Origin: a virus
Taxonomy: Duplodnaviria > Heunggongvirae > Uroviricota > Caudoviricetes
Direction: 5' to 3' (one strand)
DNA length: 30,004 nucleotides
IMG/VR virus record: IMGVR_UViG_2740892439_000007
Span: 1 to 30,004 of that record
Both the position numbers and the translations under genes were made by a program. Numbering within the stretch: position 1 is the first letter of the stretch; the number at the start of each line of letters is the position of its first letter. A model generated the notes under the pieces. The model searched no databases, had not been told where the DNA came from, and saw nothing but the letters and a program-made list of their open reading frames with translations. Below are positions 1-30,004 of this stretch, piece after piece.

Positions 1-140
1 TTGTGATCGTCATTGCTCTTCTGGTGATGGCGGTGTTGGTGGATTTTACGGGAAAGATGATGTCTGTCATTTCTGATGGCGTCCTCATTGGTTTGGCGAT
101 CTACTTCGCTTATCCGTTAGTTCGTAAAGCAAAGTGTTAA
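1..140 (+). CDS. 3' end of a CDS entering from upstream (frame 3, stop TAA 138-140); hydrophobic C-terminal peptide ...VLIGLAIYFAYPLVRKAKC
   Basis: Open frame from window edge to TAA at 138-140, followed by a strong hairpin; could alternatively be a 37-aa ORF from ATG 27. Confidence 0.35.
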   Translation, partial: VIVIALLVMAVLVDFTGKMMSVISDGVLIGLAIYFAYPLVRKAKC

Positions 141-142
141 TG

Positions 143-170
143 ACAAGGGCCATTTGGCCCTTGTGTTTCG
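143..170 (+). terminator. Hairpin terminator candidate (acaagggcc / ggcccttgt, loop attt)
   Basis: Perfect 9-bp inverted repeat directly after the stop codon; the downstream T-tract is weak (gtgtttcg). Confidence 0.5.
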
Positions 171-248
171 TTGACCGAAATAGAGAGTTTGCACCTTTAC
201 GTTTAGCTTGCTCCCCTTATATGCCACATCACAATAAAGCCAATAAGA

Positions 249-261
249 AAACAACTTGTTT
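249..261. promoter_or_regulatory. Operator-like palindrome AAACAA-C-TTGTTT (perfect) upstream of CDS 280-846
   Basis: 6-1-6 perfect inverted repeat 19 nt upstream of the ATG; member of a family recurring at least 12 times in the window. Confidence 0.6.
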
Positions 262-279
262 AAGCATTAAGGAAAACAC

Positions 280-846
280 ATGTGCGAGAAATGCAAAGCA
301 ATAGCTGATGAACAAAACGCCCTATTCGAAGAAATGGATGCTAATGAACTTGTCAAAATGTTAGCCATTCTTCGAGGAATAGAAGACGTTTCCATATTTG
401 AGAGACTGTTTACAATACTTAATTTTAATTCCACCTTTGAAGAGCCAACTCAGATTGTAGCTTTGGCACACCATTTCGGTGTTCATTACCTTGCTGAAAA
501 AGAGAGAGCTGATAAGTTGCAAGCGACTTTGGATATGGTGAGCGAGACTCAAGGAACTGATGACGGTAACAAAAGTGAGACGATTATTGCCAGCAAAGAT
601 CGTGAAATTGCCGGGCTTAAATCCTCTCTAACGATGTTGATGTCTGCAATTAACCTTATGTCTTCTAAAGCAGGTTATAAAATGCCATCACTAAACAGCG
701 ACGATCCGATGGCCGTTCGCCAGCTTTTAGGTGCAATGGCCGACCAGCTCGACGACACAAAGAGTCGCCTTGAAGACATGATGCGGGAGCTCACGCATCG
801 CCATGACTTGAATAAGCAGCCGCACAAAACGCAATACGCACTCTAA
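280..846 (+). CDS. Hypothetical protein (188 aa)
   Basis: ORF with ATG start and upstream aagga RBS; own operator upstream and intrinsic terminator downstream. Confidence 0.7.
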   Translation: MCEKCKAIADEQNALFEEMDANELVKMLAILRGIEDVSIFERLFTILNFNSTFEEPTQIVALAHHFGVHYLAEKERADKLQATLDMVSETQGTDDGNKSETIIASKDREIAGLKSSLTMLMSAINLMSSKAGYKMPSLNSDDPMAVRQLLGAMADQLDDTKSRLEDMMRELTHRHDLNKQPHKTQYAL

Positions 847-863
847 TACTGCACCAGTCGACA

Positions 864-885
864 GGGGGCGAAAGCCCCCATTTTT
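864..885 (+). terminator. Rho-independent terminator (gggggc gaaa gccccc + TTTTT)
   Basis: 6-bp GC stem, GAAA tetraloop, then T5 immediately after the stop of CDS 280-846. Confidence 0.75.
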
Positions 886-940
886 ACGCCTTAAATCTGC
901 TGTAACGCCTATGAATGCAGCTTTTATGCCTTTTCAAGTT

Positions 941-975
941 TGCGATAATTACACCAATCAGAAAACAAATTATTT
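941..975 (+). promoter_or_regulatory. Extended -10 promoter (TGCGATAAT, 941-949) followed by operator AAACAA-A-TTATTT (963-975)
   Basis: Cassette ttgcgataat(t/a)acaccaa...agaaaacaa is repeated almost verbatim at 13999, 15441 and 15929. Confidence 0.6.
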
Positions 976-987
976 AATGGTGTAATT

Positions 988-2673
988 ATGAATACAGCCC
1001 TTTCCATCAGCGACGATGCCAGCTCAAACACGGCTATCGACTATCGTCAGGAAATGAATGTCATCCACGAAATCGTGGCCGAGTGCGAGAAAGAGATCGC
1101 CTTCATGTATCAGGTACACGACTTCGTTTATGGCGACGAACGCCACAACATGATTAATCGCCTGCTGAGACTAAACCATCGACCAGATGAAGATCGCTCG
1201 CGTTTAAATCGAGGTTGGTTGGATAAAGTCGATCTGGAATGGGTGAAACAGAATATTTGGGCCGAGTACTGGAGGAAGGTCACGGACATGACTAACGTTT
1301 TGCTGATCATGCCAGCTTCCCGTCGAGATGAGTGGCGCGAGCAGTTTATAGAGGGCAAACAGGAAGTCATCAAAACTGACAGAACCGGCTACCAGATGAA
1401 GGTTAAAGAGTTCGTTGGTGTACCGGAGTTCAAAGCAGAAACGGTCATACCCACGATGCTTAATTTGCTGAATGACAGGCACAAATATCTCTCTGAGCGC
1501 GTGTATGGCTTGTTTAAGGCGCTGAGTCCTGCGCACAAGACAAATAAGACAAACGGTTTCAGCGAGCGTCTGATAATCGCTGACTGCATTTCTGATTTCT
1601 GGCGGGACAGCGTTAGCGTGAACTATCGCAAAGAGGACTACATCGACGATCTGCGTGTCTTGCTTCATTTCTTCGCGCACAAAGAATTTATTACCATCAA
1701 CCGCACTGCTGAGGTGCTATCAGCTGCGTATCGGGCAAACGACTGCCAGACCGGTGACTGGATGAACGTCGATGGAAATCTGATGCGCGTGAAGATGTTC
1801 AAGAACGGCAACGTTCACTTTGAAATACATCCTGACGTGGCCTGGAAGTTGAATGAGGTGCTGGCTTACAGTATGCCTGCTGCAATTCCCGCGCCATGCC
1901 GAACTGCGCCAAAAACACGGGCACCAAAGCAGTTCGGGTTAATCCAGAAGACGATCTCCGTGCCGGTTCGCACTGCGCTTCGTGACGGGCGATTGAGCAA
2001 AGACAAAGGCGTATGGTACTTCTCTGATTCAGCTCTCCAGAAGTCGCAGGTGGAAGAGCTTGAGCGCACACTGAGCTTCATTGGCGGCGTGCAGGAGAAA
2101 AAGCACTGGCAGTTCCCGTATGACATCGGCCATACGCTAAATACGATTGTGGCTACCGGTTTAATACCGGATACAAAATCACACCAGTTCTACCCTACCC
2201 CACGCTTGATTGCTGAGTACGTTGCCAGAGCCACTGAATTGAAGCCTGGTGAGAAGCTGCTGGAGCCTCAAGCCGGACGTGGGGATCTTCTGGCCTATAT
2301 TAACGCCGATCTGGAAGATGTTACCTGCATAGAAATCGCACCTCTCTTCGCTGATATCCTGCGTGGAAAAGGGTATACGAACACGATTTGCTGCGACTTC
2401 ATAAAGTGGTCTGAGGACAACGCAGGTTATCAGTTCGACAAAATCGTTATGAACCCGCCGTACTCGCTTGGTCGTCATAGAGAGCACACGCTGGCTGCGC
2501 TGGGGCATCTGAAAGTCGGCGGGCGTCTTGTAGCAGTATTGCCGGGCACTGCGCCAATACTGGACTGGATGACGATGGATAATTACGTTTATGCCAGAGG
2601 GAAGTCGTTTACCAACGAGTTTGAAGATACCGGGATCACAGTCAGCGTATACGTTTTCAAACGCGTTAAATGA
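988..2673 (+). CDS. SAM-dependent amino-methyltransferase (probably DNA N6-adenine or N4-cytosine) with a roughly 400-aa N-terminal domain of unknown function
   Basis: C-terminal region has an LEPQAGRGDLL motif-I-like SAM-binding segment followed by NPPY (motif IV); the N-terminal 400 aa match nothing I recognise. Confidence 0.7.
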   Translation: MNTALSISDDASSNTAIDYRQEMNVIHEIVAECEKEIAFMYQVHDFVYGDERHNMINRLLRLNHRPDEDRSRLNRGWLDKVDLEWVKQNIWAEYWRKVTDMTNVLLIMPASRRDEWREQFIEGKQEVIKTDRTGYQMKVKEFVGVPEFKAETVIPTMLNLLNDRHKYLSERVYGLFKALSPAHKTNKTNGFSERLIIADCISDFWRDSVSVNYRKEDYIDDLRVLLHFFAHKEFITINRTAEVLSAAYRANDCQTGDWMNVDGNLMRVKMFKNGNVHFEIHPDVAWKLNEVLAYSMPAAIPAPCRTAPKTRAPKQFGLIQKTISVPVRTALRDGRLSKDKGVWYFSDSALQKSQVEELERTLSFIGGVQEKKHWQFPYDIGHTLNTIVATGLIPDTKSHQFYPTPRLIAEYVARATELKPGEKLLEPQAGRGDLLAYINADLEDVTCIEIAPLFADILRGKGYTNTICCDFIKWSEDNAGYQFDKIVMNPPYSLGRHREHTLAALGHLKVGGRLVAVLPGTAPILDWMTMDNYVYARGKSFTNEFEDTGITVSVYVFKRVK

Positions 2674-2734
2674 TAGGTAAATACTTACTTAATTTGTGTA
2701 AGAATGTAGTAACTAAACGATAAGAGAAAAACAC

Positions 2735-3439
2735 ATGAACAACCTCCAGTTAGAGCATTTTAACGTCACAGGCCATTCTGATTTTCCTTTCAAGTTTACA
2801 TTGAAAGGTTATGCAGAGGATGCGGTAGGCCAGATTATTATTGATAAAGGCATCGTTAAGTTTGAGGGGAATTTTGATGAATCCGCGAAAACATTCATAG
2901 ACTTCGTTGCCAAACGTTGGAGCGAGCAATGGAAAGACATGGAAAAGCGCGCTAGTGAGTTTGATCGGTTCATGGATGCAATGGATACAGCAAAAGAGGC
3001 TCTTGCTGCCGGGACTCCGTTAGATCTTGAGTCACTTTTCAACGGCGAAGTGGCCTCTGCGATGTTCGCCACCATGTTCGCGGGTGAGTTCGTCCGCAGC
3101 GGTGCCAAAAACTACCTTGAGCTGGATTACAACGTCCCTGCAATTGGCGATTTCGTCGTTACCATCCAACGCAAAGAAGGTAAGACGCCAGGTGAACGCG
3201 TCGCAGAGCTTGAGGCCGTTGTGGATCAGCGTAACGGAGAGTGTGACCGTTTGATCAACGAGCTTCATGCACTTCGGGAAGAAAGAATATGTGCGGGTAG
3301 CAATACACGTAATGCAGCGGATATCTACTTCCAGTTAGTTGAGGAATGCCAGATTCCACCAGGTGGCTCTCTTGTCGATTACGTCAGACATTTAATGGCG
3401 GAAGTTAACTCCAGCCATAAAGATGGTGAGGTGCGCTGA
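2735..3439 (+). CDS. Hypothetical protein (234 aa)
   Basis: ORF with ATG preceded by gagaaaaacac leader similar to those of 280 and 3958; first gene of a coupled operon. Confidence 0.65.
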   Translation: MNNLQLEHFNVTGHSDFPFKFTLKGYAEDAVGQIIIDKGIVKFEGNFDESAKTFIDFVAKRWSEQWKDMEKRASEFDRFMDAMDTAKEALAAGTPLDLESLFNGEVASAMFATMFAGEFVRSGAKNYLELDYNVPAIGDFVVTIQRKEGKTPGERVAELEAVVDQRNGECDRLINELHALREERICAGSNTRNAADIYFQLVEECQIPPGGSLVDYVRHLMAEVNSSHKDGEVR

Positions 3440-3819
3440 TGTTTGGCATTGACGCACAGCGTATAGCCGCTTTTGCAAAAAGCCCTCTTGATAATCCCTT
3501 GTCTCGTAGTGAGCAAATGGAGCTGGCAAGGCTTTTTATTCACATTCAAAAACAGGCAGACGTTTTCAATAACATGCCTGATCAACCTATTCTGGATGGT
3601 CACATCCAGATGGTCATTAACAGTCATGAGAAAGGCTGGGCTGCAATCGTCCCCTGCACAATTACATACAAGTTGGCGAAAGAGGTTCAAGAGTTTCGAA
3701 AAGCCAGTGTCGAATCGGAGTCTACCAAAGCCGCAATAAACACTCTTATTCGCATGGGGTTCACATGGACCGGTGGAGCCTACTGGCAAGCACCTCACCC
3801 CATTTTATCCGGCAATTAG
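3439..3819 (+). CDS. Hypothetical protein (126 aa)
   Basis: ATGA start/stop overlap with the upstream gene (translational coupling). Confidence 0.6.
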   Translation: MFGIDAQRIAAFAKSPLDNPLSRSEQMELARLFIHIQKQADVFNNMPDQPILDGHIQMVINSHEKGWAAIVPCTITYKLAKEVQEFRKASVESESTKAAINTLIRMGFTWTGGAYWQAPHPILSGN

Positions 3820-3850
3820 ACGCTACAAATCCTTCGGCATGAATAAATAA

Positions 3851-3869
3851 AGGCCATAAGTTGTGGCCT
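3851..3869 (+). terminator. Hairpin (aggcca taagttg tggcct), weak terminator candidate
   Basis: 6-bp stem after the stop of CDS 3439-3819; T-rich tract only 8 nt further downstream. Confidence 0.35.
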
Positions 3870-3870
3870 T

Positions 3871-3883
3871 AAATAAATTGTTT
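3871..3883. promoter_or_regulatory. Operator-like palindrome AAATAA-A-TTGTTT (1 mismatch), within a 30-bp block also found at 10736
   Basis: aaattgttttctaccttttcttatttg here versus caatttgttttctaccttttgttgattg at 10738. Confidence 0.5.
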
Positions 3884-3957
3884 TCTACCTTTTCTTATTT
3901 GTGAAAATAAACCAGCACTTGGTAGTGCTTATGTAACAGCAAAGAAGAGAAAAACAC

Positions 3958-4200
3958 ATGAGTAACAAAATCGAAAACCCCGTAGTTCTCATTCACAAGC
4001 GTGAGAACCCCGACTCCTATGCGGTGGCGATCACCAATGGGAGTCACGATTATTACGATGGTCTGCTAATGGCCTCAGTGTCGCCTGATGAGGCAGACAA
4101 CTCTTTTGCCGTCTTCGCTATGGTTGGTTACTACATGGCTGCCGAAATTGAGAAGTTGCGGGCGCAGAGAGACGCATTAGCGGCGGAGAATGCAGCCTGA
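3958..4200 (+). CDS. Hypothetical protein (80 aa)
   Basis: ORF with ATG and gagaaaaacac leader. Confidence 0.55.
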   Translation: MSNKIENPVVLIHKRENPDSYAVAITNGSHDYYDGLLMASVSPDEADNSFAVFAMVGYYMAAEIEKLRAQRDALAAENAA

Positions 4201-4226
4201 AAGAATCTGAGCGAGCATTCGATGCG

Positions 4227-4412
4227 ATGTGTGCCGAGGAACACGGAGATAATTGGGTTAGCGAATTAACGGAGACTCCAGCCACCGATGCTTTTCTGGC
4301 TGAAGTACGTGCGCAGGGCGTGGAGATGTTTGCTGAGTGCGCATACACACTTGAACATCATGATCACGCAGTAGCTTTTGCCGCTGAGCTTCGTACAGGA
4401 AATAAACAGTGA
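4227..4412 (+). CDS. Hypothetical protein (61 aa)
   Basis: ORF with ATG start; stop overlaps the next gene start (GTGA). Confidence 0.45.
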   Translation: MCAEEHGDNWVSELTETPATDAFLAEVRAQGVEMFAECAYTLEHHDHAVAFAAELRTGNKQ

Positions 4413-5134
4413 ATGAGATTTACTACCTGACGTTACGTGAACGTTATTCACCAAAACCAGCGCCTAAATGCTCTGTTTGTGACGAGGAAATGTCAATACA
4501 GCGCATATCTGGAGCACATGTTGTTTATGCCTGTTCCGGTGAGGGTGATGACGGATATTTTAAGATAGGGCGTACTTTTGCAGACGAACATTATGAAAAA
4601 TCACGCGTAACAGTAGTTGATGATAGTGATCCCGATGTGATTGCACTGCTGGACGAACTGGATAAAAGACAGCAACACATCCGACGTCTTGAGCAGGAGA
4701 ACGTAGAGATGGCCCTAACGCTTGAGAAACTGCGTGTTGAGCTGGAGACCGTTAAACAGCGGGAAAAGGATCTGTTTATGGAAAATGTTCGACTTAAGTC
4801 AGGTATAGCAGGTCTGATACACCTCGGTATTCGATATGCGGATGTCGAAGTCATGAAAATAGCTGGTGATGCCCAGCTTTCTACTCCCTGTACTGACAGC
4901 ATCATAAACAGTATTGCATCAGGCGTTTTCACCAAAGAGGTCAGCATTATGAGAACAGTAGAAGTTCGCGCTGAAGATGTAACCCCAGGTGATGTGGTCA
5001 TAACATCTAAAGGCAAACGATGTGCGGTTAAATCTTTCTGGATGGAAGGTGACAAAGTGACTCTGTTCGGTACGGATGGTTCCGAAACGGATTATGACTA
5101 CGACGAATTACTTGTTGTTGAGAGAGCTATCTAA
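4409..5134 (+). CDS. Hypothetical protein (241 aa) with an N-terminal Cys cluster (CSVC...C) and a predicted coiled coil
   Basis: ORF from GTG overlapping the upstream stop; sequence features only, no family recognised. Confidence 0.6.
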   Translation: MNEIYYLTLRERYSPKPAPKCSVCDEEMSIQRISGAHVVYACSGEGDDGYFKIGRTFADEHYEKSRVTVVDDSDPDVIALLDELDKRQQHIRRLEQENVEMALTLEKLRVELETVKQREKDLFMENVRLKSGIAGLIHLGIRYADVEVMKIAGDAQLSTPCTDSIINSIASGVFTKEVSIMRTVEVRAEDVTPGDVVITSKGKRCAVKSFWMEGDKVTLFGTDGSETDYDYDELLVVERAI

Positions 5135-5829
5135 TGACCACCGTTAACAATAAGAAATGCTACCCAAGCGAGCAATATCTTAATGAGCTGATCACCAACA
5201 TAGAGTTTGCTGCAAGGACACCTGTTGAAGTCGTGAGAGCGATGGCAGCAGAGCTACAGAAGCGGCGCGAAGCTGATAGTGCAGAACCTGTAAGCCAAAC
5301 TTACAAGTTGCCAGTTAATACACCTTGCCAAGATGCGCCAGCCCATATCTGGCTGCAAACGGCTGGAGTATGGCCAGAAGATAGCGAGTTAAGCGAATTA
5401 ACGTGGTGCAGCCACAATCAGCACCATGATGACACGCTATATGTTCGAGCTGACCTTGTGAATGGCAACTATCCGGATATTCCGGATAGTTCGGTGCCAG
5501 CGCCAGGAAAGGGCGTCACCGGTGAACGTATCCGCATTAAGCCGCATGTTTATCGCGAACTGGTTAACCGCCTCCACGATACAGCGATCAAGTGTGCTGG
5601 CACCCAGCAATTACGAGAAAAAATTAGCCGTGTTTTGGGCGACGTTATTACGCCAGATCATCATAAACAAGCCGAGAAAAGTGACCTGGAAAGGTGTCAC
5701 CTTGAGGCGGCATTAAATATTAAGCCGGGACATACGCTTGGCATTATCGATGCTCTGTTGGTTCATAAGATGGCCAGGGCTTTATTGCCGCTGGTGGATG
5801 CTGGCGATACAAGCGAGGGTGAAGTATGA
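5134..5829 (+). CDS. Hypothetical protein (231 aa)
   Basis: TAATG overlap with the upstream gene. Confidence 0.6.
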   Translation: MTTVNNKKCYPSEQYLNELITNIEFAARTPVEVVRAMAAELQKRREADSAEPVSQTYKLPVNTPCQDAPAHIWLQTAGVWPEDSELSELTWCSHNQHHDDTLYVRADLVNGNYPDIPDSSVPAPGKGVTGERIRIKPHVYRELVNRLHDTAIKCAGTQQLREKISRVLGDVITPDHHKQAEKSDLERCHLEAALNIKPGHTLGIIDALLVHKMARALLPLVDAGDTSEGEV

Positions 5830-6188
5830 GAGTTGCAGATCACATCAAAAACCTTGAAAGAATTATCGAAAACGGTGAACTCTTAAGAGATCAGATGAGA
5901 CGCACGGCAGAAGTCAGAGAGGCGATAATTCGCAGTCAGGCTGGTAAATTAAAGCAATTGTCAGAGATTAACACGCTATACAAGAACAGACGTAACCGGG
6001 TGGCGCTGCGGCTTCAGAAAGCACGTAATGAAATTAAATTGGTGGAGGCAAAACTGAAAAAACAGATCCAGCGTTACGATCAGCAAGATGCTTTTTATGC
6101 CGCCATCAAGGCGGTTGCTAATGAAATAGGCATCTGGAAGTTGCTGGTGGAGGAAGCAAAGACGAAGTTAAATGCCAACGAAAGCTGA
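5826..6188 (+). CDS. Hypothetical basic coiled-coil protein (120 aa)
   Basis: ATGA overlap with the upstream gene; last gene of the coupled operon. Confidence 0.6.
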   Translation: MRVADHIKNLERIIENGELLRDQMRRTAEVREAIIRSQAGKLKQLSEINTLYKNRRNRVALRLQKARNEIKLVEAKLKKQIQRYDQQDAFYAAIKAVANEIGIWKLLVEEAKTKLNANES

Positions 6189-6261
6189 ACTACAGGTGCC
6201 CACCAGCATACAGAAAATGATTGTTTCCACATCAAGGAGATTTTAATGTTTCACTGAAACA

Positions 6262-6399
6262 TTAAGTAAGCCAGTGCATAATTCCATTTTTTACTGATCT
6301 TAAAAGCAAAATCAAAACGATGATGAGGATAATAGCCAGAATCTGGCTAATAACAGGCGCATCTAAAAATGCACTCAGGAACTGAAAAAAAGCGTTCAT
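6262..6399 (-). CDS. Small hydrophobic protein candidate (45 aa, MNAFFQFLSAFLDAPVISQILAIILIIVLILLLRSVKNGIMHWLT)
   Basis: ORF below the size cutoff of the supplied track; single predicted transmembrane segment; weak RBS. Confidence 0.3.
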   Translation of the reverse strand: MNAFFQFLSAFLDAPVISQILAIILIIVLILLLRSVKNGIMHWLT

Positions 6400-6441
6400 T
6401 CAGGTGGTTCCTTGTCAAATGTAAAGGTGCACTTGCTCACG

Positions 6442-6470
6442 TTGACGTAGAAACCCAACCCCTATATAGT
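6442..6470 (+). promoter_or_regulatory. Sigma-70-like promoter candidate TTGACG-N17-TATAGT
   Basis: Near-consensus -35 and -10 with 17-bp spacer; no convincing CDS downstream; iteron-like motifs and a hairpin (6555-6580) follow. Confidence 0.35.
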
Positions 6471-6516
6471 TGGATTCGGTGAATGAAAGTCGTTAACGTG
6501 AGCTTACGGCACATGT

Positions 6517-6541
6517 TTTCGGAAAAACATCAGGGAACGGC
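6517..6541. repeat. Iteron-like motifs (ttttcggaaaaacatc aggGAACGGC) related to the arrays at 13548 and 16514
   Basis: Shares the block GAAAAACATC-GGGAA with 16606-16625. Confidence 0.4.
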
Positions 6542-6896
6542 TAATTCCTTGATGCGGGTGGGGTCTGTAATGCAGACCCTATCTATTAACGTCATGATTG
6601 CATCTCAAATTTTCTCCTTATCTTCAATTAATCTACATTCATTTCATCTGTTAGCCACCACAATATGTAGAAAATGGCCCTCTTGCAAGTGCATAGCTTT
6701 GTGGATAACTCAGGAAGGAAAAAGTGGCTTTCGCGCACTTTAGACCGGACAAGGCGTTCGAAAAAGTCAATGGGAAGAAAAAATTTGTTAAAAATAACGT
6801 TTGTTTGAATTGTATATATTTATGCCTTTCAATAGTTAGCATCTTATTAACATCTTTTTTAAGAGATAGAGTTCAAAAATATATAGCTTCAACATA

Positions 6897-6916
6897 TACT
6901 GTATGTGTATACAGTA
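6897..6916. promoter_or_regulatory. LexA (SOS) box TACTGTATGTGTATACAGTA overlapping a TATACT -10
   Basis: Perfect CTGT-N8-ACAG dyad 17 nt upstream of the UmuD'-like start codon. Confidence 0.8.
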
Positions 6917-6932
6917 TTAAGAGGCGAGTATT

Positions 6933-7322
6933 ATGGGCTTCCCTTCTCCTGCGGCGGATTATGCTGAGAGCCGTATTTCTCTTGATCAGCAGATAATTAG
7001 ACATCCTTCAGCGACCTACTTCATGAGGGCAGCTGATAGTCATCATCGTGAGGGAATATTACAGGGTGCATTGCTGGTGGTCGATTCCTCACTTACCCCG
7101 GTTGATGGTTCTCTGCTTGTATGCGCTCTGGATGGGGAATATCGCGTAAAAAGATACCGGAAGTACCCACGTCAGCATCTGGAGGATTTAAGAACCGGTA
7201 AGAAGGAAGCATTGCCAAAGGATGACGATGGATGCACGGGCAGCAATGCCGTGTTTGGTGTGATCACTCACATTATCAACGACGCAAGAAGTGGCGAGTT
7301 TGATGATTGTCCCGTGATGTAG
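6933..7322 (+). CDS. UmuD'-like S24 peptidase-family protein, encoded without the N-terminal cleavable arm (HumD-like)
   Basis: Begins M-GFPSPAADY, i.e. at the equivalent of the UmuD Cys24/Gly25 cleavage site; Ser (ADSH) and Lys (RVKR) of the catalytic dyad are present; no upstream in-frame start is available. Confidence 0.8.
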   Translation: MGFPSPAADYAESRISLDQQIIRHPSATYFMRAADSHHREGILQGALLVVDSSLTPVDGSLLVCALDGEYRVKRYRKYPRQHLEDLRTGKKEALPKDDDGCTGSNAVFGVITHIINDARSGEFDDCPVM

Positions 7323-7334
7323 GAGAACTGATTA

Positions 7335-7358
7335 GGCGGTGCAATGCACCGCCTTTTT
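7335..7358 (+). terminator. Rho-independent terminator (ggcggtgc aat gcaccgcc + TTTTT)
   Basis: 8-bp GC stem plus T5, 13 nt after the UmuD'-like stop and ending 2 nt before the mrp stop codon. Confidence 0.75.
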
Positions 7359-7359
7359 A

Positions 7360-8460
7360 TCACACTGCGCGGAATGCGATTTCGCCAGGTATTACTTCAC
7401 CTTGCCAATACATTTGGGCAGCAACGCGATCTGCGAGGTCACGATAAATAGCCGTAAATTCGCTATCTGGACGACTAATAACGGTTGGTGTTCCGTTATC
7501 CAGATCTTCACGAAGAGAGATATGAAGTGGCATTTGGCCTAACAACTGCGTGTTGTATTTCTCGGCCAGTTTCTGTGCGCCACCGGTGCCAAAAATTGGC
7601 TCGTGATGACCGCAGTTACTGCAAATATGCACACTCATGTTTTCGACGATACCCAGTACCGGCACTTCGACTTTTTCGAACATCACAATGCCTTTCTTCG
7701 CATCGATCAGCGCGATGTCTTGCGGCGTAGTTACCACAACCGCACCAGTTACAGGAATGTTCTGCGCCAGCGTCAACTGAATATCACCAGTGCCCGGCGG
7801 CATATCGAGAACGAGATAGTCCAGATCAGGCCATAGAGTTTCCTGCAACATCTGCATCAGCGCCTTGCTGGCCATCGGTCCACGCCACACCATTGCATTG
7901 TCGTCGGTGACCAGATAACCAATAGAGTTGGTTGCCAGGCCATGAGACATGATAGGTGCCATGTGAGTACCGTCAGGTGAGGTTGGACGTTGGTTTTCCG
8001 CTCCCAGCATGGTTGGAATTGATGGACCATAGATATCGGCATCCAAAATACCAACTTTCGCACCTTCAGCAGCCAACGCCAGTGCCAGGTTCACCGCCGT
8101 GGAGGATTTACCCACGCCGCCCTTGCCTGAGCTGACGGCGATAATGTTCTTAACGCCATTAATGCCTGGTTGGTTTTTGACGCGCTTAAGCGTGGCAATG
8201 TTGTACGACAGCTTCCAGTCAATAGCCTTTGCGCCAGTGATACGGAGCAGATCACCACTACATTGCTCTTTCAGGTCTTCAAAAGGCTTATTCCACACGA
8301 AAGGCATGATTAGTTCGACATGCAGTGTGTCATCCATCAACGCAACATGGTGTAACGCTTTAAGCGTAGTCAGGTTGTGTTTCAGGGTTGGGTGCTGAAA
8401 ATTAGCCAGCGTACCGGCTACCATTGCTCTCAGGGCATCCGGCGATTTGGACTCGCTCAT
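7360..8460 (-). CDS. apbC: Fe-S cluster carrier ATPase ApbC/Mrp
   Basis: 366-aa product with P-loop SSGKGGVGKS and C-terminal CxxC; near-identical to E. coli Mrp as recalled. Confidence 0.95.
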   Translation of the reverse strand: MSESKSPDALRAMVAGTLANFQHPTLKHNLTTLKALHHVALMDDTLHVELIMPFVWNKPFEDLKEQCSGDLLRITGAKAIDWKLSYNIATLKRVKNQPGINGVKNIIAVSSGKGGVGKSSTAVNLALALAAEGAKVGILDADIYGPSIPTMLGAENQRPTSPDGTHMAPIMSHGLATNSIGYLVTDDNAMVWRGPMASKALMQMLQETLWPDLDYLVLDMPPGTGDIQLTLAQNIPVTGAVVVTTPQDIALIDAKKGIVMFEKVEVPVLGIVENMSVHICSNCGHHEPIFGTGGAQKLAEKYNTQLLGQMPLHISLREDLDNGTPTVISRPDSEFTAIYRDLADRVAAQMYWQGEVIPGEIAFRAV

Positions 8461-8617
8461 CCCGTCTCCTTTATTTTAATTTGCGCAATTGTCGCCTTGT
8501 AGTGTACTCCAGCTACGACATTTAATCATTTATGAGAAATGCTGTTATCACATGGCAGACATAAGGCCATTTTGTTACTATCAAGCCCCTTTTCACTACA
8601 AAGAAGTAATGCCTACT

Positions 8618-10651
8618 ATGACCCAAGTCGCGAAGAAAATTCTGGTGACGTGCGCGCTGCCGTACGCTAACGGCTCAATCCACCTCGGCCATATGCTGGA
8701 GCACATCCAGGCTGATGTCTGGGTTCGTTACCAGCGAATGCGCGGCCACGAGGTTAATTTCATCTGTGCCGACGATGCCCACGGTACGCCGATCATGCTG
8801 AAAGCACAGCAGCTTGGTATCACACCGGAGCAGATGATTGGCGAAATGAGTCAGGAACACCAGACTGATTTCGCAGGCTTTAACATCAGCTATGACAACT
8901 ATCACTCGACGCACAGCGAAGAGAACCGTCAGTTGTCTGAGCTTATCTATACTCGCCTGAAAGAGAACGGTTTTATTAAAAACCGCACTATCTCTCAGTT
9001 GTACGACCCGGAAAAAGGCATGTTCCTGCCGGATCGTTTTGTAAAAGGCACCTGCCCGAAATGTAAAGCGCCAGATCAATACGGCGATAACTGTGAAGTC
9101 TGCGGCGCGACCTACAGCCCGACTGAACTGATTGAGCCGAAATCGGTAGTTTCTGGCGCTACGCCGGTAATGCGTGATTCTGAACACTTCTTCTTTGATC
9201 TGCCCTCTTTCAGCGAAATGTTGCAGGCATGGACCCGCAGCGGCGCGTTGCAGGAGCAGGTGGCGAACAAAATGCAGGAATGGTTTGAATCCGGCCTGCA
9301 ACAGTGGGATATCTCCCGCGATGCGCCTTACTTCGGTTTTGAAATTCCGAACGCGCCGGGCAAATATTTCTACGTCTGGCTGGACGCGCCGATTGGCTAC
9401 ATGGGTTCCTTCAAGAATCTGTGCGACAAGCGCGGCGATACCACCAGCTTCGATGAATACTGGAAGAAAGACTCCACCGCCGAGCTGTACCACTTCATCG
9501 GTAAAGATATTGTTTACTTCCACAGCCTGTTCTGGCCTGCCATGCTGGAAGGCAGCAACTTCCGCAAGCCGACCAACCTGTTTGTTCACGGCTATGTGAC
9601 GGTGAACGGCGCGAAGATGTCCAAGTCTCGCGGCACCTTTATTAAAGCCAGCACCTGGCTGAATCATTTTGACGCCGACAGCCTGCGTTACTACTACGCT
9701 GCGAAACTCTCTTCGCGCATTGATGATATCGATCTCAACCTGGAGGATTTCGTTCAGCGCGTGAATGCCGATATCGTGAACAAAGTGGTTAACCTGGCCT
9801 CCCGTAATGCAGGCTTTATCAACAAGCGTTTTGACGGCGTGCTGGCAAGCGAACTGGCTGACCCGCAACTGTACAAAACCTTTACTGATGCCGCTGAAGT
9901 GATTGGCGAAGCATGGGAAAGCCGCGAATTTGGTAAAGCTATCCGTGAAATCATGGCATTGGCTGACCTGGCTAACCGCTATGTCGATGAACAGGCTCCG
10001 TGGGTGGTGGCGAAGCAGGAAGGACGCGATGCCGATCTGCAGGCGATTTGCTCTATGGGCATTAACCTGTTCCGCGTGCTGATGACGTACCTGAAGCCGG
10101 TACTGCCGAAACTGACTGAACGTGCAGAAGCATTCCTGAATACAGAACTGACCTGGGATGGTATCCAGCAACCGCTGCTGGGCCATAAAGTGAATCCGTT
10201 CAAGGCACTGTATAACCGTATCGATATGAAGCAGGTTGAAGCACTGGTGGAAGCATCTAAAGAAGAAGTGAAAGCAGCTGCCACGCCAGTAACTGGCCCG
10301 CTGGCAGATGATCCGATTCAGGAAACCATCACCTTTGATGACTTCGCCAAAGTTGACCTGCGCGTGGCGCTGATTGAAAACGCAGAGTTTGTAGAAGGTT
10401 CTGACAAACTGCTTCGCCTGACGCTGGATCTCGGTGGTGAAAAGCGTAATGTCTTCTCAGGCATCCGTTCCGCTTATCCAGATCCACAGGCACTGATTGG
10501 TCGTCACACCATTATGGTGGCTAACCTGGCACCACGTAAAATGCGCTTCGGTATCTCTGAAGGCATGGTGATGGCTGCTGGCCCTGGCGGGAAAGATATC
10601 TTCCTGTTAAGCCCGGATGTCGGTGCTAAACCTGGCCACCAGGTTAAGTAA
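8618..10651 (+). CDS. metG: Methionine--tRNA ligase
   Basis: [25 protein letters not shown] (HIGH motif), KMSKS, C-terminal tRNA-binding domain; near-identical to E. coli MetG as recalled; the track ORF start at 8489 is an upstream alternative codon. Confidence 0.97.
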
Positions 10652-10673
10652 TTAAGCAACCATTCTTCACAAT

Positions 10674-10697
10674 GCCCAGCAATACGCTGGGCATTTT
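10674..10697 (+). terminator. metG rho-independent terminator (gcccagc aatac gctgggc + TTTT)
   Basis: 7-bp stem and T-run 22 nt after the metG stop. Confidence 0.8.
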
Positions 10698-10735
10698 CAT
10701 ATAGACACAACCCCTTCTGACTTTAACAAACCCTA

Positions 10736-10799
10736 AAACAATTTGTTTTCTACCTTTTGTTGATTGAGATAATAAGCCACATAAGAAAACAAATTGTTT
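10736..10799 (+). promoter_or_regulatory. Promoter with two perfect operators (10736-10748 AAACAA-T-TTGTTT; 10787-10799 AAACAA-A-TTGTTT) flanking an extended -10 TGAGATAAT (10765-10773)
   Basis: Operator centres 51 bp apart, the same spacing as at 15412/15463. Confidence 0.65.
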
Positions 10800-10812
10800 C
10801 GGAGTGGTTGAA

Positions 10813-11112
10813 ATGTTGAACATTACCCAAGCCTACCAGGTGGCATTGATCAGTTCATCTCATACATCAGAGGAAGATGCTCGCCGATTCATGATCGCAA
10901 GCAATGAGCTGGATTGGGTTTCACAAATTGACGGCGGTTGTATTGTCCACGCCGGGTTACAGGATGATGTCTGGAAAGAGGACTTGCGTCGATATGGTAT
11001 ATCCGAAGGCGCAATTGCTAACATTCAGAAAGTACTTGATGTAGGCTTTGACTGTGTACATTTTGATTGTGGTGCGCCGATCGTTGAAGGGCTTGAGTGC
11101 TGGTGTTGGTAG
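10813..11112 (+). CDS. Hypothetical protein (about 100 aa)
   Basis: ATG at 10813 with GGAG 8 nt upstream; the track start at 10804 is an alternative codon. Confidence 0.6.
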   Translation: MLNITQAYQVALISSSHTSEEDARRFMIASNELDWVSQIDGGCIVHAGLQDDVWKEDLRRYGISEGAIANIQKVLDVGFDCVHFDCGAPIVEGLECWCW

Positions 11113-11282
11113 AGTGTATAAGCGGATCAATGAGTTACGGAAACAGTTAATAATGAGGAGCTTGTAATAAGCTGTATACCCTAGAAAAGCTAGACTAGGG
11201 AATAAAATGACGTGAAACTGGGCGGGACAGTAAATAATTCCGAATGATAATTGAACAAATAACCCCTTGCTCGGAGCTTGGA

Positions 11283-12482
11283 ATGACTGATACCGCTTTT
11301 TCAAAATCGTTACAAAAAGAAGTCGATCCTGAGCAGTACTTGGCGCTAAAGAATTTAGATGACAGCTCGGTTCATGCTATTGCCCGTGACGATATCATCT
11401 GCCCCATTTGCAAAGTTGGAGGTGGTTCGTTCGTTAGAGCCACTAGGAATGGTGGCTATCACAAGAAGGCGCATTTCAGATTTACCGGTGAAGATGGTCA
11501 AGGCCATCATCCATCATGTGATTTCTATGGAGATAGATTAACATCTGAGGTGAAGCAGCACCTTGTCTCATTCACAAAAGATCGAACAAAGTATTCGCAG
11601 GTAATACGAAAGCTGGTCTGTGCCGGCATACAGGAAGGGATATTTACTCAAGAAAAAATGTGGCAGATGAGGGAATGGTTCTTCAATAAGCGAAAGGATT
11701 CCACATTTGAAATATGGTTAGAAAGCGAGCATTTAGACTGGCTTTATTATATTAGTGGGTTACGTGATGCATATCTAGCATGGACAACTCCTGATATTCT
11801 ACCTTTCGCGCCCATTCAGGTTACTGTCCCTGGTTTTTCTTGGAGGCGTGCGATTGACAAAGAGGTGCTAAGAGTTCACATCAAGACTCTCCAGCAATTG
11901 CGTGAAATTTCAGTCTCACATAGTGACATTGCTGTAATCTTAGAACACATAAACAATAATCGTGACCGCACAATTCTCGATCCATCGCATTTGGAGGACG
12001 AGATAAGTAAGACCTATAAGCTTACTAGTTTTGTGATGGGCAATTACATTGAGTTTCAGACAAAAACGGTTAGCGACAGAGCATACGGGGAAGCTAAGTT
12101 TCTGGCATTTGCAGCACTTTTGTTGTTCGTGTCAGATTGGGACCTCAACATTGCTATTGGTAAGTTTTCTAAGATTGCCAGAGTGAAGGAGGTTGATGAC
12201 ATGCTGGCTGGTAATTTCATTGGTCTTAATCCTTACTTCCGATACGACCTGGCTAATGCAGTGAAGAGATTGCAGGATAACTGGCCGATTGAATACCAAG
12301 AGTTGGAGCATTGGAATGTTGAGAAATCCATGCGTGACGCATATGAAAAGTGGCGTGCGACAGAGCTGAATTCGCTCCACCCCTATTGCCAGACTTGTAT
12401 ATTGCCAAACATGAGAAAGAAGTCGCACAAGACGAGCAAGTCAGGCAGTGGATTAAGAACGGGGATGTTTGATTGTAATTAG
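11283..12482 (+). CDS. Hypothetical protein (about 399 aa) with an N-terminal Cys/His cluster (CPICK ... HHPSCDF)
   Basis: ATG at 11283 has GGAG 6 nt upstream, whereas the track start at 11244 has no RBS; no family recognised. Confidence 0.65.
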   Translation: MTDTAFSKSLQKEVDPEQYLALKNLDDSSVHAIARDDIICPICKVGGGSFVRATRNGGYHKKAHFRFTGEDGQGHHPSCDFYGDRLTSEVKQHLVSFTKDRTKYSQVIRKLVCAGIQEGIFTQEKMWQMREWFFNKRKDSTFEIWLESEHLDWLYYISGLRDAYLAWTTPDILPFAPIQVTVPGFSWRRAIDKEVLRVHIKTLQQLREISVSHSDIAVILEHINNNRDRTILDPSHLEDEISKTYKLTSFVMGNYIEFQTKTVSDRAYGEAKFLAFAALLLFVSDWDLNIAIGKFSKIARVKEVDDMLAGNFIGLNPYFRYDLANAVKRLQDNWPIEYQELEHWNVEKSMRDAYEKWRATELNSLHPYCQTCILPNMRKKSHKTSKSGSGLRTGMFDCN

Positions 12483-12616
12483 CTTAATCAATCAGTTGAT
12501 AATGGCGGTCACAATTTGATTCTTTTCTATAAGAACCCGTTGATCGCCACTACTCCCCTCCCATACCAGCAATCACATCATTAAATATCAATAGGTTAAC
12601 GTTGTTTATACCAATA

Positions 12617-13330
12617 AGAAAACAACTAAATAACAGATCAACGAAACATCAACGCTTTCTCCCGATTTGGTCTAAAAAATTGACGTTATCACACATCACT
12701 TCTTATACCCGTAATTCTACGCAGCAGATAGCGCCACAGCGTCCAAATTTCACCACAAACGACTCAACACACTACCAACAAAAACACACGCTCAAAATCG
12801 CTCCCGTTGCGTTACACAACCATATAAACAACTTATTTTCAGGCATAACAAAACAACTAAATAACACATATGACATTCCCCAAAACAACCAACCTCTTTA
12901 TGGCAGGCTACCGAAAAGACCCACCTCTTCTCCCCAGGCTACCGGACAACCAACCTAACTTTCACAGGCAATCCGAAAACATTCATACGCGCGATACCCA
13001 CGACACGCCATTCCCCAAACAGCGAAGAAACACCAGAATCACTGAAACCCCAACGAAGCCTGTTACCGCAAGGATTCTCTCAATCCCAAAAGACACGAAA
13101 CATAACAATCACGGGAAACGCCATTACCCAATACACGAATAACTACAAAAGCCCTTCACGCACTCCAGACAAACAACTCAAACACAATAACGAAAGCAAT
13201 CGCCCACCTGCCATTACTCCATACACGGAGAAGAACAATCACCAAAACGACGAGAACACCCCATAGAAGAACCACCGCAAAACGAACGAAACCATTTACA
13301 CCGACAGAGAGAACAACACACCCAATTCAC
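12617..13330 (+). other. About 0.7-kb noncoding tract with strong A+C strand bias (roughly 75 percent A+C on the plus strand) and internal repeats
   Basis: Hand counts on two 60-nt lines gave 75 and 77 percent A+C; track ORFs here are low-complexity P/T/N/Q/H-rich translations. Confidence 0.7.
12888..12981 (+). repeat. Three tandem ~30-bp direct repeats (CCACCTCTT...CCAGGCTACCG family)
   Basis: Units at about 12888-12920, 12921-12950, 12951-12981; same family as 15811-15900. Confidence 0.6.
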
Positions 13331-13466
13331 CAACAGAAATAGTCGCCGTATAGAACATTCTGGAAGGAGTGAGCATTAACGCCTATAGAGAGGTTGAGAC
13401 AGATAAACACGAAGAAAACACAACATGTATAGCGAAGAAGCCAGGTATGTATAAGTGGGGAGGGAA

Positions 13467-13488
13467 GGAGGGGTGTCGCCTCCTTTTT
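13467..13488 (+). terminator. Hairpin plus T5 terminator candidate at the end of the AC-rich/purine-rich noncoding tract
   Basis: ggagg ggtgtcg cctcc followed by TTTTT. Confidence 0.45.
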
Positions 13489-13547
13489 CGTATTTATTCA
13501 ACTCCTGATTTTATCCCCCGTAACACCCCTACGGTCAGCCTTCGGTC

Positions 13548-13700
13548 CATACAGGGAAAAGGCTGCATCCCGCTACAGAAACGGCTGGGTTGCCTTCGGG
13601 GAACGGCTGGAGGTTTTCAGGGAAACGGTCGAGTTGCCTGTGTGGATTTCGGGAAAAGGCTCGATGCCGGTTCAGGAACGGTGGCGTACCGGTATAGCGA
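13548..13700 (+). repeat. Iteron array: six direct repeats with core GG(G)AAA(C/A)GG at about 22-bp periodicity
   Basis: Cores at about 13564, 13587, 13608, 13630, 13661, 13685. Confidence 0.65.
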
Positions 13701-13998
13701 GAGGGAGAGTTGCGGCTACCCACCTGTAATGTGCGGGAAGAAGAGAGGCGCTCACGTGCAGGCGGACTAACTTACCGTTGGACTCCCTCTGAATGCCCAA
13801 CTACAGCGTAATTGTGCCAGAGAGTCAGCGGGTCACAATCGATTTCAGTAGGTTTTCGGGGAGAGGATTATTCTGCCCACCAGCCACTTTCGGCCACCAA
13901 ATCAGAATAATGTAAAAAGTGTACTCGGTACTGAACCTGAAAACTCACTGCCAAAACCACATTCACCGGAATAAAATCCTTTTTCGCCTGTGCGTTAT

Positions 13999-14033
13999 TG
14001 CGATAATAACACCAACAAGAAAACATGTTGTTT
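13999..14033 (+). promoter_or_regulatory. Extended -10 promoter TGCGATAAT (13999-14007) plus operator AAACAT-G-TTGTTT (14021-14033)
   Basis: ttgcgataataacaccaacaagaaaaca is identical to 15440-15467. Confidence 0.65.
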
Positions 14034-14045
14034 AAGGATTGATTT

Positions 14046-14375
14046 ATGTTTGCACATATCGACATCAACCAAATCAAGAAATTAACTCAAAAAGAGTTTG
14101 ATCAGTTTTATGAGTTAGAAGGTTGGTCTTCCACTCTGATCAATTCGCGGTGGGTGCTTGAGCTGATGACTCGTGATGACGCACCTGCTTTGATGATTTG
14201 CGACATGGGTGAAGATGCTGACTTTATGGATATGAGCGAATTTTGTGTGGACACATACAACCGCAGCCAGAAGTACTACTTCACATGCGATAGCGAAAAT
14301 GACGTGATTTCTAAGGTCTATCTTCACCTCGTCCAGCATTGGGACGTTCAGGAGTTTCTTGAGGTATTCGCGTAA
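14046..14375 (+). CDS. Hypothetical acidic protein (109 aa)
   Basis: ATG 13 nt after the operator; Asp/Glu-rich. Confidence 0.65.
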   Translation: MFAHIDINQIKKLTQKEFDQFYELEGWSSTLINSRWVLELMTRDDAPALMICDMGEDADFMDMSEFCVDTYNRSQKYYFTCDSENDVISKVYLHLVQHWDVQEFLEVFA

Positions 14376-14481
14376 TCCCAACCAAAGCCAGCATTGCTGG
14401 CTTAATTTCTCTATAGCCGCAGGGAAGAACCTACATATCGCTCATGCACCTGATCAATATGCTTTGTAGCCGTTTTCTTAC

Positions 14482-14517
14482 TGGTATCATTTACGCCATT
14501 GAGAAAACAAGTTGTTT
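14482..14517 (+). promoter_or_regulatory. Extended -10 TGGTATCAT (14482-14490) plus perfect operator AAACAA-G-TTGTTT (14505-14517)
   Basis: Same architecture as the other cassettes. Confidence 0.6.
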
Positions 14518-14528
14518 ACGGAGTTGTG

Positions 14529-14840
14529 ATGAAAAAATCATTGGTTCTTGGTCTGGACAAAGACCAGAAGAGAAAAGAGAAGCCTGCGCTGGTTGCTCAA
14601 TTAACTTTGCTGGACATCGTTGCCAATGGAACCTCTATTCGTCTGTTCCGTGAAACAGCGGTATCTTTCGATAAAAACACCTTTACTCGTTATGTAATGA
14701 ATGTTCGTCGCCAGCGTGGAAAAGGCTGGGTGGCATTTCAAAGAATGTGGCCGGAACATCAGCTCGAACTGGCTTTGATGGAAGTTAACCGCGTGGCCCA
14801 GCAAGAAATTCAGAGAGCATCAGTGATGGCAATAGCCTGA
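14529..14840 (+). CDS. Hypothetical protein (103 aa)
   Basis: ATG at 14529 with GGAG 5 nt upstream; the track start at 14499 lies inside the operator. Confidence 0.6.
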   Translation: MKKSLVLGLDKDQKRKEKPALVAQLTLLDIVANGTSIRLFRETAVSFDKNTFTRYVMNVRRQRGKGWVAFQRMWPEHQLELALMEVNRVAQQEIQRASVMAIA

Positions 14841-14874
14841 TAATGTGCAAGTGGTAATTAGTCGACAGTACGAC

Positions 14875-14903
14875 AGCCCCGCCATCCTTACGGGGCTTTT
14901 TTG
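14875..14903 (+). terminator. Rho-independent terminator (gccccg ... cggggc + TTTTTT)
   Basis: GC stem plus T6 after the stop of CDS 14529-14840. Confidence 0.75.
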
Positions 14904-14960
14904 TATTGTAAGTACTTACCTATGGCGATAGTATTACGACGCATTTACATGGAGGTAAAA

Positions 14961-15368
14961 ATGAGTTTGACCAAAGAAGATTTAGTATTTGACCTTTACT
15001 ACGCATCCAGCACTGACGAAGAAGGCAATAAACTGGCCCAGCTGACCGTTCAGTTCCGTGATGCATCGGCTGTTCCGCATGTGACTACCCAGCTGGCCCG
15101 CACAACTCTTAAGCGAGATCGCTCGAAGGTTTATGCCGTCGGCGAGCAATCCGTGAAAAATGGTTCAGACACTCTGCTGGCCGCCATTGAAGCCTATTAT
15201 CGAACAGACCCGAAGACCATTTTCGAAAACCTGATGGCCCAGGTTCAGGATATGATCGAGGGCAACCTTGGCGCCAACAATACCTGGGTTGGTTCTTACG
15301 GCATCACCATTGTGTCTGGCGGCTCTCTGGAAGAGTATCTGCCTGAGTCCGTCTACAACGTCCAGTAA
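14961..15368 (+). CDS. Hypothetical protein (135 aa)
   Basis: ATG at 14961 with GGAGG 5 nt upstream; the track N-terminal extension begins in the terminator T-tract; a 12-bp palindrome GTAAGTACTTAC sits upstream at 14909-14920. Confidence 0.65.
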   Translation: MSLTKEDLVFDLYYASSTDEEGNKLAQLTVQFRDASAVPHVTTQLARTTLKRDRSKVYAVGEQSVKNGSDTLLAAIEAYYRTDPKTIFENLMAQVQDMIEGNLGANNTWVGSYGITIVSGGSLEEYLPESVYNVQ

Positions 15369-15377
15369 ACCAGCCAA

Positions 15378-15400
15378 TGGCGCGTAACCCGCGCCATTTT
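15378..15400 (+). terminator. Rho-independent terminator (tggcgcg taacc cgcgcca + TTTT)
   Basis: 7-bp GC stem plus T4 after the stop at 15368. Confidence 0.75.
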
Positions 15401-15411
15401 CCCCAACCCGT

Positions 15412-15475
15412 AAACAAGTTGTTTTATGCCTATCCTACATTGCGATAATAACACCAACAAGAAAACAAGTTATTA
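15412..15475 (+). promoter_or_regulatory. Promoter with operators at 15412-15424 (perfect) and 15463-15475 (degenerate) flanking extended -10 TGCGATAAT (15441-15449)
   Basis: Operator centres 51 bp apart, as at 10736/10787. Confidence 0.65.
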
Positions 15476-15494
15476 ACGCAGTGAGGAAACGCAC

Positions 15495-15776
15495 ATGACC
15501 GATTTCACCATCTCCCCGAAAGAAGAAAACGTATGGCTGGAATCCTGGCTTGACCTGTCGCCGGCCGAGCAGAAAGAAATGGATCACGTCGAACCGGACG
15601 AACAAACCAGCTCCCGCTTCTTCCATTATCAGGATAGCGTTTATGACATTGCCGATTTCATGCGCGATGACCGCTTCCCGGAATGGCACGCCGGCTATCC
15701 ACTGAATGCCTTCGCTATGCTGATGATCCGCGTGACAGATTCAGGCGACGCCATCGACATCGGATTACTTCATTGA
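15495..15776 (+). CDS. Hypothetical small acidic protein (93 aa)
   Basis: ATG with gagga RBS; Asp/Glu-rich. Confidence 0.65.
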   Translation: MTDFTISPKEENVWLESWLDLSPAEQKEMDHVEPDEQTSSRFFHYQDSVYDIADFMRDDRFPEWHAGYPLNAFAMLMIRVTDSGDAIDIGLLH

Positions 15777-15810
15777 GAGGGGAGGGCCACCGATGCTGGT
15801 GGCCATCAAT

Positions 15811-15900
15811 TACCACCTGCTTTCCCGCAGGCTAAAAACACCCACCTCTTACCGCCAGGCTACCGAAGCACCCACCTGTTCCCGTCCGGCTACCGCAACT
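15811..15900 (+). repeat. Three exact-period 30-bp tandem direct repeats (cCCACCTnnTTnCCnnCaGGCTAcc...)
   Basis: Units at 15811-15840, 15841-15870, 15871-15900; related to 12888-12981. Confidence 0.65.
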
Positions 15901-15928
15901 TTCCACTTTGACGCCTTATTCGTACAAC

Positions 15929-15961
15929 GATAATTAATACCAACAAGAAAACAATTTGTTA
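15929..15961 (+). promoter_or_regulatory. -10 GATAAT (15929-15934) plus operator AAACAA-T-TTGTTA (15949-15961)
   Basis: Same cassette family. Confidence 0.55.
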
Positions 15962-15981
15962 TTTACGATAAGGAATTAATC

Positions 15982-16464
15982 ATGAATTTTATCGCTACTG
16001 TAAACGCACCCGCACATGGCAATATCGCTGTAACGTTCTCTGACATTGAAAAACGAGTACTTGGTGCATGGCGCGACAATGAGACGGTAGAACTGTCAGC
16101 ACAAGAAAAATGCATTATTGCACGCGACATCATTGGCAATCGTCGTTACTCGCGGGTATTTGAGAAAGCGTATGTGGTAAATTCTGGATTCGGAACGTTC
16201 GTCTTTCCGGTGCGCTCCGGGCGATTCTGCCAGTCCAAGCTGATTGAGTTCGCTACGCAGATTTCTGTCTGGATTAAAACTCAATCGTCGTTCAAATTTT
16301 CCGACGATGAAGCAGTATCGCAGGGGATGCGAATCGCCAACAATGCGATTAAATGCAAAAACATTACGTATACCGCTGGCGTTGACACATGGAAACTGTT
16401 TTGCGCTAACTTTATGCTGAATGTATACGCAAGCAACCGCATCCACATCCTTGATGGCGTGTAA
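15982..16464 (+). CDS. Hypothetical protein (160 aa)
   Basis: ATG 21 nt after the operator; terminator follows. Confidence 0.65.
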   Translation: MNFIATVNAPAHGNIAVTFSDIEKRVLGAWRDNETVELSAQEKCIIARDIIGNRRYSRVFEKAYVVNSGFGTFVFPVRSGRFCQSKLIEFATQISVWIKTQSSFKFSDDEAVSQGMRIANNAIKCKNITYTAGVDTWKLFCANFMLNVYASNRIHILDGV

Positions 16465-16471
16465 CTGAGAA

Positions 16472-16496
16472 GAGGGCCAGAAACGGCCCTTTCTCT
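16472..16496 (+). terminator. Terminator candidate (gggcc agaaac ggccc + TTTCTCT)
   Basis: Hairpin 8 nt after the stop of CDS 15982-16464. Confidence 0.55.
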
Positions 16497-16513
16497 ATAG
16501 CCACCAGCTGCCG

Positions 16514-16629
16514 CAGGGAAATTTTCAGAAACGGCGAGGAACGTATTCATGAGCCGACGGGAAACGGCCAGGATTTTTTCGGGAAACGGCTGCATTCGCC
16601 TTTATGTAGAAAAACATCGGGAAGCTGGT
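16514..16629 (+). repeat. Second iteron array (GGGAAACGGC-type, about five units, two of them exactly 22 bp apart at 16559 and 16581)
   Basis: Same core as the 13548-13700 array. Confidence 0.6.
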
Positions 16630-16717
16630 GGAATCCAACCAGCGGTTGTCGGACAGGTGAGCGGGGAAAATCATGATGACTTTCGTCGCCTGAGACATCC
16701 AGATTTCTTTCGTAGCG

Positions 16718-16735
16718 TAATCACATATGTGATTA
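16718..16735. promoter_or_regulatory. Perfect 18-bp palindrome TAATCACATATGTGATTA
   Basis: Exact dyad; a further TGTGATTATGTGA...TCAC repeat lies immediately downstream. Confidence 0.4.
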
Positions 16736-16878
16736 AGTGGTGTGATTATGTGAAAAATCACGCGCACATAATACGCGAGCGGATACGGAACAAAACAAAA
16801 TGCCGATCCGCGCCGACAAATAAACGCGGATCATAAAGCAAGACTAAAAGCCAATGATTAACCATACTCTATAGCGCA

Positions 16879-17085
16879 ATATAACGCGTTTTAAGCGCGT
16901 TAATGTGTTAAGTAATGGGTATGTACTGGTAAGGATATAAAAGCGCGTCTATGGCGTTATTTTGGCGCTTATTTTTATGTTGTTGGAGTGAGTTAAAGAC
17001 AATAAAAAACGCGCTAATGATGGCGCGTTATGGTGGGAGTATTGGAAACGAAAAAAGCGCCCATAGTGGGCGCTCGATTTTATTT
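16879..17085. repeat. Array of four related GC-core hairpins, each preceded by an A-run (about 16879, 16936, 17002, 17057)
   Basis: Inverted repeats taacgcg/cgcgtta, aacgcgc/gcgcgtt and gcgccca/tgggcgc are exact; the second unit is imperfect; the last is followed by a T-rich tract. Confidence 0.5.
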
Positions 17086-17150
17086 GTGTAAACTGATTTT
17101 AAATCCCATTTCTACAAACGCTTTTAACATTAAAAATATATCAGCGTCGT

Positions 17151-17309
17151 TCACGTCTGCTTTTTTCGCTCCTGGTCGCTCAATAAGTCAATTTTGCGCG
17201 TCGTTTCATCTATAAGCTCGACTGAGCGCCCAGCGTAACCAGCGATCCCAGCGATGCGATTAACAAAATATTCATTGCGCACGTTAACGCCAGCGATAAG
17301 AATAAACAT
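17151..17309 (-). CDS. Small protein candidate (52 aa, hydrophobic N-terminus MFILIAGV, charged C-terminus)
   Basis: ATG with AAGGAG 7 nt upstream; bracketed by two identical hairpins (gcgcccatagtgggcgc at 17057 and 17327); the track's longer N-terminus overlaps the upstream terminator. Confidence 0.3.
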   Translation of the reverse strand: MFILIAGVNVRNEYFVNRIAGIAGYAGRSVELIDETTRKIDLLSDQERKKQT

Positions 17310-17322
17310 GATTAAGCTCCTT

Positions 17323-17343
17323 AAAAGCGCCCATAGTGGGCGC
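17323..17343 (-). terminator. Rho-independent terminator for CDS 17357-18016 (gcgccca tag tgggcgc plus T-run on the minus strand)
   Basis: Hairpin 14 nt after the stop, followed by TTTT in minus-strand sense. Confidence 0.7.
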
Positions 17344-17356
17344 AAGATTCCATTAA

Positions 17357-18016
17357 TTACGCTTTGAAAGCATCAGCCAGATAGTTATAGAAATCATTTT
17401 TAATAAAGCGATATTGCTGCGTACCAGCTTTTGCGCTTCCCATTCCTTTGACTTTCTCAACAAGTCCAAGACGTTCGCAAAGATTGATCAACTGGTTGGC
17501 TTGAGTATAGCCAGCGTCCAATTTAATTTCGCACGCTTTTTTAGCTTCATTCATTAAATCGAAAACAGCGCCATTGGTGAACGTGTCGATCTCGTCGTTA
17601 ATCATATCGATTAAAGCGAATACACGAGATCCTGACATATCAGCGACGGAATAAACACATTTACCAGCTTTAATGGATTTAACCAGATAAACCAGTTTTT
17701 CCAGTGAATAACTATTAGTCATAGCATCACGGAAAAATACTTCTGGCGCTTGTTTACTTGCTTTAATCGCATAGTAGAAAACAGAGCATAATTTTTCGTC
17801 TTCTACTGCGTTTACGACGTTGTTGATGAAGTAAGCAAGTTTAGTGGTCGCAGCTTGCATATTTGCTTTGTCTGCTTTAGTGTGCGTACCATTTTTATAA
17901 TGTTCGTTATATGTTTGAGTTGCCAGATCTGCTTTTTCGCGCAGCTCGTCGGATACAATAGATGCAGCTTCAATGATGGACTTTTTAGAAATGATAATGT
18001 TAGCCATGATGGACAT
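17357..18016 (-). CDS. Hypothetical protein (219 aa), visibly AT-rich coding sequence
   Basis: Long ORF with its own terminator; AT-richness is a visual impression, not a count. Confidence 0.7.
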   Translation of the reverse strand: MSIMANIIISKKSIIEAASIVSDELREKADLATQTYNEHYKNGTHTKADKANMQAATTKLAYFINNVVNAVEDEKLCSVFYYAIKASKQAPEVFFRDAMTNSYSLEKLVYLVKSIKAGKCVYSVADMSGSRVFALIDMINDEIDTFTNGAVFDLMNEAKKACEIKLDAGYTQANQLINLCERLGLVEKVKGMGSAKAGTQQYRFIKNDFYNYLADAFKA

Positions 18017-18303
18017 CCTTACGAAAAATTAAAATGAATTTATTTTTTACTGTCGTTAGCCAGCTCGCTTTCGACGAGTTCAATTATCGATACGTGAAAA
18101 AGGATTGCAAGTATTTTTTTTAAATTTTTTTGCAGGGGTGAAAGTCCTAGAAATAAAAGCGAGATCGTCGAAGGTGTTCCCTAAATAAATAATCAATTCG
18201 GACTTTTAACCTTATATATTTATACAGAGTGGCATTGAATGAGTTTTAAATGAATGGCATGTAAAATAATAACCGGGCTTAGCCGGTTATTACCCTTATA
18301 GAT

Positions 18304-18828
18304 TTAAAATGGAAGGATTCGTTCAACCCAATCGAAGAAAACAAGTATTTTTCTGCCGTCTTCTAACTTAAGAGTGACCTGGCAAGCATCAACGCCTCTT
18401 GACACCCCTTCAATTTCACGACCGTCTGCCATGTAGACCCTTATAGATTGGTCGTTTTGATAAGCCTTGCGACATATCGCAAAAAAGTCACGGCGTGATG
18501 GCTGATTGTCAACATAGTCTGGATGTATTGTTAGCCTACCTTTGAACTCGCGAGCAATGCCATCGATTACACCTGATTCAATTGTGCTAATGCGCTCAAG
18601 TGGGAGTCTTATACGATTTTCTTTATCATATGGAAGCGGGCATAAATCTAGCTTATTGCGGGAAGGCATTGTCCCCTGAACGTACATGCAAAACACCTGA
18701 CCGTCTTCAAGCGTGACTCTTACAGGAATGTTGTTCTTCCGCCAGAACATAAGTATGTTTTCAGCATGTTCGTAGTCTCGCGGCCAGACTTCAGCCGGTA
18801 TGCCGTAGGTGATGTCCGATGTTCTCAT
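18304..18828 (-). CDS. Tandem Rof (YaeO)-like domain protein (174 aa)
   Basis: Two internal repeats each resembling E. coli Rof as recalled (DY...LEDG ... ExRxRLxxIS/T): VRVTLEDGQVF...ENRIRLPLERISTI and IRVYMADGREI...VTLKLEDGRKILVFFDWVERI. Confidence 0.55.
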   Translation of the reverse strand: MRTSDITYGIPAEVWPRDYEHAENILMFWRKNNIPVRVTLEDGQVFCMYVQGTMPSRNKLDLCPLPYDKENRIRLPLERISTIESGVIDGIAREFKGRLTIHPDYVDNQPSRRDFFAICRKAYQNDQSIRVYMADGREIEGVSRGVDACQVTLKLEDGRKILVFFDWVERILPF

Positions 18829-19418
18829 TCTGATACTCTTAGAGGTGTTTTCAGCAACCCAAATTTAAATTCTTTGTTACCAACGACAAAGAAGGGAACC
18901 TCAACATAGATTTTTTTATCGACGGATTTAGAGTTCGCTGTTTTCTGTATGTCACGAACGATACGTTTTGAGGCATTTTCATCGATAAACAATACCTTTC
19001 CACTTGTATTCCCTTCAGCCTTGGCGTAAGTAACGATAGGCTCTTCATCGCCAACCCTAATGTTTACTTGGCAACCTGTTGTAGCCATTTCATCACAGTA
19101 AAGTGTGCCGTCTTGAACTTCCAAAACAATTCCAGATGGCTTCATGGCTTCGTCAGAGCTTACATTAACGTTTTCTGGTACAGCGGTCCCGTTAATTTGC
19201 AACCGTAATCTTTCTTTTCCTGCATTAAGTATTGTTTCTTCTGCGTTATCTGAGAATCTGAACCAGACTGGTTGAATCAGACCTCGTGATTCGTATTTTA
19301 GTACGTCTTCAGAAGTATACATGCTGTACGTTTTTTGCATGTCGGAGACGATATCTGACAACGCATTTGCGGAAAATGACGAGAGGTATATACAAGCAAG
19401 AAGTAACGAACGTTTCAT
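18825..19418 (-). CDS. Secreted or periplasmic protein with N-terminal signal peptide (197 aa)
   Basis: MKRSLLLACIYLSSFSANA-LSD has a classic n-h-c signal peptide with AxA site; 4-bp ATGA overlap with the downstream Rof-like gene. Confidence 0.7.
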   Translation of the reverse strand: MKRSLLLACIYLSSFSANALSDIVSDMQKTYSMYTSEDVLKYESRGLIQPVWFRFSDNAEETILNAGKERLRLQINGTAVPENVNVSSDEAMKPSGIVLEVQDGTLYCDEMATTGCQVNIRVGDEEPIVTYAKAEGNTSGKVLFIDENASKRIVRDIQKTANSKSVDKKIYVEVPFFVVGNKEFKFGLLKTPLRVSE

Positions 19419-19510
19419 TTTTATACAGCGATTATTGCAAAGTAGAATTATAAATATCCAATAGTCTCAAACGATAAGTTTTCAACTGTAAATAGCAGAC
19501 GTGTTTCTCT

Positions 19511-19543
19511 AAAAGCTGTGCGGCAAAGGCGTTGTTGCCGCAC
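19511..19543 (-). terminator. Rho-independent terminator for CDS 19599-19877 (gtgcggcaa ... ttgccgcac plus T-run on the minus strand)
   Basis: 9-bp stem; AAAA on the plus strand at 19511-19514 gives TTTT after the hairpin in minus-strand sense. Confidence 0.7.
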
Positions 19544-19598
19544 TCTGTCTATTAGCTCTTCAAGTCTGGCAATTCTGAAATTGACTAAGAATCCAATA

Positions 19599-19877
19599 TT
19601 ACGGCAGTTTGCTTAGAATTTGCTCTAAATCTTCCTTTGTCATATTAGAGTTCTCATAGATGCGCATGATTTTCTCACGAGCCTTAGCAGAGACTCCAAC
19701 GGCAGATGAAACTTTGTCAAATTCAGCCATTGTCATCGCTTCCAGAATGGTATTGATAACTTCAGCCTTAGACATTTTGATGTTTTTTTCTTTTAGTTTC
19801 ATTTGAAACTTTCCAAGTTTGTCATTGGCCTTATCGGACAATGCCACCTGACAATAAGTTGTTTTCTTTTCGCTCAT
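19599..19877 (-). CDS. Hypothetical small protein (92 aa)
   Basis: Only 2 nt separate its start from the helicase stop codon. Confidence 0.6.
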   Translation of the reverse strand: MSEKKTTYCQVALSDKANDKLGKFQMKLKEKNIKMSKAEVINTILEAMTMAEFDKVSSAVGVSAKAREKIMRIYENSNMTKEDLEQILSKLP

Positions 19878-19879
19878 AA

Positions 19880-21438
19880 CTAATCTCGTTTCAGAACTCC
19901 AAAATCGAATGCGCCATCAATAGGCAATACACCTTCTGCAAAGCCAGGTGTGGTGTCGATGATGTGTTTTCGCTCATAAGAGTGAGACAACAGGTATTTG
20001 TTGCTAATGTCAATGAAATCAGTGATAAAACACACGTTTGCCTGATTCTTCTTGGCTCGTAAGCCACGACCGACACGCTGCCTCATTTCAACTTCTGCTT
20101 TCCCACCACCAGCCAGAATGACCGCACCAACGCTTGGCACATCAACACCGACATCCAGAATAGTCGAGCCTATTAAAACATCTATTTCGCCAGACGCTAA
20201 ACTGTTCAGCTTTGCTTGCCTTGTCGCCTGGTTTGATTCCCCATAGATGAAGTCAACTCTAAGGCCGGACTCCTTCATCATCTCCATCAGGATTTGCCCG
20301 TGGCGTTTAAGACGAACCAGAGTCATGCAATTGAGAGAATGTTGCTTATAGAGCAATGCTTCGCGCACAATGGCCTCGTTACGTCCCAAATTATACACGA
20401 TCCCCAACTGATAAGCCTTTTGGTAGGCTGTGCTCATACCTACTCTAAAATTGAGGTGTTTGTTGGCAAGTTCGGCTTGATTCTGGCCTCGTCTGGCTTG
20501 TAGGCAACTTTATGATAAAGGAAGTATGGTTTTGCCAGAATGCCTCTATCAATCAGGTACTTTTCCGTGACTTTTATTTCAATTCGCCCGGCCACTGCCA
20601 TCAGGCGCATGTTGGCTTCCGTCGAATCCTTCATGAACGGCGTGGCTGTAAGCGCCAGACGATAGTCTGCGTTCACACATAATCTGGCGATGTCATAGAA
20701 ATTAGAGCCTGAAGACTCATGCGCCTCTTCCAGAATAAGAAGAGAGACACTTGAAAGGAAGCGTTTCACCAACTCCCGACGTTTGAGGTGGTAGCTTTTC
20801 TTATCTGGTGTTGCATCGCGTGGTGGTTCTTCGAGGAAACTTGCAAGAGTTTGAACTGTAGCGACGTTGATATGTCGTGATACCTGGAACTCACCCGAGC
20901 CAATTACTCCAACCTTTTGGTCCTTTAACCACGGTTCGCCATTTTCGGCGCGGTAGTCGATGGATCTCTGGAAGTTTTCGGCCATTTGAAACATCAGAAC
21001 AGAGCGGGTTGTTAAAAATAATGTCATTCGACCGATACGTGCAGCTGCTTTGCAGGCAACGTTAGATTTCCCGCCACCAGTAGCGATCTGCGCAATCATC
21101 ATTCCCTCTCGAACCAGTGTTTCTACTGTCTGATCTTGGTACGCATAATCAGGGTTGTATGGAAATGGGTTAACCGCCGGATTTGGTTTACCCAGCGCCG
21201 GGGCTTTGTCTTTGCGGATATGAACACATTTGATGCCCGCCTTGTTCAAATTAGCCGCCACGGGCTTGGCAAAGCCAGCAGGGAACGAGTTTTTGCTCCA
21301 GTTGAACATTGTGCTTGTGCCCTTCCAGTCGCCAGCCTCGACTTCGTAGCTCAACATTTGCTGCACCAGTTGCTTTACCTTGTCATCTGCGCCAGAAATA
21401 AGCGCATTTACTGCGTTAGATACAATCCGAACAGTCAT
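19880..21438 (-). pseudogene. SF2 DExH-type helicase interrupted by a -1 frameshift (N-terminal part 20440-21438, C-terminal part 19880-20437)
   Basis: Motifs I (ATGGGKS), II (LILEEAHE) and III (LTATP) lie in the upstream ORF and motif VI (QRVGRGLR) in the downstream ORF; the frames change at a T4 run (plus-strand AAAA near 20447). Confidence 0.75.
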
Positions 21439-21520
21439 AAACCTCTTTCCTTAGTGCCTTTTGTATGTTATTTGGCTATTATAATAAGTAAGTGATTACT
21501 TAGTGGATTGTAGCAATAAA

Positions 21521-22201
21521 ATGGACGTAAAAATCACGATTTTGCAGGTTGATGTTGCCAACCTTCGCCCGAATACCTGGAACACCAATTCGGTTGGTGC
21601 GCAGAATTTCGAAAAACTGAAAGGTTCTATCGAAAAATTGGGCTTTTTTAAGCCAATTTTGGCTCGTGAGCTTGAAGATGGATTTTTTGAAATCCTCGGC
21701 GGCGAACATCGCTGGCGTGCTGCTATTGAGCAAGGAATTTCAACGGTTCCTGTGCTTTCTGTGGGCAAAATTAGCGATGTCGTGGCAAAACAGATGTCAC
21801 TGGTGGACAACGAGCGATACGGTGAAGACGACCAAATCGCATTGCAACGCTTCATTGAAGAAATTCAGTCAGAACTTGACTATCAACTGTCTGAAATCGC
21901 CCCGTATGACGACGAAATCTCGATGGTTTTAGCAAAAGAGGCGGCAATCGACCTTGAAGCACTGGAGGCGTTGTCTCGTGGCGGTGACGAGCCTGTCGAT
22001 ACCGACAAACGAGAGAAAACCGAACGTGTCGGTGCGGAACATCAGACCATGCGCTTCAAAGTAACCTTCGATGCGTCAGATCGCGTTGCAGAAACCATAA
22101 AAAACATCATCAAAGACCAGGCAATTAATACTGGCAATGAAATGGAAAACGCTGGTGAGGCTCTGGTGTGGCTGGTCGACTACTACAAGGAGCGTATGTA
22201 A
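21521..22201 (+). CDS. ParB-like nuclease (ParB/Srx N-terminal) domain protein 1
   Basis: FFEILGGEHRWRAA box; acidic C-terminal half; the track start at 21503 is GTG, first ATG is at 21521. Confidence 0.7.
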   Translation: MDVKITILQVDVANLRPNTWNTNSVGAQNFEKLKGSIEKLGFFKPILARELEDGFFEILGGEHRWRAAIEQGISTVPVLSVGKISDVVAKQMSLVDNERYGEDDQIALQRFIEEIQSELDYQLSEIAPYDDEISMVLAKEAAIDLEALEALSRGGDEPVDTDKREKTERVGAEHQTMRFKVTFDASDRVAETIKNIIKDQAINTGNEMENAGEALVWLVDYYKERM

Positions 22202-22869
22202 TGACCAAAAAGTTTGAAATCGTATATCGCGACCCGGCAGATCTTATTCCCTATGAGATGAATGCCAAAAAGCATGATGAACAGCAGATCCGAGATCTGG
22301 CCGCAGCCATTAAAAAGCGCGGATTTGACCAGCCAATTACGGTCGATAAGAACGACGTAATTATTACTGGCCACGGCCGCCGTGAGGCTGCAATTTTTGC
22401 TGGACTTGAGCGCGTACCGGTTATTGTTCGCGATGATCTCAGTGATGACGAGGTTCGTGCGAAGCGTCTTGAAGATAACCGACTTGCCAGCATTGATTAC
22501 GATGCAATTAAGCTACAAAAAGAGCTTGAGTCGCTTGTTCTGGACGATATCGAGGTTTTCGGCTTTGAAGAGCGTGAGTTGAATGTTCTCGTTGGCAGTA
22601 TGACAGAAGAAATGGACACCGACTCGCTAGTTATCGATCTTGGCGAAGAAACTAAACGACAGAAGGATGAACACACCGAGATCAGTCGTGAAGTTGCAGC
22701 GGAAGAAGTACGTGTTGTCGACGTATTGGGCTTTAAAACGCTCCCTGCTGGCTCTGCCATTGTTGTTGGTGATTTGCTTGCCCATATGGAAGAAATGACG
22801 GGAGAAAGCGGGGTAGACGCATTTGTGGCATATGCGGAGAAGATCTCTTCCGGGGAGATGGCTGCATGA
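22201..22869 (+). CDS. ParB-like nuclease domain protein 2
   Basis: PYEMNAKKH and IITGHGRREAA motifs; TAATG overlap with the upstream gene and AGGAG RBS. Confidence 0.7.
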   Translation: MTKKFEIVYRDPADLIPYEMNAKKHDEQQIRDLAAAIKKRGFDQPITVDKNDVIITGHGRREAAIFAGLERVPVIVRDDLSDDEVRAKRLEDNRLASIDYDAIKLQKELESLVLDDIEVFGFEERELNVLVGSMTEEMDTDSLVIDLGEETKRQKDEHTEISREVAAEEVRVVDVLGFKTLPAGSAIVVGDLLAHMEEMTGESGVDAFVAYAEKISSGEMAA

Positions 22870-23530
22870 GCAAATACATCATCAACGTATCGTTTCAGAC
22901 ACGCGTAAATAAAACCACGCGCACGTTGGAAATCGCTGAGTCGTTCGGGCTTGGCCTGGACGAAAAAGAGTGGACGCTTTACGACAATCTGGAGCTGGAA
23001 GTGAAGCAGGGCGATGTGGTGTACATCACCGGCCAATCCGGTTCCGGCAAATCCGTTGTGCTGCGCGAGTTGCAACGACAGATGAAGGATGAAGGGCTGT
23101 CTGTAGCTCCATCGATGATTTTACCTTCGATAATGAGGTTAACGTCATCGATCAGTTGGGCAAAACGACCAGCGATGCGCTTGGGTTGTTATCTATGGCA
23201 GGTCTGAACGATGCATATCTGTTTGTTCGCAAGCCTTCTGAAATGTCAGACGGTCAGAAATATCGTCTCAAGATTGCCAAACTGATTGAGTCAGGCGCTA
23301 AAGTGTGGGCTGCTGACGAGTTCGGTGCTGTTCTAGACCGTGTAACCGCTCAGGTTGTGGCATCTAACCTCCAGCGTGCCGCTCGAAAGGTTGGTGCGAC
23401 GGTAATGGTGGCGACGACTCACGAAGACCTGAAGAACGCGCTGCGCCCGGATATGCAGATCACCAAGCACTACAAAGAACGCGCGAAGGTGGAATATCAC
23501 AATGGTAGTCATGATGAGGTTCATTTATGA
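22866..23530 (+). pseudogene. ABC-type P-loop ATPase interrupted by a -1 frameshift
   Basis: Walker A (GQSGSGKS) lies in frame 1; signature-like MSDGQK, Walker B (VWAADEF) and H-loop (TTHED) lie in frame 2; the frames switch near GGG at 23094-23096. Confidence 0.7.
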
Positions 23531-24417
23531 CGGACATCATCATTAAACGCTACCGCCCTGAAGAGTTTCCGCGTCATCTGGACTTTCTGGAGCGAATGAC
23601 TGTCACAAAGGGAACTGTAGAGGACTGGCACGCTCTTAAGTCGCTTCACTACAAAACAGACGGCAAACCTTTCGCGCCAACTTACTATCGCTGCGAACTT
23701 GATGACCGTCTGGTGGGCGTCGTGGTTATGGCTTACCCGAAACTACTGTTGGCACCTCGCCACCGCATGTTTCCTAAGTTGAAACCAACCACTAATACCA
23801 CCGTGGCTAACCAGTACTGGGGTCGGTACGTGAATAACAACTTTGCGGTGATCAGTCGCTCAGTTGTGGATACTCAGTATCGTGGCGTAGGCGTCTCTTA
23901 TCGAATGATTAACCTGGTTAGCAGGATGCATGACCGGCCAATCATTGAGATCCAGTCCTCGATGAGTAAATACAATCCCTTCGCCATGAAAGCAGGGTTT
24001 AAGTTCATCCGCCCTGAGCGACCGAAGAGCTATGAAAGTGCACTGCGTGTATTCCAGCGCCATTTCCGTTCCGACCCGGGTGATAACGAGGCGATCGTCA
24101 AAGAGTTGTTCGCAATGAGCGAGTCTCGTCGTCGCCGTGCACTGCGTGATCTGGTGGCGGACTACCACAAGAACAGTTCCCTGGCAAAAGCTGGGCGGAA
24201 TCGTGGCACGACGATTCAGAACATTGCCGACAGTCTGGTGGACGAGGCCAGCATTGTGAAGCTGCTCAAGGACATTCACAACCTGAGCTTTACGTCTCCG
24301 TTGTATGGTGTGTATCGAAACCCTGACTTTGGTCGTCGACTGCCTGACACGCTGCCACTGCTGGCATTCGACAAACAACCTTTGGATAAACCGTTAGAAA
24401 TTGCTTTACCGGCATAA
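23527..24417 (+). CDS. GNAT-fold acyltransferase-like protein (296 aa) with a C-terminal extension of unknown function
   Basis: Motif-A-like VISRSVVDTQYRGVGVSYRMINLV; ATGA overlap with the upstream gene. Confidence 0.55.
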   Translation: MTDIIIKRYRPEEFPRHLDFLERMTVTKGTVEDWHALKSLHYKTDGKPFAPTYYRCELDDRLVGVVVMAYPKLLLAPRHRMFPKLKPTTNTTVANQYWGRYVNNNFAVISRSVVDTQYRGVGVSYRMINLVSRMHDRPIIEIQSSMSKYNPFAMKAGFKFIRPERPKSYESALRVFQRHFRSDPGDNEAIVKELFAMSESRRRRALRDLVADYHKNSSLAKAGRNRGTTIQNIADSLVDEASIVKLLKDIHNLSFTSPLYGVYRNPDFGRRLPDTLPLLAFDKQPLDKPLEIALPA

Positions 24418-24426
24418 GGATTTGCC

Positions 24427-24693
24427 ATGACGTTAACCGATAAACAAAAGGACATTATCAAAACGCTCAATCTCGGTTATGAGCGAGGTCATTTACTTGA
24501 TCTGGACGAATTGCTTGAAGTTTTGCCGTACAAGACAACCAAGCAAAGTATCCAGTTCTCAATTCGCGCTCTGATAAAAAAGGGGCTGGTGGAGAAAGGG
24601 CATACGCGCCAACGCAGTGACAATCGCTATCACCGCCGAACTCTTGGGTTAACCACTTTAGGTCGAGCCAAAGCGAAGTTACTGGTGATGTAA
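24427..24693 (+). CDS. Small basic protein, putative winged-helix DNA-binding regulator (88 aa)
   Basis: aagga RBS; basic C-terminus; last gene before the late-operon control region. Confidence 0.55.
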   Translation: MTLTDKQKDIIKTLNLGYERGHLLDLDELLEVLPYKTTKQSIQFSIRALIKKGLVEKGHTRQRSDNRYHRRTLGLTTLGRAKAKLLVM

Positions 24694-24720
24694 TCGGTCT
24701 GGGAGCTTATTTAAAGACCT

Positions 24721-24769
24721 GCTTCTGTATATATAAATAATAAGTAACTTATTAAATATATACGGAAGC
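24721..24769. promoter_or_regulatory. 49-bp AT-rich imperfect palindrome (gcttctgtatatat ... atatatacggaagc)
   Basis: 14-bp outer arms with one mismatch and an inner dyad (aataagt a acttatt). Confidence 0.5.
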
Positions 24770-24811
24770 AGGCTTAATAAGACATGCCCAGACCTAATTA
24801 AACACCCCAGA

Positions 24812-24849
24812 AAACAAGTTGGTTAGCAGATGCAGTAAACAAGTTGTTT
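24812..24849 (+). promoter_or_regulatory. Two operators (24812-24824, one mismatch; 24837-24849, perfect) with centres 25 bp apart, upstream of the late operon
   Basis: Same AAACAA-G-TTGTTT family, but different spacing from the early cassettes and no extended -10 between them. Confidence 0.6.
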
Positions 24850-24850
24850 T

Positions 24851-24880
24851 AGAGCGCATGGACGCGCTCTGTGTGTTTTA
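24851..24880 (+). terminator. Hairpin (agagcgc atggac gcgctct) plus T-rich tract immediately upstream of TerS
   Basis: 7-bp stem followed by gtgtgtttta; the TerS RBS overlaps the T-rich tail. Confidence 0.5.
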
Positions 24881-24889
24881 GAGGGATCT

Positions 24890-25522
24890 ATGACGGTCGA
24901 AAAAGACGAGGTAAAAACTCGCCTGACACCAGCGGAGTGGGCCGAAGCTGAAGCCAAATGGACGTCAGGCGAATATACACTCTCAAAGCTGGAGGAAGAG
25001 TACGGCATTCGTCGTGAAACACTCTCCAGACATTTCAAAAAGCGAGGATTAGAGAAAGGCGCGGACTCTGTTGGGAAGATGGTTCGTGAGTCTCTTAAAT
25101 CTGACGCAGAGCTTCGCGCTAAAGCCCGTGCGGAAAAGATAGAAGAACGTCGTACACGTTATGACGGCTGGGCGTATGCGTTGGGGCAGATGGTGATGGT
25201 CGAAGTCACTACGGCCAAACGTGAGAGTAAGCCTTTAGGGGCGATTGAGGATTCTCTCAAGAGCTTACAGAGAGCCAGTAATACCCTTGCAAAATGCTTT
25301 GAAGTTTCGTCCAAAGCATTGGGCATGGATCATGCGGAAAATGACGAGGAAGAAATTCCGAACCTGGTATTTGGTGAGCTTACACCTTCCCAGGTGGCGA
25401 AATTACGTCAGGAAGACGACGAGCCTGAAATCATCGATGACGAATTGCTTGAGACGTTGGAAGAAGAAGCTCTAAGCGAATTTGATGCGACAGATGATGG
25501 AAGTGAAGGGGAGGACGAATAA
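24890..25522 (+). CDS. Terminase small subunit candidate (210 aa)
   Basis: Position directly upstream of TerL; acidic C-terminal tail; stop overlaps the TerL start. Confidence 0.6.
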   Translation: MTVEKDEVKTRLTPAEWAEAEAKWTSGEYTLSKLEEEYGIRRETLSRHFKKRGLEKGADSVGKMVRESLKSDAELRAKARAEKIEERRTRYDGWAYALGQMVMVEVTTAKRESKPLGAIEDSLKSLQRASNTLAKCFEVSSKALGMDHAENDEEEIPNLVFGELTPSQVAKLRQEDDEPEIIDDELLETLEEEALSEFDATDDGSEGEDE

Positions 25523-26777
25523 TGGCAATCCCGTCCTCGCTCAGTCTTGTGCAACTGCATTCTGGACAGATGAAAGTCTTCCAGTCTCCGCATCGATTTA
25601 AAGTTGTTTGTGCTGGTCGACGCTGGGGAAAATCCCGGTTGTCGATCTCCACTATTATTCGTGCGGCGGCAAAGGAAAAAAAGCAAAGGGTCTGGTATGT
25701 CGCTCCTACTTACCAGATGGCTCGCCAGATTTTGTGGGACGATCTACAGGAAGTTCTGCCTCGTAAGTGGGTTAGGAAAAAGAACGACACCACGATGACA
25801 ATCGTGTTGAAGAACGGTTCGGAGATCGCCCTCAAAGGTGCTGATAAGCCTGACACTCTGCGCGGCGTAGCGTTGCATTTTGTAGTGCTTGATGAATTTC
25901 AGGATATGAAGCTGACACCTGGTACAAGGTGTTACGACCTACTCTTTCATCGACACGCGGCGGTGCACTGATCATTGGTACGCCAAAAGGCTTCTCGGAA
26001 TTTCACAAACTGTGGACTATAGGCCAGAACGTAGAGTTGCAAAGAAAGGGACAGTGGAAGAGCTGGCAGTTTGTAACTGCCGATTCTCCGTTTGTACCTA
26101 CGGCGGAAATTGAAGCTGCTAAGAACGATATGGACCCCAAATCGTTCGCTCAGGAGTACCTGGCCAGCTTTGAGAACATGTCCGGGCGCGTTTACTACCC
26201 GTTCGATCGTAACGTGCATGTAAAACCGCTTCAGTTCAACCCTCGGTTGCCTATATGGGTAGGGCAGGACTTCAACATTGACCCGATGTCTTCAGTAATT
26301 TTGCAACCTCAGCCAAATGGTGAGCTATGGGCAATTGATGAATTGGTGCTCTTTTCCTCTAACACGGCAGAAGTTTGTGATGAGCTTGAGAGACGCTTCT
26401 GGCGCTGGAAATCACAGGTAACGGTATTTCCAGATCCGGCAGGTGCTTATCGCCAACATGCTCGTGGGGAGTCTGACGTAGACATATTCAAAGAGAAGGG
26501 ATTCTTACGTGTCGATTATTCGAAAAAGCACCCGCCAATTGCGGATCGTGTTAATGCTGTTAACCGAATGCTGATGTCCGCATCTGGAGATATCCGGCTG
26601 TATATCGATCCGAAGTGCAAGCATTTGATTGATTCACTGGAAAAAGTTATCTACAAGCCTGGAACACGAGATATGGATAAGACAGGTGGCATTGAGCATA
26701 GTGCAGACGCATTGGGCTATCCAGTACATCGTAGGTATCCAGTCAAAAACCGTGTTATTCTTGGTGGTTCTCGATAG
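25522..26777 (+). pseudogene. Terminase large subunit interrupted by a -1 frameshift
   Basis: Walker A (VVCAGRRWGKS) and Walker B (HFVVLDEF) in the first ORF; the second ORF's frame is open from 25896 and encodes the nuclease half. Confidence 0.8.
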
Positions 26778-26803
26778 GTAAGTAATTATCTAAGGTTATT
26801 CAA

Positions 26804-28377
26804 ATGGAATTGAACGACAAACAAATTAAGGATCTGGTGGCGCGACGCCACCCGGAATACGAAAAGAAAAAAGAACATTGGGACTTCCTCGCCAGCACTT
26901 ACGCTGGCGGGCGTGGTTGGTTTACAGACAATATCTTTCGTTACTTTAAAGAGGGAGATCAGGAGTTTAAGGAGCGTGTTGAGCGTGCCTATCGCTTCAA
27001 CCACACTCGTGAGGTGGTAAACCTCATCAACAAATATCTCTTTAAAGAAGACATTAATAGAAATATCGAAGAGGCACCAGAGCAGATCCGCAATTTCTGG
27101 AAACGTGCGACTCGCCAGAATGCCTCTATTGACTCATTTATGGCCGCCATTGATTTGCAATCGTCAATCTACGGCCGTATCTGGGTTGTTGTTGATAGCA
27201 CAATGAGTGGTGATGTTGAGTCAGTAGCTGACGAGAAAAAGAAAGATGCTCGTGCCTACGCCTACTGGATTTCACCTCAGCAAATGCTGGATGTGGCATG
27301 GGACGACGACGGGAATATGTTATGGGCGTTAATTGTGGAAGTCGCTCGCGATGACGCAGATCCTTTTACTTCTACAGGTCAGGAATACCAACGTTATCGT
27401 CTGTGGACACAAAACGAGTGGTATCTGTTCCGTGAGGAAGTGAAGAAGGGGGCTGGTGGAGCAGGTCGTCGTCAGGCAAAAGTTATTTTAGAGGACAGCG
27501 GCGCGCATAATCTCGGCGTAGTTCCTGTGTTTCCTGTTGATTGTATTGGAGAAAGTGAATCACCGTATTTCAGCCCATCGTTGATCGATGATATCGCTTA
27601 TCTTGATCGTGCGGTTGCAAACTATCTGTCAAACCTTGATGCCATTATTCAGGATCAGACATTTAGCCAGTTGGCTATACCGGTACAGTCGCTTTTACCT
27701 GGTGATGAAAACCACACTAAAGTGCTTGAAATGGGCACAAAGCGAGTCTTCACCTACGATTCTGAAGGTGGAAACCAGCCGTTTTATCTGTCACCAGACC
27801 CGAAACAAGCTCAGATGATCATCACTACGATTAAGACGGTGATTAACGAAATCTACCATTCAGTTGGTGTAGCTGGTGAGCGAACGAAGCAGGACAACGC
27901 ACAGGGAATCGATAATTCATCTGGTGCCGCAAAAATGTATGACTTCCAGCGTGTAAATAGCTTGCTTGTCACAAAAGCAGAGCGTCTGGAAAGGCTGAAC
28001 GCCAAATCATGCTACTGGTTGCGAAATGGATGGGGGTAGATCTGGACGAAGACCACTCTTTAATTGCGTATCCAGAAAGTTTCGATATTCGTGGCCTTAC
28101 AGATGAATTTTCTGTTGCCGAGAAACTGTCATTACTTCAGGCACCGGACTCTGTACGTCGTCACCAGATGGAAATGCTTATTGAGAAGATTTTCCCGAAC
28201 ATTACTGAGGCGATGAAAAAGGAATTTGATAAAGATCTCTTGAATTTTCCTCCAAAAAATGATCTAAATACCCTTGAAAATAAGTCAGTACTTACTTATG
28301 ATCGTGGTGCAGCCCAAGAAAGCGGGCAAGATCAACCCCGAGGGAATGGGGACTCATCTACTCAAGAGAACGAGTGA
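26804..28377 (+). pseudogene. Portal protein (T7 gp8-like head-tail connector family) interrupted by a -1 frameshift
   Basis: GESESPYFSPSLIDDIAYLDRAVAN resembles the T7 gp8 segment GESYGRSYIEEYLGDLRSLE as recalled; the frames switch near AAA at about 28003. Confidence 0.65.
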
Positions 28378-28398
28378 TAAGTAACAAAAGGAATTTTT

Positions 28399-29286
28399 AT
28401 GAATCTGTGGCAAATGCTTTTGGCCCGTCGTGGTCTGATGGATGTCGCTGAAGCGCATGAGCGTGGAGGCGCTGGCGGTGTAGCTGCTGATAATGAGCAG
28501 AGTACACAAGATCCTGACAAACAGGGTGAACAAAAAGAGCAGCCGAAGGGCGATGACGAATACGCTGGCATGACTCAGGAAGAGTTACTGGCCGAACTTC
28601 GTAAAACCAAGAAAGCTGGTGCTGAACTGCTGAAGGAGAACATGAAGCGCAAAGAGAAAGAGCGCACATTGGCCGATCAGCTTGCTCAGTACGGTGATAT
28701 CGATCCGGCTCGTGCTCGCCAGCTTTTAGAAGCTGAACAGGCCGCAGAAAACGCACGTCGTGAGGCGGAGCAAGCTGAACTGGAGCGTCGTGGTGAGTTC
28801 GATGCTGTTAAAAAACAGATGATCGAAGCACACCAGGCAGAGCTGGCACAGCGTGACGAACGTTATGCAGCACTGGAAAGTGAAAACGCATCACTGAAAT
28901 CTCAATTAGTCGAGATGACCGTGGGCGCTTCCTTCAGTAACTCTCTCTTCCTACGTGACAAAGTTCTGATGACCCCGGCAAAAGCCCGCGTGATCTACGG
29001 TTCTCATTTTGAAGTGGGTGAAGACGGTAGCGTAGTGGGTTATGACAAACCGGCAGGTCACAAAGAACGAGCTGTTCTGGTTGACGGTGAAGGTAAGCCG
29101 TTGCCGTTTGAATCCGCGATTGAACGCATTGTGCGGGCAGATCCGGAAGCTGACGCATTGATGCGTAGCGAAGCCAAGCAGGGTGTAGGCTCACATTCCA
29201 AATCGACCTACACAATATCCCGACCGAAGAACAAGTCGACTATGGATAAGTTGGCCTCCGGTCTGGGGAAAATTGGACTTAAGTAA
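28399..29286 (+). CDS. Scaffolding protein candidate (295 aa)
   Basis: Position between portal and capsid; acidic, Ala/Glu-rich coiled-coil-like composition. Confidence 0.55.
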   Translation: MNLWQMLLARRGLMDVAEAHERGGAGGVAADNEQSTQDPDKQGEQKEQPKGDDEYAGMTQEELLAELRKTKKAGAELLKENMKRKEKERTLADQLAQYGDIDPARARQLLEAEQAAENARREAEQAELERRGEFDAVKKQMIEAHQAELAQRDERYAALESENASLKSQLVEMTVGASFSNSLFLRDKVLMTPAKARVIYGSHFEVGEDGSVVGYDKPAGHKERAVLVDGEGKPLPFESAIERIVRADPEADALMRSEAKQGVGSHSKSTYTISRPKNKSTMDKLASGLGKIGLK

Positions 29287-29311
29287 CATCTAAATCAAAG
29301 GGAATTGATAG

Positions 29312-30004
29312 ATGCCATTACTGCGTGAAGAAGCTGAAAAGCTGTCTAACAACGAACTCGAACAGGGTGTGATCGAAACCATCATTGATCGCGATGACCT
29401 GTTTGCCATCCTGCCTTTCATGAAGATCAATTCGAAGGCATATCTTTATAACCGCGAAAAAACCCTGAGCGAAGCTACTTTCATTGATGTGAACGACACC
29501 ATCACCGAAGGTGCAGCAACCTTCGAAGAGAAAGTTGCGAAGCTGCGCATTCTGGCTGGCGACGTTGACGTCGACAAATTCCTGGCTACCACTATGGCTG
29601 ATACCAACAACCAGCTGGCTATCCAGGTTCGTCAGAAAGTCAAAGGTCTGGCTCGTGCCTTCCGTCGCAATCTGATTGTTGGCGACTCCACCACTAACAA
29701 CAAAGCCTTCGACGGTATTCCGAAGCTGATGCATGACGATCAGAAGATCGACATCTCCGGCGCATCCATGACTTTCTCTATGTTCGACGAACTGGTCGAC
29801 GCAGTTAAAGATCTGGGCGCAGACTGCATCATGATGCGTTCTGAGCATCTTCGCGCATATCGTGCGCTGCTGCGAACTGTAAACGTAGGCCCGTCCGAAA
29901 TCATGATGGAAAACTTCGGTCGACCAATGCTGTGCCATAACGGCGTTCCGTTTATCGTAAACGACTTCATTCCGGTTGCGGACTCCACCAAAGCGGATAT
30001 CTAC
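29312..30004 (+). CDS. Major capsid protein candidate, 3'-truncated by the window edge
   Basis: Open frame of 231 codons with aggga RBS, missing from the supplied track because it has no stop in the window; the minus-strand track ORFs here are antisense. Confidence 0.6.
   Translation, partial: MPLLREEAEKLSNNELEQGVIETIIDRDDLFAILPFMKINSKAYLYNREKTLSEATFIDVNDTITEGAATFEEKVAKLRILAGDVDVDKFLATTMADTNNQLAIQVRQKVKGLARAFRRNLIVGDSTTNNKAFDGIPKLMHDDQKIDISGASMTFSMFDELVDAVKDLGADCIMMRSEHLRAYRALLRTVNVGPSEIMMENFGRPMLCHNGVPFIVNDFIPVADSTKADIY

Follow-up and report, generated by a model that had tools for sequence, protein, structure and literature searches.

A 13-base dyad recurs at the promoters of an SSU5-like phage-plasmid and is probably, though by no means certainly, a double-stranded DNA operator for a two-fold symmetric repressor that the element itself encodes. 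The dyad, AAACAA-N-TTGTTT (AAACAANTTGTTT; motif A), has a free central base and was found in a 30,004-nt stretch of viral DNA (the window) that belongs to an SSU5-like phage-plasmid and has ~97% identity to Escherichia phage Cyrano. We infer that motif A is recognized at the DNA level and that binding there is repressive.

Six perfect copies of AAACAANTTGTTT lie in the window, where shuffled sequence predicts 0.01, together with 12 copies at up to one mismatch and 17 matches at up to two mismatches, against 3.0 expected; none of 100 shuffles reached 17 (Table 1). An earlier note on this DNA had counted seven perfect or near-perfect copies; the copies are real, but its own list gives six that are perfect. 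The degenerate copies in that list are all present, and a further one, at 12826, was absent from it. Two-mismatch matches at 6778, 9503, and 18339 are probably due to chance, the latter two falling within long ORFs, and it is uncertain whether the match at 19852 is a genuine site. The motif does not occur at similar density in coding or host DNA, the outcome that the earlier note had named as speaking against a regulon: 15 of the 18 Cyrano sites at up to one mismatch are intergenic in a genome that is 87% coding (P = 3e-11), with every perfect copy found 11 to 65 nt 5′ of a plus-strand start and none in the 26-kb structural operon. The 41 kb of host chromosome sampled contains no site, and unrelated phage DNA (377 kb) has ~0.2 unseeded sites per 10 kb, compared with a window density of 4.0 per 10 kb. 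An unbiased scan returned motif A as the top 6-mer palindrome both in Cyrano, with 9 copies, and in a divergent relative, the Klebsiella plasmid pB-KP1118-1, with 15.

TABLE 1 Motif A sites, associated promoter elements, motif B copies, and candidate reader genes in the window
Position	Strand	Feature	Context
143-164		Terminator-like hairpin	Upstream of site 249-261
249-261	+	Class D, perfect, AAGA-flanked	13 nt after CACAAT -10-like hexamer (230-235); 18 nt before ATG of ORF 280-846
941-949	+	Extended -10 TGCGATAAT	Precedes site 963-975
963-975	+	Class D, 1 mismatch	12 nt before ATG of DUF4942 gene (988-2673)
2674-2691		Motif B, TAGGTAAATACTTACTTA	Upstream of ORF 2735-3439
3850-3870		Bidirectional terminator-like hairpin	Directly before site 3871-3883
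3871-3883	+	Class U, 1 mismatch, TCTACC flank	19 nt, then TGTGAAAAT 3900-3908; upstream of ORF 3958-4200
10736-10799	+	Dual unit: U 10736-10748 (perfect), 19 nt, TGAGATAAT 10765-10773, 13 nt, D 10787-10799 (perfect)	ATG at 10813
12826-12838	+	Motif A, 1 mismatch, class U-like flank TCA	31 nt before ATG 12870; role uncertain
13999-14007	+	Extended -10 TGCGATAAT	Precedes site 14021-14033
14021-14033	+	Class D, 1 mismatch	12 nt before ATG of ORF 14046-14375
14385-14403		Terminator-like hairpin	Upstream of unit 14482-14517
14482-14490	+	Extended -10 TGGTATCAT	Precedes site 14505-14517
14505-14517	+	Class D, perfect	11 nt before ATG 14529
15412-15475	+	Dual unit: U 15412-15424 (perfect), 19 nt, TGCGATAAT 15441-15449, 13 nt, D 15463-15475 (2 mismatches)	ATG at 15495
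15949-15961	+	Class D, 1 mismatch	After GATAAT -10 without TG extension (~15929-15934); 20 nt before ATG of ORF 15982-16464
18304-18828	-	FljA-family protein, PF03614	Homologue of CYRAN_114; Pfam match, fold model
19599-19877	-	92-aa ORF, ribbon-helix-helix-like by eye	Homologue of CYRAN_117
19852-19864		Class D-like, 2 mismatches	Within first codons of ORF 19599-19877
21485-21502		Motif B, TAAGTAAGTGATTACTTA	Divergent UvsW/parB-like promoter region
24427-24693	+	88-aa protein, winged-helix model	Homologue of CYRAN_123
24812-24879	+	Late (terS) leader, tandem class D: 24812-24824 (1 mismatch), 24837-24849 (perfect), 25 bp apart	Site 24812 is 13 nt after CCTAAT -10-like hexamer
24851-24879	+	Hairpin AGAGCGC-ATGGAC-GCGCTCT + GTGTGTTTT	10 nt before terS ATG 24890

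Motif A keeps fixed distances to the promoter. All five plus-strand extended -10 elements in the window have a motif A site starting 13 to 14 nt downstream, which, with the excess of perfect copies, bears out the earlier view of a nonrandom dyad tied to an extended -10. The existence of two site classes had been overlooked. Class D sites start 13 to 14 nt after the extended -10 and are centered near +13, and class U sites end exactly 19 nt before it, are centered near -38, and are not transcribed. Promoters bear either class or both. The -10 elements at 10765 and 15441 have a further site that ends exactly 19 nt before them, which accounts for the 51-bp center-to-center pairing described earlier and found to be exact at both dual promoters. 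When distinct units were counted by anchoring on TGnGATAAT, and not on motif A, 17 had both sites, 17 had class D only, and 14 had class U only. Class U is the better conserved, with 22 perfect copies versus 13 for class D, and its copies follow terminators and lie outside transcripts. Both spacings, 19 nt and 13 nt, persist across diverged spacer sequences. Sites lie at varying distances from the start codon (11 to 21 nt at cassette genes, 40 nt at terS) and at a fixed distance from the -10. Because these promoters have no -35, a simple two-hexamer scan does not call them; we take their -10 elements to be real promoters, and both promoters and start sites are predicted.

Folded as RNA, a single copy of motif A reaches -0.7 kcal/mol, a value that 171 of 200 shuffles equal or better; a test for structured cis-regulatory RNA on a single site thus gave no stable or better-than-shuffled fold, and the window has no Rfam matches. 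In the variant seen most often, G10 to A, the sole G-C pair of a motif A hairpin would be lost. Only the late terS leader is structured (-27.8 kcal/mol, z = -2.6), and its double-site arrangement recurs at Cyrano 57/82. In class D sites, the orientation-specific aAGA flank and the left arm are both more conserved than the right arm, the left arm alone being kept in 10 units and the right arm alone in 1. This bias shows an extra constraint, linked to the leader or the start site, that would not be expected of a DNA-bound dimer alone.

Published RNA-seq data from Cyrano lysogens (PMC9928086, S1 Table) give a median of 7.5 for genes directly behind motif A, compared with a background of 9.8 and with 114.5 for minus-strand "lysogenic" genes (P = 0.003). 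The motif A genes are silent despite their near-consensus extended -10 elements, and they are no more silent than other plus-strand lytic genes (P = 0.52). The one clearly expressed unit is the parA operon (50 to 89), in which parA, behind a perfect site, stands at ~50. Since repression of the FljA type also lowers mRNA levels (PMC4122451), silence in lysogens cannot separate DNA-level from RNA-level control. We favor a DNA-level repressor because the untranscribed class U copies are conserved, the RNA hairpin is unstable, and the downstream genes are at background. The dimeric DNA-binding repressor proposed in the earlier note is therefore still the best reading, with class U copies as common and as conserved as class D copies; repression itself is something that we, too, infer.

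Under such a repressor, motif A would be built into a modular sigma-70 promoter in which the -10 is extended and a usable -35 is lacking. A class U site, near -38, would overlie the positions of sigma region 4 and the alpha subunit, and a class D site, near +13, would lie just downstream of the start site; an occupied site would block binding or escape of RNA polymerase. As 51 bp is about five helical turns, paired sites would share one face of the helix, and cooperative binding across the promoter is possible. The regulon would extend to most accessory (moron) cassettes, the replicative helicase operon, parA, and the late terS operon, where two tandem sites are followed by a terminator-like hairpin. 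Silencing of these genes would hold during the plasmid life of the phage. The earlier claim that the motif fronts many cassette genes and the late operon agrees with where the sites lie, but the "element-wide" reach of that regulon does not hold. Motif A is not the whole regulatory story because there is a second dispersed operator, TARGTAW-N4-WTACYTA (motif B), which stands before the majority of core DNA-metabolism genes as well as before the holin and the parB-like operon and is probably the operator of the XRE immunity repressor.

Across relatives, motif A is kept at the orthologous parA, helicase, TerB-like, and C101 promoters of Cyrano and pB-KP1118-1, with flanks that have drifted, and it is also present in SSU5. 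The dual unit at 10736-10799 has an orthologue conserved in Cyrano, and its class U copy is conserved in KP1118. Among the matches listed from a scan of 2.9 million viral contigs, SSU5-like elements account for 21 of 22 multi-site IMG/VR loci, the exception consisting of chance coding matches, and no motif A clusters appear in unrelated enterobacterial phages. Two distant relatives, a Moellerella element and an Acinetobacter element, do not have the motif. Judged by this sequence distribution, motif A is confined to the enterobacterial SSU5/pHCM2/pMT1 lineage. Its placement at many promoters would extend to ~800 relatives, including plasmids of the pHCM2 and pMT1 types (Salmonella, Yersinia pestis). 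SSU5-like elements also carry T4-like UvsW, UvsY, and gp32-like genes.

The earlier note had assigned no candidate regulator, overlooking a FljA-family protein encoded in the window (ORF 18304-18828) that tracks motif A. This protein matches PF03614 (Flag1_repress) over its full length (E = 5e-81; 270.9 bits against a gathering cutoff of 24; positions 1 to 170 of 170), contains the DITYG..AEVWPRDY, RDFF, and FDWVERI motifs of a flagellin-linked FljA, and models as a tandem Sm/Hfq fold closest to Hfq, and would therefore be expected to bind RNA. Its gene is cotranscribed with that of a signal-peptide protein, is expressed in lysogens, and has no flagellin gene nearby. All motif-bearing genomes examined have the gene, and both motif-free relatives lack it, an association that spans few independent lineages. 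In all, ~830 sequenced plasmids carry it, including Y. pestis pMT1-type and Salmonella pHCM2-type plasmids, and it is intact in ~340 Klebsiella plasmids; 62 Yersinia plasmids carry the FljA-like gene. No protein with a classical double-stranded-DNA-binding fold tracks motif A, and by its distribution the FljA-family protein is the best candidate reader and the sole well-associated one. That this modeled tandem-Sm/Hfq protein reads motif A, on leader RNA, DNA, or both, is a tentative proposal; if it does, recognition of class D sites may be partly or wholly on the 5′ leader RNA.

Several other proteins of the element were considered as readers. The 88-aa protein at 24427, singled out in the earlier note, does model as a winged helix but fails as a regulator on covariation: homologues occur in the motif-free Moellerella and Acinetobacter elements, and the probable recognition helix shows no change in the former. 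The 92-aa ORF at 19599-19877 is a weak candidate; its homologue CYRAN_117 is strongly expressed in lysogens and fails the covariation test, as does the ParG-like CYRAN_29. KacA has its own separate operator, and ParB-like proteins are present in motif-free relatives, lie behind motif B, and are silent in lysogens.

The FljA-family protein brings with it the alternative, which we consider unlikely, that the operator is RNA. The tandem-Sm protein would bind the A-rich/U-rich AGAAAACAAnUUGUUU in class D leaders, immediately upstream of the Shine-Dalgarno sequence, so that translation is blocked and decay of the mRNA is triggered, as happens with Salmonella FljA at the fliC leader, and the result would be a translational regulon spanning the phage-plasmid, comparable to that of T4 RegA but based on an Sm fold. 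Such a model is consistent with the family and modeled fold of the protein, with its expression and distribution, and with class D sites, which always lie in the predicted leader 11 to 40 nt before the start in the orientation given by the aAGA flank. It does not account for the 14 distinct promoters that have only an untranscribed class U site, with a spacing that does not vary by a single base, nor for a fixed distance to the -10 rather than to the start codon, and exact complementarity of the arms would be purposeless in unstructured RNA. The Salmonella fliC leader has both the CAAGTTGT core and a CCAATAA flank, about as far from its Shine-Dalgarno sequence, but the likeness is statistically unconvincing when the whole 13-mer is compared (4 of 12 positions differ), and the leader of E. 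coli resembles motif A less. In pB-KP1118-1, where motif A is unchanged, identity of the protein falls to 36%. Klebsiella pneumoniae is classically nonflagellate, so the retention of the gene in Klebsiella plasmids makes host fliC an unlikely target.

It is improbable that the palindrome is instead part of a mobile promoter cassette, a module of ~64 bp spreading with morons in which the dyad is a recombination or boundary sequence or reflects recent descent. T4-type phages, with their promoter-stem-loop cassettes, offer a comparison. The promoters do share TGCGATAATAACACCAACAAGA and a TCTgCC flank beyond the palindrome, follow a layout of terminator, promoter, and gene, and front a cassette content that differs strongly among Cyrano, the window, SSU5, and KP1118. 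The palindrome is nonetheless found at core promoters with unrelated surroundings (parA, helicase, nrdB, cobT-like, and terS), as an island amid diverged flanks whose 19-nt and 13-nt spacings persist without sequence identity, and descent leaves a free central base among 12 symmetric fixed positions unexplained.

There is very little probability that the sites serve partition, read for both segregation and silencing by CYRAN_29, the putative ribbon-helix-helix partner, encoded outside the window, of a type Ib ParA. Omega of pSM19035, KorB of RK2, and SopB of N15 are models for such a role. A perfect site in the Cyrano parA promoter, with a one-mismatch copy in KP1118, and expression of the parA operon in lysogens would fit an autoregulated gene, and 6-1-6 half-sites ~7 bp apart would suit adjacent ribbon-helix-helix dimers. 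CYRAN_29 looks ribbon-helix-helix-like by eye and weakly matches the archaeal aCcr1 family, which we take to have that fold. Its putative DNA-reading beta-strand, IKSRTMSLEDE, is near-invariant in the motif-free Moellerella element, however; the matches listed for it include no Yersinia plasmids, versus 62 with the FljA-like gene, and parA has a single site and no repeat array. Equally remote is recruitment of a chromosomal DNA-binding protein of the Enterobacteriaceae: confinement of motif A to Enterobacteriaceae/Yersinia elements, its absence from the relatives in Moellerella (Morganellaceae) and Acinetobacter, and the lack of an assignable element-encoded double-stranded-DNA binder would fit, but clusters occur only in SSU5-like elements among the matches listed, the host chromosome sampled has no copy, and the exact sequence appears in the searchable literature only as unrelated primers. 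We know of no E. coli regulator with this consensus; the nearest, IHF, matches poorly.

A DNA-level repressor, the reading that we prefer, has its closest likenesses in P1 and RK2. Like P1, a temperate phage-plasmid, the element would silence scattered lytic and accessory promoters through one repeated short operator that is sometimes doubled. P1 operators are asymmetric 17-bp sites (ATTGCTCTAATAAATTT-type) read by C1, whereas motif A is a 13-bp perfect dyad of different sequence that shares the work with motif B; the annotation of Cyrano lists no C1 homologue. KorB of RK2/RP4, a ParB-family protein, governs a global plasmid regulon from about a dozen copies of a 13-bp 6-1-6 palindrome (OB, TTTAGCSGCTAAA), some close to promoters and others elsewhere. 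Motif A has the same length, format, and approximate copy number on one replicon, but its sequence differs, and the ParB-like genes of the element are behind motif B and also in motif-free relatives. CopG of pMV158, Arc, Mnt, omega, and ParG are small ribbon-helix-helix repressors of short symmetric, promoter-overlapping elements, 13 bp long for CopG, whose half-sites lie close together; here, the candidates of that type fail on covariation. As with T4 RegA, a phage protein could shut off many early mRNAs through a shared leader sequence, but RegA sites overlap the start codon, while motif A lies 11 to 40 nt upstream and also outside transcripts. Salmonella FljA belongs to the same family as the window protein, and its target likewise lies between promoter and Shine-Dalgarno sequence; it is flagellin-linked and has one host mRNA target, in contrast to the dozens of candidate targets on the element itself, a third of them untranscribed.

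Should the FljA-family protein prove to read motif A, lysogeny throughout a large phage-plasmid family, that of the ~830 plasmids with the gene, would be under the global control of an Sm-fold protein. FljA, the flagellar phase-variation repressor of Salmonella and E. coli, would then plausibly have arisen by domestication of a phage-plasmid regulator and be left with a single target, and the operator in the fliC leader, with its CAAGTTGT core, would have been captured from the phage as a copy of motif A.

The 13-bp palindrome AAACAA-N-TTGTTT (motif A), which an earlier note had proposed as the operator of an element-wide repressor, is not randomly distributed. The window contains 6 perfect copies of AAACAANTTGTTT, compared with 0.01 expected, and 17 copies with up to two mismatches, compared with 3.0 expected. 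It is also the most frequent palindrome with 6-mer arms in whole genomes, with 9 perfect copies in Cyrano (pLF82), a close Escherichia relative, and 15 in pB-KP1118-1, a divergent Klebsiella relative; Salmonella phage SSU5 has 11 sites with at most one mismatch in 21 kb, where 0.11 would be expected. This density is not matched in coding or host DNA: 15 of the 18 Cyrano sites lie between genes, although coding sequence makes up 87% of that genome (P = 3e-11), none was found in a 41-kb sample of host chromosome, and unrelated phage DNA (377 kb) contains ~0.2 unseeded sites per 10 kb versus 4.0 per 10 kb in the window. Every perfect copy in Cyrano lies 5' of a plus-strand gene (terS, parA, the replicative helicase gene, and CYRAN_58, 85, 87, 101, and 106), and the 26-kb structural operon of Cyrano contains none.

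Two classes of site can be told apart by their promoter-facing flanks: class D sites lie downstream of an extended -10 element, and class U sites lie upstream of one (see the table). All five plus-strand TGn[TG]AT[AC]AT elements in the window have a class D site. If transcription starts ~7 nt after the predicted -10, class D sites would be centered near +13 and class U sites near -38, an arrangement that explains the 51-bp center-to-center spacing of paired sites recorded in the earlier note. To avoid selecting on motif A itself, we searched the available SSU5-like DNA for TGnGATAAT. Among the distinct promoters anchored in this way, 17 have both sites, 17 have only D, and 14 have only U, and the class U spacing is kept despite differing spacer sequences. 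The D slot of U-only promoters retains only aAGA-AAACAA in 10 cases, versus 1 case of the reverse, indicating that this left half is, in addition, an independent leader element. The half-element aAGAAAACAA, without the TTGTTT arm, is seen at the predicted leader starts of U-only promoters in three comparison loci (L010, L081, and L105), and it also occurs upstream of parA in the motif-free Moellerella element (L014, 19100-19125). Possibly the complete palindrome arose from an A-rich leader sequence that predates it. A simple sigma-70 two-hexamer scan was uninformative because it missed the motif A promoters and returned fewer matches than shuffled sequences. A divergent leftward promoter at class U sites was rejected, judging from the sequence, since the bottom-strand hexamers CGCAAT and CTCAAT do not have the essential A at -11.

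Cyrano and pB-KP1118-1 both keep motif A at their orthologous parA, helicase, TerB-like, and C101 promoters, although the flanking sequences have drifted. In the syntenic but distantly related Moellerella phage-plasmid, 108 kb contain no perfect copy, and motif A is not enriched in an Acinetobacter relative. When IMG/VR was scanned with an extended class D pattern, at least 120 loci matched; among the matches listed, 21 of the 22 multi-site loci are SSU5-like, and the single exception consists of chance matches inside long ORFs. Motif A is thus a real, family-wide cis-regulatory element and, as judged from its sequence distribution, is private to the enterobacterial SSU5/pHCM2/pMT1 lineage. 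This restriction argues for a recognition protein encoded by the element.

Three results favor recognition of motif A as double-stranded DNA. A single copy folds weakly as RNA (-0.7 kcal/mol, no better than shuffled sequences), the commonest variant disrupts the sole G-C pair of the would-be hairpin, and class U copies, which are not transcribed, match class D copies in frequency and exceed them in conservation. An RNA hairpin was rejected because its fold is unstable; Rfam had no matches in the window. The asymmetric conservation of the left arm and flank of class D sites, together with their position just 5' of the Shine-Dalgarno sequence, leaves room for a component acting at the RNA level.

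In published RNA-seq data from Cyrano lysogens (PMC9928086, S1 Table), the median value for genes immediately downstream of motif A is 7.5, compared with a background of 9.8 and with 114.5 for minus-strand genes (P = 0.003). Expression of the motif A genes does not fall below that of other lytic genes, and parA is an exception at ~50 (PMC9928086). Silence at predicted promoters with a near-consensus extended -10 is compatible with repression but is not proof of it, and it does not discriminate between control of DNA and of RNA. On balance, we lean toward motif A being an operator through which promoters are repressed in the plasmid state. It is alike in kind to the dispersed operators of P1 C1 and RK2 KorB, but motif A differs from both in its own sequence and in its precise two-slot promoter architecture. 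We found no description of motif A in the searchable literature, in which its exact strings appear only as unrelated primers; a 2026 heteroresistance preprint concerns a different phage-plasmid family. By far the highest lysogen expression (~7000 versus a background of 10) belongs to CYRAN_43, a 184-aa hypothetical protein outside the window (Cyrano 40268-40822, minus strand) with no homolog in the Klebsiella or Moellerella relatives examined; this signal could come from a small RNA.

At the late promoter, two class D sites stand in tandem and are predicted to base-pair as RNA; a strong GC-rich hairpin and U-run (GTGTGTTTT) follow, 10 nt before the terS ribosome-binding site (fold, -27.8 kcal/mol; z = -2.6). 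Late transcription must therefore pass through this terminator-like structure, which suggests regulation by attenuation or antitermination.

For each candidate for the protein that recognizes motif A, we examined whether the parts that set its specificity follow the motif, which is present in Cyrano and pB-KP1118-1 and absent from Moellerella. The 88-aa protein that the earlier note suggested as a regulator does model as a winged helix, but motif-free Moellerella has an identical copy of its probable recognition helix. Similarly, the putative reading beta-strand of the ParG-like CYRAN_29, the partner of ParA, is invariant in all three genomes, including the motif-free one. The reading strand of CYRAN_117, the 92-aa ORF that looks RHH-like by eye, varies among motif-bearing genomes; sequence comparison finds no solved RHH relative for it, and positional equivalents are found in all relatives examined. 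The RHH antitoxin KacA (CYRAN_27) has its own operator: the kacAT toxin-antitoxin promoter (L002, Cyrano 29025-29140) contains the palindrome TGTACGG-N7-CCGTACT, distinct from both motif A and the second motif described below. Many Klebsiella plasmids with the motif lack CYRAN_37, CYRAN_43 and CYRAN_46 are absent from motif-bearing pB-KP1118-1, and CYRAN_62 is universal but has no recognizable nucleic acid-binding features. CYRAN_45, an XRE-type HTH protein encoded outside the window and annotated as a "putative repressor," has GGTAAGtgCTTACC-type sites, not motif A, in its own divergent promoter region. With three obvious regulator candidates removed, one unexpected candidate remains.

This candidate, the FljA-like protein, belongs to Pfam PF03614, "repressor of phase-1 flagellin," which it matches over the full length (E = 5e-81). 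By sequence comparison, its gene is alone among the regulator-like genes in co-occurring with motif A: it is found in 12 of 12 SSU5-like phages in the collection, in ~830 plasmids, and in 5 of 5 metagenomic loci spanning its slot, and the Moellerella and Acinetobacter elements lack it. It belongs to a minus-strand transcription unit of its own and is expressed in lysogens. K. pneumoniae is classically nonflagellate, and the gene is intact in ~340 Klebsiella plasmids, making host fliC an unlikely target. The FljA family has long been annotated as transcriptional regulators. The structural model contains two tandem Sm/Hfq domains and a conserved, disordered N-terminal peptide (DITYGIPAEVWPRDY); we found no link between FljA and the Sm fold in the searchable literature. 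That this predicted Sm-fold protein reads motif A is a possibility that we hold only tentatively. An Sm/Hfq fold leaves the untranscribed class U sites unexplained, the protein is only 36% identical in pB-KP1118-1 while motif A is unchanged there, and the phyletic association comes from few independent lineages. A chromosomal FljA-like locus (L018) considered as an independent test proved to be a degraded SSU5-like element and so is not independent.

The earlier note envisaged a single element-wide regulon. Motif A is indeed dispersed genome-wide, but a second dispersed operator, the 18-bp palindrome TARGTAW-N4-WTACYTA (motif B), shows that the element has at least two operator regulons. Motif B lies upstream of nrdA, thyX, dam, sbcD, uvsY, the holin gene, and the parB-like operon in Cyrano, pB-KP1118-1, and Moellerella. 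It resembles the GGTAAGtgCTTACC sites of the CYRAN_45/46 immunity region; since such sites occur in the control region of CYRAN_45, we tentatively assign this protein to motif B, which, from sequence resemblance, is probably the regulon of an XRE-type master repressor.

The window shares ~96-97% identity with Escherichia phage Cyrano and with related phage-plasmids of E. coli, compared with ~82% for SSU5 and Klebsiella relatives. It spans an accessory-cassette region; a block on the minus strand with the UvsW helicase gene, small ORFs, and the FljA-like gene; a parB-like/ABC operon; and the first part of the late operon. A stretch resembling phage P1 indicates recent cassette exchange between SSU5-like and P1-like phage-plasmids. 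For four conserved genes, those encoding UvsW, an ABC ATPase, TerL, and the portal protein, the alignment to Cyrano is split between two reading frames, showing that this copy has frameshifts in essential genes; these reflect either a decaying element or sequencing errors.

Features of the window and consensus forms of the two motif A site classes
Feature	Position	Strand	Description
Class D site			aAGA-AAACAAnTTGTTT; starts 13-14 nt after extended -10
Class U site			gcctt-AAACAAnTTGTTT-TCTgCC; ends exactly 19 nt before -10 hexamer; 3' of preceding cassette's terminator
Motif B copy	2674-2691
Motif B copy	21485-21502
P1-like stretch	4643-7312		~93% identical to phage P1 (EaA, LexA-regulated/UmuD-like genes)
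MinD/ParA-like ATPase gene	7360-8460	-	Among few genes expressed in Cyrano lysogens
Methionyl-tRNA synthetase gene	8618-10648		Full length; divergent from ATPase gene
FljA-like ORF	18304-18828	-	PF03614
92-aa ORF	19599-19877	-	RHH-like by eye; strongly expressed in lysogens
Class D-like site	19852-19864	-	AAGA-AAACAACTTATTG; within first codons of 92-aa ORF, on its strand
UvsW helicase	19880-21438		Two-frame alignment to Cyrano, 93-100% identity
ABC ATPase	22866-23530		Two-frame alignment to Cyrano, 93-100% identity
88-aa protein	24427-24693		Winged helix (predicted)
Late (terS) leader	24800-24895		Two tandem motif A sites
Large terminase	25522-26777		Two-frame alignment to Cyrano, 93-100% identity
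Portal	26804-28377		Two-frame alignment to Cyrano, 93-100% identity

SSU5-like phage-plasmids number ~800 in PLSDB, with the pMT1-type plasmids of Y. pestis and the pHCM2-type plasmids of Salmonella among them. Few phage-plasmids are commoner in clinical Enterobacteriaceae, and almost nothing has been known of how they are silenced in the plasmid state. Two genome-wide operator families are now defined for these elements by promoter architecture and gene sets, making their lysis/lysogeny circuitry directly testable. Motif A also provides a simple sequence signature for annotating their promoters and cassette boundaries. If the FljA-family protein is the reader of motif A, textbook flagellar phase variation would be linked to phage-plasmid regulation, and a sequence-specific, element-encoded Sm-fold regulator would be added to bacterial gene control.

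Follow-up and report, generated by a model that had tools for sequence, protein, structure and literature searches.

The gene at positions 988 to 2673 on the plus strand of the 30,004-nt stretch of phage DNA analysed here in its full length (hereafter, the window) codes, in our slightly better than even estimation, for an orphan SAM-dependent N6-adenine DNA methyltransferase with which an SSU5-like phage-plasmid protects its DNA from host restriction. It is an ATG-start ORF of 561 amino acids (coordinates include the stop codon), in which a C-terminal methyltransferase domain is preceded by a conserved module known as DUF4942. The gene is real, intact and strongly conserved; it is already catalogued, and represents an orphan phage methylase of an ordinary kind, from a family that is experimentally untouched.

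We sought to place the window among known mobile elements by comparing its nt 700-3000 with sequenced genomes. The segment is 81-88% identical to Klebsiella phage-plasmids, and its 99-100% identity to non-mobilizable E. coli plasmids of ~110 kb, such as pECOH89 (NC_023916), together with 89% identity to Salmonella phage SSU5, identifies the window as part of a phage-plasmid of the SSU5/pHCM2/pECOH89 type. The SSU5 orthologue of the gene, SSU5_095, is annotated as “DNA methyltransferase”, and the RefSeq name of its product is “DUF4942 domain-containing protein”. Of 5,426 complete E. coli genomes, 251 carry the gene, which is nearly always plasmid-borne there, and E. coli phage-plasmids have copies that are 99-100% identical to it. 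A protospacer lies within the gene at positions 1663-1695, where 33 nt are identical to a spacer that E. coli strain AST85 carries in a type I-E CRISPR array on its chromosome. In one sub-lineage the gene is truncated and a type I restriction-modification (R-M) system is found in its place, with the plasmid being retained, indicating that the methylase gene is dispensable for plasmid maintenance.

The catalytic motifs NPPY, motif I and FYPTP all fall within the last ~166 residues, so that the original prediction was correct in confining them to the C-terminal end. Residues 396-561 (positions 2173-2670, plus strand) make up a SAM-dependent N6-adenine methyltransferase catalytic domain in which motif I precedes NPPY, i.e. 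one of gamma order, and an alignment of 24 homologues, the most distant of which is 33% identical, shows the conservation of each motif. The FYPTP, or “TP”, motif (residues 401-405; 2188-2202) caps the helix preceding motif I; Q400, F401, Y402, P403 and P405 are invariant, and are followed in the model by a helix at residues 406-416. Motif I, LEPQAGRGD (residues 425-433; 2260-2286), follows strand 1 as the SAM-binding loop; it has P427, A429, G430 and G432 as its invariant residues, and its counterpart in M.TaqI aligns with it. Motif IV, NPPY (residues 489-492; 2452-2463), forms the catalytic loop after strand 4 and aligns with the NPPY of M.TaqI; N489, P490 and P491 are invariant, and residue 492 is either Y or F.

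AlphaFold2, when run on the 24-homologue alignment, yielded a confident model with a mean pLDDT of 82.9 and a pTM of 0.66 (the models reached pLDDT 82.9 and 87.4), and folded residues 396-561 into a seven-stranded Rossmann-type domain, the only part of the protein matched by solved methyltransferases in structure comparisons. Upstream of it the model and the alignment delineate three more parts. Residues 1-80 (988-1227, plus strand) are mostly helical, partly disordered and modelled with low confidence at residues 1-16 and 63-82; they constitute the least conserved part of the family, with most of the distant homologues aligning only from about residue 80-92 onwards. Residues 81-330 (1228-1977, plus strand) comprise the conserved DUF4942 module, a mixed alpha/beta structure extending to residue 300, and a basic linker (residues 301-330, pI 11.7). 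A small alpha/beta domain, possibly winged-helix-like, occupies residues 331-395 (1978-2172, plus strand) directly before the catalytic domain. In both the alignment and the model the protein stops at strand 7 of the Rossmann fold, at residue 561, with no C-terminal target-recognition domain, and all 24 aligned proteins end at most a few residues past the last strand.

In its motif I, the order of motif I and NPP(Y/F), the TP motif with its helix, and the overall fold, the protein is the same as the EcoKI/TaqI-like (gamma-class) enzymes. It differs from M.TaqI, M.BseCI and CamA in lacking their C-terminal recognition domain, from type I HsdM in lacking an HsdS partner, and from all EcoKI/TaqI-like enzymes in having a 395-residue N-terminal part that includes DUF4942; the sequence similarity to them is marginal, with the best PDB match at E 5.5e-4.

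The N-terminal 400 residues had originally been described as unrecognised. A domain search, however, finds Pfam DUF4942 (PF13708) at residues 140-295 (positions 1405-1872, plus strand) at E 1.7e-20, scoring 74 bits where the cut-off is 25; DUF4942 matches are present in all 24 aligned homologues. The entire protein also matches PHROG 6263, “DNA methyltransferase”, from end to end (E 2.4e-299). Membership in both is clear; both are catalogue entries, and the name adds no mechanism. A literature search covering DUF4942, the SSU5/pHCM2 methyltransferases and methylomes returned incidental mentions only, and no paper characterising the family.

The view of this protein as a methyltransferase “fused” to an additional domain also proved to be an overstatement. 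A HMMER search with residues 1-395 alone yielded 613 representative clusters (50% identity level; E<=1e-3), and nearly all of the 150 clusters listed among them are 500-590 amino acids in length, the match extending from about residue 80-90 to residue 395. A scan of one genome per species recovered relatives in 278 genomes, from the Gamma-, Beta- and Alphaproteobacteria, and 36 residues between W95 and R305 are invariant in the 24 homologues, down to 33% identity. Given this architecture, fixed in the 613 clusters, and the invariance among the 24 homologues, the two-part layout is the ancestral and standard one of a single widespread family rather than a recent fusion.

Every part of the protein is under strong purifying selection, with an overall dN/dS of 0.05-0.09 against the orthologues from SSU5, Kluyvera and Klebsiella. 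The most constrained part is not the catalytic domain (0.07-0.10) but residues 81-330, including DUF4942 (0.02-0.04), indicating that the N-terminal module is functionally essential to the protein. In this respect it is unlike the fast-changing recognition domains of specificity-switching enzymes. Comparisons with known DNA-recognition domains gave no significant match, the module is not markedly basic (pI 7.9), and searches of PDB sequences with either the single protein or the family profile gave matches confined to the catalytic domain. An anti-restriction role had also been suggested for this part of the protein, and none of our analyses provided evidence for it.

Such a degree of constraint on the N-terminal module, exceeding that on the catalytic domain, might be expected if the protein were bifunctional, combining a DNA methyltransferase with a DUF4942 module that has a separate activity, for example as a binder or inhibitor of a host defence protein or as a sensor of some host factor. 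This possibility would also accommodate the invariant polar residues (H183, T185, N186, D221, R223, D262, H277, H281, N289 and R305), the absence of a relative among known DNA-binding folds, and the independent recombination of the N- and C-terminal halves, as in P0044 with its E. coli-like front and Klebsiella-like back. Nevertheless, the two parts hardly ever occur separately, as nearly all of the 150 clusters listed out of 613 are full-length; the catalytic domain, having no recognition element of its own, would need the N-terminus for substrate binding; and the module matches no known anti-defence or defence family. We regard a separate activity as decidedly unlikely.

The layout of a methyltransferase preceded by a large N-terminal part is also reminiscent of MmeI or Eco57I-like enzymes, and could be taken to indicate a single-chain restriction-modification enzyme of the type IIG/IIL kind, with the N-terminal part acting as a nuclease. 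A weak PADLOC match to REase_MTase_IIG (E 0.0012) and one phage record naming its homologue “RE endonuclease” point in the same direction. However, that match spans residues 456-521, i.e. the catalytic domain only, the C-terminal recognition domain of such enzymes is absent, and no nuclease family or fold could be found in the N-terminus with Pfam, PADLOC or the PDB profile search, making a built-in nuclease highly improbable.

The substrate was the subject of a caveat in the original prediction, and the caveat was fair: the best structural match is METTL5, an rRNA m6A enzyme, and the Pfam matches of the C-terminal part are split among N6_Mtase, RrnaAD and MTS, all of which are below threshold for the query. 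Across the 24 family members the MTS model is touched by 11, N6_Mtase (PF02384) by five and RrnaAD by two, and the excess of MTS over N6_Mtase counts against the reading as a DNA methylase. Fold and Pfam thus cannot decide between DNA and RNA. Other evidence leads us to consider DNA the probable substrate. First, the stronger profile matches are to DNA methylases: the family profile, when compared with the PDB, gave M.TaqI as the best match (E 5.5e-4), followed by an HsdM-like enzyme and KsgA (~5e-3), and PADLOC gave mad2 (1e-15) and MTase_II (2e-10), both confined to residues ~394-523. Second, the arrangement QF(Y)PTP, helix, NPP(Y/F) constitutes the signature of EcoKI/TaqI-like DNA adenine methylases, the DarB-type domain included (Iyer et al., PMC5512222), and the TP motif, helix and NPPY of the present protein fit it. 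Third, the same domain type is found in 213 phage records, including a “DarB-like antirestriction protein”. Fourth, the genomic company fits, as distant homologues in Variovorax and on an enterobacterial chromosome reside in the early regions of lambdoid prophages, just after CI/Cro-like genes and adjoining other orphan methylases.

These findings also bear on the possibility that the protein is an N6-adenine methyltransferase of rRNA or tRNA, with DUF4942 serving to bind RNA or the ribosome, so that host translation would be modified during infection or lysogeny. In addition to the profile matches, the EcoKI/TaqI-like signature, the domain shared with DNA-acting DarB-like proteins and the DNA methylases co-occurring in prophage early regions, it is opposed by the weakness of all rRNA-family matches, which score 12-19 bits against cut-offs of 24-350. 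Thus, RrnaAD reaches 12.3 bits against a curated cut-off of 24, ksgA 15.6 against 171, and the Erm models 11.7-16.6 against 212-350, the Erm and KsgA matches being the only ones obtained in NCBIfam and lying far under cut-off. An RNA substrate is therefore quite unlikely, in spite of the METTL5 match.

Comparison with other methylases of mobile elements shows that the catalytic domain is of the same sub-type as that of the DarB-like polyvalent antirestriction proteins carried by phages and plasmids. PHROG families of phage proteins of 1,400-3,900 amino acids match residues 396-522 (E 1e-14 to 1e-19), and in tblastn the catalytic domain is matched by gp081 of Serratia phage Parlo, the 3,764-aa “DarB-like antirestriction protein”; full-length family members are found in Pseudomonas and Aeromonas phages. 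With phage P1 DarB and Parlo gp081 the protein shares the catalytic-domain sub-type, the TP and NPP(Y/F) signature and the carriage on mobile elements, but the catalytic domain is all that they have in common. DarB-like proteins are very large and injected, with the methyltransferase fused C-terminally to an SF2 (SWI2/SNF2) helicase, whereas the protein described here has 561 amino acids and no helicase, is of a soluble type, is encoded in an accessory region, and shows no sign of virion packaging.

A relationship to M.EcoGIX and M.BceJIII was considered and rejected. These are single-strand-specific orphan m6A enzymes of the beta class, with DPPY, from conjugative leading regions (PMC7736820), as opposed to the gamma order, NPPY and DUF4942 front of the present protein, and the gene described here is carried by a non-conjugative phage-plasmid. 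Since they protect incoming mobile DNA from restriction (PMC7736820), they constitute a functional precedent only. The same phage-plasmid carries, ~4 kb upstream of the window, a second adenine methylase, a Dam-like “phage N-6-adenine-methyltransferase”. It is likewise a phage-borne orphan, but belongs to another family and is only 197 amino acids long, about a third of the length of the DUF4942 protein, whose additional conserved module it lacks.

We found no restriction partner, in agreement with the original prediction. None of the seven flanking ORFs belongs to a nuclease or defence family according to Pfam, PHROGs and PADLOC: apart from an Ead/Ea22-like protein and a UmuD-like peptidase, their products have no assigned function. 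A PDB search with the two immediate neighbours gave no match either. No cognate endonuclease, as would be characteristic of a type II R-M system, was found beside the methylase, and the annotation of the nearest annotated plasmid lists no endonuclease over the corresponding 30 kb. To extend the comparison to the family, all ORFs within 6 kb were clustered across 64 related loci. The methylase family itself was recovered in 62 of them, and the commonest neighbour family, the S24 repressor, in only seven; an HsdS-like gene was found neither among the flanking ORFs nor as a conserved gene in the 64 loci. With no conserved neighbour, the enzyme is an orphan at the level of the family.

Orphan status by itself would also be consistent with a DNA adenine methyltransferase whose function is not protective, but consists in placing epigenetic marks for replication, packaging or expression of the element, or for host genes in lysogens. 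Dam acts in packaging of phage P1. The presence of a Dam-like methylase on the same element might make a second protective enzyme redundant, and a recognition module that is nearly invariant across the family would fit a single fixed target and a housekeeping role. Yet the sub-lineage which lost the intact gene to a type I R-M system keeps its plasmid, the domain type is linked with antirestriction proteins, and the gene is set among accessory genes, not those for replication or packaging. On balance, we find a purely epigenetic role rather unlikely, and continue to favour protection of the phage-plasmid from host restriction.

The methylase had been credited with its own operator-controlled promoter. 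The upstream gene (280-846) is ended by an intrinsic-terminator-like hairpin at positions 864-886 on the plus strand (GGGGGC GAAA GCCCCC followed by ATTTTTA), which is kept in SSU5, Kluyvera and Klebsiella pJN2-26. It is followed at positions 921-987, on the plus strand, by a promoter-like leader cassette of ~65 nt, TTTTATGCC...TGcGATAAT...ACACCAATCAGAAAACAAATTATTTAATGGTG, in which TGcGATAAT at 941-949 resembles an extended -10 element and GGTG at 979-982 a ribosome-binding box. The cassette is found at least eight times on the plus strand of the window (positions 237, 951, 10775, 12608, 14009, 14493, 15451 and 15937), each time just upstream of an ORF, and even the orthologues of Xenorhabdus and Morganella, whose proteins are only 46-48% identical, are preceded by it. 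Its conservation and position suggest a promoter role, with a predicted transcription start near nt 955, although a scan for consensus sigma-70 promoters flagged nothing upstream of the methylase gene. An operator-like palindrome, AAACAAATTATTT, with one mismatch to the consensus AAACAAnTTGTTT, occupies positions 963-975, past the -10-like box and ahead of the start codon; the window contains 12 such sites with at most one mismatch, as compared with 0.29 expected, and none of 100 shuffles reached 12. Overall, the terminator, the cassette and the palindrome support the claim in substance and together fit a separately controlled methylase unit. As no terminator follows the methylase gene, its transcript may extend into the next two ORFs, 2735-3439 and 3439-3819.

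The same region contains a perfect 12-nt inverted repeat at positions 945-989 on the plus strand, ATAATTACACCA / TGGTGTAATTAT, with arms at 945-956 and 978-989 separated by a 21-nt gap. The second of these arms spans the ribosome-binding-like box and runs two bases into the start codon, and folding as RNA (-12.2 kcal/mol, z -3.5) would hide the start codon. We rejected it as a conserved operator or translational hairpin, as SSU5, pJN2-26, Xenorhabdus and Morganella all lack it; missing at these orthologous loci, the repeat is probably either incidental or confined to the E. coli lineage.

The reading that we favour could operate as follows. At least seven other accessory genes have the cassette and the operator-like site in common with the methylase gene, which is probably activated along with them. 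The C-terminal 166 residues would then act as a minimal EcoKI/TaqI-like domain, binding SAM and methylating the N6 of a flipped-out adenine. Lacking a C-terminal recognition domain, the enzyme would have to rely on its conserved N-terminal part to bind the substrate and choose the target, and the substrate may be held and selected by DUF4942 together with the basic linker and the small domain at residues 331-395. Methylation of the element's own DNA, along with that of its host, would protect the phage-plasmid from restriction upon entering new hosts. The near-invariance of the N-terminal module counts against a sequence-selecting role, since the recognition domains of sequence-specific methylases are variable. 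More speculatively, and with little likelihood in our view, DUF4942 may represent a new kind of substrate-recognition module replacing the C-terminal one of the gamma class, with a very short or relaxed specificity, or with an action coupled to DNA entry or replication. Were this the case, the enzyme would shield the element from a wide range of restriction systems simultaneously, and would be functionally like M.EcoGII or M.EcoGIX, while having evolved independently of them; with relaxed specificity, it might also be useful as a tool enzyme.

Members of the DUF4942-methyltransferase family are widely distributed among the prophages and islands of proteobacteria, and the target motif, once defined, would close an annotation gap and permit methylome motifs to be assigned in many strains. 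SSU5-like phage-plasmids are common in clinical Enterobacteriaceae, and can bear resistance genes, as pECOH89 carries CTX-M-15 (PMC3999498). A methylase letting such phage-plasmids cross restriction barriers would help to set their host range.

At least eight near-identical promoter/leader cassettes are present in the window (237-300, 921-987, 10740-10810, 12575-12640, 13975-14045, 14460-14540, 15415-15495 and 15900-15980), all of them on the + strand and each placed immediately 5′ of an accessory ORF. Every cassette contains the palindrome AAACAAnTTGTTT, which occurs at 12 sites in the window versus 0.29 expected, with further copies beyond the cassettes at 3871, 12826, 24812 and 24837. At some promoters a second copy lies over the -35 region, as at 10736 and 10787, and at 15412 beside the cassette at 15451. 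The cassette set looks like a regulon, in which the palindrome would be the common putative operator for a repressor. At the methylase gene, one arm of a perfect 12-nt inverted repeat (945-956) overlaps the -10-like box, and the other (978-989) reaches over the ribosome-binding-like box into the methylase start codon; the predicted RNA fold of the repeat has an energy of -12.2 kcal/mol (z -3.5), and the repeat is restricted to the E. coli lineage.

Elsewhere in the window, an 18-bp perfect palindrome, TAATCACATATGTGATTA, followed by GTGGTGTGATTAT (16718-16749), lies within a stretch rich in short repeats (16680-17100), and is possibly a further operator or a plasmid-control region. Two short ORFs, 3958-4200 and 4227-4412, correspond to the first and last parts, respectively, of a single PHROG family, phrog_492; the nearest plasmid carries a single 456-nt gene where the window has the two ORFs (3958-4412), and the gene in the window seems to have been broken in two by a frameshift or stop. 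Host-like cargo genes occupy window positions 6933-10651, inside the phage-plasmid, namely a UmuD-like S24 peptidase (6933-7322), apbC (7360-8460, - strand) and metG, a full-length methionyl-tRNA synthetase gene (8489-10651).

A small Dam-like “phage N-6-adenine-methyltransferase” of 197 aa is also encoded on this phage-plasmid, roughly 4 kb upstream of where the window begins (7741-8334 in database locus L001); together with the methylase at 988-2673, it gives the element two orphan adenine methylases. The methylase gene itself is matched perfectly, over 33 nt (window 1663-1695; L008 1501-1533), by a spacer of E. coli AST85 located in a chromosomal type I-E CRISPR array adjoining iap and cas2e. 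Across the E. coli genome set the gene has nine chromosomal matches, of which this spacer is the one inspected.

Alignment of 24 methylase homologues revealed that one of them, P0044, is a mosaic when compared with P0008 and P0080: its N-terminal ~300 residues are of the E. coli/Citrobacter type, while its C-terminal part is of the Klebsiella type. This mosaic pattern points to recombination between the DUF4942 and catalytic parts.

In a sub-lineage of these phage-plasmids, the methylase gene is broken off after ~157 codons, and the segment extending to the UmuD-like gene (window ~1460-6900) is exchanged for hsdR, hsdS and hsdM, which lie on the opposite strand and make up a complete type I restriction-modification system, with a DNA polymerase III theta gene in addition. 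The exchanged region is found at 3501-7481 of L007 (p2018-11-1BCC_2) and 9001-15574 of L093 (p54214_3), both E. coli plasmids, and the methylase gene is only partial in 64 of the 251 E. coli records that carry it. The methylase locus is a swap site, at which an orphan methylase alternates with a defence system.

Follow-up and report, generated by a model that had tools for sequence, protein, structure and literature searches.

Mosaic accessory genes between a DNA methyltransferase gene and humD in an SSU5-like phage-plasmid of Escherichia coli

The stretch of DNA analysed here (the window, 30,004 nucleotides) carries a block of small genes at 2735 to 6188, which we call A to F, between a gene for a DNA methyltransferase and the SOS-regulated gene humD. 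The genes and the elements around them are as follows:

960 to 977, plus strand: 18-bp operator-like palindrome AGAAAACAAATTATTTAA, 10 nt before the methyltransferase start
988 to 2673, plus strand: DUF4942-domain DNA methyltransferase, 561 aa (PF13708, 1.7e-20; phrog_6263, 2e-299)
2735 to 3439, plus strand: gene A, 234 aa, three modules (phrog_8364, full length)
3439 to 3819, plus strand: gene B, 126 aa, small helical protein (phrog_10451)
3850 to 3870, no strand assigned: GC-rich hairpin AAGGCCATAAGTTGTGGCCTT, 3' of B (terminator scan and RNA fold)
3869 to 3908, plus strand: inverted copy of the 18-bp motif (3869-3886), then ACCTTTTCTTATTTGTGAAAAT, aligning with the promoter between the motif pair 10734/10784
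3958 to 4412, plus strand: gene C, 151 aa, with an Ea22-like coiled-coil segment (phrog_492, end to end)
4409 to 4948, plus strand: gene D1, Ead/Ea22-like, 188 aa in relatives (PF13935, phrog_368)
4949 to 5134, plus strand: gene D2, 61 aa, own ATG at 4949 (phrog_15283)
5134 to 5829, plus strand: gene E, 231 aa, a chimera (phrog_6847 and phrog_21459)
5261 to 6783, no strand assigned: P1-like segment (blastn: 95% to JL22; 95% to P1 from 5463)
5826 to 6188, plus strand: gene F, 120 aa, P1 PmgV, predicted coiled coil (phrog_4403; 97% nucleotide identity to P1 85554-85916)
6897 to 7322, plus strand: perfect LexA box (6897-6916) and humD (6933-7322), a separate SOS-regulated unit

Nucleotide and synteny matches identify the window as DNA of an SSU5-like E. 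coli phage-plasmid. The block is 99.9% identical throughout to a 111-kb E. coli plasmid that carries thyA and dfrA51, the latter a marker described for SSU5 (PMC12217456). The SSU5-type phages Cyrano and PhiR41_1 match, Cyrano in synteny, and SSU5 itself matches inside gene A at 83.5%. Elements of the SSU5 group are ~100-115 kb in size and non-integrated, and have the dfrA51/thyA cluster.

An earlier note had read the block as a tightly coupled operon of seven genes, none with an assignable motif, co-expressed stoichiometrically and possibly encoding a multi-component accessory system. All seven ORFs (234, 126, 80, 61, 241, 231 and 120 aa) are present with the positions and sizes it claimed, and the four start/stop overlaps are legible in the sequence (TGATG at 3437-3441, GTGA at 4409-4412, TAATG at 5132-5136 and ATGA at 5826-5829), with Shine-Dalgarno-like strings upstream of the B, D, E and F starts. 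The ORFs are indeed co-directional, closely packed and translationally coupled, but a 138-bp gap (3820-3957) interrupts the array between B and C, and seven separate genes they are not: those of 80 and 61 aa are one split gene, and that of 241 aa is a fusion of two. Overlaps of 1 or 4 nt also occur elsewhere on the same plasmid (the thyA/HAD/dfrA51/AAA genes and tciA/tciB), and the same junction types are found among the window's structural genes and where the P1-like phage JL22 has its equivalent cassettes. The overlaps are no special mark of this block; phage gene arrays are ordinarily compact and translationally coupled in this way.

Gene C is split here by the loss of one C, leaving CC at 4196-4197; plasmid NZ_OZ501614.1, otherwise identical, has CCC there and encodes the intact 151-aa protein, and the 4200/4227 junction between the two ORFs is absent in relatives. 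The N half of C is of SSU5 type and its C half (64-151) is common to lambdoid prophage genes. The 241-aa ORF (D, 4409-5134) does have an assignable motif, matching Pfam Ead_Ea22 (PF13935) over residues 3-147 at 88.6 bits against a cut-off of 27 (E = 7e-25), with weak coiled-coil-type matches (APG6_N, TolA_bind_tri) at residues 49-125. Through the loss of one G at 4939-4940 it joins D1 in frame to D2, a separate overlapping gene in relatives; this deletion is common to NZ_OZ501614.1 and is not found in six other close relatives. Sub-gene modules of D are scattered among relatives, and its dN/dS is 0.37-0.49 on few substitutions. The Pfam search of the block proteins gave no match besides Ead_Ea22. 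None of A, C, E and F matches PF13935 itself; what A and C have in common with lambdoid-prophage proteins of this family is modules (central, coiled-coil and C-terminal).

The proximity to the methyltransferase, also pointed out in the earlier note, has substance for A and B, which are inseparable from that gene, but C to F are not so tied. Order and spacing of the three genes are fixed in 31 of 31 distinct related stretches, at amino-acid identities down to 67% (A) and 57% (B): the methyltransferase always lies 1738-1748 bp upstream of A, and B, always directly 3' of A, starts at an offset of +686/+704 from it. The A+B stretch is matched in 190 records, plasmids exclusively, and nearly full length in 164 of them. 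The methyltransferase has a dN/dS of 0.06-0.08 and A one of 0.12-0.19, which establishes purifying selection on A. This protein has an N module specific to SSU5-like elements, while its central (~58-165) and C-terminal (~156-229) modules also occur in Ead/Ea22-family proteins of lambdoid prophages; it has 196 homologues, mostly on ~100-115 kb Enterobacteriaceae contigs among the best-scoring matches listed, and its AF2 model is poor (pLDDT 56.7), with long helices predicted at low confidence. Gene B has only 19 homologues, residues 1-85 being conserved and the C-terminus lineage-specific in the alignment, and its AF2 model (pLDDT 68, pTM 0.34) has no Foldseek match.

The window has 11 copies of the 18-bp motif, where 0.04 would be expected by chance, with none inside the methyltransferase-A-B stretch or inside C to F, and most of the diverged SSU5-like elements keep it at syntenic sites. 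The copy at 960-977, kept in position in diverged SSU5-like elements and with an extended -10-like TGCGATAAT just upstream, marks the presumed regulated promoter of the methyltransferase-A-B unit. At the other end, the hairpin at 3850-3870 is the probable terminator or attenuator closing this unit; its T-rich tail is better on the minus strand and weak on the plus strand, so read-through into C to F is possible. Immediately beyond it, the inverted motif copy with a predicted extended -10, TGTGAAAAT, at 3900-3908 would be the presumed promoter of a variable unit beginning with C. Diverged relatives examined have a motif ~50 nt past the B stop, with the exception of L028, which has none near B, and the extra genes of relatives, including a 1.16-kb insertion, are placed exactly at this boundary, downstream of the motif. 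The hairpin and the promoter/operator-like element, which together occupy the gap between B and C, argue for two transcription units. Phage P1 has scattered C1 repressor operators, and T4-type phages have PeSL elements, which are promoter-bearing mobile cassettes. As in both, a short conserved site is repeated here at many predicted intergenic promoters and brackets exchangeable cassettes; its sequence differs, with a palindromic AAACAAnTTGTTT core. We found no description of the regulation of SSU5-like phage-plasmids in the searchable literature, and the motif is a candidate for their operator network.

Such an arrangement invites the reading that the methyltransferase, A and B alone form a functional system, A and B being specificity, regulatory or anti-restriction partners and C to F passengers. 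The unchanged synteny speaks for this, as do the motif and hairpin that bracket the three genes with no motif and no strong terminator-like hairpin between them, the A/B overlap, the selection on A and the confinement of A and B to this phage-plasmid group. However, synteny within one phage family can reflect inheritance instead of function, and IS100 interrupts the methyltransferase gene of p503025_100, where A and B are intact. Moreover, the modules of A are those of Ead/Ea22-type prophage proteins without any methyltransferase, B is fast-evolving with an often frameshifted C-terminus, and neither structure nor profile searches tied A or B to partners of methyltransferases. We consider such a system possible but doubtful.

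Downstream of B the picture is one of extreme variability. humD is the conserved right-hand anchor, HumD being 98-100% identical in close SSU5-like relatives and 94% in the most diverged, while the distance from A to humD ranges from 3,406 to 7,689 bp in the 31 stretches, with more than 20 arrangements downstream of the boundary and gene C at four different offsets or missing. The C+D stretch is matched in 972 records, mostly chromosomal prophages (29 near full length), and E+F in 967 (15 near full length). Gene order and co-occurrence in related elements were one proposed check of the earlier reading, which in essence fails it: the complete block is present in 2 of the 1,691 matching records from 5,426 complete E. 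coli genomes, two near-identical plasmids, and in 1 of the 704 matching plasmids among 72,556 in PLSDB. A-B-C-D1-D2 is contiguous at 97-99% identity in one sub-lineage of plasmids from E. coli and E. albertii, which shows some linkage, though recent common ancestry alone may explain it. Profile and structure searches, the other proposed check, yielded PF13935 for D and full-length PHROG matches of 1e-40 to 1e-147 for the block proteins, but no system: NCBIfam had no match to a known system, PDB and fold searches of the block proteins gave none, and PADLOC-DB 2.0 has no family for A to E and only a 0.043 coiled-coil match of F to PbeC, the adjoining methyltransferase matching its MTase models.

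The right end of the block is a recent import from a P1-like phage-plasmid. The segment 5261-6783 holds most of gene E and pmgV and is flanked by SSU5-like DNA at 97.5-97.9%; within it, 5463-6188 is 97.4% identical to P1 85191-85916. Its left junction lies inside gene E and its right junction within ~100 bp (6684-6783) common to both phage families. Gene E itself combines an N module (1 to ~108), common to DUF551/'EaA' prophage proteins, with a C module that is P1 PmgU; long P1-like proteins end in a part 93% identical to this PmgU module. Between them lies the linker GNYPDIPD (5464-5487), invariant in the alignment. E has 2,902 homologues, with this exact N/C combination in one 29-member cluster, and a dN/dS of 0.1-0.2. 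Gene F is 96% identical to PmgV in amino acids, has a dN/dS of 0.44-0.93 on few substitutions, and is found in 1 of the 31 SSU5-like stretches and otherwise in P1-like elements only.

C-like, Ea22-like and EaA/DUF551-like genes follow one another in a lambdoid prophage as in the block, and the lambdoid Ead/Ea22 proteins are non-essential and highly diverse (PMC7093339, PMC10834534), a character that the block proteins would share, as they may a build in three parts, with a coiled coil between a variable N end and a variable domain at the C-terminus. Ea22 itself is made early, forms a coiled-coil tetramer, favours lysogeny and varies in its C-terminal domains (PMC7093339, PMC10834534), the pro-lysogenic effect being known only for lambda and Stx phages (PMC7093339). 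In contrast to the lambda ea genes, the block lies between the DUF4942 methyltransferase and humD and not between exo and xis, and lacks a pL/N context. Only SSU5-like elements have the N module of A and the N half of C, and a sequence search with the block proteins found no solved C-terminal domain of lambda Ea22. EaA/DUF551 proteins of P22-like and lambdoid prophages (~180 aa) are ~90% identical in their N part to E 1-121 and have the GNYPxxPD linker in common, whereas E lacks the DUF551 domain and continues as PmgU. P1 pmgU and pmgV make up the C-terminal half of E and the whole of F (95-97% nucleotide identity), with the downstream upfM-upfO region alongside, and in P1 too the pmg genes lie upstream of humD. 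This interval, pmgT-humD, is 'variable region 8' of P1-like phage-plasmids (PMC9603915), and P1 pmgT/U/V score as non-essential (PMC10695390); JL22 has genes for a methyltransferase, Ea22 and EaA at this position. Unlike in P1, pmgU is joined here to a different N module in an SSU5-like host element, the homology beginning at 5261/5463 inside E, and the PpmgT promoter and C1 operator Op88 were not transferred; no C1 operator occurs in the window at up to 3 mismatches.

It is conceivable that the variable cassettes constitute a counter-defence or superinfection-exclusion arsenal, each protein with its own host or competitor target and the rapid swapping of modules the result of an arms race. 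The restriction of hypervariability to the interval between conserved anchors, the shuffling of modules around conserved linkers, operator-like control that suggests expression on derepression, and the known hotspot character of the equivalent P1-like region (PMC9603915) are all consistent with this idea. On the other hand, no PADLOC model matched, the literature consulted showed no experimental tie of Ead/Ea22, DUF551, PmgU or PmgV to defence or anti-defence, and the lambda Ea22 data point to lysis-lysogeny tuning (PMC7093339), so that we regard an arsenal as unlikely. Decaying prophage-gene remnants without current function are a poorer explanation still: two frameshifts within 3.4 kb, relaxed dN/dS for F and D and non-essential P1 homologues (PMC10695390) could suggest decay, but the ORFs all remain long and open with full-length PHROG matches, A and E are constrained, start signals and overlaps are kept and the family of E is very abundant, which makes this improbable. 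A seven-gene machine, such as one for defence or anti-defence, is scarcely credible and is largely refuted by its distribution: despite the shared orientation, the coupled junctions, the adjoining methyltransferase and its intact presence in two plasmids, its parts differ in host range and replicon type, its right end is imported, two of its ORFs are frameshift products, a hairpin and promoter/operator-like element lie inside it, neither PADLOC nor NCBIfam recognises it, and its overlaps are commonplace on the element.

Very probably, then, the SSU5-like phage-plasmid carries accessory ('ea-type') genes in this block, and no dedicated multi-protein machine. Its anatomy, mosaic origin and distribution, as established here, are those of a known kind of mosaic accessory region, with two fixed methyltransferase-tied genes followed by hypervariable cassettes. 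We propose a model in which (i) the methyltransferase gene heads a three-gene unit with A and B as its fixed tail, a unit that would begin at a promoter overlapped by the 18-bp palindromic operator-like site and end at the hairpin. (ii) The hypervariable region would extend from the second operator/promoter-like element to humD, with cassettes in series: C and D1 (Ead/Ea22-like coiled-coil), D2, E (EaA/DUF551-type chimera) and F (PmgV). (iii) Whole cassettes and sub-gene modules would be swapped by homologous recombination among SSU5-like and P1-like phage-plasmids and lambdoid prophages, at common coiled-coil segments, common N-terminal modules and the conserved linker. In this lineage, a 1.5-kb P1-like piece displaced the resident right end, after which two 1-nt homopolymer deletions split one gene and fused two others. 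The accessory genes may be under repressor control, expressed on infection or induction and individually dispensable. By analogy with lambda Ea22, whose phenotype is here carried over to a different phage type, each of their proteins may work by itself, as an oligomeric coiled-coil adaptor that adjusts the physiology of the host or the balance between lysis and lysogeny.

More speculatively, and with little confidence, the stretch from B to humD could be a regulated, promoter-proximal 'cassette dock' common to three temperate phage families, with the methyltransferase, A and B separately forming a three-protein DNA-modification module. The 18-bp operator/promoter element, the coiled-coil segments and the GNYPxxPD linker would be the joints at which genes and protein modules swap to give new oligomeric coiled-coil adaptor proteins, switched on by the loss of a putative repressor binding the AAACAAnTTGTTT palindrome. 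If so, the dock would serve the phages as a natural combinatorial library of proteins with which to manipulate their host or rival elements.

Under the preferred reading as an accessory gene region, the block matters little as a system. Its lesson is that tight start/stop overlaps and common orientation alone do not indicate a multi-protein machine in phage genomes. It also provides a clear map of a recombination hotspot linking SSU5-like, P1-like and lambdoid elements, all of them of clinical relevance as carriers of genes for resistance and toxins. Among the by-products the repeated operator-like motif is the most useful, and the two lineage-specific frameshifts bear on annotation.

The region at 2735-6188 is best read as a known kind of locus: a temperate phage's accessory gene array, non-essential and prone to recombination, in which a fixed methyltransferase-A-B unit would precede a hypervariable cassette unit. 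The earlier note had treated it as one operon of seven tightly coupled genes; the coordinates and lengths of the seven ORFs are confirmed, as are, by reading the sequence, the four start/stop overlaps. The block is discontinuous: the second ORF stops at 3819 and the third starts at 3958, with 138 bp between them. Two of the seven 'genes' arise from single-base changes. At 4196-4197 the window reads CC where NZ_OZ501614.1, otherwise identical, has CCC and encodes one 151-aa protein, C, spanning PHROG family 492 end to end. The 80-aa and 61-aa ORFs are the two halves of C, and a small toxin-antitoxin-like pair was rejected because they belong to a single gene. The 241-aa ORF (D) arose through loss of one G at 4939-4940, joining a 188-aa Ead/Ea22-like gene (D1) to a 61-aa gene with its own ATG at 4949 (D2); these are two overlapping genes in six close relatives, and the fusion also occurs in NZ_OZ501614.1. 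Because single-nucleotide losses split C and fused D1 and D2, the ancestral content is the seven genes A to F.

Genes with ancestral lengths, overlaps and flanking genes
988..2673, methyltransferase (561-aa DUF4942 protein)
2735..3439, A (234 aa)
3437-3441, overlap TGATG
3439..3819, B (126 aa)
3958..4412, C (151 aa)
4409-4412, overlap GTGA
4409..4948, D1 (188 aa)
4949..5134, D2 (61 aa)
5132-5136, overlap TAATG
5134..5829, E (231 aa)
5826-5829, overlap ATGA
5826..6188, F (120 aa), P1 PmgV
6933-7322, humD

Overlaps of 1 or 4 nt are also frequent outside the block, both on this element and in related cassette regions, and they are a genome-wide property rather than a distinguishing mark of the block. 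The seven-component stoichiometric system suggested in the earlier note is unsupported, given the frameshifted ORFs, the scattered distribution of the genes and an import of P1-like DNA. An identical 17-nt string, AAGAGAAAAACACATGA, lies at 2722-2738 and 3945-3961 (two copies in the window against 0.12 expected). With only two copies, a regulatory repeat was rejected in favour of a ribosome-binding/start region shared by A and C, which may be gene-boundary sequence left by cassette exchange.

To follow gene order, the check that the earlier note proposed, we used each protein in turn to search IMG/VR, fetched 377 loci, scored every module on every one of them, and compared 31 distinct 6.5-kb stretches containing A. 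The methyltransferase lies 1,738-1,748 bp upstream of A and B at +686 or +704 from A in all 31, a spacing kept even where amino-acid identity falls to 67% (A) and 57% (B). Nothing is fixed in position downstream of B: 13 stretches have the start of C at +1223, seven at +2384 and six elsewhere, and in five C is undetected; F is found in one; and humD lies between 3,406 and 7,689 bp from A. Conserved gene order thus holds for methyltransferase-A-B and fails beyond B, and across 5,426 complete E. coli genomes most of the whole block was held by two. In PLSDB, one of 72,556 plasmids carries most of it.

Matches in complete E. coli genomes
A+B: 190 records, all on plasmids; 164 hold most of the query
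C+D: 972 records, 796 chromosomal places; 29 hold most of the query
E+F: 967 records, chromosomes and plasmids; 15 hold most of the query
Whole block: 1,691 records, chromosomes and plasmids; 2 hold most of the query

Selection estimates follow individual genes, with dN/dS of 0.06-0.08 for the methyltransferase, 0.12-0.19 for A, 0.11-0.23 for E, 0.37-0.49 for D and 0.44-0.93 for F (few differences); synonymous sites in B are saturated, and the gene evolves fast. Only residues 1-85 of B are conserved, and several homologues (P0129, P0131, P0135) have alternative, apparently frameshifted C-termini, so the last ~40 residues of the B in the window are lineage-specific. In plasmid p503025_100 (NZ_CP025894.1; locus L378, 207-4439), an IS100 element breaks up the region and cuts the DUF4942 methyltransferase short, leaving A and B intact. 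A narrower reading, with A and B as working partners of the methyltransferase, seems unlikely to us. Each protein of the region would probably work on its own as an oligomeric adaptor, the analogue being lambda Ea22, an early-expressed, pro-lysogenic, tetrameric coiled coil with variable C-terminal domains (PMC7093339, PMC10834534).

The arrangement of putative control sites is consistent with two transcription units. An 18-bp quasi-palindrome, AGAAAACAAnTTnTTTAA (core AAACAAnTTGTTT; putative operator sequence also given as AGAAAACAAnTTGTTTAA), has 11 copies in the window where 0.04 would be expected.

Copies of the quasi-palindrome
Plus-oriented: 246, 960, 10784, 14018, 14502, 15460, 24809, 24834
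Inverted: 3869, 10734, 15410

Plus-oriented copies stand 10-16 nt before start codons. An extended -10-like TGnGATAAT precedes them by ~11 nt, which puts them at roughly +1 to +18 of the predicted transcripts; at two predicted promoters another copy, inverted, lies 50 nt upstream. One copy (960-977) precedes the methyltransferase, and none lies between the methyltransferase, A and B. The inverted copy at 3869-3886 follows a hairpin (3850-3870) ~50 nt past the B stop, and the sequence after it aligns with the promoter-like 10734-10801, including TGTGAAAAT at 3900-3908; relatives carry extra genes between this 3869-3908 element and C. Read from sequence, the transcription units are likely methyltransferase-A-B and C-to-F, and the palindromes look like operators of a repressor. 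Their positions are kept in most of the diverged SSU5-like elements examined (Salmonella, Klebsiella type), they are absent from P1 loci, and no published description of the palindrome was found in the literature. A perfect LexA box, TACTGTATGTGTATACAGTA (6897-6916), stands 16 nt before humD, a UmuD' homologue, which is therefore predicted to be SOS-controlled, as in P1, and to form a separate unit.

Below the level of whole genes, the cassettes appear to be assembled from exchangeable modules. E has 2,902 homologues, and its exact module combination is confined to one 29-member cluster. Its first ~120 residues share ~90% identity with the N part of ~180-aa DUF551 proteins of chromosomal prophages, and its last ~120 form the C end of 293-392-aa P1-like proteins. 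The two meet at an invariant GNYPxxPD linker (window 5464-5487, E residues 111-118), which in a survey of ~2,900 prophage and phage-plasmid proteins joins varied N modules to varied C modules (PmgU-type, DUF551 and zinc-finger 'DnaJ'-annotated). The P1 nucleotide match begins exactly there, and the linker is likely a recombination joint. D occurs in relatives as separate pieces (1-118, 105-177 and 179-240), and A comprises three modules, of which the central one (~58-165) is found in 33 cluster representatives at E <= 1e-30, several with PF13935 N-termini; in lambdoid prophages the C-terminal module (156-229) forms the tail of an Ead/Ea22-like protein. One of these lambdoid prophages carries genes resembling C, Ea22 and EaA/DUF551 in the order seen here, and they too overlap. 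On this module sharing and gene order, we place A, C, D1 and E among the lambdoid 'ea' genes, in their combinatorial Ead/Ea22/EaA group. RefSeq already lists the individual genes as hypothetical or Ead/Ea22-like, and the corresponding P1 region has been published as a hotspot; the chief points of interest are the repeated operator-like palindrome and the conserved linker.

The earlier note could assign a motif to none of the seven proteins; Pfam places D in Ead_Ea22 (PF13935, 7e-25) and the upstream 561-aa protein in DUF4942 plus a methyltransferase fold, and it gave no family for the other ORFs of the block. Every ORF falls in a PHROG family of unknown function, D and E as composites of several. 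PADLOC and NCBIfam had no match for A-F, PDB sequence and profile searches with D and A gave chance coiled-coil matches only, and an Rfam scan of the whole window found no family. AlphaFold2 models were too poor for a fold search for A (27-sequence alignment; pLDDT 56.7, pTM 0.28) and of low confidence for B (12 sequences; pLDDT 68, pTM 0.34), with no Foldseek hit for B in the PDB below E = 4. Literature searches on pmgV, by name alone, gave unrelated papers only, and those on DUF4942 and an SSU5 operator nothing useful.

The block matches E. coli plasmids of ~100-120 kb. Plasmid p2 of isolate NRZ96606 matches it over its full length at 99.9% identity and encodes, on the same strand, thymidylate synthase, dfrA51, RNase H and other phage DNA-metabolism genes, dfrA51 being described as a marker of SSU5-type phage-plasmids (PMC12217456). 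Phages PhiR41_1 and Cyrano also match the block, and SSU5 itself matches inside A. An integrated prophage beside chromosomal apbC-metG was rejected because both genes are plasmid-borne. The phage-plasmid's own divergent apbC (mrp) and metG pair (7360-10651) shares ~90% identity with the chromosomal locus of E. coli. Complete E. coli genomes have it at 223 plasmid places, and phage Cyrano has it too; its metG is a second methionyl-tRNA synthetase.

Within this SSU5-like background, the blastn map places a P1-like segment between SSU5-like flanks.

Closest relatives by blastn
1811-5263, SSU5-like plasmid p503025_100, 97.9%
5261-6783, P1-like phage JL22 (P1 too, from 5463), 95%
6684-7400, SSU5-like again, 97.5%

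Given this map, we conclude that a 1.5-kb P1-like piece, containing most of E, pmgV and the upfM-upfO region, took the place of ~2.1 kb of resident DNA. The left crossover lies within E, in the N-terminal module common to both phage families, and the right one in ~100 bp of shared sequence upstream of humD. The P1 counterparts of the E C-end and F are pmgU and pmgV, in an operon under C1 operator Op88; that control region is absent from the transferred piece, and no C1 operator was found in the window. P1 pmgT, pmgU and pmgV score as non-essential (PMC10695390), and pmgT-to-humD is 'variable region 8' of P1-like phage-plasmids (PMC9603915), where JL22 has genes for a methyltransferase, Ea22 and EaA (PMC9603915 and annotation).

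The P1 reference (NC_005856; locus L002, 3298-4367; proteins P0182, P0195) has pmgT and pmgU in different frames, with 196 nt in common. Other P1-like elements commonly encode uninterrupted proteins of 336-392 aa, whose C end is 93% identical to PmgU, and the last ~60 residues of PmgT are an out-of-frame reading of the PmgU module, so pmgT and pmgU look like a single frameshift-split gene. The P1-derived segment also carries, on the minus strand at 6262-6399, a strongly hydrophobic 45-aa ORF (MNAFFQFLSAFLDAPVISQILAIILIIVLILLLRSVKNGIMHWLT; gp107 in JL22) that has no Pfam match; its product may be a type I toxin or a small membrane peptide.

Follow-up and report, generated by a model that had tools for sequence, protein, structure and literature searches.

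A possible type I toxin-antitoxin-like module with an nrdAB-like promoter in P1-like phage-plasmids

The locus described here may represent a new type I toxin-antitoxin-like module, similar in topology to hok/sok and without sequence relation to known families, a reading that we hold tentatively, at slightly less than an even chance, on the basis of comparative sequence analysis. It lies within a 30,004-nt stretch of DNA (hereafter, the window) and corresponds to the upfM-upfN-upfO gap of phages P1 and P7, an AT-rich region of 744 bp that in the window forms a mosaic segment of a different phage-plasmid backbone. Comparison across lineages reveals a conserved ORF on the minus strand, a conserved promoter and RNA core on the plus strand, strand-specific RNA structure with covariation in one hairpin (HP3), and a conserved homolog of the nrdA promoter oriented towards the ORF. 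From these elements we infer both transcription start sites, the 3' end of the RNA, an mRNA that extends from the nrdA-like promoter through the ORF, its repression through pairing and a toxic effect of the encoded peptide. This layout, in which a membrane peptide gene is accompanied by an opposite-strand structured RNA that would cover its leader, is typical of RNA-controlled toxin modules.

A preliminary description of this DNA had reported a minus-strand ORF of 45 aa, encoding a single helix and missed by the track. The ORF is present and runs from ATG to TAA. The RefSeq annotation of a 100% identical plasmid is empty between 6188 and 6933. The elements of this gene are the following.

6262-6399, minus strand: 45-aa ORF (ATG 6399-6397, TAA 6264-6262) for a single-pass hydrophobic peptide, the candidate toxin
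6408-6413, minus strand: putative Shine-Dalgarno sequence AAGGAA of the 45-aa ORF, 8 nt before the ATG, as read from the sequence

An in-frame TGA lies immediately 5' of the ATG. In the diverged lineage, GAGGA is found at the same 8-nt spacing, even though the surrounding stretch is just 62% identical. The ORF is intact and exactly 45 codons long in all 77 complete loci, which comprise five alleles, and the third-lineage allele (P0006) is intact as well, so that no indel or stop is seen in any lineage. It is the sole open frame among the six in both deep lineages compared, with dN/dS values of 0.29-0.35 (dS 0.37-0.82) in three pairwise comparisons. Within a comparison that rests on three deep lineages only, the ORF hence behaves like a real gene under purifying selection. 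The peptide (MNAFFQFLSAFLDAPVISQILAIILIIVLILLLRSVKNGIMHWLT) presents 14 hydrophobic residues out of 15 in QILAIILIIVLILLL and a GRAVY of 1.55, so that one transmembrane helix is expected, as previously proposed. Its C-terminus (RSVKNGIMHWLT) is polar/aromatic, with an invariant W43 followed only by L-T or L-I. Type I toxins are searched for by a size below about 70 aa, a predicted transmembrane segment and a C-terminus that is short and polar/aromatic (PMC2887945), and the 45-aa peptide shows all three. No family match was obtained in Pfam (E <= 1), NCBIfam or PADLOC, including toxin families such as Hok_Gef, and a PHROG search returned one non-significant match (phrog_1184, E = 0.055). On another plasmid, the P1-type allele is annotated as a hypothetical protein (WP_ accession). 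Small membrane proteins without a toxin function are common in phages, which counts against a toxin reading of the peptide.

On the plus strand, the same description had proposed a near-consensus promoter, followed by iteron-like motifs and ending in a hairpin, with no convincing coding sequence and a possible role as small RNA or regulatory leader. The features that bear on this proposal are listed below.

6442-6470, plus strand: sigma-70-type promoter TTGACG-N17-TATAGT, assigned to the predicted antisense RNA, with 10/12 consensus positions
6477-6588, plus strand: predicted non-coding antisense RNA of ~110 nt with three stem-loops, both ends predicted, from folding and conservation
6490-6522, plus strand: HP1 of the antisense RNA, predicted fold
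6528-6554, plus strand: HP2 of the antisense RNA, predicted fold, loop 6538-6544
6556-6584, plus strand: HP3 of the antisense RNA, core 6561-6579 (gggtctg/taatg/cagaccc), extended by G.U pairs, -20.4 kcal/mol
6435-6503, no strand assigned: 13-nt inverted repeat from a repeat scan, GCTCACGTTGACG (6435-6447) and CGTTAACGTGAGC (6491-6503), bracketing the antisense promoter
6369-6482, plus strand: 37-aa ORF, P1 UpfM, broken in the diverged lineage
6483-6743, plus strand: 86-aa ORF, broken in the diverged lineage

The promoter is present, and the P1 annotation lists it as a predicted promoter named 'PupfN', but scores of at least 10/12 arise in 30% of Markov-shuffled copies of the 744-bp gap, and the consensus match taken alone is therefore at chance level. 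What places the promoter above chance is its conservation, since 38-39 of 40 bases are identical over the three deep lineages and the flanks are only 32-78% identical. The promoter and the first ~80 nt of the predicted transcript retain 91-97% identity between lineages, versus 74-76% for the 45-aa ORF. The MFE z-score of the predicted RNA is -3.9, and the plus strand folds better than its complement both in the window (-43.5 vs -29.1 kcal/mol) and in the diverged lineage (-37.5 vs -24.5 kcal/mol), a 13-14 kcal/mol advantage in two lineages that is due to G.U pairs. HP3 accumulates two compensatory pairs and four one-sided, pair-keeping changes, with a covariation score equalled by 1 of 500 shuffles. 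Covariation is limited to this hairpin, as HP1 and HP2 show no informative variation. Between lineages the loop of HP2 is variable and its stem nearly unchanged, a pattern that matches the one expected of an antisense recognition loop. Conservation, strand-specific structure and covariation in HP3 thus support a non-coding plus-strand RNA of ~100 nt; the alternative role as a leader, for hot or humD, survives only within a rival explanation considered below.

The hairpin previously placed at 6555-6580 is also present, with the core and extension given above. It is followed in the window by the tail UAUCUAUU, with five U among the eight positions after the core stem and no clean U-run, and a terminator consensus scan made no call; the tail of the third lineage (UUAUCUUUU) is richer in U. 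As the window has no canonical U-tract after HP3, transcription of the RNA may continue in the direction of hot or humD. The lack of a convincing coding sequence on this strand was confirmed, since the 37-aa and 86-aa ORFs are frameshifted or interrupted in the diverged lineage; UpfM and UpfN, both annotated in P1, carry frameshifts or internal stops in one deep lineage. Searches with the plus-strand and leader ORFs against Pfam, NCBIfam, PHROGs and PADLOC recovered only PHROGs mirroring the P1/P7 'Upf' annotations. The iteron-like motifs were not borne out. Iterons were taken as a single 17-22 bp unit present in several direct copies, and no tandem or multiple direct repeats were found, only two-copy direct repeats at chance level (9-16 nt, 75-89% identity) and inverted repeats. 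A search of the whole window against Rfam 15 at gathering score produced no match, and a permissive Rfam search yielded chance-level matches only, the best of those overlapping the RNA being BsrG (15 bits vs a gathering score of 55).

The two halves of the locus are connected by a second promoter, on the minus strand, and by the leader that it would generate, the components of which are as follows.

6660-6708, minus strand: nrdA-like promoter core aimed at the 45-aa ORF, 250 nt upstream of it
6708-6700, minus strand: DnaA box TTATCCACA, a perfect match to the consensus
6696-6688, minus strand: second DnaA-box-like site CTATGCACT, part of the nrdA-like core
6688-6683 and 6665-6660, minus strand: -35 TTGCAA and -10 TATTGT of the nrdA-like core, separated by a 17-bp spacer
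6663-6798, minus strand: segment homologous to the region upstream of host nrdAB, on the ypaB side, ~91% identity over 136 bp
6400-6653, minus strand: predicted 5' leader (~254 nt) of the mRNA for the 45-aa ORF, complementary to the antisense RNA at 6588-6477
6579-6619, minus strand: SD-like AAGGAG (6619-6614) and UUG mini-ORF of 9 codons (6608-6579; MRCNHDVNR, then stop), putative role
6520-6554, minus strand: hairpin (HP2 complement, a single A.C mismatch) leading into UUUUU (6527-6523), -11.5 kcal/mol

An 'nrdA-like promoter' and a 'dnaA box' are annotated on the minus strand here in GenBank M95666. The similarity to the E. coli nrdAB promoter takes in both boxes, the first of them a consensus DnaA box, as well as the -35 and the spacer, and the orientation of chromosomal nrdA relative to the shared promoter region is that of the 45-aa ORF. 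Three lineages preserve the -35 hexamer, the 17-bp spacing, a TA[TC]TGT -10 and the DnaA box, and P1-type elements retain only about 56 bp of nrdA homology. NrdR boxes 1 and 2 of E. coli nrdAB are located downstream of the promoter (PMC12176259). As the homology stops at the -10, it does not include these boxes, which, together with the nrdA leader, are replaced here by the module's own leader. No other promoter-like site was detected, by scan and by reading, on the minus strand between the nrdA-like promoter and the 45-aa ORF, and the distance from predicted start site to ATG is 253-272 nt in four lineages. With the nrdA-like promoter (6688-6660) aimed at the ORF, the plus-strand RNA becomes cis-antisense to the ORF's predicted leader. 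The preliminary description, in which ORF and RNA stood as separate items, missed this link. If the mRNA starts at the nrdA-like promoter, complementarity between RNA and leader is automatic. The ORF, the leader length and the antisense promoter co-occur at every locus.

Several smaller elements were identified in the leader. The arms of the inverted repeat at 6435-6503 are predicted to pair in the leader as a long stem that ends shortly before the SD of the ORF. The stop of the mini-ORF falls in the base of HP3, and three lineages preserve its frame, its length and its stop (MRCNHDINR and MKCNRNVKR in the others); for the block made up of the SD-like element and the mini-ORF, conservation is clear between two lineages and weaker in the third. 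The U-run at 6527-6523 is present in all lineages despite adjacent indels, and the minus-strand hairpin that precedes it (6520-6554) might, speculatively, act as an attenuator within the modeled leader. The same hairpin and its U5 (6554-6523) could also end the mRNA before the 45-aa ORF, which counts against the module reading. Two further candidates were discarded: an anti-start-codon element (TTCATTCA at 6395-6402 versus TGAATGAA at 6480-6487), as lineages show uncompensated differences at position 6484 and around the start codon, and a 21-aa leader ORF (6595-6530), which has accumulated mainly non-synonymous substitutions and has no start codon in the third lineage.

On the type I reading, the locus would comprise two convergently transcribed genes. 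The captured host nrdAB promoter would drive a minus-strand mRNA starting near 6653, with a structured leader of ~254 nt followed by the coding sequence of the 45-residue membrane peptide. From inside this leader, and in the opposite direction, the promoter at 6442-6470 would produce the ~110-nt RNA (~6477-6588), with HP3 as its terminator, which would be perfectly complementary to the leader from about +66 to +177. Abundant and short-lived, the antisense RNA would pair with the leader, making first contact through the variable HP2 loop, and the paired mRNA would remain untranslated or be cleaved. The RNA ends 78 nt upstream of the ORF's SD and start codon and does not overlap them, and repression would hence require an indirect mechanism. 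This could consist of occlusion of the SD-like element and mini-ORF at 6619-6579, as a possible ribosome-loading region, or of the formation of an RNase III substrate. Upon loss of the element or arrest of RNA production, the peptide would be made and would damage the inner membrane, leading to plasmid addiction or to an arrest of growth when replication is stressed or phages attack. Through its DnaA boxes, the promoter would couple the supply of mRNA to the replication state of the cell.

Among known systems, the closest parallels are with hok/sok of R1 and its relatives pnd, srnB and flm. With the present locus as predicted here they share a long structured leader, an antisense promoter situated within the toxin mRNA, after the target region and before the toxin start codon, and directed at the mRNA promoter, a small antisense RNA that leaves the toxin's own SD uncovered, a small single-pass membrane peptide and a plasmid-type replicon. 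In one lineage, complementarity over 17 bp between the mRNA 5' end and the 3' UTR is reminiscent of tac/fbi, with a perfect duplex of -27.3 kcal/mol (locus L004, 850-834 with 403-387). The homologous site gives no outstanding duplex in the window, in P1 or in the third lineage, and 5'-3' fold-back is weak in the window; being striking in one lineage only, a hok-like fold-back was dropped as a feature of the module. The locus departs from hok/sok in other respects. The 45-aa peptide has no sequence similarity to Hok/Gef in a Pfam search, there is no mok-like frame overlapping the toxin gene, the mini-ORF ending ~180 nt upstream of the ATG, and the mRNA promoter is a captured nrdAB promoter. Sok is a 64-nt RNA with one hairpin, whereas the RNA predicted here is ~110 nt long with three.

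The E. coli loci ldrD/rdlD, zorO/orzO, tisB/istR-1 and dinQ/agrB likewise encode small hydrophobic peptides, to which the 45-aa peptide is not linked by any Pfam match. As in those E. coli type I loci with long 5' UTRs, the RNA would target the 5' UTR far from the start codon, which implies an indirect mechanism involving, for instance, a standby or processing site (PMC5397157, PMC3919570). The placement of tisB and dinQ among DNA-damage and replication genes also has a counterpart here in LexA-controlled humD, and in hot in P1. In contrast, the RNA described here would be a fully cis-encoded antisense, whereas the E. coli RNAs are divergent and trans-type, with 16-20 nt of complementarity, and the promoter presents DnaA boxes and not a LexA box. 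The Ldr/Fst signature, in which a conserved Trp behind the helix leads into a group of charged residues (PMC2887945), is absent, given the residues that follow W43. Within the same phage family, a small regulatory RNA, the c4 antisense RNA of the P1/P7 immI region, is cited in PMC8201110; its locus and sequence are unrelated to those analyzed here. The predicted RNA would moreover be a convergent cis-antisense. The c4 RNA shares an operon with its target, is transcribed together with it and ahead of it, and recognizes the ant mRNA by means of short stretches of complementarity.

The module was found as a single copy and is restricted to P1-like phage-plasmids of Escherichia, Salmonella and Shigella. 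Distant blastn searches of phage and plasmid collections returned nothing beyond these elements, a HMMER search of 1.8 billion representative proteins with the 45-aa peptide gave four matches, all of them P1-like variants, and a profile search added one new lineage and no relatives outside P1-like elements. Neither a peptide pattern nor a DNA pattern matched the GTDB species genomes, three patterns recovered the same ~53 loci in IMG/VR, and 19 loci from metagenomes belonged to lineages already known. The module sits in a region for which hypervariable accessory cargo has been reported in P1-like elements (PMC9603915), and type I systems are known for similarly narrow distributions (PMC5367252). 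The narrow distribution, accessory-cargo placement and apparent mosaic transfer fit the type I reading as far as sequence comparison goes. P1 genes of the region are dispensable for lytic growth (PMC10695390), which is neutral with respect to that reading rather than support for it. Homology between the module and the different filler present in sister plasmids was rejected, as nothing is shared beyond the DnaA-box core. No description of an sRNA or type I system at the P1 locus was found in the open-access and preprint literature searched.

The foremost alternative, which we regard as a real possibility although a doubtful one, is that the locus combines two functionally unrelated elements. 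The nrdA-like promoter would then express a non-toxic accessory membrane protein, involved for example in exclusion, lysis timing or signalling, and the plus-strand promoter would be either a lysogenic promoter with a structured leader, for hot in P1 and for humD, the plus-strand gene downstream of the RNA, in the window, or the source of a trans-acting sRNA with host targets, their overlap being incidental or causing transcriptional interference only. The poor U-tail of HP3 in the window makes read-through plausible, and hot lies on the same strand within ~360 nt downstream in P1 and two other lineages; yet hot is served by its own mapped late promoter, and the promoter-RNA-ORF block is intact in P7-type elements and in the window, where hot is absent. 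A cis-antisense pair alone does not demand such strong conservation as that of the RNA 5' half, which is more typical of a trans-acting seed or protein-binding RNA, and other constraints must therefore also act. Against trans activity, complementarity of at least 11 nt elsewhere in the 30-kb window amounts to one chance-level 11-mer. The absence of a toxin-family match also favors an accessory protein, but the ORF, the leader length and the antisense promoter are inherited together at every locus, which argues against an incidental overlap.

It is improbable that the locus acts at the DNA level, with protein-binding sites (the DnaA boxes and the ACGT-rich inverted repeat at ~6435-6503) regulating neighboring replication and repair genes or titrating host factors, and with promoter hexamers and hairpins as by-products. 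A perfect DnaA box and the nrdA-promoter homolog do adjoin the core, the 13-nt inverted repeat surrounds the promoter with palindromic cores CGTTAACG and ACGTTGACGT, and conservation is at the sequence level, with covariation mostly absent. However, strand asymmetry in folding and the G.U pair-keeping changes in HP3 are properties of RNA and not of duplex DNA, the arms of the repeat are 43 bp apart and have lost their outer two pairs in one lineage without compensation, and inspection of the core by eye recognized no P1 (C1, Lpa) or LexA operator motif. Least probable of all is that nothing here is functional, the ORF and promoter being chance features of an AT-rich spacer and the near-identity of the core reflecting recent recombination (mosaicism) rather than selection: the area is a known recombination hot spot of P1-like elements (PMC9603915), sister plasmids show a breakpoint exactly at the nrdA-like -35 and the promoter score by itself is at chance level, but conserved blocks (promoter, stems, SD-like block, promoter core) alternate with variable loops, linkers and spacers instead of forming a single recombination tract, substitutions within the conserved tract are structured (loops, compensatory pairs), and the ORF, free of indels and stops in all 77 loci and in three lineages, shows a dN/dS of ~0.3.

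Phage P1, a textbook phage, is where plasmid addiction was first exemplified, in the form of the protein-based phd/doc system. In the plasmid from which the window derives, apbC and metG follow directly after humD, in the position that phd/doc occupies in P1, and the annotation of the identical plasmid shows no phd/doc in those stretches that correspond to the window, so that another stabilizing or defense module would be relevant there. Returning to the type I reading, if it is true, the P1 genes of 'unknown protein function' upfM, upfN and possibly upfO would give way to one minus-strand membrane-peptide gene and an antisense RNA, and the peptide would define a new toxin family within the type I class. 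The locus would also exemplify the capture of a host cell-cycle promoter by a mobile element in order to drive a toxin. In its fullest form, which we consider unlikely but conceivable, P1-family phage-plasmids would harbor an unrecognized type I family in which the captured nrdAB/DnaA-box promoter wires the toxin to the replication-initiation state and a three-hairpin cis-antisense RNA restrains it, providing these elements with a second, RNA-based addiction or abortive-infection module that may move between unrelated backbones.

Positions 6150-6950 of the window match the E. coli plasmid pECAZ155_2 at 100% identity and phages P7 and P1 at 95-96%; on the P1 map, the features in question fall between pmgV and hot. 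In this gap the 2004 P1 annotation has the plus-strand ORFs upfM, upfN and upfO, all of "unknown protein function", and several predicted promoters, among them PupfN; the P7 counterparts of these ORFs are named Upf91.x. In the RefSeq record of the identical plasmid pECAZ155_2, the interval 6188-6933 bears no annotation; some RefSeq plasmids have a hypothetical 45-aa protein annotated. Since pECAZ155_2 has a backbone other than that of P1, with portal, terminase and ParB genes as well as apbC and metG, the P7-like stretch is a mosaic insert. The remainder of the window holds non-P1-backbone portal, terminase and ParB genes and an IS3-family element. The chromosome-type housekeeping genes apbC (7360-8460, minus strand) and metG (8618-10651, plus strand) directly follow humD, where P1 has phd/doc, and a GC-rich hairpin with a T-run (7334-7354) lies between humD and apbC. 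A LexA box, TACTGTATGTGTATACAGTA (6897-6916), overlaps a promoter-like TTCAAA-N17-TATACT (6872-6900) just upstream of humD.

Annotated and reference features of the locus
6369-6482 and 6483-6743, plus strand: ORFs corresponding to upfM/upfN (3222-3548 in L001, the P1 locus)
6708-6700, minus strand: perfect DnaA box
6933-7322, plus strand: humD, a umuD-like gene

The locus was compared across three deep lineages, and no relatives were found across database searches outside P1-like phage-plasmids of Escherichia, Salmonella and Shigella.

Lineages of the locus
Lineage 1: P1/P7 type, 87-100% identity to the window
Lineage 2: on IncY and other plasmids, about 69% identity
Lineage 3: P0006, recovered by profile search with the 45-aa peptide

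The 45-aa ORF noted in the preliminary description is present on the minus strand (6399-6262). It comprises 45 codons in each lineage, is intact in 77 of 77 complete loci, and is the sole open frame of six in both deep lineages compared, with a dN/dS of 0.29-0.35 (dS 0.37-0.82) and an SD kept at 8-nt spacing. The earlier view that the plus strand holds no convincing CDS agrees with the second lineage, where frameshifts or stop codons disrupt the reading frames of UpfM and UpfN, so that these two are very probably not genes; the plus-strand ORFs named UpfM, UpfN and Upf91.x probably reflect erroneous annotation, which the matching PHROG families merely carry forward. A perfect AT-rich hairpin (AATGTTTCA/TGAAACATT, 6238-6262) separates the stop of the 45-aa ORF from that of the pmgV-like gene (6188), and the second lineage has a hairpin of other sequence in the equivalent position. 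The former has a U-run on neither strand and is thus a doubtful bidirectional terminator.

Upstream of the ORF, positions 6663-6798 (minus strand) share about 91% identity with the ypaB region upstream of chromosomal nrdA, for which 5404 of 5426 E. coli genomes gave a match; nrdA is oriented there as the 45-aa ORF is here. The segment represents a copy of the promoter region found upstream of host nrdAB. The alignment takes in two boxes, of which one is a consensus DnaA box, together with the -35 (TTGCAA) and the 17-bp spacer, and stops at the -10; the NrdR box pair downstream of the chromosomal promoter (PMC12176259) is therefore not carried. P1-type elements keep just about 56 bp of this homology. 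A 1993 GenBank entry (M95666) labels an "nrdA-like promoter" and a "dnaA box" on the minus strand, and no product was ever assigned to this promoter. All three lineages keep the -35, the spacing, a TA[TC]TGT -10 and the DnaA box, with the predicted start 253-272 nt upstream of the 45-aa ORF, and a promoter scan of the AT-rich gap found no other credible minus-strand promoter between the two. In sister plasmids the right-hand part, running from the DnaA-box region to humD-apbC-metG, is shared and what lies to its left is unrelated, with the recombination breakpoint at the -35 of the nrdA-like promoter. In one of them, pLAU-OXA1, this slot (1952-2500) contains a small hydrophobic ORF of its own on the minus strand (2007-2102, 27-31 aa), a terminator-like hairpin at 2394-2425 and, near 2168 and 2339, two copies of AGTCGCCAGATACTTA[CT]GGC, and may represent an alternative cassette of this type.

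The plus-strand promoter TTGACG-N17-TATAGT (6442-6470), which is the PupfN of P1, is present as reported and matches 10 of 12 consensus positions, a match unremarkable by itself, being found in 30% of Markov-shuffled copies of the AT-rich gap. No iteron-like direct repeats accompany it, contrary to the initial reading; only a 13-nt inverted repeat brackets it. Because the nrdA-like promoter faces the ORF from upstream, the predicted plus-strand RNA would run antisense to the central part of the ORF's leader, and the plus promoter would lie within the predicted mRNA, between the target region and the ORF. The preliminary description had overlooked the nrdA-like promoter and with it this antisense relation; its proposal of a ~100-nt small RNA is otherwise supported by a conserved, strand-specific fold and by covariation. 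A less probable, though still serious, explanation treats the two elements as independent: the plus promoter would serve hot or humD, or would produce a trans-acting sRNA. No Rfam family matches the RNA.

The RNA segment (6474-6586) folds into three hairpins (z = -3.9), and its opposite-strand reading folds 14 kcal/mol worse, a difference that recurs in the second lineage and arises because many pairs are G.U. Hairpins 1 (6490-6522) and 2 (6528-6554) scarcely vary and are hence uninformative for covariation; in hairpin 2, the 7-nt loop differs in both other lineages over an almost constant stem. Hairpin 3, previously placed at 6555-6580, has its core at 6561-6579 and extends over 6556-6584. 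In it two double changes, G-C to A-U and U-A to C-G, are compensatory, and four single changes preserve pairing on the plus strand only; the covariation score, equalled in 1 of 500 shuffles, is supportive and not proof with so few independent lineages. Hairpin 3 is followed by UAUCUAUU in the window and UUAUCUUUU in the third lineage, and may plausibly act as a terminator. Identity between lineages is 95-97% in the plus promoter, 82-96% in the first ~80 nt downstream, 74-76% in the 45-aa ORF and 32-78% in other spacers; as aligned, the non-coding core thus has a conservation profile opposite to that expected of a spacer. Next to this strand-specific fold, a core acting as a DNA-level protein-binding region appears improbable. 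Next to the conservation profile, a non-functional mosaic leftover is the least credible explanation.

Several leader elements may have functional roles, which we only infer. At 6579-6619 (minus strand), an SD-like AAGGAG precedes a UUG-initiated 9-codon mini-ORF ending at the base of hairpin 3, with frame, length and stop kept in three lineages (MRCNHDVNR, MRCNHDINR, MKCNRNVKR); two lineages have an AUG/GUG start-stop (AUG-UAA, GUG-UAA) at this site. A minus-strand hairpin followed by U5 could attenuate transcription, and the inverted repeat is predicted to form a long stem just upstream of the ORF's SD. In the second lineage (L004), the predicted mRNA 5' end (834-850) could form a perfect 17-bp duplex (-27.3 kcal/mol) with a 3' UTR site (387-403) about 50 nt past the ORF stop codon, a pairing reminiscent of the hok tac/fbi fold-back and found in this lineage only, the window counterpart (6639-6651 / 6210-6220) being weak and interrupted.

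The predicted module has the same topology as the hok/sok-type and ldr/rdl-type type I toxin-antitoxin loci, and the 45-aa peptide conforms to empirical criteria used for finding type I toxins (PMC2887945). On these grounds we tentatively adopt a model in which a cis-antisense RNA would hold down expression of a small membrane-active peptide, with the mRNA supplied by the DnaA-box promoter. Unlike hok/sok, the locus has no mok-like overlapping frame, and family and relative searches found no membership by sequence in Hok/Gef, Ldr/Fst or other described toxin families. Its filing as a type I system rests on architecture, with toxicity and RNA-mediated repression putative. PupfN, the nrdA-like promoter and the hypothetical 45-aa protein are separate features partly annotated before; neither their combination into an antisense-controlled small-peptide module nor the likely invalidity of upfM and upfN was found in the literature searched. 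If this reading is true, a very well-studied phage would carry a new family within an established class of systems, and the proposal is directly testable.

Follow-up and report, generated by a model that had tools for sequence, protein, structure and literature searches.

UmuD/UmuD', the accessory subunit of Escherichia coli Pol V, belongs to the S24 family and is known from several structures (PDB 1UMU, 1AY9, 1I4V, 8GMT). Its gene is regulated by LexA and forms an operon with umuC. A phage homologue, HumD, was reportedly characterised in phage P1 in 1999. In that work by McLenigan et al., P1 HumD is said to have taken over the functions of UmuD' in living cells, to form dimers, and to bind both UmuC and RecA filaments; it is also said to have been poorly expressed, with complementation that was weak at low copy number. 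The P1 protein (AAQ14181) counts 129 residues, starts with MGFPSPAADY, and is encoded without a linked umuC. In P1, the gene lies beside hot and a divergent lxr, which shares the LexA box with humD, and is followed by phd-doc.

Related genes occur in other temperate phages. N15 gp26, phiKO2 gp23, HK140 gp28, HK639 and the BTP1-like P22 phages encode proteins of 126-130 residues that, like the one described here, are pre-truncated, and the N15, phiKO2, HK140 and HK639 loci each present an upstream LexA box, as here, on different phage backbones. These homologues stand alone, near tail-fibre, integrase or partition genes, without umuC. No umuC was found in the examined loci of P1, phiKO2, N15, HK140, HK639, pAEv1818 and yong1, and LexA-type boxes lie 5' of the humD homologue in all seven, with 16-18 of 20 consensus matches (and, in one of them, a single core mismatch). 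As the box is present in each of these seven other phages, the design belongs to the HumD family. A LexA box, a pre-truncated UmuD' and the lack of umuC constitute the standard design of a recognised accessory gene family of temperate phages. In phiKO2 (1181-1884 of the locus) and HK140 (910-1890 of the locus), a dinI homologue accompanies that of humD; the phiKO2 dinI is divergent and shares the annotated LexA site. Together with the humD, lxr and hot combination of P1, these pairs show that small SOS modules recur in varied combinations in temperate phages.

The window analysed here, a stretch of 30,004 nucleotides from an IMG/VR virus record (IMGVR_UViG_2740892439_000007), carries a gene of this type. 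The features of the region are as follows:

5463-6783, plus strand: P1-derived segment (3' part of pmgT, pmgU, pmgV, and the upfM-upfN-upfO region), 95.3% identical in nucleotides to P1 AF234173 84872-86195.
6784-6896, no strand: AT-rich 113-bp segment holding the predicted -35, unaligned to P1, between two homology blocks.
6872-6900, plus strand: predicted sigma-70 promoter, with -35 TTCAAA (6872-6877), a 17-nt spacer and -10 TATACT (6895-6900), 9 of 12 consensus matches.
6897-6916, no strand: LexA (SOS) box TACTGTATGTGTATACAGTA, with 18 of 20 positions as in the consensus TACTGTATATATATACAGTA; it ends 16 bp before the humD ATG.
6918-6920, plus strand: TAA stop in frame with humD, from the translation of 6783-6962.
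6919-6924, plus strand: Shine-Dalgarno-like AAGAGG, 8 nt 5' of the humD ATG, read directly from the sequence.
6933-7322, plus strand: humD, 129 aa, UmuD'-like HumD without N-terminal arm, beginning MGFPSPAADY.
7334-7360, plus strand: hairpin resembling an intrinsic terminator, its 9-bp stem containing 7 G-C pairs and a T-run coming after it, located where humD and apbC converge.
7360-8460, minus strand: apbC (= mrp), the next gene after humD, convergent to it.

The original prediction described a pre-processed UmuD'-like gene, starting at the point where UmuD is cleaved (Cys24/Gly25), with no possibility of adding the arm from upstream, and the alignments agree with it on each of these points. 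HumD Gly2 falls on UmuD Gly25, and also where the UmuD' crystal chain 1umu_A starts, so the protein starts exactly at the cleavage point. HumD 2-116 is matched to 25-136 of full-length UmuD (8gmt_B), with E = 7e-23 to 7e-22 for 1umu_A/8gmt_B, and the UmuD' structures (1umu, 1i4v, 1ay9) together with full-length UmuD 8gmt_B are matched with E = 7e-23 to 2e-17. Upstream, the in-frame TAA stands five codons before the ATG, and the translation of 6783-6962 contains more stops beyond it, so that no alternative start adds an N-terminal arm. An upstream start or exon restoring a full-length UmuD was therefore sought and rejected, given these stops and the fact that P1 homology begins at the LexA box. 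The overlapping plus-strand ORF 6724-6996 bears, by eye, no likeness to the UmuD arm. Relative to E. coli UmuD, HumD thus lacks the 24-residue arm, and needs no RecA-mediated self-cleavage; it differs further by some 4 inserted residues and by a C-terminal tail of 13 residues, and its gene is not in an operon with umuC.

The protein reaches 219.8 bits against the NCBIfam equivalog NF051876 ("HumD family translesion DNA polymerase"; cut-off 120), its residues 1-129 covering profile positions 1-129 of 129, and it shares 42% identity over 118 residues with E. coli UmuD' (BLASTP). With tblastn, it is 100% identical to a protein encoded by Escherichia phage Cyrano, shares 91.5% identity with P1 HumD (11 of 129 residues differ), and is 90.7-93% identical to the P7, D6, SJ46 and RCS47 proteins, and 62-71% identical to those of N15 (gp26), phiKO2 (gp23), HK140, HK639 and BTP1-like phages. 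The original prediction spoke of a likeness to P1 HumD, which understates the case; by these scores, the 6933-7322 gene is a HumD orthologue, and not merely an analogue of P1 HumD.

The SOS box had been predicted as a CTGT-N8-ACAG motif overlapping the -10. This core is found at 6899-6914; both 8-bp half-sites of TACTGTATGTGTATACAGTA are perfect, and the full 20-mer is near-consensus, slightly closer to it than the P1 box (17 of 20). The 6897-6916 site is the only one in the 30-kb window within three mismatches of TACTGTATATATATACAGTA, and 100 dinucleotide-preserving shuffles of the window yielded 0 such sites. The looser CTGT-N8-ACAG pattern occurs 3 times in the window, for 0.42 expected, and the other two occurrences, at 11618 and 14643, were rejected as SOS boxes: they have G+C-rich spacers, lie inside ORFs and differ from the 20-mer consensus by more than three mismatches. 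The site is homologous to the P1 site annotated "LexA binding site in the regulatory region of lxr and humD", and occupies the same position relative to the gene, 16 bp from the ATG here versus 19 bp in P1. The predicted -10 TATACT, a consensus match only, overlaps the box by 4 bp. Promoter-like sites in the humD region number 3, for 3.0 expected by chance, and the 6872-6900 promoter is to be read as a prediction only, since such matches are no commoner here than in shuffles. LexA control of humD is best termed putative. Each element of the original observation was borne out where it had been placed.

Taken together, the HumD model, the identity to P1 HumD and the P1-like position of the LexA box support what had been proposed for this locus, a pre-processed UmuD' supplied by a mobile element under an SOS box. 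In our reading, to which we give a probability of about 83%, the 6933-7322 gene is humD, a ready-made phage UmuD' that would be derepressed from LexA and would activate host UmuC without RecA-mediated cleavage. In an undamaged cell, host LexA bound to the box overlapping the promoter would keep humD off. Upon DNA damage, RecA filaments would form and LexA would cleave itself, allowing humD to be transcribed alongside the host umuDC operon. HumD would then dimerise like UmuD' and bind host UmuC, with no RecA-mediated self-cleavage, and the HumD-UmuC complex with RecA-ATP would give an active Pol V-type translesion polymerase earlier than via host UmuD, the delay normally imposed by UmuD cleavage being bypassed. 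The gain would be replication across lesions, including those in the element's own DNA, and the cost would be mutagenesis. LexA control in vivo, dimerisation, UmuC binding and a mutagenesis phenotype are what we infer for this protein by analogy with its P1 orthologue. Substitution for UmuD' (dimer formation, binding to UmuC and to RecA filaments, restored SOS mutagenesis) is known only for P1 HumD (cited in PMC7092418). The contribution of HumD to the physiology of the cell may nonetheless be small, given the poor expression and weak complementation mentioned above for the P1 protein.

The partner expected in this scheme is not encoded nearby. The window is closely related to the complete, 111,205-bp E. 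coli plasmid NZ_OZ501614.1, to which it is 98.2-99.5% identical where aligned, in three blocks, and its 6700-7400 region is 100% identical in DNA to E. coli plasmids of 111-113 kb. In NZ_OZ501614.1, RefSeq names the gene "HumD family translesion DNA polymerase" (WP_000506720.1). No Y-family polymerase is found among the 123 annotated features of this plasmid, which bears out the claim that humD has no umuC partner. The possibility that the element encodes a umuC or dinB partner at some other site was considered and rejected, since none is annotated among these 123 features of the near-identical plasmid, and the 412-aa plus-strand ORF 11244-12482, the only ORF specific to the window, has no Pfam match. 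It had also been proposed that the partner would have to be host UmuC or DinB. The first half of this proposal stands, as UmuC is the partner expected from the P1 work; DinB is not expected from it.

The element itself was delineated from the same plasmid. NZ_OZ501614.1 encodes terminase, portal, capsid and tail genes, RepB, ParB and four tRNAs; it also encodes RecA, DnaE, a gp32-type SSB, a DnaB-like helicase, a primase, a ligase, NrdAB, ThyA and DfrA51. The structural protein at 28399-29286 of the window is 89.9% identical to its counterpart in Salmonella phage SSU5, and dfrA51 was first defined in SSU5 (PMC12217456). From this structural-protein identity and dfrA51, the host element is, by sequence relationship, an SSU5-like phage-plasmid of E. 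coli, a type that also comprises phage Cyrano and several 105-113 kb plasmids of this species, whereas P1 humD sits on a P1-like backbone. SSU5 is absent from the phage records with a humD homologue at 80% coverage or more, which makes humD an accessory gene within the SSU5-like group. Two frames are broken in the window relative to NZ_OZ501614.1, which is 99.9% identical in this comparison. At about 25910, one G of a GG run is missing from the terminase large-subunit gene, and at about 27994, one G of a GGG run is missing from the portal gene. Either the assembly is wrong at these points, or the window represents a defective form of the phage-plasmid that persists only as a plasmid.

Downstream of humD, the gene order departs from that of P1, with the convergent apbC-metG pair in place of phd-doc. 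The next gene had been named as mrp, and apbC is indeed this gene. The apbC-metG block, from about 7364 to 10652, shows about 90% nucleotide identity to the pair found in every E. coli chromosome searched, and the chromosomal homology spans exactly apbC, metG and the intergenic region between them, and nothing more. The block was also found at 226 plasmid places. A diverged copy of metG, the essential methionyl-tRNA synthetase gene, is therefore carried by the phage-plasmid along with apbC. A chromosomal island lying beside the host mrp was rejected as the origin of the window, in view of its similarity to a 111-kb plasmid, the match of the structural protein to SSU5, and the element's own apbC-metG pair. 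In the accessory region further downstream of metG, the segment 11103-12496, which contains the 412-aa ORF discussed above, is missing from NZ_OZ501614.1. Searches of the 30-kb window for known RNA families and tRNAs found none.

At 4413-11969 of NZ_OZ501614.1, outside the window, RecA, a 5'-3' exonuclease, a gp32-type SSB and a full-length DnaE are encoded, unusual company for an SOS-induced UmuD'-like gene. With RecA, DnaE and SSB encoded by the element, partners other than host UmuC become conceivable. HumD could act mainly as a modulator. It would bind to RecA filaments, to Pol III alpha or to the beta clamp, or pair with host UmuD as a heterodimer, and thereby retune the SOS checkpoint, recombination or replication for the phage-plasmid, possibly via the element's own RecA or DnaE (Pol III alpha). 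UmuD and UmuD' are reported to bind Pol III subunits and the beta clamp, which counts in favour of such a role, as do the replication and recombination proteins of the near-identical plasmid, the proximity of P1 humD to the Pol III theta homologue hot, and the pairing of the phiKO2 and HK140 homologues with dinI, a regulator of RecA filaments. Nevertheless, hot is absent here, in the one experimental study of the family the P1 member reportedly gave UmuD'-like complementation and UmuC binding, and the sequence offers nothing to separate this role from the canonical one. We hold a mainly modulatory HumD to be unlikely. A more specific proposal, in which HumD would serve the replication and recombination proteins of the element, for instance by joining its RecA filament or tuning its Pol III alpha after damage, instead of or besides activating host UmuC, seems to us distinctly improbable; if true, HumD would belong to a damage-tolerance module that is triggered by SOS and that the phage-plasmid supplies in full by itself.

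The region around humD is composite. Upstream of humD, the pmgT'-pmgU-pmgV-upfM/N/O order is that of P1. The 113 bp at 6784-6896 then replace 1,030 bp of P1 that comprise the late promoter LPhot, hot and lxr, so that both hot and the divergent lxr are lost here. This 113-bp junction was found in 119 E. coli records, at 121 places, 110 of which are on plasmids, those among the matches listed measuring 105-133 kb. P1 homology restarts exactly at the LexA box and stops at the humD stop codon; the hairpin at 7334-7360 belongs neither to the P1 homology nor to the stretch matching E. coli chromosomes, which begins at about 7364. The LexA box and humD show only about 84-85% nucleotide identity to P1 (85.5% for humD), versus 95.3% for the adjoining segment. 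As humD is far more diverged from P1 than its neighbour, at least two sources contributed to this mosaic region. That humD simply arrived together with the adjacent P1 segment in a recent transfer is doubtful, given these two identity levels and a dS of 0.80 between the humD genes. The pmgT to humD interval is one of eight highly variable regions in a survey of P1-like phage-plasmids (PMC9603915). In our reading, humD is an accessory gene at the margin of DNA that the element obtained from a P1-like phage-plasmid. An unannotated minus-strand ORF (6262-6399) of 45 aa lies some 500 bp 5' of the LexA box, in a non-coding-looking, P1 upfM-like stretch. Its product, MNAFFQFLSAFLDAPVISQILAIILIIVLILLLRSVKNGIMHWLT, is strongly hydrophobic, and the ORF may be due to chance or code for a small membrane peptide.

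Such a mosaic accessory region, the lack of humD in SSU5, and the reportedly poor expression of P1 HumD would all suit a non-functional passenger brought in with the P1-derived segment. This is very improbable in view of how the gene has been maintained. The ORF is intact and its product identical to that of phage Cyrano, and the LexA box, the Shine-Dalgarno sequence and the terminator are all kept. Between humD and P1 humD, dN is 0.042 for a dS of 0.80, and a dN/dS of about 0.05 at this level of synonymous divergence implies strong purifying selection on the HumD protein. In addition, the humD arrangement (6700-7400 as a query, at least 80% covered) is present in 117 of 5,426 complete E. coli genomes, i.e., about 2%.

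The Ser/Lys dyad was predicted to be conserved, and its positions are: from the structure-sequence alignment and BLASTP, HumD Ser36 corresponds to UmuD Ser60, and Lys73 to Lys97. Nevertheless, the GDSM motif is degenerate, reading A-DSH with a one-residue deletion. In a family alignment of 122 sequences (120 database homologues, the query and UmuD'), the Ser60 column holds Ser in 77, Thr in 43 and Ala in 2, the Asp preceding it is highly variable, and the Lys97 column keeps Lys in 119. The N-terminal extension is absent in 112 of the 122, with a nearly invariant Met-Gly-Phe-Pro-Ser-Pro start. As the motif is degenerate and Thr occupies the Ser column in 43 of the 122 sequences, catalytic activity of the HumD S24 site is doubtful; given the variation in the Ser column and at the Asp, the dyad, although present, looks across the family like a relic rather than a working protease site. 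Variable Ser60 and Asp positions with a kept Lys97 fit a protein in which the need for self-cleavage has been lost and the fold retained. The models for self-cleaving proteins point the same way. HumD scores 87 bits with the autoproteolytic UmuD model NF007621 (PRK10276), below its cut-off of 110, and 27.2 bits with the LexA model TIGR00498 (cut-off 110.95), of which only the C-terminal profile positions 91-166 are matched; the Cys-Gly (or Ala-Gly) cleavage-site arm of autoproteolytic UmuD is absent, and is barred by the upstream in-frame stop. That HumD might be an active, self-cleaving S24 peptidase, or what is left of a LexA/CI-type repressor reduced to its C-terminal domain, is suggested by the older names on its homologues ("S24 family peptidase", "LexA family transcriptional regulator", "LexA-like peptidase S24"), by its Pfam Peptidase_S24 match (PF00717, 37.9 bits for a gathering score of 23.3), and by the placement of Ser36 and Lys73 on the catalytic dyad, yet with neither a DNA-binding domain nor a cleavage-site arm, sub-threshold scores for both models, and a vestigial-looking active site, it is the least credible reading of all.

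Annotation already covers the HumD family, how it is regulated and this locus itself, and the finding is already known, since NCBI holds a HumD model, RefSeq gives the HumD name to the gene in 100% identical DNA, and phage Cyrano encodes the identical protein. The comparison nevertheless makes small additions to this picture, namely the exchange of a cassette, the loss of hot and lxr, and the degeneration of the S24 motif throughout the family. The gene is exchanged between the unrelated P1-like and SSU5-like phage-plasmid lineages as a compact cassette consisting of the LexA box and the coding sequence. With the present locus, a LexA box lies 5' of a pre-truncated UmuD' homologue in 8 of the 8 loci checked, from elements whose hosts are Escherichia, Klebsiella, Hafnia and Aeromonas. 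It is an established idea that elements providing a constitutively active Pol V subunit when SOS is induced could increase the mutagenesis that clinical strains undergo under stress.

Follow-up and report, generated by a model that had tools for sequence, protein, structure and literature searches.

An SSU5-like phage-plasmid of Escherichia coli carries an old chromosomal mrp-metG capture with a split history

The DNA analysed here (the window) is a stretch of 30,004 nucleotides from a virus (IMGVR_UViG_2740892439_000007:1-30004) that carries the bacterial genes mrp and metG side by side, on opposite strands. The pair lies between two phage-like flanks, as an earlier note on this DNA had proposed. 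Both open reading frames are intact. The features on which the argument depends are as follows.

3867-3914, plus strand: left operator-promoter module, a member of repeat family D5 with an operator match at 3871; left boundary of the accessory slot.
3911-7321, plus strand: foreign accessory block 5' of the cassette, with Ead/Ea22-like genes and a P1-like portion.
6897-6916, plus strand: LexA (SOS) box TACTGTATGTGTATACAGTA, read from the sequence and overlapping the predicted -10 element of the humD promoter.
6933-7322, plus strand: humD, an S24 peptidase gene of P1 type, UmuD'-like (NCBIfam NF051876, 219.8 bits, cut-off 120).
7334-7358, plus strand: intrinsic terminator of humD, a 9-bp stem followed by T5 (folding energy -18.6 kcal/mol, z = -6.1).
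7360-8460, minus strand: mrp/apbC, plasmid-type Fe-S cluster carrier, 366 aa, intact (NF008669, 759.3 bits, cut-off 348).
8461-8617, no strand: divergent intergenic region, delimited by K-12 alignment, with BLAST matches beginning at 8565-8571.
8618-10651, plus strand: metG, plasmid-borne methionyl-tRNA synthetase (MetRS), 677 aa, intact (NF001100, 1019.1 bits, cut-off 587).
10671-10699, plus strand: hairpin and T-run 3' of metG (folding energy -17.6 kcal/mol, z = -5.5).
10732-10801, plus strand: right operator-promoter module, with repeats D2, D5 and I16 and palindromes at 10734-10750 and 10785-10801.

Proteins of the Mrp/ApbC family are recognised by a Walker A catalytic lysine together with a cluster-bridging C-X-X-C motif (PMC8593673). 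The plasmid protein retains both GKGGVGKS and CSNC, its equivalog match to NF008669 spans residues 2-366, and no consensus difference from K-12 Mrp was found across residues 87 to 295; its predicted function is that of an Fe-S carrier. The metG product is covered by NF001100 over residues 4-677, by TIGR00398 (698 bits) and, for the C-terminal tRNA-binding domain, by TIGR00399 (161 bits), with the signatures HLGH near the N-terminus and KMSKS starting at residue 333. It is 98.5% identical to K-12 MetRS, and the eight consensus differences are conservative, each being found in 5 to 74 of 81 sampled chromosomal orthologs. Aminoacylation activity is predicted from this identity together with a dN/dS of about 0.02. 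In DNA identity to K-12 the two genes stand at 82% for mrp (dS 1.63) and 94.7% for metG (dS 0.25).

Between the genes, alignment to K-12 is poor and broken by indels from 8461 to about 8566, whereas the metG-proximal leader from about 8567 is near-identical to it; a breakpoint in history is therefore placed at about 8567, where the similarity switches. A scan of 8461-8617 in the plasmid sequence alone returned no consensus sigma-70 promoter, a result that is uninformative by itself. An Rfam scan of the full window gave zero matches at gathering thresholds.

The cassette occupies a variable accessory slot that has a module of the backbone operator-promoter system at each edge. Counting each strand separately, the window contains 24 matches to the operator palindrome GAAAACAAnTTGTTT, spread over about 15 sites, with 0.54 expected by chance. 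Sites lie at 247, 961 and 3871 on the left and at 10734, 10785, 12826, 14019 and further on to the right, with none between 3886 and 10733, so the operator does occur on either side of mrp-metG, as had been reported. Similarity to phage SSU5 (L084) stops and restarts at these modules: window positions 3840-3910 align with SSU5 4573-4642, the similarity ends at 3910, and it resumes at the right module, where 10731-10799 aligns with SSU5 7315-7383. A second shared motif, GAAAAACATC(A)GGGAA, is indeed present at 6522-6537, and a copy that differs by 2 mismatches lies at 16609-16624 (0.06 expected). As an 'iteron' linking the flanks it was dropped, because a lone, imperfect extra 16-mer whose first copy lies inside a P1-derived block says little about kinship.

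The accessory block as a whole (3911-7321) is missing from SSU5, its Klebsiella relatives and the variant L097. Its portion from 5463 to 7321, lxr to humD, is 92.5% identical to canonical phage P1, and humD is 85-88% identical at the DNA level to humD of P1, P7 and D6. The humD promoter was predicted at 6872-6900 by a promoter scan, and in strain LF82 the homologue reaches log2 12.2 in macrophages, up from 7.4.

Alignment to K-12 places the ends of similarity at the two stop codons. Chromosomal similarity is restricted to 7364-10652, from one stop codon to the other; in BLAST comparisons with all the loci retrieved, no match runs more than about 7 nt beyond either. The left junction is as tight as had been described, although the gap between the humD T-run (hairpin 7334-7354, T-run 7354-7358) and the TCA at 7360-7362 that is the complement of the mrp stop is 1 nt rather than 2. 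The two flanking hairpins had been taken for terminators native to the host genes. Neither has a counterpart 3' of these genes in K-12, nor in any of the 14 Enterobacteriaceae loci read downstream, and the left one lacks a U-tract on the minus strand.

Both flanks belong to one element, as the earlier note had allowed: the window is part of a single SSU5-like phage-plasmid of E. coli, about 110 kb in size, of the pECOH89/pLF82 (Cyrano) sub-lineage. It is 99% identical over 25 kb to pECAZ155_2, a circular plasmid of 112,917 bp that encodes terminase, portal, major capsid and ParB, so that in this nearest relative morphogenesis and plasmid maintenance genes share one circular, non-integrated replicon of the expected size (about 100-115 kb). 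SSU5 backbone similarity lies on either side of 3911-10730, at 83% identity over 194-3910 and 65-88% from 10731 onward with conserved gene order, which places the window by DNA similarity and synteny in the SSU5_pHCM2 group. The replicon type of the relatives is rep_cluster_488, 237 of 5426 complete genomes have the portal gene, always on a plasmid and never on a chromosome, and virion production has been reported for the close relative Cyrano/pLF82 (PMC9928086).

These observations bear on the first readings of the locus, in which essential host DNA would lie in a chromosome with phage DNA around it. The best match is a free phage-plasmid, and the cassette is a diverged plasmid paralog rather than the host locus. 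An assembly chimera, in which chromosomal mrp-metG reads were misjoined to phage or plasmid contigs, could appeal to the 2-kb repeat of about 95% identity that metG forms between plasmid and chromosome and to draft contigs that join both replicons within it, but it retains practically no probability, since independent sequencing has yielded the junctions in over 200 circular plasmids, since they recur in phage genomes, and since the cassette differs from chromosomal sequence, mrp being just 82% identical. Native chromosomal genes between two related prophage insertions, or inside one rearranged prophage, would account for operator motifs on either side and are just as effectively excluded by identical junctions in about 200 circular plasmids, by best matches that are 110-kb circular plasmids, by the chromosomal neighbours of mrp-metG (yehE and yehF/molR), by a portal gene that has no chromosomal copy in 5426 genomes, and by the presence of chromosomal-type mrp in almost every genome.

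Some 200 complete circular plasmids have these junctions, as do the phage genomes Cyrano and PhiR41_1. The cassette region is present in 210 RefSeq E. coli records and 205 PLSDB plasmids (189 PLSDB records at 95% identity or above). Plasmid-type mrp was matched at 80-90% identity in 216 records, compared with 219 places on plasmids. Carriers span E. coli, E. albertii, E. fergusonii and Shigella, and both genes are annotated as intact coding sequences in 36 of 37 sampled PLSDB rows. The module is near-fixed in the pECOH89/pLF82 sub-lineage, almost all members of which carry a conserved second copy of metG and mrp. Both reading frames were even kept in an E. albertii derivative of 64 kb, from which about 45 kb is gone, including the ParB-to-portal block (terminase, portal). 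Two records that seemed to offer independent captures, 'Pseudomonas phage Y5' and 'Acinetobacter phage MD-2021a', were rejected; their flanks are host chromosome (dcd, Tse3, pfs, emrB), and they are mislabelled or unverified host DNA rather than cassette-bearing phages.

A chromosomal copy is kept in nearly all genomes: mrp is present on 5424 chromosomes among the 5426 genomes, and every genome has a match to metG. This makes it extremely improbable that the element works by addiction, through relocation of an essential gene, or that its synthetase is a second, inhibitor-resistant one of the MupA/MetRS2 type. While metG is essential and plasmid-borne second aminoacyl-tRNA synthetases are known for resistance (NCBIfam holds models for MupA and MupB), the chromosomal genes have stayed in place, and the plasmid enzyme, 98.5% identical to K-12 MetRS with eight conservative differences, does not show the divergent active site of a resistance enzyme.

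Among the explanations first offered, a captured host fragment proved correct, though the DNA is not recent host DNA. The cassette is an old chromosomal capture from an Escherichia-related enterobacterium. Plasmid mrp is about as far from E. coli as Salmonella mrp is (dS about 1.6), and in the mrp tree it falls outside the clade of E. coli and Escherichia sp. E1V33 with 100% bootstrap. Its GC3 is 0.52, compared with 0.62 in E. coli, and on the plasmid branch GC-to-AT changes exceed the reverse by 33:11, which together indicate amelioration towards AT. In a donor scan, the closest of the 80 species listed were E. coli, at 82.2% for mrp and 94.7% for metG, and C. werkmanii, at 82.7% for mrp; the loci listed include no E. 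albertii, E. fergusonii or E. marmotae chromosome. A recent pick-up from the current host, as in F-primes or specialised transduction, draws on the 94.7% identity of metG to E. coli, with tracts up to 100%, and is nonetheless very unlikely given the divergence and tree position of mrp, its AT amelioration, and within-clade dS values that reach 0.15 (mrp) and 0.26 (metG) across hosts. E. coli as a recent donor is refuted by the divergence of mrp; had the donor been an unsampled lineage whose mrp was divergent, a recent capture would have only the AT amelioration against it.

The two genes have since had different histories, as dS calibration, trees and a sliding-window comparison each indicate. 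No E. coli-type tract was found in plasmid mrp by the sliding-window comparison. In metG, runs of K-12-type alleles occur at differing positions among sister plasmids, and their clustering was significant by permutation (p < 1e-4 in three plasmids, 8e-4 in one and 0.02 in one). This pattern indicates recurrent gene conversion of plasmid metG by chromosomal alleles, although some of the tracts could derive from recombination between plasmid lineages instead of direct exchange with the chromosome. Mrp would have diverged on the AT-richer plasmid until, at 82% identity, it no longer recombined with the host copy, while metG would be overwritten patch by patch through RecA-type gene conversion from resident chromosomal alleles. 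Repeated patch conversion of this kind may explain why metG has stayed close to E. coli and is at the same time highly polymorphic. Single crossovers joining plasmid and chromosome could arise from this homology as well.

A selected role as DNA homology, with metG as a RecA-dependent landing pad for integration and excision without an integrase, seems quite unlikely. Both expected crossover products are represented: contigs running from humD and plasmid mrp through a hybrid metG into molR (L096, L099, L104), and one running from yehBCDE and chromosomal mrp through a hybrid metG into the plasmid DUF5983 gene (L112). The crossover points vary among contigs, and plasmid Mrp appears on contigs of more than 200 kb in about 99 of 12090 index blocks. 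All four contigs are, however, draft or metagenome assemblies, where an assembler that passes through the repeat common to both replicons would produce identical-looking contigs; these joins represent possible integration. No integrant is present in the 5426 complete genomes with their approximately 219 carriers, where a junction-contig query covered at most 87% of any complete record. Homology alone also leaves the amino-acid conservation, and a mrp that does not recombine, unexplained.

That conservation is marked. Both genes are under purifying selection as strong as that on their chromosomal orthologs, with dN/dS of 0.01-0.03. Polymorphic codons are divided between 68 synonymous and 2 amino-acid-changing in mrp and between 212 and 13 in metG. 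Within the plasmid clade, dN of mrp is 0 in 7 of 10 comparisons, with dS up to 0.11 in those pairs and 0.15 overall, and dS of metG reaches 0.26. For metG the signal is partly confounded and could in part be imported with converted chromosomal tracts. An alternative reading is a functionless hitch-hiker, of no use to the element and kept intact only by conversion from the host copy or by the dominant-negative poisoning of host dimers by its variants. Host alleles visibly convert metG, and transcription of metG in the lysogen is low. ApbC is dimeric (PMC8593673), so missense variants could be dominant-negative. The MetRS of E. coli is likewise a homodimer. Against this stand the mrp data, since at 82% identity and without E. 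coli-type tracts host recombination should be rare and yet dN is 0 in most comparisons. Furthermore, null alleles would evade dominant-negative selection, yet both genes are annotated as intact in 36 of the 37 sampled plasmids, and the cassette was retained in the derivative that lost about 45 kb. We regard the hitch-hiker reading as unlikely.

An auxiliary function of the cassette is suggested instead by the transcription of mrp in the lysogen together with the retention of the pair in the derivative without the ParB-to-portal block. In LF82 the Cyrano mrp homologue, CYRAN_99, is expressed about 9-fold over the prophage background in LB and was scored as a moron, on an element with a copy number of about 5.5 (PMC9928086). 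Plasmid metG barely exceeds background (floor 2.32), at log2 values near 4.0 in LB and near 3 in the other conditions, or about 1.6-fold over it and below the 5-fold moron threshold, figures that are subject to ambiguous mapping, as reads may be mis-assigned between copies that are 95% identical. From a replicon at about five copies per cell, the module would provide additional Fe-S carrier and MetRS, both wild-type-like, and mrp-metG would thereby serve the plasmid state as auxiliary housekeeping genes. The benefit to the element is the weakest step of this account. The account as a whole, an SSU5-like phage-plasmid with an old mrp-metG capture, a split history and an auxiliary function, is one we consider probable. 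A more speculative and rather unlikely extension is that metG provides a portable homology region for reversible switching between episome and prophage at host metG without an integrase. The element would then shuttle metG alleles, and possibly yeh/molR genes, between strains by transduction, and the diverged, lysogen-expressed Mrp with extra MetRS would confer a selectable phenotype under stress (for example iron, oxidative or limited Met-tRNA charging).

Among complete E. coli genomes, about 4% hold phage-plasmids of this kind (approximately 219 cassette carriers among 5426), and CTX-M or other resistance genes are often found on them. The second mrp-metG copy is visible in public annotation, but no discussion of it was found in the searchable literature: work on SSU5, phage-plasmids and phage-like plasmids gave no mention of metG, MetRS or mrp, and the pECOH89 announcement and a phage-plasmid survey leave both genes unmentioned. 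For practical purposes, the 95%-identical metG repeat can yield chimeric or 'integrated' contigs and confound metG typing or read mapping in carriers. The pair also amounts to a natural experiment in which two genes were captured together, after which mrp moved beyond the range of recombination and metG stayed bound to the host allele pool. As such, the system could be useful for studying plasmid-chromosome gene conversion, the identity threshold for homologous exchange, and what a phage-plasmid gains from housekeeping genes.

Among known systems, the nearest is the SSU5/pHCM2 supergroup itself (PMC7969092; PMC3999498), with which the element shares backbone, size, gene order and the dispersed operator system. 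The slot instead holds SSU5-type content, namely genes for an HD-hydrolase, LprI and YdfZ, without mrp-metG, in SSU5 itself, in the relatives from Klebsiella and in a divergent sub-lineage of E. coli whose portal gene is 84% identical. Morons of temperate phages are autonomous non-backbone units of promoter, gene and terminator that are transcribed from the repressed prophage. Like them, the cassette lies between backbone transcription units in a variable slot, flanked by hairpins and with a putative divergent promoter region of its own; classical morons are usually virulence, exclusion or toxin genes, whereas this one duplicates core housekeeping genes. F-prime and R-prime plasmids, lambda dgal and P1 derivatives similarly hold a contiguous piece of chromosome that can recombine with the resident locus. 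F-primes, R-primes and specialised transducing phages are, however, recent, unstable products on a laboratory timescale and identical to their donor, while the present cassette is old (mrp dS about 1.6), trimmed to two reading frames and fixed in a lineage found in nature.

The psbA gene of cyanophages is a host-derived auxiliary metabolic gene. Both cases involve a full-length host housekeeping gene under purifying selection with mosaic tracts indicative of host-phage exchange, but here the carrier is a temperate phage-plasmid at about five copies, the genes encode a tRNA synthetase and an Fe-S carrier, and mrp has escaped exchange and diverged. Complete class I aminoacyl-tRNA synthetases, MetRS in some cases, also occur in the genomes of giant viruses (PMC11304981). 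Those enzymes are deep-branching and belong to very large lytic viruses, in contrast to the plasmid MetRS, which is 98.5% identical to that of its host and probably continually homogenised with it.

An intact and conserved mrp-metG pair, captured by an SSU5-like phage-plasmid, is borne in a variable slot of this element. The first 25 kb of the window are matched by circular E. coli plasmids of ~110 kb, with at least 80% query coverage in 84 records of the match list. The best match (99% identity, 100% of the query) is pECAZ155_2, annotated as a phage-plasmid with terminase, portal, major capsid and ParB proteins, a DEAD-box helicase, an N6-adenine methyltransferase and a HumD/S24 peptidase. 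Escherichia phage Cyrano (pLF82), PhiR41_1 and two CMS-2020a records are 96–98% identical to the window over the same region, and Cyrano has been described as an SSU5-like phage-plasmid that makes virions and is present at ~5.5 copies per cell (PMC9928086). Of 5426 complete E. coli genomes, 237 contain the portal region, on plasmids in every case and never on a chromosome. A single phage-plasmid therefore spans the window, and the suggestion of the earlier note that both phage-like regions belong to the same element holds. Two separate insertions are rejected, as is an assembly chimera. The features to which the following paragraphs refer are:

3867-3914, left operator-promoter module, boundary of the slot
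3911-7321, first block of the slot: Ead/Ea22-like genes, then a P1-like segment from lxr to humD
6897-6916, perfect LexA box TACTGTATGTGTATACAGTA, overlapping the predicted -10 of humD
6933-7322, plus strand, humD, a P1-type UmuD'-like S24 peptidase gene
7334-7358, left hairpin (9-bp stem and T5 run; folding gives -18.6 kcal/mol, z = -6.1)
7360-8460, minus strand, mrp/apbC, intact ORF
8618-10651, plus strand, metG, intact ORF; with mrp the second block of the slot, right of humD
10671-10699, second hairpin, downstream of metG
10732-10779, right operator-promoter module, boundary of the slot

The cassette is a paralog, and not the host core genes in place as had been proposed from the sequence. 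Similarity to the E. coli chromosome, ~90% overall, is limited to 7364-10652, the stretch between the two stop codons, and BLAST against all fetched loci extends at most ~7 nt beyond either stop codon; in K-12 the neighbours of the pair are yehE and yehF. The hairpins had been taken for native terminators, but neither resembles the K-12 sequence downstream of mrp or metG, and no counterpart was found at these places in 14 Enterobacteriaceae loci with flanks read. The left junction is as tight as described, with a gap of one base (rather than 2 nt) between the hairpin T-run and the complement of the mrp stop codon. A search of the 5426 genomes located mrp of the chromosomal type (K-12 identity of 90% or more) on 5424 chromosomes, which rejects addiction by replacement of the chromosomal copy. 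Plasmid-type mrp forms a separate band of 80–90% identity (216 records, against 219 plasmid places) and was found on none of the complete chromosomes of these genomes; carriers therefore keep their own copy.

RefSeq has 210 E. coli records with the cassette and PLSDB 205 plasmids; the carriers belong to E. coli, Shigella, E. albertii and E. fergusonii. Matching counts point to its presence in nearly every member whose portal is at least 95% identical, and ~21 members with a divergent portal appear, as in the one example checked, to be without it. Other database matches have different settings. In the phages collection, mrp-metG matches were returned from OQ572407.1, CAKLQF020000011.1, CAKLQH020000007.1 (a second MD-2021a contig), and OR850913.1 and OR851172.1 (short 'Salmonella phage S.Kent 1-2-1' fragments); Pseudomonas phage Y5 and the Acinetobacter phage MD-2021a contig CAKLQF020000011.1 were rejected as phage carriers, the surroundings being ordinary host chromosome. 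The apbC-metG pair of CP075030.1, a 301,781 bp Salmonella enterica 'plasmid' in PLSDB, is 83.5% identical to the cassette and of the Salmonella chromosomal type; this record could represent part of a chromosome or else a prime-like megaplasmid. In the 'Enterobacter hormaechei B56' chromosome (CP170191.1; positions 2255-5535 of the fetched locus), 3281 bp, bounded almost precisely by the two stop codons, are 100.000% identical to E. coli K-12 mrp-metG and lie between Enterobacter-like flanks (75–84% vs other Enterobacter); either the allele was replaced very recently, or the assembly is contaminated or carries a polishing artefact.

SSU5 backbone similarity covers 194-3910 of the window and starts again at 10731. 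The boundary modules are 81% identical to each other and each is conserved in SSU5. SSU5, Klebsiella pJN2-26 and a divergent E. coli sub-lineage, represented by plasmid B of strain S56 with a portal of 84% identity, all carry HD-phosphohydrolase, LprI and YdfZ genes in the slot. The operator palindrome GAAAACAAnTTGTTT, often inside a repeated promoter module of ~48–77 nt, gives 24 strand matches against 0.54 expected, and its presence on both flanks of mrp-metG, as noted earlier, is confirmed. The ~15 sites lie at 247, 961, 3871, 10734, 10785, 12826, 14019, 14503, 15410, 15461, 15947, 18337, 19850, 24810 and 24835, and the window scan returned none between 3886 and 10733. Because module copies coincide with the slot boundaries, they may act as linkers at which recombination exchanges cassettes. 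This dispersal recalls the scattered C1 operators of phage P1. The further link between the flanks by a GAAAAACATC..GGGAA block is weak, with one exact copy, which sits within DNA 92.5% identical to P1, and another with two mismatches.

The P1-like block (5463-7321, lxr to humD, 92.5% identical to canonical P1) lies on an SSU5-type backbone, a sequence arrangement that suggests exchange between two different phage-plasmid families. Upstream of it (3847-5463) are Ead/Ea22-like genes common to lambdoid and Stx phages and some P1 variants. Cassette and P1-like block are separable, since one variant locus (L097) keeps the former without the latter. In its reverse complement, at 5793-5984, the start of an SSU5-type HD-phosphohydrolase gene and a truncated IS1 end are followed by the humD-terminator T-run beside mrp, so that the HD gene start and IS1 fragment adjoin the hairpin; this arrangement points to an IS1-mediated deletion at GCACC(G/A)CC microhomology. 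Elsewhere in the window, ~700 nt at ~12640-13340 are A+C-rich and G/T-poor on the plus strand (GC skew -0.33, AT skew +0.34), with only short ORFs of 118 and 90 aa in the ORF list and no Rfam match; the adjoining ~30-nt repeats (CCACCTCTT..CCAGGCTACCG) are present again at 15813-15895.

The two cassette genes have discordant histories. Identity to K-12 is 82% for mrp and 94.7% for metG, and the corresponding dS values are 1.63 and 0.25, compared with 1.38 and 0.91 for K-12 vs Salmonella, and 0.59 and 0.28 for K-12 vs Escherichia sp. E1V33. By neighbour joining, mrp of the plasmids forms a clade that falls outside E. coli and E1V33 (bootstrap 1.0) and is the sister of Escherichia (0.93), and plasmid metG is nested within Escherichia as sister to E. 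coli (0.9). The switch lies between the genes at ~8567, where the metG leader is nearly identical to K-12 and the mrp-proximal part is poorly aligned. GC3 of plasmid mrp (0.51–0.53) is the lowest among the orthologs examined (E. coli 0.62), that of plasmid metG is like E. coli (0.61 vs 0.625), and the mrp branch carries 33 GC-to-AT vs 11 AT-to-GC changes, as would be expected from a long stay on a replicon of 46% GC. Recent acquisition from E. coli is rejected, and we infer an old capture after which mrp probably diverged in situ.

The plasmid metG is mosaic. At 52 sites where the plasmid consensus and K-12 differ, K-12-type alleles occur in runs whose positions vary from plasmid to plasmid, with longest-run permutation p <1e-4 in pECOH89, pEC881_2 and the fetched locus L100, 8e-4 in the E. 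albertii plasmid and 0.02 in p204A1. Some 150-nt windows of metG show 100% K-12 identity, and within-clade dS reaches 0.26 in metG, above the 0.15 of mrp. These sequence patterns argue for recurrent gene conversion, in which RecA-type exchange with resident chromosomal alleles would hold metG E. coli-like, with mrp now presumably under the identity threshold for such exchange.

Both reciprocal products of crossover inside metG are present among public contigs returned by a look-up of the exact plasmid Mrp protein with the right-flank DUF5983 protein. Three contigs (L096, L099, L104) carry humD, plasmid mrp, metG with a plasmid-type 5' and chromosome-type 3' part, and molR; one (L112) carries yehBCDE, chromosomal mrp, metG with a chromosome-type 5' and plasmid-type 3' part, and plasmid genes. 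All four are draft or metagenome assemblies, the candidate integrants being in GCA_009790885.1, GCA_042824375.1, ERZ28596387 and GCA_030198605.1; in such assemblies a path through a shared repeat would mimic a real integrant, and no such junction was found in complete genomes; chromosomal integration by crossover in metG is possible. A 2.7-Mb contig (L102, GCA_949281555.1) joins plasmid-type mrp, together with the initial 476 nt of metG, to lambda-like tail genes, and a chromosome-sized record of 5.57 Mb (L101, CP043541.1) holds the cassette with plasmid genes on either side; these are misassemblies, or else copies outside the complete E. coli set of RefSeq that have been rearranged or integrated. 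It is possible, though unlikely, that metG is selected as a homology landing pad.

Purifying selection acts on both genes. Pairwise dN/dS of metG is 0.01–0.03 among 11 plasmid copies, and dN of mrp is 0 in 7 of 10 comparisons with the window (dS at most 0.11 in those pairs, at most 0.15 overall). Synonymous polymorphic codons outnumber those that change an amino acid by 212 to 13 in metG and by 68 to 2 in mrp, and the plasmid ratios equal those among chromosomal orthologs. A functionless passenger is possible, though unlikely for mrp. Both products pass their NCBIfam equivalog models over full length (MetRS NF001100, 1019 bits, cut-off 587; ApbC NF008669, 759 bits, cut-off 348), and have the HLGH and KMSKS motifs in MetRS and, in ApbC, the Walker A GKGGVGKS and CSNC motifs, the roles of which have been described (PMC8593673). 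Among 37 evenly spaced PLSDB matches, mrp and metG are both annotated as intact CDS in 36, and the remaining one is truncated where its record begins. Both ORFs are also kept in a 64-kb derivative from E. albertii that lacks the ParB-to-portal region. Both genes look functional. In LF82, the plasmid mrp homolog is expressed at log2 ~6.5 (S1 Table, PMC9928086), and the metG homolog CYRAN_100 at log2 ~4.0 in LB and ~3 in other conditions (floor 2.32), values in which reads of the two metG copies are possibly confounded (PMC9928086). The humD homolog rises ~25-fold in macrophages, from log2 7.4 to 12.2 (PMC9928086), which fits the LexA box.

A resistant-synthetase allele is rejected, and the preferred reading is a module that would supply an extra Fe-S carrier and MetRS, to the benefit of the plasmid state. 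Our literature search found no papers discussing metG or mrp on SSU5-like elements; both genes already carry annotations in public records. Precedents exist for host-derived auxiliary genes, for morons and for virus-encoded synthetases, and the instructive part here is the evolutionary pattern of the cassette.

Follow-up and report, generated by a model that had tools for sequence, protein, structure and literature searches.

A conserved gene of SSU5-type phage-plasmids with a putative zinc-binding module belongs to a mobile single-gene family found beside anti-phage defence systems

Results

Reading frame of the gene and its shifted tail

The gene analysed here lies at positions 11283-12482 on the + strand of the window, by which we mean the whole 30,004-nucleotide stretch of viral DNA under study (IMG/VR record IMGVR_UViG_2740892439_000007). 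The open reading frame list, a match to the protein family PHROG 12525 and homologue alignments identified it as the coding sequence of an orthologue of SSU5_107. As read, the frame runs from an ATG at 11283 to a stop codon at 12480-12482 and encodes 399 amino acids. A longer version starting at the ATG at 11244 would encode 412 amino acids, and no ribosome-binding site was seen for that start. A GGAG read from the sequence at 11273-11276 (+ strand), 6 nt before the ATG at 11283, is the putative ribosome-binding site of the shorter frame. Met1 is invariant across 57 homologues of the protein, and the N-terminal motif M-x-x-T-A-[YF]-S...E-[LV]-D (MTDTA..S..E here) is invariant or nearly so in the same set. 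The GGAG and the invariance of Met1 and of this motif indicate that the ATG at 11283 is the true start.

Residues 1 to ~362 are in the native frame, and the last 37 codons (LNSLHPYCQTC...FDCN) are out of frame. When the DNA was aligned with the 99.6%-identical E. coli AR_0104 plasmid (NZ_CP020118), one C was missing from the + strand of the window at 12365/12366 (GAGCCTG to GAGCTG). This 1-nt deletion accounts for both the 399-aa length and the out-of-frame tail; intact orthologues have 396 amino acids, among them WP_023908297, encoded on NZ_CP020118. Thus, of the 399-aa protein described in the first-pass annotation, the open frame and the start at 11283 are real, whereas the length is a product of the frameshift. 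All 36 E. coli RefSeq plasmids that carry the allele align with one gap at 12365/12366, so that none of them has the deletion (0/36); a sequencing error or a mutation private to the window would account for it. The gene for the terminase large subunit, at 25522-26777, is also split into two ORFs in the window, and that for a DEAD-box helicase, at 19880-21438, appears split. These other broken genes indicate that the window sequence probably carries indel errors, or else that the element is decaying.

The native tail lost by the frameshift amounts to ~34 residues after the last conserved helix (343-361). No other part of the protein is less conserved, and the AlphaFold model predicts disorder for it (pLDDT 30-52). 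Therefore the frameshift, if it is a real mutation, probably leaves the conserved core (residues 1 to ~361) intact. It could be argued that the window copy is a decaying, functionless pseudogene, given that none of the 36 related plasmids shares the deletion and that the split terminase and the apparently split helicase may reflect a degenerating element. However, only poorly conserved residues of the predicted disordered tail are lost, and the change from CC to C is of a type common in long-read assembly errors. Moreover, where DNA is otherwise 99.6% identical, several independent frameshifts are better explained by sequencing error than by decay, and we regard loss of function by this route as very improbable.

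Upstream gene and operator sites

Upstream of the gene, at 10804-11112 on the + strand, lies a small DUF5983 (YeeW-like) gene (Pfam PF19419, E=1.6e-10; PHROG 5003). In SSU5, a small gene like it is found one or two genes upstream of the orthologue, and blast clustering groups the DUF5983 gene with the gene two positions upstream of SSU5_107. In pHCM2 and the K. pneumoniae relative, the DUF5983-like upstream gene was recognised by position and size. Two copies of the palindromic operator sequence AAACAAnTTGTTT are set before the DUF5983 gene of the window, at 10736-10748 and 10787-10799 (+ strand), and a likely -10 element, GATAAT, can be read between them at 10768-10773 on the same strand. The first-pass annotation had credited the 11283-12482 gene with a double-operator promoter region via this upstream gene; the palindromes are real and form part of a larger set. 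A motif count (at most one mismatch) gave nine AAACAAnTTGTTT sites in the window against 0.18 expected, every one of them just upstream of a + strand gene. Among 88 loci scanned, the motif was confined to the four SSU5-type loci. One site lies just upstream of a 561-aa ORF at 988-2673, whose counterpart in SSU5, as judged by position and size, is annotated as a DNA methyltransferase. The placement of the sites marks a putative plasmid-wide regulon.

The operator-flanked promoter likely serves the DUF5983 gene and probably also the 11283-12482 gene. The gap between the DUF5983 gene and the orthologue is only 10 nt in pHCM2, indicating that the two are co-transcribed there; in the window, the corresponding gap is 170 nt. 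A consensus scan placed a weak sigma-70-like site, GGGACA-16-GATAAT (9/12 matches), at 11224-11251 on the + strand. It is a possible internal promoter, weakly supported because such sites are fewer in the region than in shuffled controls.

The gene belongs to the backbone of SSU5-type phage-plasmids

A 3.2-kb region of the window gave 251 matches in 5,426 complete E. coli genomes, all of them plasmid and none (0) chromosomal, and the matching plasmids were mostly ~110 kb in size. On the AR_0104 plasmid the order is an S24 peptidase gene, apbC, metG, the small upstream gene, the SSU5_107 orthologue, small genes, ParB genes and the terminase; apbC and metG thus lie inside the plasmid. Orthologues of the window protein were found in SSU5 (SSU5_107, YP_006906739; 59% identity), in pHCM2-type elements (86%) and in the Klebsiella type (72%). 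The plasmid-only matches, the AR_0104 gene order and these orthologues together show that the window comes from an SSU5/pHCM2-type phage-plasmid of the SSU5 supergroup. It had been proposed that the gene sits at the edge of the element, next to host DNA. This placement is contradicted by the plasmid location of all 251 E. coli matches: apbC-metG is cargo within the phage-plasmid and not a host flank. Phage-plasmid-borne metG is known from Shigella sonnei (Tam et al., as cited in PMC12452169).

The neighbours of the SSU5_107 orthologue are the same in SSU5, pHCM2 and the K. pneumoniae relative. The order of a small DUF5983-like gene, the SSU5_107 orthologue and an AC-rich gap is common to SSU5, pHCM2, K. 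pneumoniae and E. coli AR_0104 plasmids. Across the SSU5-type plasmids compared, the non-coding AC-rich tract 3′ of the gene is 0.8-1 kb long, with an AC fraction of 0.64-0.78 over most of its length. The orthologue is therefore a conserved backbone gene of SSU5-type phage-plasmids and not an edge insertion. We considered the AC-rich tract as a family-wide RNA partner of the gene and rejected this idea, since the tract is confined to the SSU5-type clade. Scans of the window for Rfam families and tRNAs found nothing.

A conserved CCHC module and a predicted all-alpha domain

The putative zinc module spans 11400-11519 on the + strand and consists of CPIC (C40-C43; 11400-11411) and HHPSC (H75-C79; 11505-11519). 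C40, C43, H75 and C79 are invariant in 57 homologues, down to 19% identity, which is far beyond chance, and they make up four of only seven invariant columns in the alignment. These four residues likely form a CCHC zinc site. The conservation of the four ligands across the family lends good support to the possible zinc-binding module (CPICK...HHPSCDF) of the first-pass annotation. Outside the zinc site, T4, Q18, D37, R130, W132 and W286 are near-invariant.

In the AlphaFold model of the protein (pLDDT 78, pTM 0.70), the N-terminal domain (residues 1-100) is beta-rich, with strands at 5-7, 12-14, 48-51 and 64-68, and holds the putative zinc ligands. The model predicts that residues ~103-361, encoded at 11589-12365 on the + strand, form a C-terminal all-alpha domain (pLDDT mostly 80-97), which includes a near-invariant loop, G-N-x-I-G-L-N-P-F (N311, G314, P317). 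The model had no fold match in the PDB or BFVD, and no nuclease was among its fold hits. In the PDB sequence-profile search, the top match was the eIF5 zinc ribbon, marginal at E=0.025 over residues 8-108, and this eIF5/eIF2-beta match was set aside as generic and not a specific identity. Across the family, the N-terminal domain is acidic (median pI 5.8) and the C-terminal domain mildly basic (median pI 8.7).

No catalytic or effector domain was recognisable, neither a nuclease nor an NADase. An HNH or His-Me finger nuclease was considered and rejected: the 57 members gave no Pfam match of the HNH type and H64 is not invariant. This reading also fails because every invariant His or Cys is already assigned to the likely zinc site. 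A hydropathy scan found no transmembrane segment in the family, in which the highest 19-residue hydropathy has a median of 1.42. The hydrophobic helix LLAFxALLLFVS was likewise discarded as a transmembrane or pore segment, being too short and below the hydropathy threshold.

Extent of the family

The protein matched PHROG 12525 over its full length (E=2.7e-196; residues 1-383 against profile positions 1-384 of 399). This was the sole match in the single-protein search, which found no family in Pfam, NCBIfam, PADLOC or PDB sequences; a PADLOC match to SP_VI was spurious (30 residues, E=0.0067). When 57 diverse members were searched, none matched Pfam, NCBIfam or PADLOC (PADLOC-DB 2.0.0, E≤0.001). 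The initial homologue search returned 32 clusters, and a profile search of 1.84 billion representative proteins returned 175 clusters (50% identity) at E≤0.001. Proteins of this family have 375-400 amino acids, with full-length relatives among the best 150 of the 175 clusters spanning ~340-440; shorter ones look like fragments, and none is fused to a further domain. By genome scan, the family occurs in Alpha-, Beta- and Gammaproteobacteria as well as cyanobacteria. Only four of 50,697 phage records contain the family, all of them SSU5-type phage-plasmids; in IMG/VR it is present on 33 of 2.9 million contigs, of which roughly half are SSU5-type.

Sequence and fold searches found no homologue among structural or housekeeping phage proteins (capsid, tail, packaging, replication, lysis), the kind of homologue that the first-pass annotation had named as evidence against its reading. 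The remote homology and structure searches that it recommended yielded PHROG 12525 and a predicted zinc ribbon with an all-alpha domain, and no named family or fold. A literature search with six protein accessions found nothing on the family. Family and fold are thus undescribed in the libraries and literature searched.

Relatives on prophages, plasmids, islands and a chromosome

Relatives of the gene occur on several kinds of replicon. In Pectobacterium brasiliense, a 76%-identical gene is a chromosomal orphan located after pth-ychF. Its upstream sequence, as we read it, contains an apparent IS fragment adjoining the gene. Relatives in K. pneumoniae and S. Enteritidis (50-51% identity) belong to lambdoid prophages, where they fall in the interval separating the replication genes from the Q antiterminator. 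The Klebsiella copy has a Panacea-domain protein and an S-type bacteriocin with its immunity gene as neighbours, and ~190 nt of upstream sequence are common to the Klebsiella and Salmonella prophage copies. A Y. enterocolitica relative (52%) lies on an integrative island, divergent from a complete Lamassu system (LmuA-Cap4, LmuC, LmuB); the anti-restriction gene ArdC, CbtA, a TraI-type relaxase and integrases are found near it. On a Yersinia plasmid, the defence candidate PDC-S06 is two genes away from the homologue. The IncX1 homologue (29%) has the dqlB toxin gene on one side and a variable gene, of NACHT or Abi type, on the other, and lies beside hns-hha-topB. In IncX1 plasmid pHFQ2, the homologue is at 23.3 kb, and the relaxase gene and ddp1 are at 43.3-45.0 kb, ~20 kb away. 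The homologue is thus in the cargo region of pHFQ2 and not in a leading position, with the place of oriT inferred and not annotated. On a Rhizobium plasmid, the order is GajA-GajB-homologue followed by a reverse transcriptase gene. Two neighbouring rhizobial proteins of 387 and 375 aa (RHE_PE00001 family) were tried as distant paralogues and rejected, the profile comparison giving a probability of <1%.

The GC content of the family gene is 43-45% wherever the average of the enterobacterial locus is 46-49%. These distributions show that the family is an autonomous, horizontally mobile single-gene cassette. Its moves have involved SSU5-type phage-plasmids, lambdoid prophages, IncX1 as well as rhizobial plasmids, integrative islands and the bare chromosome, and it recurs within defence islands.

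A zinc ribbon with a helical domain is a common build among DNA-binding proteins. The protein could accordingly be a DNA-binding regulator or have another housekeeping role for mobile elements, either as a zinc-ribbon transcription factor or as an accessory of replication or recombination. That build, the mildly basic C-terminal domain and the position beside variable cargo in many element types, like that of defence-island regulators, would agree with such a role, as would the adjoining hns-hha-topB genes in IncX1. However, none of the 57 members matched a helix-turn-helix or any other DNA-binding family. The neighbours vary in identity and orientation, with convergent arrangements included, so that there is no consistent target gene. 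The orphan copy in Pectobacterium also argues against a regulator, and the element types that carry the family have no common core machinery for it to serve. Taken together, we consider a regulatory or housekeeping role improbable.

Defence neighbourhood and pairing with Gabija

We compared the neighbourhoods of 82 species-representative loci after our own ORF calling and clustering; the counts are raw, without matched control families. The neighbours are highly variable, and only Gabija, tyrosine integrases and the defence candidate PDC-S02 are recurrent. A complete GajA and GajB pair was present within four genes in 17 of the 82 loci; in 29 of 82, an OLD- or UvrD-like gene was no more than 10 kb away. 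PADLOC analysis of 118 other neighbour clusters revealed further Gabija systems as well as Lamassu, CBASS cyclases and effectors, retron reverse transcriptases, Hachiman, Mokosh, PycTIR, NERD+UvrD and argonaute-associated nucleases. Pfam analysis of neighbour clusters found resolvases, transposases, TraI/TrbI and antitoxin domains. Some family members lie between defence systems on integrative islands.

The pairing with Gabija involves three subtypes of the system and three arrangements, in which the genes are upstream and co-directional, downstream and co-directional, or convergent. It occurs at a minimum of seven separate positions in the family tree, with Gabija-free relatives in between. 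Members paired with Gabija share 30-45% identity with each other and 20-30% with the window protein. At distant loci, GajAB is often convergent with the family gene or 1.7-3.8 kb from it. Neither the window nor the other SSU5-type loci examined have GajA or GajB beside the gene. The convergent arrangements indicate that there is no obligatory operon shared with GajAB; together with frequent gain and loss, they point to a shared habitat or a loose functional tie and not to an obligatory three-gene system. The 'GajC' of type II Gabija (PMC13069673) was considered as a relative of the family and rejected, since GajC is a split MazF-like protein and unrelated.

The association with Gabija is nevertheless the most specific functional lead. 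The first-pass annotation had stated that no function could be assigned to the protein, and this can now be narrowed: the family is a mobile cassette that stands alone and is often a neighbour of anti-phage defence systems. We infer that the family takes part in conflicts between mobile elements and their hosts. The 11283-12482 gene fits a known category, the accessory conflict genes of prophages and plasmids.

Repeated adjacency to Gabija, the commonest defence neighbour, in multiple arrangements could also arise if the protein were an anti-defence factor. As such, it would be an early-expressed inhibitor that shields an incoming phage-plasmid, prophage or plasmid, possibly from OLD-family or Gabija-type nucleases, and the island copies beside Gabija would be regulators or self-protection factors. 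Several features are consistent with this idea. The gene lies within the nine-site operator regulon, which also includes the putative DNA methyltransferase ORF at 988-2673, and the prophage copies follow the direction of the early-right operon between the replication genes and Q. The protein has no effector domain and its N-terminal domain is acidic, and an ArdC anti-restriction gene is located on the same Yersinia island as a relative. On the other hand, the family is nearly absent from sequenced phages except for SSU5-type phage-plasmids, and the IncX1 copy is in the cargo region, ~20 kb from the relaxase and the presumed oriT. One copy is a chromosomal orphan, and others lie between defence systems on integrative islands. 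Furthermore, the phage-plasmid clade of the window has no nearby Gabija, and no solved structure matches the model, although the library searched may lack structures of Gabija inhibitors. An anti-defence function is thus unlikely, though by no means negligible.

Discussion

A candidate exclusion factor

We favour the reading that the family protein is a single-protein factor for the exclusion of phage or foreign DNA, that is, a defence factor, and we hold it as a serious possibility somewhat short of an even chance. The company of defence islands, the orphan chromosomal copy, the IncX1 position in cargo and not in the leading region, and the rarity of the family in phages all argue for this reading. 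Indirect evidence comes from a related Klebsiella plasmid. This SSU5-like K. pneumoniae plasmid, as a whole, lowers the plating of three lytic phages 10- to 100-fold and lowers DNA uptake as well (PMC8969562). A conserved backbone gene such as the SSU5_107 orthologue could explain part of that phenotype.

If the protein is such a factor, its zinc-ribbon head would recognise either an invader protein or nucleic acid, and execution or relay of the response would fall to the helical domain with its GNxIGLNPF loop. The 11283-12482 gene would be transcribed with, or just after, the DUF5983 gene from the operator-flanked promoter.

Several observations speak against a defence function. The protein has no recognisable effector domain. 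The 57 members gave no PADLOC match, and DefenseFinder v1.3 called no defence system in pWPMR2-like or pHCM2-like phage-plasmids (bioRxiv 10.1101/2025.09.12.675607); pHCM2, free of such calls, carries an SSU5_107-family gene. In the lambdoid prophages and the phage-plasmid, the gene is co-oriented with early lytic or operator-controlled genes, so that an early phage function fits at least as well as defence expressed in the lysogen. The island neighbourhood, counted here without a matched control, also marks anti-defence genes and regulators, and this weakens the defence reading. Finally, an acidic N-terminal domain is unusual for a nucleic-acid-binding zinc ribbon, and the median pI of 5.8 therefore counts against the mechanism outlined above.

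A related proposal is that the family is a single-gene immune or counter-immune module of unrecognised fold that is functionally tied to OLD-family (Gabija-type) systems. We put this forward tentatively, as a possibility well short of an even chance. A protein of this kind may act as an independent exclusion factor against phages or plasmids, or it may sense, tune or block Gabija-like nucleases.

Significance

SSU5-supergroup phage-plasmids are common in clinical Enterobacteriaceae, pHCM2 being found in S. Typhi, and metG-carrying pWPMR2-like elements occur in multidrug-resistant Shigella sonnei and E. coli. Relatives of the 11283-12482 gene are present in defence islands from Rhizobiales to cyanobacteria. 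If the gene proves to act in defence or counter-defence, it adds a single-gene system with an unrecognised fold; if not, it joins the other conserved hypothetical proteins. A specific and testable lead comes from the family's recurrent pairing with Gabija.

Comparison with known systems

Canonical Gabija requires only two genes, which encode the OLD-family ATPase-nuclease GajA and the UvrD-like helicase GajB. The window protein is not homologous to either, as judged by the lack of a PADLOC match. It resembles zinc ribbons such as the N-terminal domain of eIF2-beta/eIF5 in having a CxxC knuckle, then a beta-hairpin and then another pair of ligands.

Prophage morons and the single-gene defence cargo of mobile-element hotspots are further parallels. 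Like them, the family gene stands alone, has a lower GC content than the surrounding DNA and brings its own conserved upstream region; variable regions of prophages, plasmids and islands harbour it beside toxin-antitoxin, bacteriocin and defence genes. Moron status demands expression in the lysogen and a host phenotype, and the likeness described here is one of sequence and location. Unlike morons, the gene is part of the backbone of SSU5-type phage-plasmids and not of their variable cargo.

With SSU5_107 and the other members of PHROG 12525, which are annotated as 'hypothetical protein', the window protein is homologous over its full length and has the same position after a DUF5983-like gene. 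The window copy differs from this group in its frameshifted tail and in the apbC-metG cargo inserted two genes upstream.

A putative palindromic operator set and an AC-rich tract around the target gene

The palindrome AAACAAnTTGTTT occurs nine times in the window, where 0.18 copies are expected, with starts on the + strand at 249, 963, 3871, 10736, 10787, 14505, 15412, 15949 and 24837. Every site lies directly 5′ of a + strand gene, including one upstream of a 561-aa ORF (988-2673), whose SSU5 counterpart, matched by position and size, is annotated as a DNA methyltransferase, and another upstream of the gene that precedes the terminase. When 88 loci were compared, the palindrome was present solely in the four SSU5-type loci. 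AAACAAnTTGTTT looks like the operator of a phage-plasmid-wide regulon under a repressor.

A non-coding tract with a strong AC bias on the + strand (12483-13360) lies directly 3′ of the target gene, the SSU5_107 orthologue. The + strand composition in the window is 39% A, 31% C and 12% G. Such tracts are 0.8-1 kb long, and the AC bias is found at the same position in SSU5, pHCM2 and phage-plasmids of K. pneumoniae and E. coli (L087, ~6192-7200; L088, ~6228-7230; L004, ~8201-9200; L001, ~7708-8700). No AC bias was found 3′ of the distant homologues, and an Rfam scan of the window gave no match to the tract. An operator copy is located ~340-360 nt inside the tract gap of pHCM2, SSU5 and the Klebsiella plasmid, and a terminator-like hairpin (13462-13488) lies beyond the tract in the window. 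One possibility for the tract is a long unstructured RNA; another is a region related to replication or packaging. Read by eye, it also contains the direct repeat AAAACAACTAAATAACA twice (12621-12637 and 12849-12865), with a spacing of ~228 nt.

Neighbors of homologues in other elements

Members of the target family also occur in K. pneumoniae and S. Enteritidis, within lambdoid prophages (L143/L144, 10001-11215; L147, 8001-9218). In two different lambdoid prophages, ~190 nt of upstream sequence is conserved with the homologue, which in both has the replication genes on one side and the Q antiterminator on the other. Downstream of the homologue, the Klebsiella prophage encodes a Panacea-domain protein and an S-type pyocin/cloacin-immunity pair.

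In four alphaproteobacterial islands (L009, L014, L019 and L021), a 387-aa protein is encoded immediately downstream of the homologue (~11170-12333), and in seven other islands a 257-aa protein is encoded 5′ of it. Neither protein had a match in Pfam or PADLOC, and profile comparison detected no relationship of either to the target. These proteins are possible clade-specific partners of the homologue.

Apparently split genes and metG cargo

The terminase large subunit (25522-26777), 418 aa long in the E. coli AR_0104 plasmid, is broken up here into two ORFs (149 and 282 aa), and a DEAD/DEAH helicase (19880-21438), 519 aa long in that plasmid, appears to be divided into parts of 185 and 332 aa. 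Taken together with the target frameshift, these genes point to indel errors in the window sequence or to a degenerating element.

The phage-plasmid also carries apbC (- strand) and metG (+ strand) as a pair (7360-10651), flanked by an S24-peptidase gene and the small DUF5983 gene. The pair is absent from the corresponding position of SSU5 and pHCM2. A phage-plasmid-borne metG has been tied to antimicrobial survival in Shigella sonnei, according to the citation of Tam et al. in PMC12452169, and the apbC-metG pair in the window matches this phage-plasmid-borne metG.

Follow-up and report, generated by a model that had tools for sequence, protein, structure and literature searches.

The closest described systems are Rho-dependent terminators (lambda tR1, trp t', rho, and the mgtA/corA leaders), with which the tract described here shares an untranslated, unstructured, C-rich and G-poor RNA, a same-strand position 3' of a transcribed gene, an apparent loss of the RNA signal across the tract, and an upstream stem-loop that could protect a trimmed 3' end. 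It differs from known rut sites in being ~10 times longer, in its genus-spanning invariant blocks and four repeat families, and in that A is as enriched as C. The left-end zone of T7 (bases ~150-350) is also noncoding and repetitive, with an A+C fraction of.61-.72 and ~10% G, but it comprises ~200 bp of CCTAAAG heptamers beside the terminal repeat, whereas our tract spans 0.8 kb, is internal and far from the terminase gene, and has longer, different units. T4-type phages reportedly carry mobile intergenic regulatory cassettes (promoter-early stem-loops), in which repeated terminator, promoter, and leader modules flank small exchangeable early genes. The tract shares such modules but is gene-free, far larger, and a conserved element rather than a shuffled one.

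Two further comparisons concern RNA function and replication. Sponge RNAs (CsrB/CsrC, RsmY/Z, CrcZ) likewise repeat short motifs within a long noncoding sequence, and AUACACGGAG, contained in the GCCATTAC repeat unit of the tract, is close to the SELEX consensus for CsrA, RUACARGGAUGU. However, CsrB has ~1 GGA per 17 nt, as compared with 4-11 per ~850-900 nt of the tract in most lineages, and the tract lacks a promoter, lysogen expression, and any Rfam relationship. In R-loop origins (T4 oriF/oriG, ColE1), as here, a promoter reads into a strongly strand-asymmetric zone, and our element brings a T4-like replisome and an RNase H of its own but lacks an evident lytic initiator. Unlike these origins, the tract has no unwinding element, its leftward RNA would be G/U-rich rather than purine-rich, and the promoter is gone in a third of lineages. 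In the literature we found, the tract is not described.

Results

We analyzed a window of 30,004 nucleotides from an SSU5/pHCM2-like phage-plasmid, in which the tract is housed in a gene-free gap of 1.56 kb (positions 12483-14045). On the plus strand, positions 12617-13330 contain A, C, G, and T at fractions of.399,.322,.119, and.160; the resulting A+C fraction of.721 compares with.503 over the whole 30 kb. A sequence-only reading of this DNA had estimated ~75% A+C over ~700 bp, which is essentially right if slightly high. The sliding-window check shows the tract standing out, with A+C of up to.78 in 100-nt windows. Over the full span 12617-13488, A+C is only.683 because the final 158 nt are purine-rich (A.352, G.289), in agreement with the purine-rich turn noted earlier at the end of the tract. 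In the genome of phage Cyrano (101.6 kb), the tract peaks at.75 A+C against.502 ±.036 for 400-nt windows (~+7 SD) and is the sole outlier, with no other 400-nt window above.62.

The plus strand is nearly all A and C and is therefore unable to fold and without an ORF. When 150-nt plus-strand windows of the 30 kb are ranked by foldability, the ten weakest all fall within 12526-13276, with minimum free energies (MFE) of -3 to -17 versus a mean of -36 ± 8.5; the minus strand folds ordinarily over the same interval (MFE -23 to -40). In 78-nt windows, the C/G ratio is at least 2 almost unbroken over 12496-13269 (~770 nt), with a median of 2.6 and a maximum of 6.4, as compared with a median of 0.91 for the whole window. 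A rut site calls for at least 70-80 nt of untranslated RNA with more C than G and little structure, and the tract has each of these properties. The rut-like composition proposed by the sequence-only reading is thus supported as far as sequence can carry it, and the analysis confirms that the A/C-rich tract is real and more than chance.

We found only two ATG codons, no GTG codon, and no Shine-Dalgarno (SD) sequence in 791 nt of the tract. Its longest open frame (131 codons) is that expected from composition (106 ± 28 in shuffles), and substitutions lack 3-periodicity (.160,.158, and.161 by codon position). A conserved coding frame was looked for in the homologues and none was found, with stops breaking the same frame at different places in different lineages. 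These findings support a noncoding tract and bear out the earlier statement that it contains no credible ORF.

The element begins with a conserved 5' block, B1 (12483-12560, plus strand), which starts ~10-30 nt past whichever gene lies upstream and is nearly invariant in 10-12 lineages. B1 contains a two-tier hairpin, GGCGGTCAC...GTTGATCGCC (12503-12549), with a 9-bp outer stem predicted in the window and in Enterobacter. Its consensus fold has 2 of 108 cells broken, and covariation is uninformative because no pair varies. Inspected by eye, B1 does not fit a sigma-54, sigma-32, ops/RfaH, or boxA site. Directly 3' of the hairpin lies a G-free, C-rich run (12550-12600, plus strand), the sequence of which is clade-specific and the composition of which is kept: the 24 nt past GATCGCC are C-rich and almost G-free in ~50 homologues despite clade differences.

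A copy of the leader motif CCAATAAGAAAACAA follows at 12611-12625, identical to the copy at 240-254 and located within an invariant block, AAGAAAACAAnTAAATAACAnATCAA (12611-12652, plus strand). The motif has 10 matches at up to 3 mismatches where 1.6 are expected, and 0 of 100 shuffles reach 10. The earlier description has the tract begin after a promoter-like leader. This motif is present but is without the extended -10 TGCGATAAT that the seven real copies carry, and the block also has no operator-palindrome right half, SD sequence, or ATG.

The A+C-rich, G-poor, unstructured tract itself (12617-13330, plus strand) contains several repeated or invariant motifs. AAACAACTAAATAACA is present exactly twice, at 12620 and 12851. 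A cluster of CGTTGAY/TTGACG motifs with the invariant TCTTATAC(C) occupies 12643-12716, with sites at 12643 and 12654 on the minus strand and at 12688 on the plus strand; others are found in B1 at 12495 and 12538. Here, TGACG...CGYCA forms a small hairpin or palindrome that is followed by T5-6 when read on the minus strand and that scored as minus-strand terminator-like in Enterobacter and pHCM2. In the rightward promoter-like arrangement TTGACG-17/18-TATACC (12688-12716), the -7 T is missing, and the sequence could just as well be a small palindrome. An operator-like element and a second leader-like copy, ATAACAAAACAACTAAATAACA, lie at 12825-12869 (plus strand); the operator is a full palindrome, TAAACAAGTTGTTTT, in most lineages and is degenerate in the window.

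Three tandem 31-nt units of the form ACCCACCTCTT-N6-CAGGCTACCG-N4 (12880-12971, plus strand) are 65-71% alike and kept in all lineages, so that both the twice-occurring repeat and the three ~30-bp repeats of the sequence-only reading were recovered. They are followed over 13007-13238 (plus strand) by ~28-nt repeats of the GCCATTAC type (GCCATTACyCmATACACGGAGAAGAACA), present in 3 copies in the window and in 5-6 in Salmonella/Enterobacter lineages. GCCATT-type 29-nt units start at 13007, 13120, and 13210 in the window, where GCCATT is seen 3 times versus 0.17 expected; CCATTAC is seen 6 times versus 0.1 expected in the homologue L039 (0 of 300 shuffles). An AA periodicity of ~11.4-11.9 nt occurs in three related lineages and is not beyond chance for one spectrum.

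The tract passes into a purine-rich transition (13331-13461, plus strand) with an invariant GTATAAGTGGG and an insertion of ~55-60 nt at 13381-13440 that is private to the window's lineage. It ends at a hairpin with a purine-rich 5' arm and a pyrimidine-rich 3' arm (13462-13488, plus strand; -25.8 kcal/mol, z -2.86), which in the window has the G+C-rich stem and following U-run (T5) of an intrinsic terminator. Over 23 distinct sequences, 77.6% of cells in the arms are paired versus 46-60% in slid controls; the +1 slide control shows covariation at least as good. The T-run is confined to E. coli-clade sequences of the alignment, the others reading TTTCT, TTTCC, or TTTTC, and in Enterobacter the hairpin does not fold stably (-11.8 kcal/mol, z +0.9). 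The hairpin terminator proposed earlier as the end of the tract is hence found in the window, but the T-run and stable fold are absent in Salmonella/Enterobacter lineages. The putative T5 terminator is thus lineage-specific.

Further downstream lies a G-rich, strongly folding 3' domain (13500-13740, plus strand) with ~six GGGAAAMGG(C)/GAAACGG repeats and CUUCGG/CUACGG motifs. Its consensus RNA structure is weak (RNAalifold, -22.9 kcal/mol, covariation term -0.2). A long-range helix closing the tract, CTTATACC:GGTATAAG, was considered and set aside as unconvincing, with one compensatory event and one wobble intermediate. A leftward sigma-70-like promoter candidate is found at 13811-13838 (minus strand), with a -35 element TTGTGA (13838-13833), a 16-nt spacer, and TGG followed by CACAAT (13819-13811); in other lineages it reads TTGAGA-16-TGGCAGAAT. 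It is the sole promoter-like site of the gap kept in at least 8 of 12 lineages, and the scanner found it in L004 and L005 as well. In SSU5/pHCM2, a leftward 80-aa ORF takes the place of this stretch. The right-hand limit of the element is the promoter/operator/leader cassette of the next gene (13966-14045, plus strand), which contains TGCGATAAT, CCAACAAGAAAACATGTTGTTT, and an SD sequence and precedes an ATG at 14046.

We compared the tract with other intergenic regions of the window. The gaps at 10652-10803, 14376-14498, 15369-15494, and 15777-15981 have C/G ratios of 1.6-1.8 versus 0.72-1.21 for genes. In the last of these, a gene-end hairpin is followed by the same 31-nt C-rich repeats, which form a second three-unit array (15809-15900) before the next promoter. 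A G-rich array resembling that at 13500-13740 is found at 16500-16610, after a terminator hairpin (16473-16495). Milder forms of the tract layout thus close other rightward units. In the rest of the phage-plasmid, the tract matches only shared operator and leader motifs, and similarity or complementarity to E. coli chromosomes was found at 0 of 282 places.

Using the invariant block AAGAAAACAAnTAAATAACAnATCAA as search pattern, we collected ~58 homologues. The gap and its A/C bias recur in elements from Escherichia, Salmonella, Enterobacter, Klebsiella, Cronobacter, Citrobacter, Kluyvera, and Buttiauxella, and the tract is present at full length and in the same place and orientation in several hundred plasmids from at least 8 genera. 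Among 5,426 complete E. coli genomes, 243-246 carry it on plasmids. The element appears confined to the SSU5-type family, since a second conserved pattern yielded one new locus only. Such phage-plasmids are common in clinical Enterobacteriaceae, and the variable slot that immediately precedes the tract carries their defense and resistance cargo.

The flanking genes are swapped between relatives on both sides. In all six homologues that were read on both flanks and have a gene directly abutting the gap downstream, this gene is on the plus strand. The family of the first downstream gene changes from lineage to lineage, providing no constant partner protein. Of 8 homologues read upstream, 7 have their upstream gene on the plus strand; in one Klebsiella pneumoniae plasmid this gene points away from the tract, which is still kept. 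Across genera, ~250 of 630 tract positions do not vary, and some blocks retain 90-100% identity. Overall identity is 65-73% versus 80-85% for shared coding neighbors, and the tract thus evolves faster. A+C is.77 in invariant,.67 in intermediate, and.59 in variable columns, and the substitution spectrum is stationary. That invariant positions show the strongest A/C bias suggests that selection, not mutation pressure, maintains it. An otherwise intact 113-kb plasmid tolerates an IS3 inside the tract (13255-13257), and the tract is hence not needed for plasmid maintenance.

We found no conserved sigma-70-like rightward promoter anywhere in the gap and no plus-strand site of this type in the window or in four homologues (phage-specific promoters lie outside these scans), and no canonical intrinsic terminator between the upstream stop codon and the tract. 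In published RNA-seq of Cyrano lysogens, the upstream gene reaches 59-587 FPKM, whereas the first 357 nt of the tract, in a stretch beginning 110 nt past the upstream stop codon, show 0-2 FPKM in the same samples; these values come from a per-gene table, with strandedness not established, for one relative (96% identical here) and for lysogeny only. Some genes downstream of the tract are expressed in lysogens.

Discussion

Our tentative reading, which we consider a good possibility short of an even chance, is that the tract is a noncoding cis element acting as an outsized Rho-loading terminator or insulator on rightward transcripts. Polymerase leaving the variable, lysogen-expressed upstream gene would first transcribe the B1 hairpin, then the G-free C-rich run and ~0.8 kb of RNA that can be neither folded nor translated. 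Rho would bind this naked RNA with its excess of C over G and release polymerase, and exonucleases may then degrade the unstructured tail as far as the B1 hairpin, so that the upstream message would have this hairpin as its stable 3' end. A back-stop could be provided by the purine/pyrimidine hairpin, with T5 in the window's lineage, and by the strongly folding G-rich repeats. The downstream genes, which have their own operator-controlled extended -10 promoter, would be shielded from read-through, and insulation may be the selected function.

In favor of the Rho reading, the plus strand is C-rich, unstructured, and untranslatable, its orientation is conserved, A/C appears to be under selection, and RNA appears to be lost at the boundary in the close relative Cyrano. 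However, a rut site needs ~80 nt and the tract is ten times longer, and an element defined by composition only would explain neither the ~250 invariant positions nor the four over-represented repeat families. In Cyrano, RNA has already vanished by ~120 nt past the stop codon, whereas at Rho terminators it usually decays gradually; B1 might therefore terminate by another mechanism, with the tract having no role. The tract is also kept where the Klebsiella pneumoniae upstream gene points away, and some of the supposedly protected downstream genes are expressed in lysogens.

It is unlikely, though worth serious consideration, that the tract is instead a DNA-level hub, a cis site for lytic functions. 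It could be the lytic replication start of the T4-like replisome, possibly R-loop-primed from the leftward promoter, or a regulator-binding array (enhancer or roadblock). This would fit the uniqueness of the tract within the genome, its conservation of blocks between genera, and its several direct-repeat families, among them three 31-bp units of ~three helical turns each. The element encodes UvsY, a gp32-like SSB, a RecA/UvsX-like protein, SbcCD, RNase H, helicase, primase, and Pol III alpha, but none of its genes is evidently a lytic initiator. The sole conserved sigma-70-like promoter is directed leftward into the tract, and leftward transcription would give a non-template strand GC skew of ~+0.45. 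Positive GC skew of the non-template strand favors R-loops. The tract is, moreover, dispensable in the plasmid state and silent in lysogens.

Yet a search of the tract for IHF sites, DnaA boxes, GATC, and an AT-rich unwinding element returned nothing origin-like: the boxes and the unwinding element are missing, and GATC is depleted. The RepA iterons CTCTCTATAGTGGATA are 33 kb away and unrelated to the tract repeats, and the 31-nt array and the GGGAAACGG repeats are not origin-specific because they are found at other intergenic sites. The leftward RNA would be 40% U, making for weaker RNA:DNA hybrids, the leftward promoter is absent in 4 of 12 lineages, and an array of double-stranded sites does not itself require one unfoldable strand. 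A plasmid (RepA/iteron) origin or copy-control locus was rejected, with repA as distant as its iterons, DnaA boxes lacking, and IS3 tolerated.

A long noncoding RNA of the lytic phase, ~0.8-1.2 kb from the plus strand and acting in trans, appears quite unlikely. It might act, for example, through repeated single-stranded motifs or as naked C-rich RNA soaking up a host factor such as Rho. The layout does resemble a transcription unit, with a leader, an unstructured body, a hairpin, and a structured 3' domain against 3' exonucleases, and most of the few G/U residues sit in repeated motifs; the scarcity of G and U would be expected to restrict RNase E cleavage as well. The sequence-only reading had raised the idea of a long noncoding RNA, but an autonomous gene of this kind is unsupported because no sigma-70-like rightward promoter is conserved; the leader copy is without its extended -10, and the tract is silent in lysogens (0-2 FPKM). 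An Rfam search to E<=5 gave nothing at gathering score and one chance match at E=2, the consensus structure is weak with its covariation term of -0.2, and neither E. coli chromosomes nor other parts of the element proved complementary to the tract. Hfq ARN/AAN runs are not above shuffles, and GGA is far sparser in the tract than in CsrB and about at composition level in the 3' domain. An Hfq sponge and a CsrA sponge were accordingly discarded, the former on its ARN runs and the latter with only 4-11 GGA per ~850-900 nt in most lineages and up to 17. We regard it as a long shot that induction yields a stable, rightward, unfoldable, G/U-poor RNA of ~0.8-1.2 kb that ends in a structured 3' domain and serves in trans as a decoy for host Rho or another single-strand RNA-binding factor ('Rho sponge').

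We also find it doubtful, and indeed decidedly improbable, that the tract is a functionless, ORF-less, decayed remnant of early-region regulatory cassettes (terminator, C-rich spacer, operator, leader). The leader, operator, 31-nt array, and G-rich repeats are shared with other gene boundaries, the tract is less conserved than its coding neighbors (65-73% versus 80-85%), and it tolerates IS insertions, a 200-nt insertion, and the private 55-nt insertion. Decay would, however, erase a 7-SD composition outlier rather than keep it, and full length, place, and orientation are retained in several hundred plasmids of at least 8 genera though the flanks are replaced, with blocks of 90-100% identity and a bias that is strongest at the most conserved positions.

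A role as a packaging region or terminus of the virion DNA, comparable to the A/C-rich left-end zone of T7, is very unlikely. The comparison, made by the sequence-only reading, is correct as to composition (T7 bases 150-350 are.61-.72 A+C with ~10% G and CCTAAAG repeats), and one Cronobacter record begins 285 bp before the tract, but no mark of a DNA end is seen. A heptamer array is lacking, and the tract is placed amid the rightward early region, with the small terminase gene (24890-25522) 11.4 kb downstream and the end of the Cyrano record ~13 kb further on. Record starts in circular assemblies are arbitrary, the tract is found at many different coordinates, and contig breaks within it coincide with IS insertion points. 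That the tract codes for an unusual low-complexity protein, rich in Pro/Thr/Asn/Gln/His/Lys, can almost be dismissed: two lineages do have open frames of 210-228 codons (P ~0.003-0.007 versus shuffles) and some annotators call ORFs here, but the calls vary in position and strand between records, the frame is interrupted elsewhere, codon periodicity and a conserved start or SD sequence are lacking, and the repeat blocks are kept at all three codon positions.

The tract is an unannotated core element, which pipelines leave blank or fill with spurious ORFs. Were it to insulate universally through Rho, this would account for the swapping of arbitrary constitutive cargo without activation of neighboring phage genes, and the tract would represent a natural, portable 'super-terminator'. 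A Rho-sponge RNA, if true, would mean that host termination or silencing is switched off during lytic growth. Should the tract prove to be a lytic origin or to produce a lytic RNA, it would mark the switch point between plasmid and phage life in the SSU5/pHCM2-type family.

An unfoldable A+C-rich tract in a conserved gene-free gap

The 1.56-kb gap (positions 12483-14045) is flanked by ORFs at 11244-12482 and 14046-14375; it is unannotated in RefSeq, and the ORFs placed in it by other annotators disagree with each other. The tract it contains (12617-13330) is 72.1% A+C and 11.9% G on the plus strand, compared with 50.3% A+C for the whole window. Along the 101.6-kb genome of the related phage Cyrano, 400-nt windows have a mean A+C content of.502 +/-.036; the tract reaches.75, and all remaining windows stay at or below.62. 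This bias is far beyond chance. The other features described in the sequence-only reading were likewise all recovered: a purine-rich turn in the final 158 nt of 12617-13488, a hairpin followed by T5 (13462-13488), a 15-nt leader at 12611 that exactly copies the one at 240, a 16-nt repeat, and three 31-nt tandem units.

The composition of the tract translates into a physical property, namely that its plus strand resists folding. When 150-nt plus-strand windows of the 30 kb are ranked by foldability, the ten weakest fall within 12526-13276 (-3 to -17 kcal/mol versus -36 +/- 8.5), and the minus strand folds normally there. Then follow 350 nt (13426-13800) that fold more stably than anything else nearby (-48 to -51 kcal/mol). 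Each of the 23 distinct sequences has a purine arm opposite a pyrimidine arm in the hairpin at 13462-13488, with 77.6% of cells paired versus 46-60% in slid registers; its covariation is no better than that of a slid register, and its T-run is lineage-specific. We found no convincing consensus RNA structure in the G-rich 3' domain and no Rfam family matching the tract.

Distribution and genomic setting

The relatives of the window are SSU5/pHCM2-type phage-plasmids: an E. coli plasmid (NZ_CP020118) is 99.4% identical to the region, and the phages Cyrano, CMS-2020a and PhiR41_1 are 94-97% identical. The window also encodes terminase, portal, ParB-like, MetRS, ApbC and S24-peptidase genes. As annotated in relatives, region 7360-10651 holds the methionyl-tRNA synthetase gene (8489-10651) and, adjoining it, an ApbC/MinD-like ATPase gene (7360-8460, minus strand). 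The large terminase (25522-26777) is split into two overlapping ORFs of 149 and 282 aa and the portal (26804-28377) into two of 411 and 122 aa, whereas each is a single gene in Cyrano (418 and 524 aa), a difference that reflects either frameshift mutations in a defective phage or sequencing errors. A 174-aa protein (18304-18828, minus strand) matches Pfam Flag1_repress (FljA, the phase-1 flagellin repressor; E 5e-81) and has a weak Hfq-like stretch at its C terminus (E 1e-3). FljA binds the fliC mRNA leader, and for the phage-plasmid protein the target could be host flagellin or the A/C-rich leaders of the element itself.

A sensitive search located the gap in 838 plasmid records from Klebsiella, Escherichia, Enterobacter, Salmonella (including pHCM2), Citrobacter, Cronobacter and others. 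Eight annotated homologues were read in detail, and roughly 50 others, Kluyvera and Buttiauxella among them, came from a search by sequence pattern. The bias holds in all lineages, with some 800 nt of plus strand at.62-.80 A+C followed by a G-rich stretch. The upstream neighbours vary by lineage (coiled-coil, DUF262, GIY-YIG and DUF1380 proteins among them), and on the downstream side the family of the first gene also changes from lineage to lineage; the gap thus forms a conserved island with a variable slot on either side. Its conservation is not above that of core genes, the tract being 65-73% identical versus 80-85% for shared coding neighbours, and comes in blocks, runs at 90-100% identity alternating with looser spacers.

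Large IncHI1B/IncFIB plasmids of Klebsiella (190-250 kb; L124, L125) retain only the first ~460 nt of the gap, the homology stopping within the 31-nt repeats; there it adjoins a type I restriction-modification operon and a DUF262 gene, and the same DUF262 cargo is found upstream of the tract in one Klebsiella phage-plasmid. A contig of 604 bp assigned to the actinomycete Catenulispora yoronensis (NZ_BAAAQN010000196.1) is 71% identical to the 5' part of the gap and probably represents enterobacterial contamination of that assembly. An insertion of ~55-60 nt (13381-13440), private to the window's E. coli lineage, adds one AAGAAAACA copy at 13412.

Selection on composition

The A+C content is.77 at invariant,.67 at intermediate and.59 at variable columns. 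The opposite trend would be expected from a local mutational bias, and the alignment thus indicates that the bias is selected. Substitutions follow the spectrum of a composition that is A/C-rich and stationary. The absence of a credible ORF, noted from the sequence earlier, was borne out: the longest open frame in the window is 131 codons, versus 106 +/- 28 in shuffles, as low T and G predict. A frame that is open in two lineages is interrupted at differing places in others, substitutions lack codon periodicity (.160/.158/.161), and 791 nt contain two ATG and no GTG codons, none with a Shine-Dalgarno sequence. A protein-coding tract is the least probable reading of all and close to excluded.

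Modules shared with other gene boundaries

The modules that make up the gap are also found at the borders of other genes in the rightward early region. Seven window genes are preceded by an early-gene cassette consisting of an extended -10 TGCGATAAT, a leader CCAAYAAGAAAACAA (plus strand; 240, 954, 10778, 14012, 14496, 15454 and 15940) and a palindrome AAACAAnTTGTTT, a likely operator; a second palindrome often covers the -35 region. Further AAACAAnTTGTTT-type sites occur at 10736, 15412 and 24837, and leader-like matches number 10 versus 1.6 expected. The tract carries the leader copy at 12611, which lacks a -10, an operator-like site at 12825, a second leader-like copy at 12845, and three 31-nt C-rich units at 12880-12971. 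A second array of three such units (15809-15900) follows a gene-end hairpin and directly precedes a promoter (15908-15940). That hairpin (GGCCACC/GGTGGCC, 15785-15804) has a Chi site (15795-15802) spanning its loop into the 3' arm.

GGGAAAMGG repeats of the gap (13540-13700) recur in similar form (GGGAAACGG) at 16500-16610, directly after a terminator hairpin (16473-16495). The surrounding stretch (16465-17350) is also gene-free, is the meeting point of rightward and leftward gene blocks, and contains a Chi complement and several further hairpin/T-run terminators. A minus-strand Chi (GCTGGTGG, 13877-13884) lies just right of the G-rich repeats and is kept in most lineages retaining the stretch. 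Units of 28 nt of the GCCATTAC type number three in the window and five to six in other lineages (6 versus 0.1 expected). Apart from shared operator and leader motifs, the tract has no similarity or complementarity to the rest of the phage-plasmid. Two Kluyvera homologues have a second exact AAGAAAACAAATAAATAACA elsewhere in the element, within a TTTATTTGTTT-N13-AAACAAATAAA inverted repeat, which suggests that the invariant block 12614-12635 is half of a longer operator type. Several early-region intergenic spacers show a milder bias (C/G 1.6-1.8 versus 0.72-1.21 in genes), of which the tract is the extreme, with C/G 2.7 over 714 nt.

A plasmid origin was rejected: in Cyrano the repA gene sits 33 kb from the tract together with its 21-bp-spaced iterons, which the tract repeats do not resemble. 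An IS3 is inserted at 13255-13257 in pECAZ155_2 (NZ_CP019002.1), which shows that plasmid life does not require the tract. In a second homologue (L022) the tract is interrupted by another IS, and these points are also where several short-read contigs end, marking a permissive or frequent IS target.

Apparent loss of rightward RNA and its possible causes

We found no sigma-70-like promoter pointing rightward in the gap, either in the window or conserved among lineages. The only conserved candidate promoter of the gap points leftward (minus strand; -35 13838-13833, extended -10 13819-13811) and is kept in 8/12 lineages; the SSU5/pHCM2 group has a leftward 80-aa ORF instead. The only experimental data we found bearing on the tract are per-gene RNA-seq values, given as log2(FPKM+5), for Cyrano lysogenizing E. 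coli LF82 (PMC9928086, S1 table). The gene upstream of the tract is at 59 FPKM in LB and as high as 587 under other conditions, and an annotated 'ORF' over the first 357 nt of the tract has 0 FPKM in LB and ~2 where the upstream gene peaks (PMC9928086). The 3' domain has 1-20 FPKM, not tracking the upstream gene, and beyond it the next real gene shows independent activity of its own (PMC9928086). As the silent 'ORF' begins 110 nt past the upstream stop codon, this step suggests that rightward RNA is lost at the very start of the element. We found no canonical intrinsic terminator at this point, only the hairpin (12503-12549) of the conserved 5' block B1 (12483-12560) and a G-free C-rich run.

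As the likeliest reading we tentatively propose an outsized terminator/insulator of the Rho type that acts on rightward transcription, with Rho as a candidate factor. Polymerase would transcribe the B1 hairpin and then naked C-rich RNA, on which Rho would load to release polymerase; the unfoldable tail would be trimmed back to the B1 hairpin, and the downstream hairpin and structured repeats would form a back-stop. Such a role would account for the strand and orientation, the lack of structure and translation signals, the selected composition, the placement between cargo that is expressed and genes under separate regulation, the step in the RNA-seq values, and the smaller versions seen at other boundaries. 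The tract most resembles a rut zone in composition and context, but would be an atypical one, far longer and sequence-conserved. A tenfold excess length, ~250 invariant positions and four repeat families are left unexplained, and B1 alone could suffice for the abrupt RNA loss.

Three other readings therefore keep substantial weight. The first, a DNA-level hub or lytic origin, is about half as probable as the terminator; the tract contains no DnaA boxes and is depleted in GATC. A lytic-phase RNA acting in trans is a more doubtful reading; the tract shows no enrichment of Hfq-type ARN runs, no CsrB-like GGA density, and nothing similar or complementary to it in 5,426 E. coli chromosomes. Functionless cassette remains are slightly less probable again, set beside the selected composition. 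A genome terminus or packaging region is close to excluded; the A/C-rich zone at the T7 left end resembles the tract in composition only.

We found no description of the tract in the literature searched. Within a phage-plasmid family that is both widespread and clinical, it stands out as a unique kilobase, under selection and 'unfoldable' in a strand-specific way.
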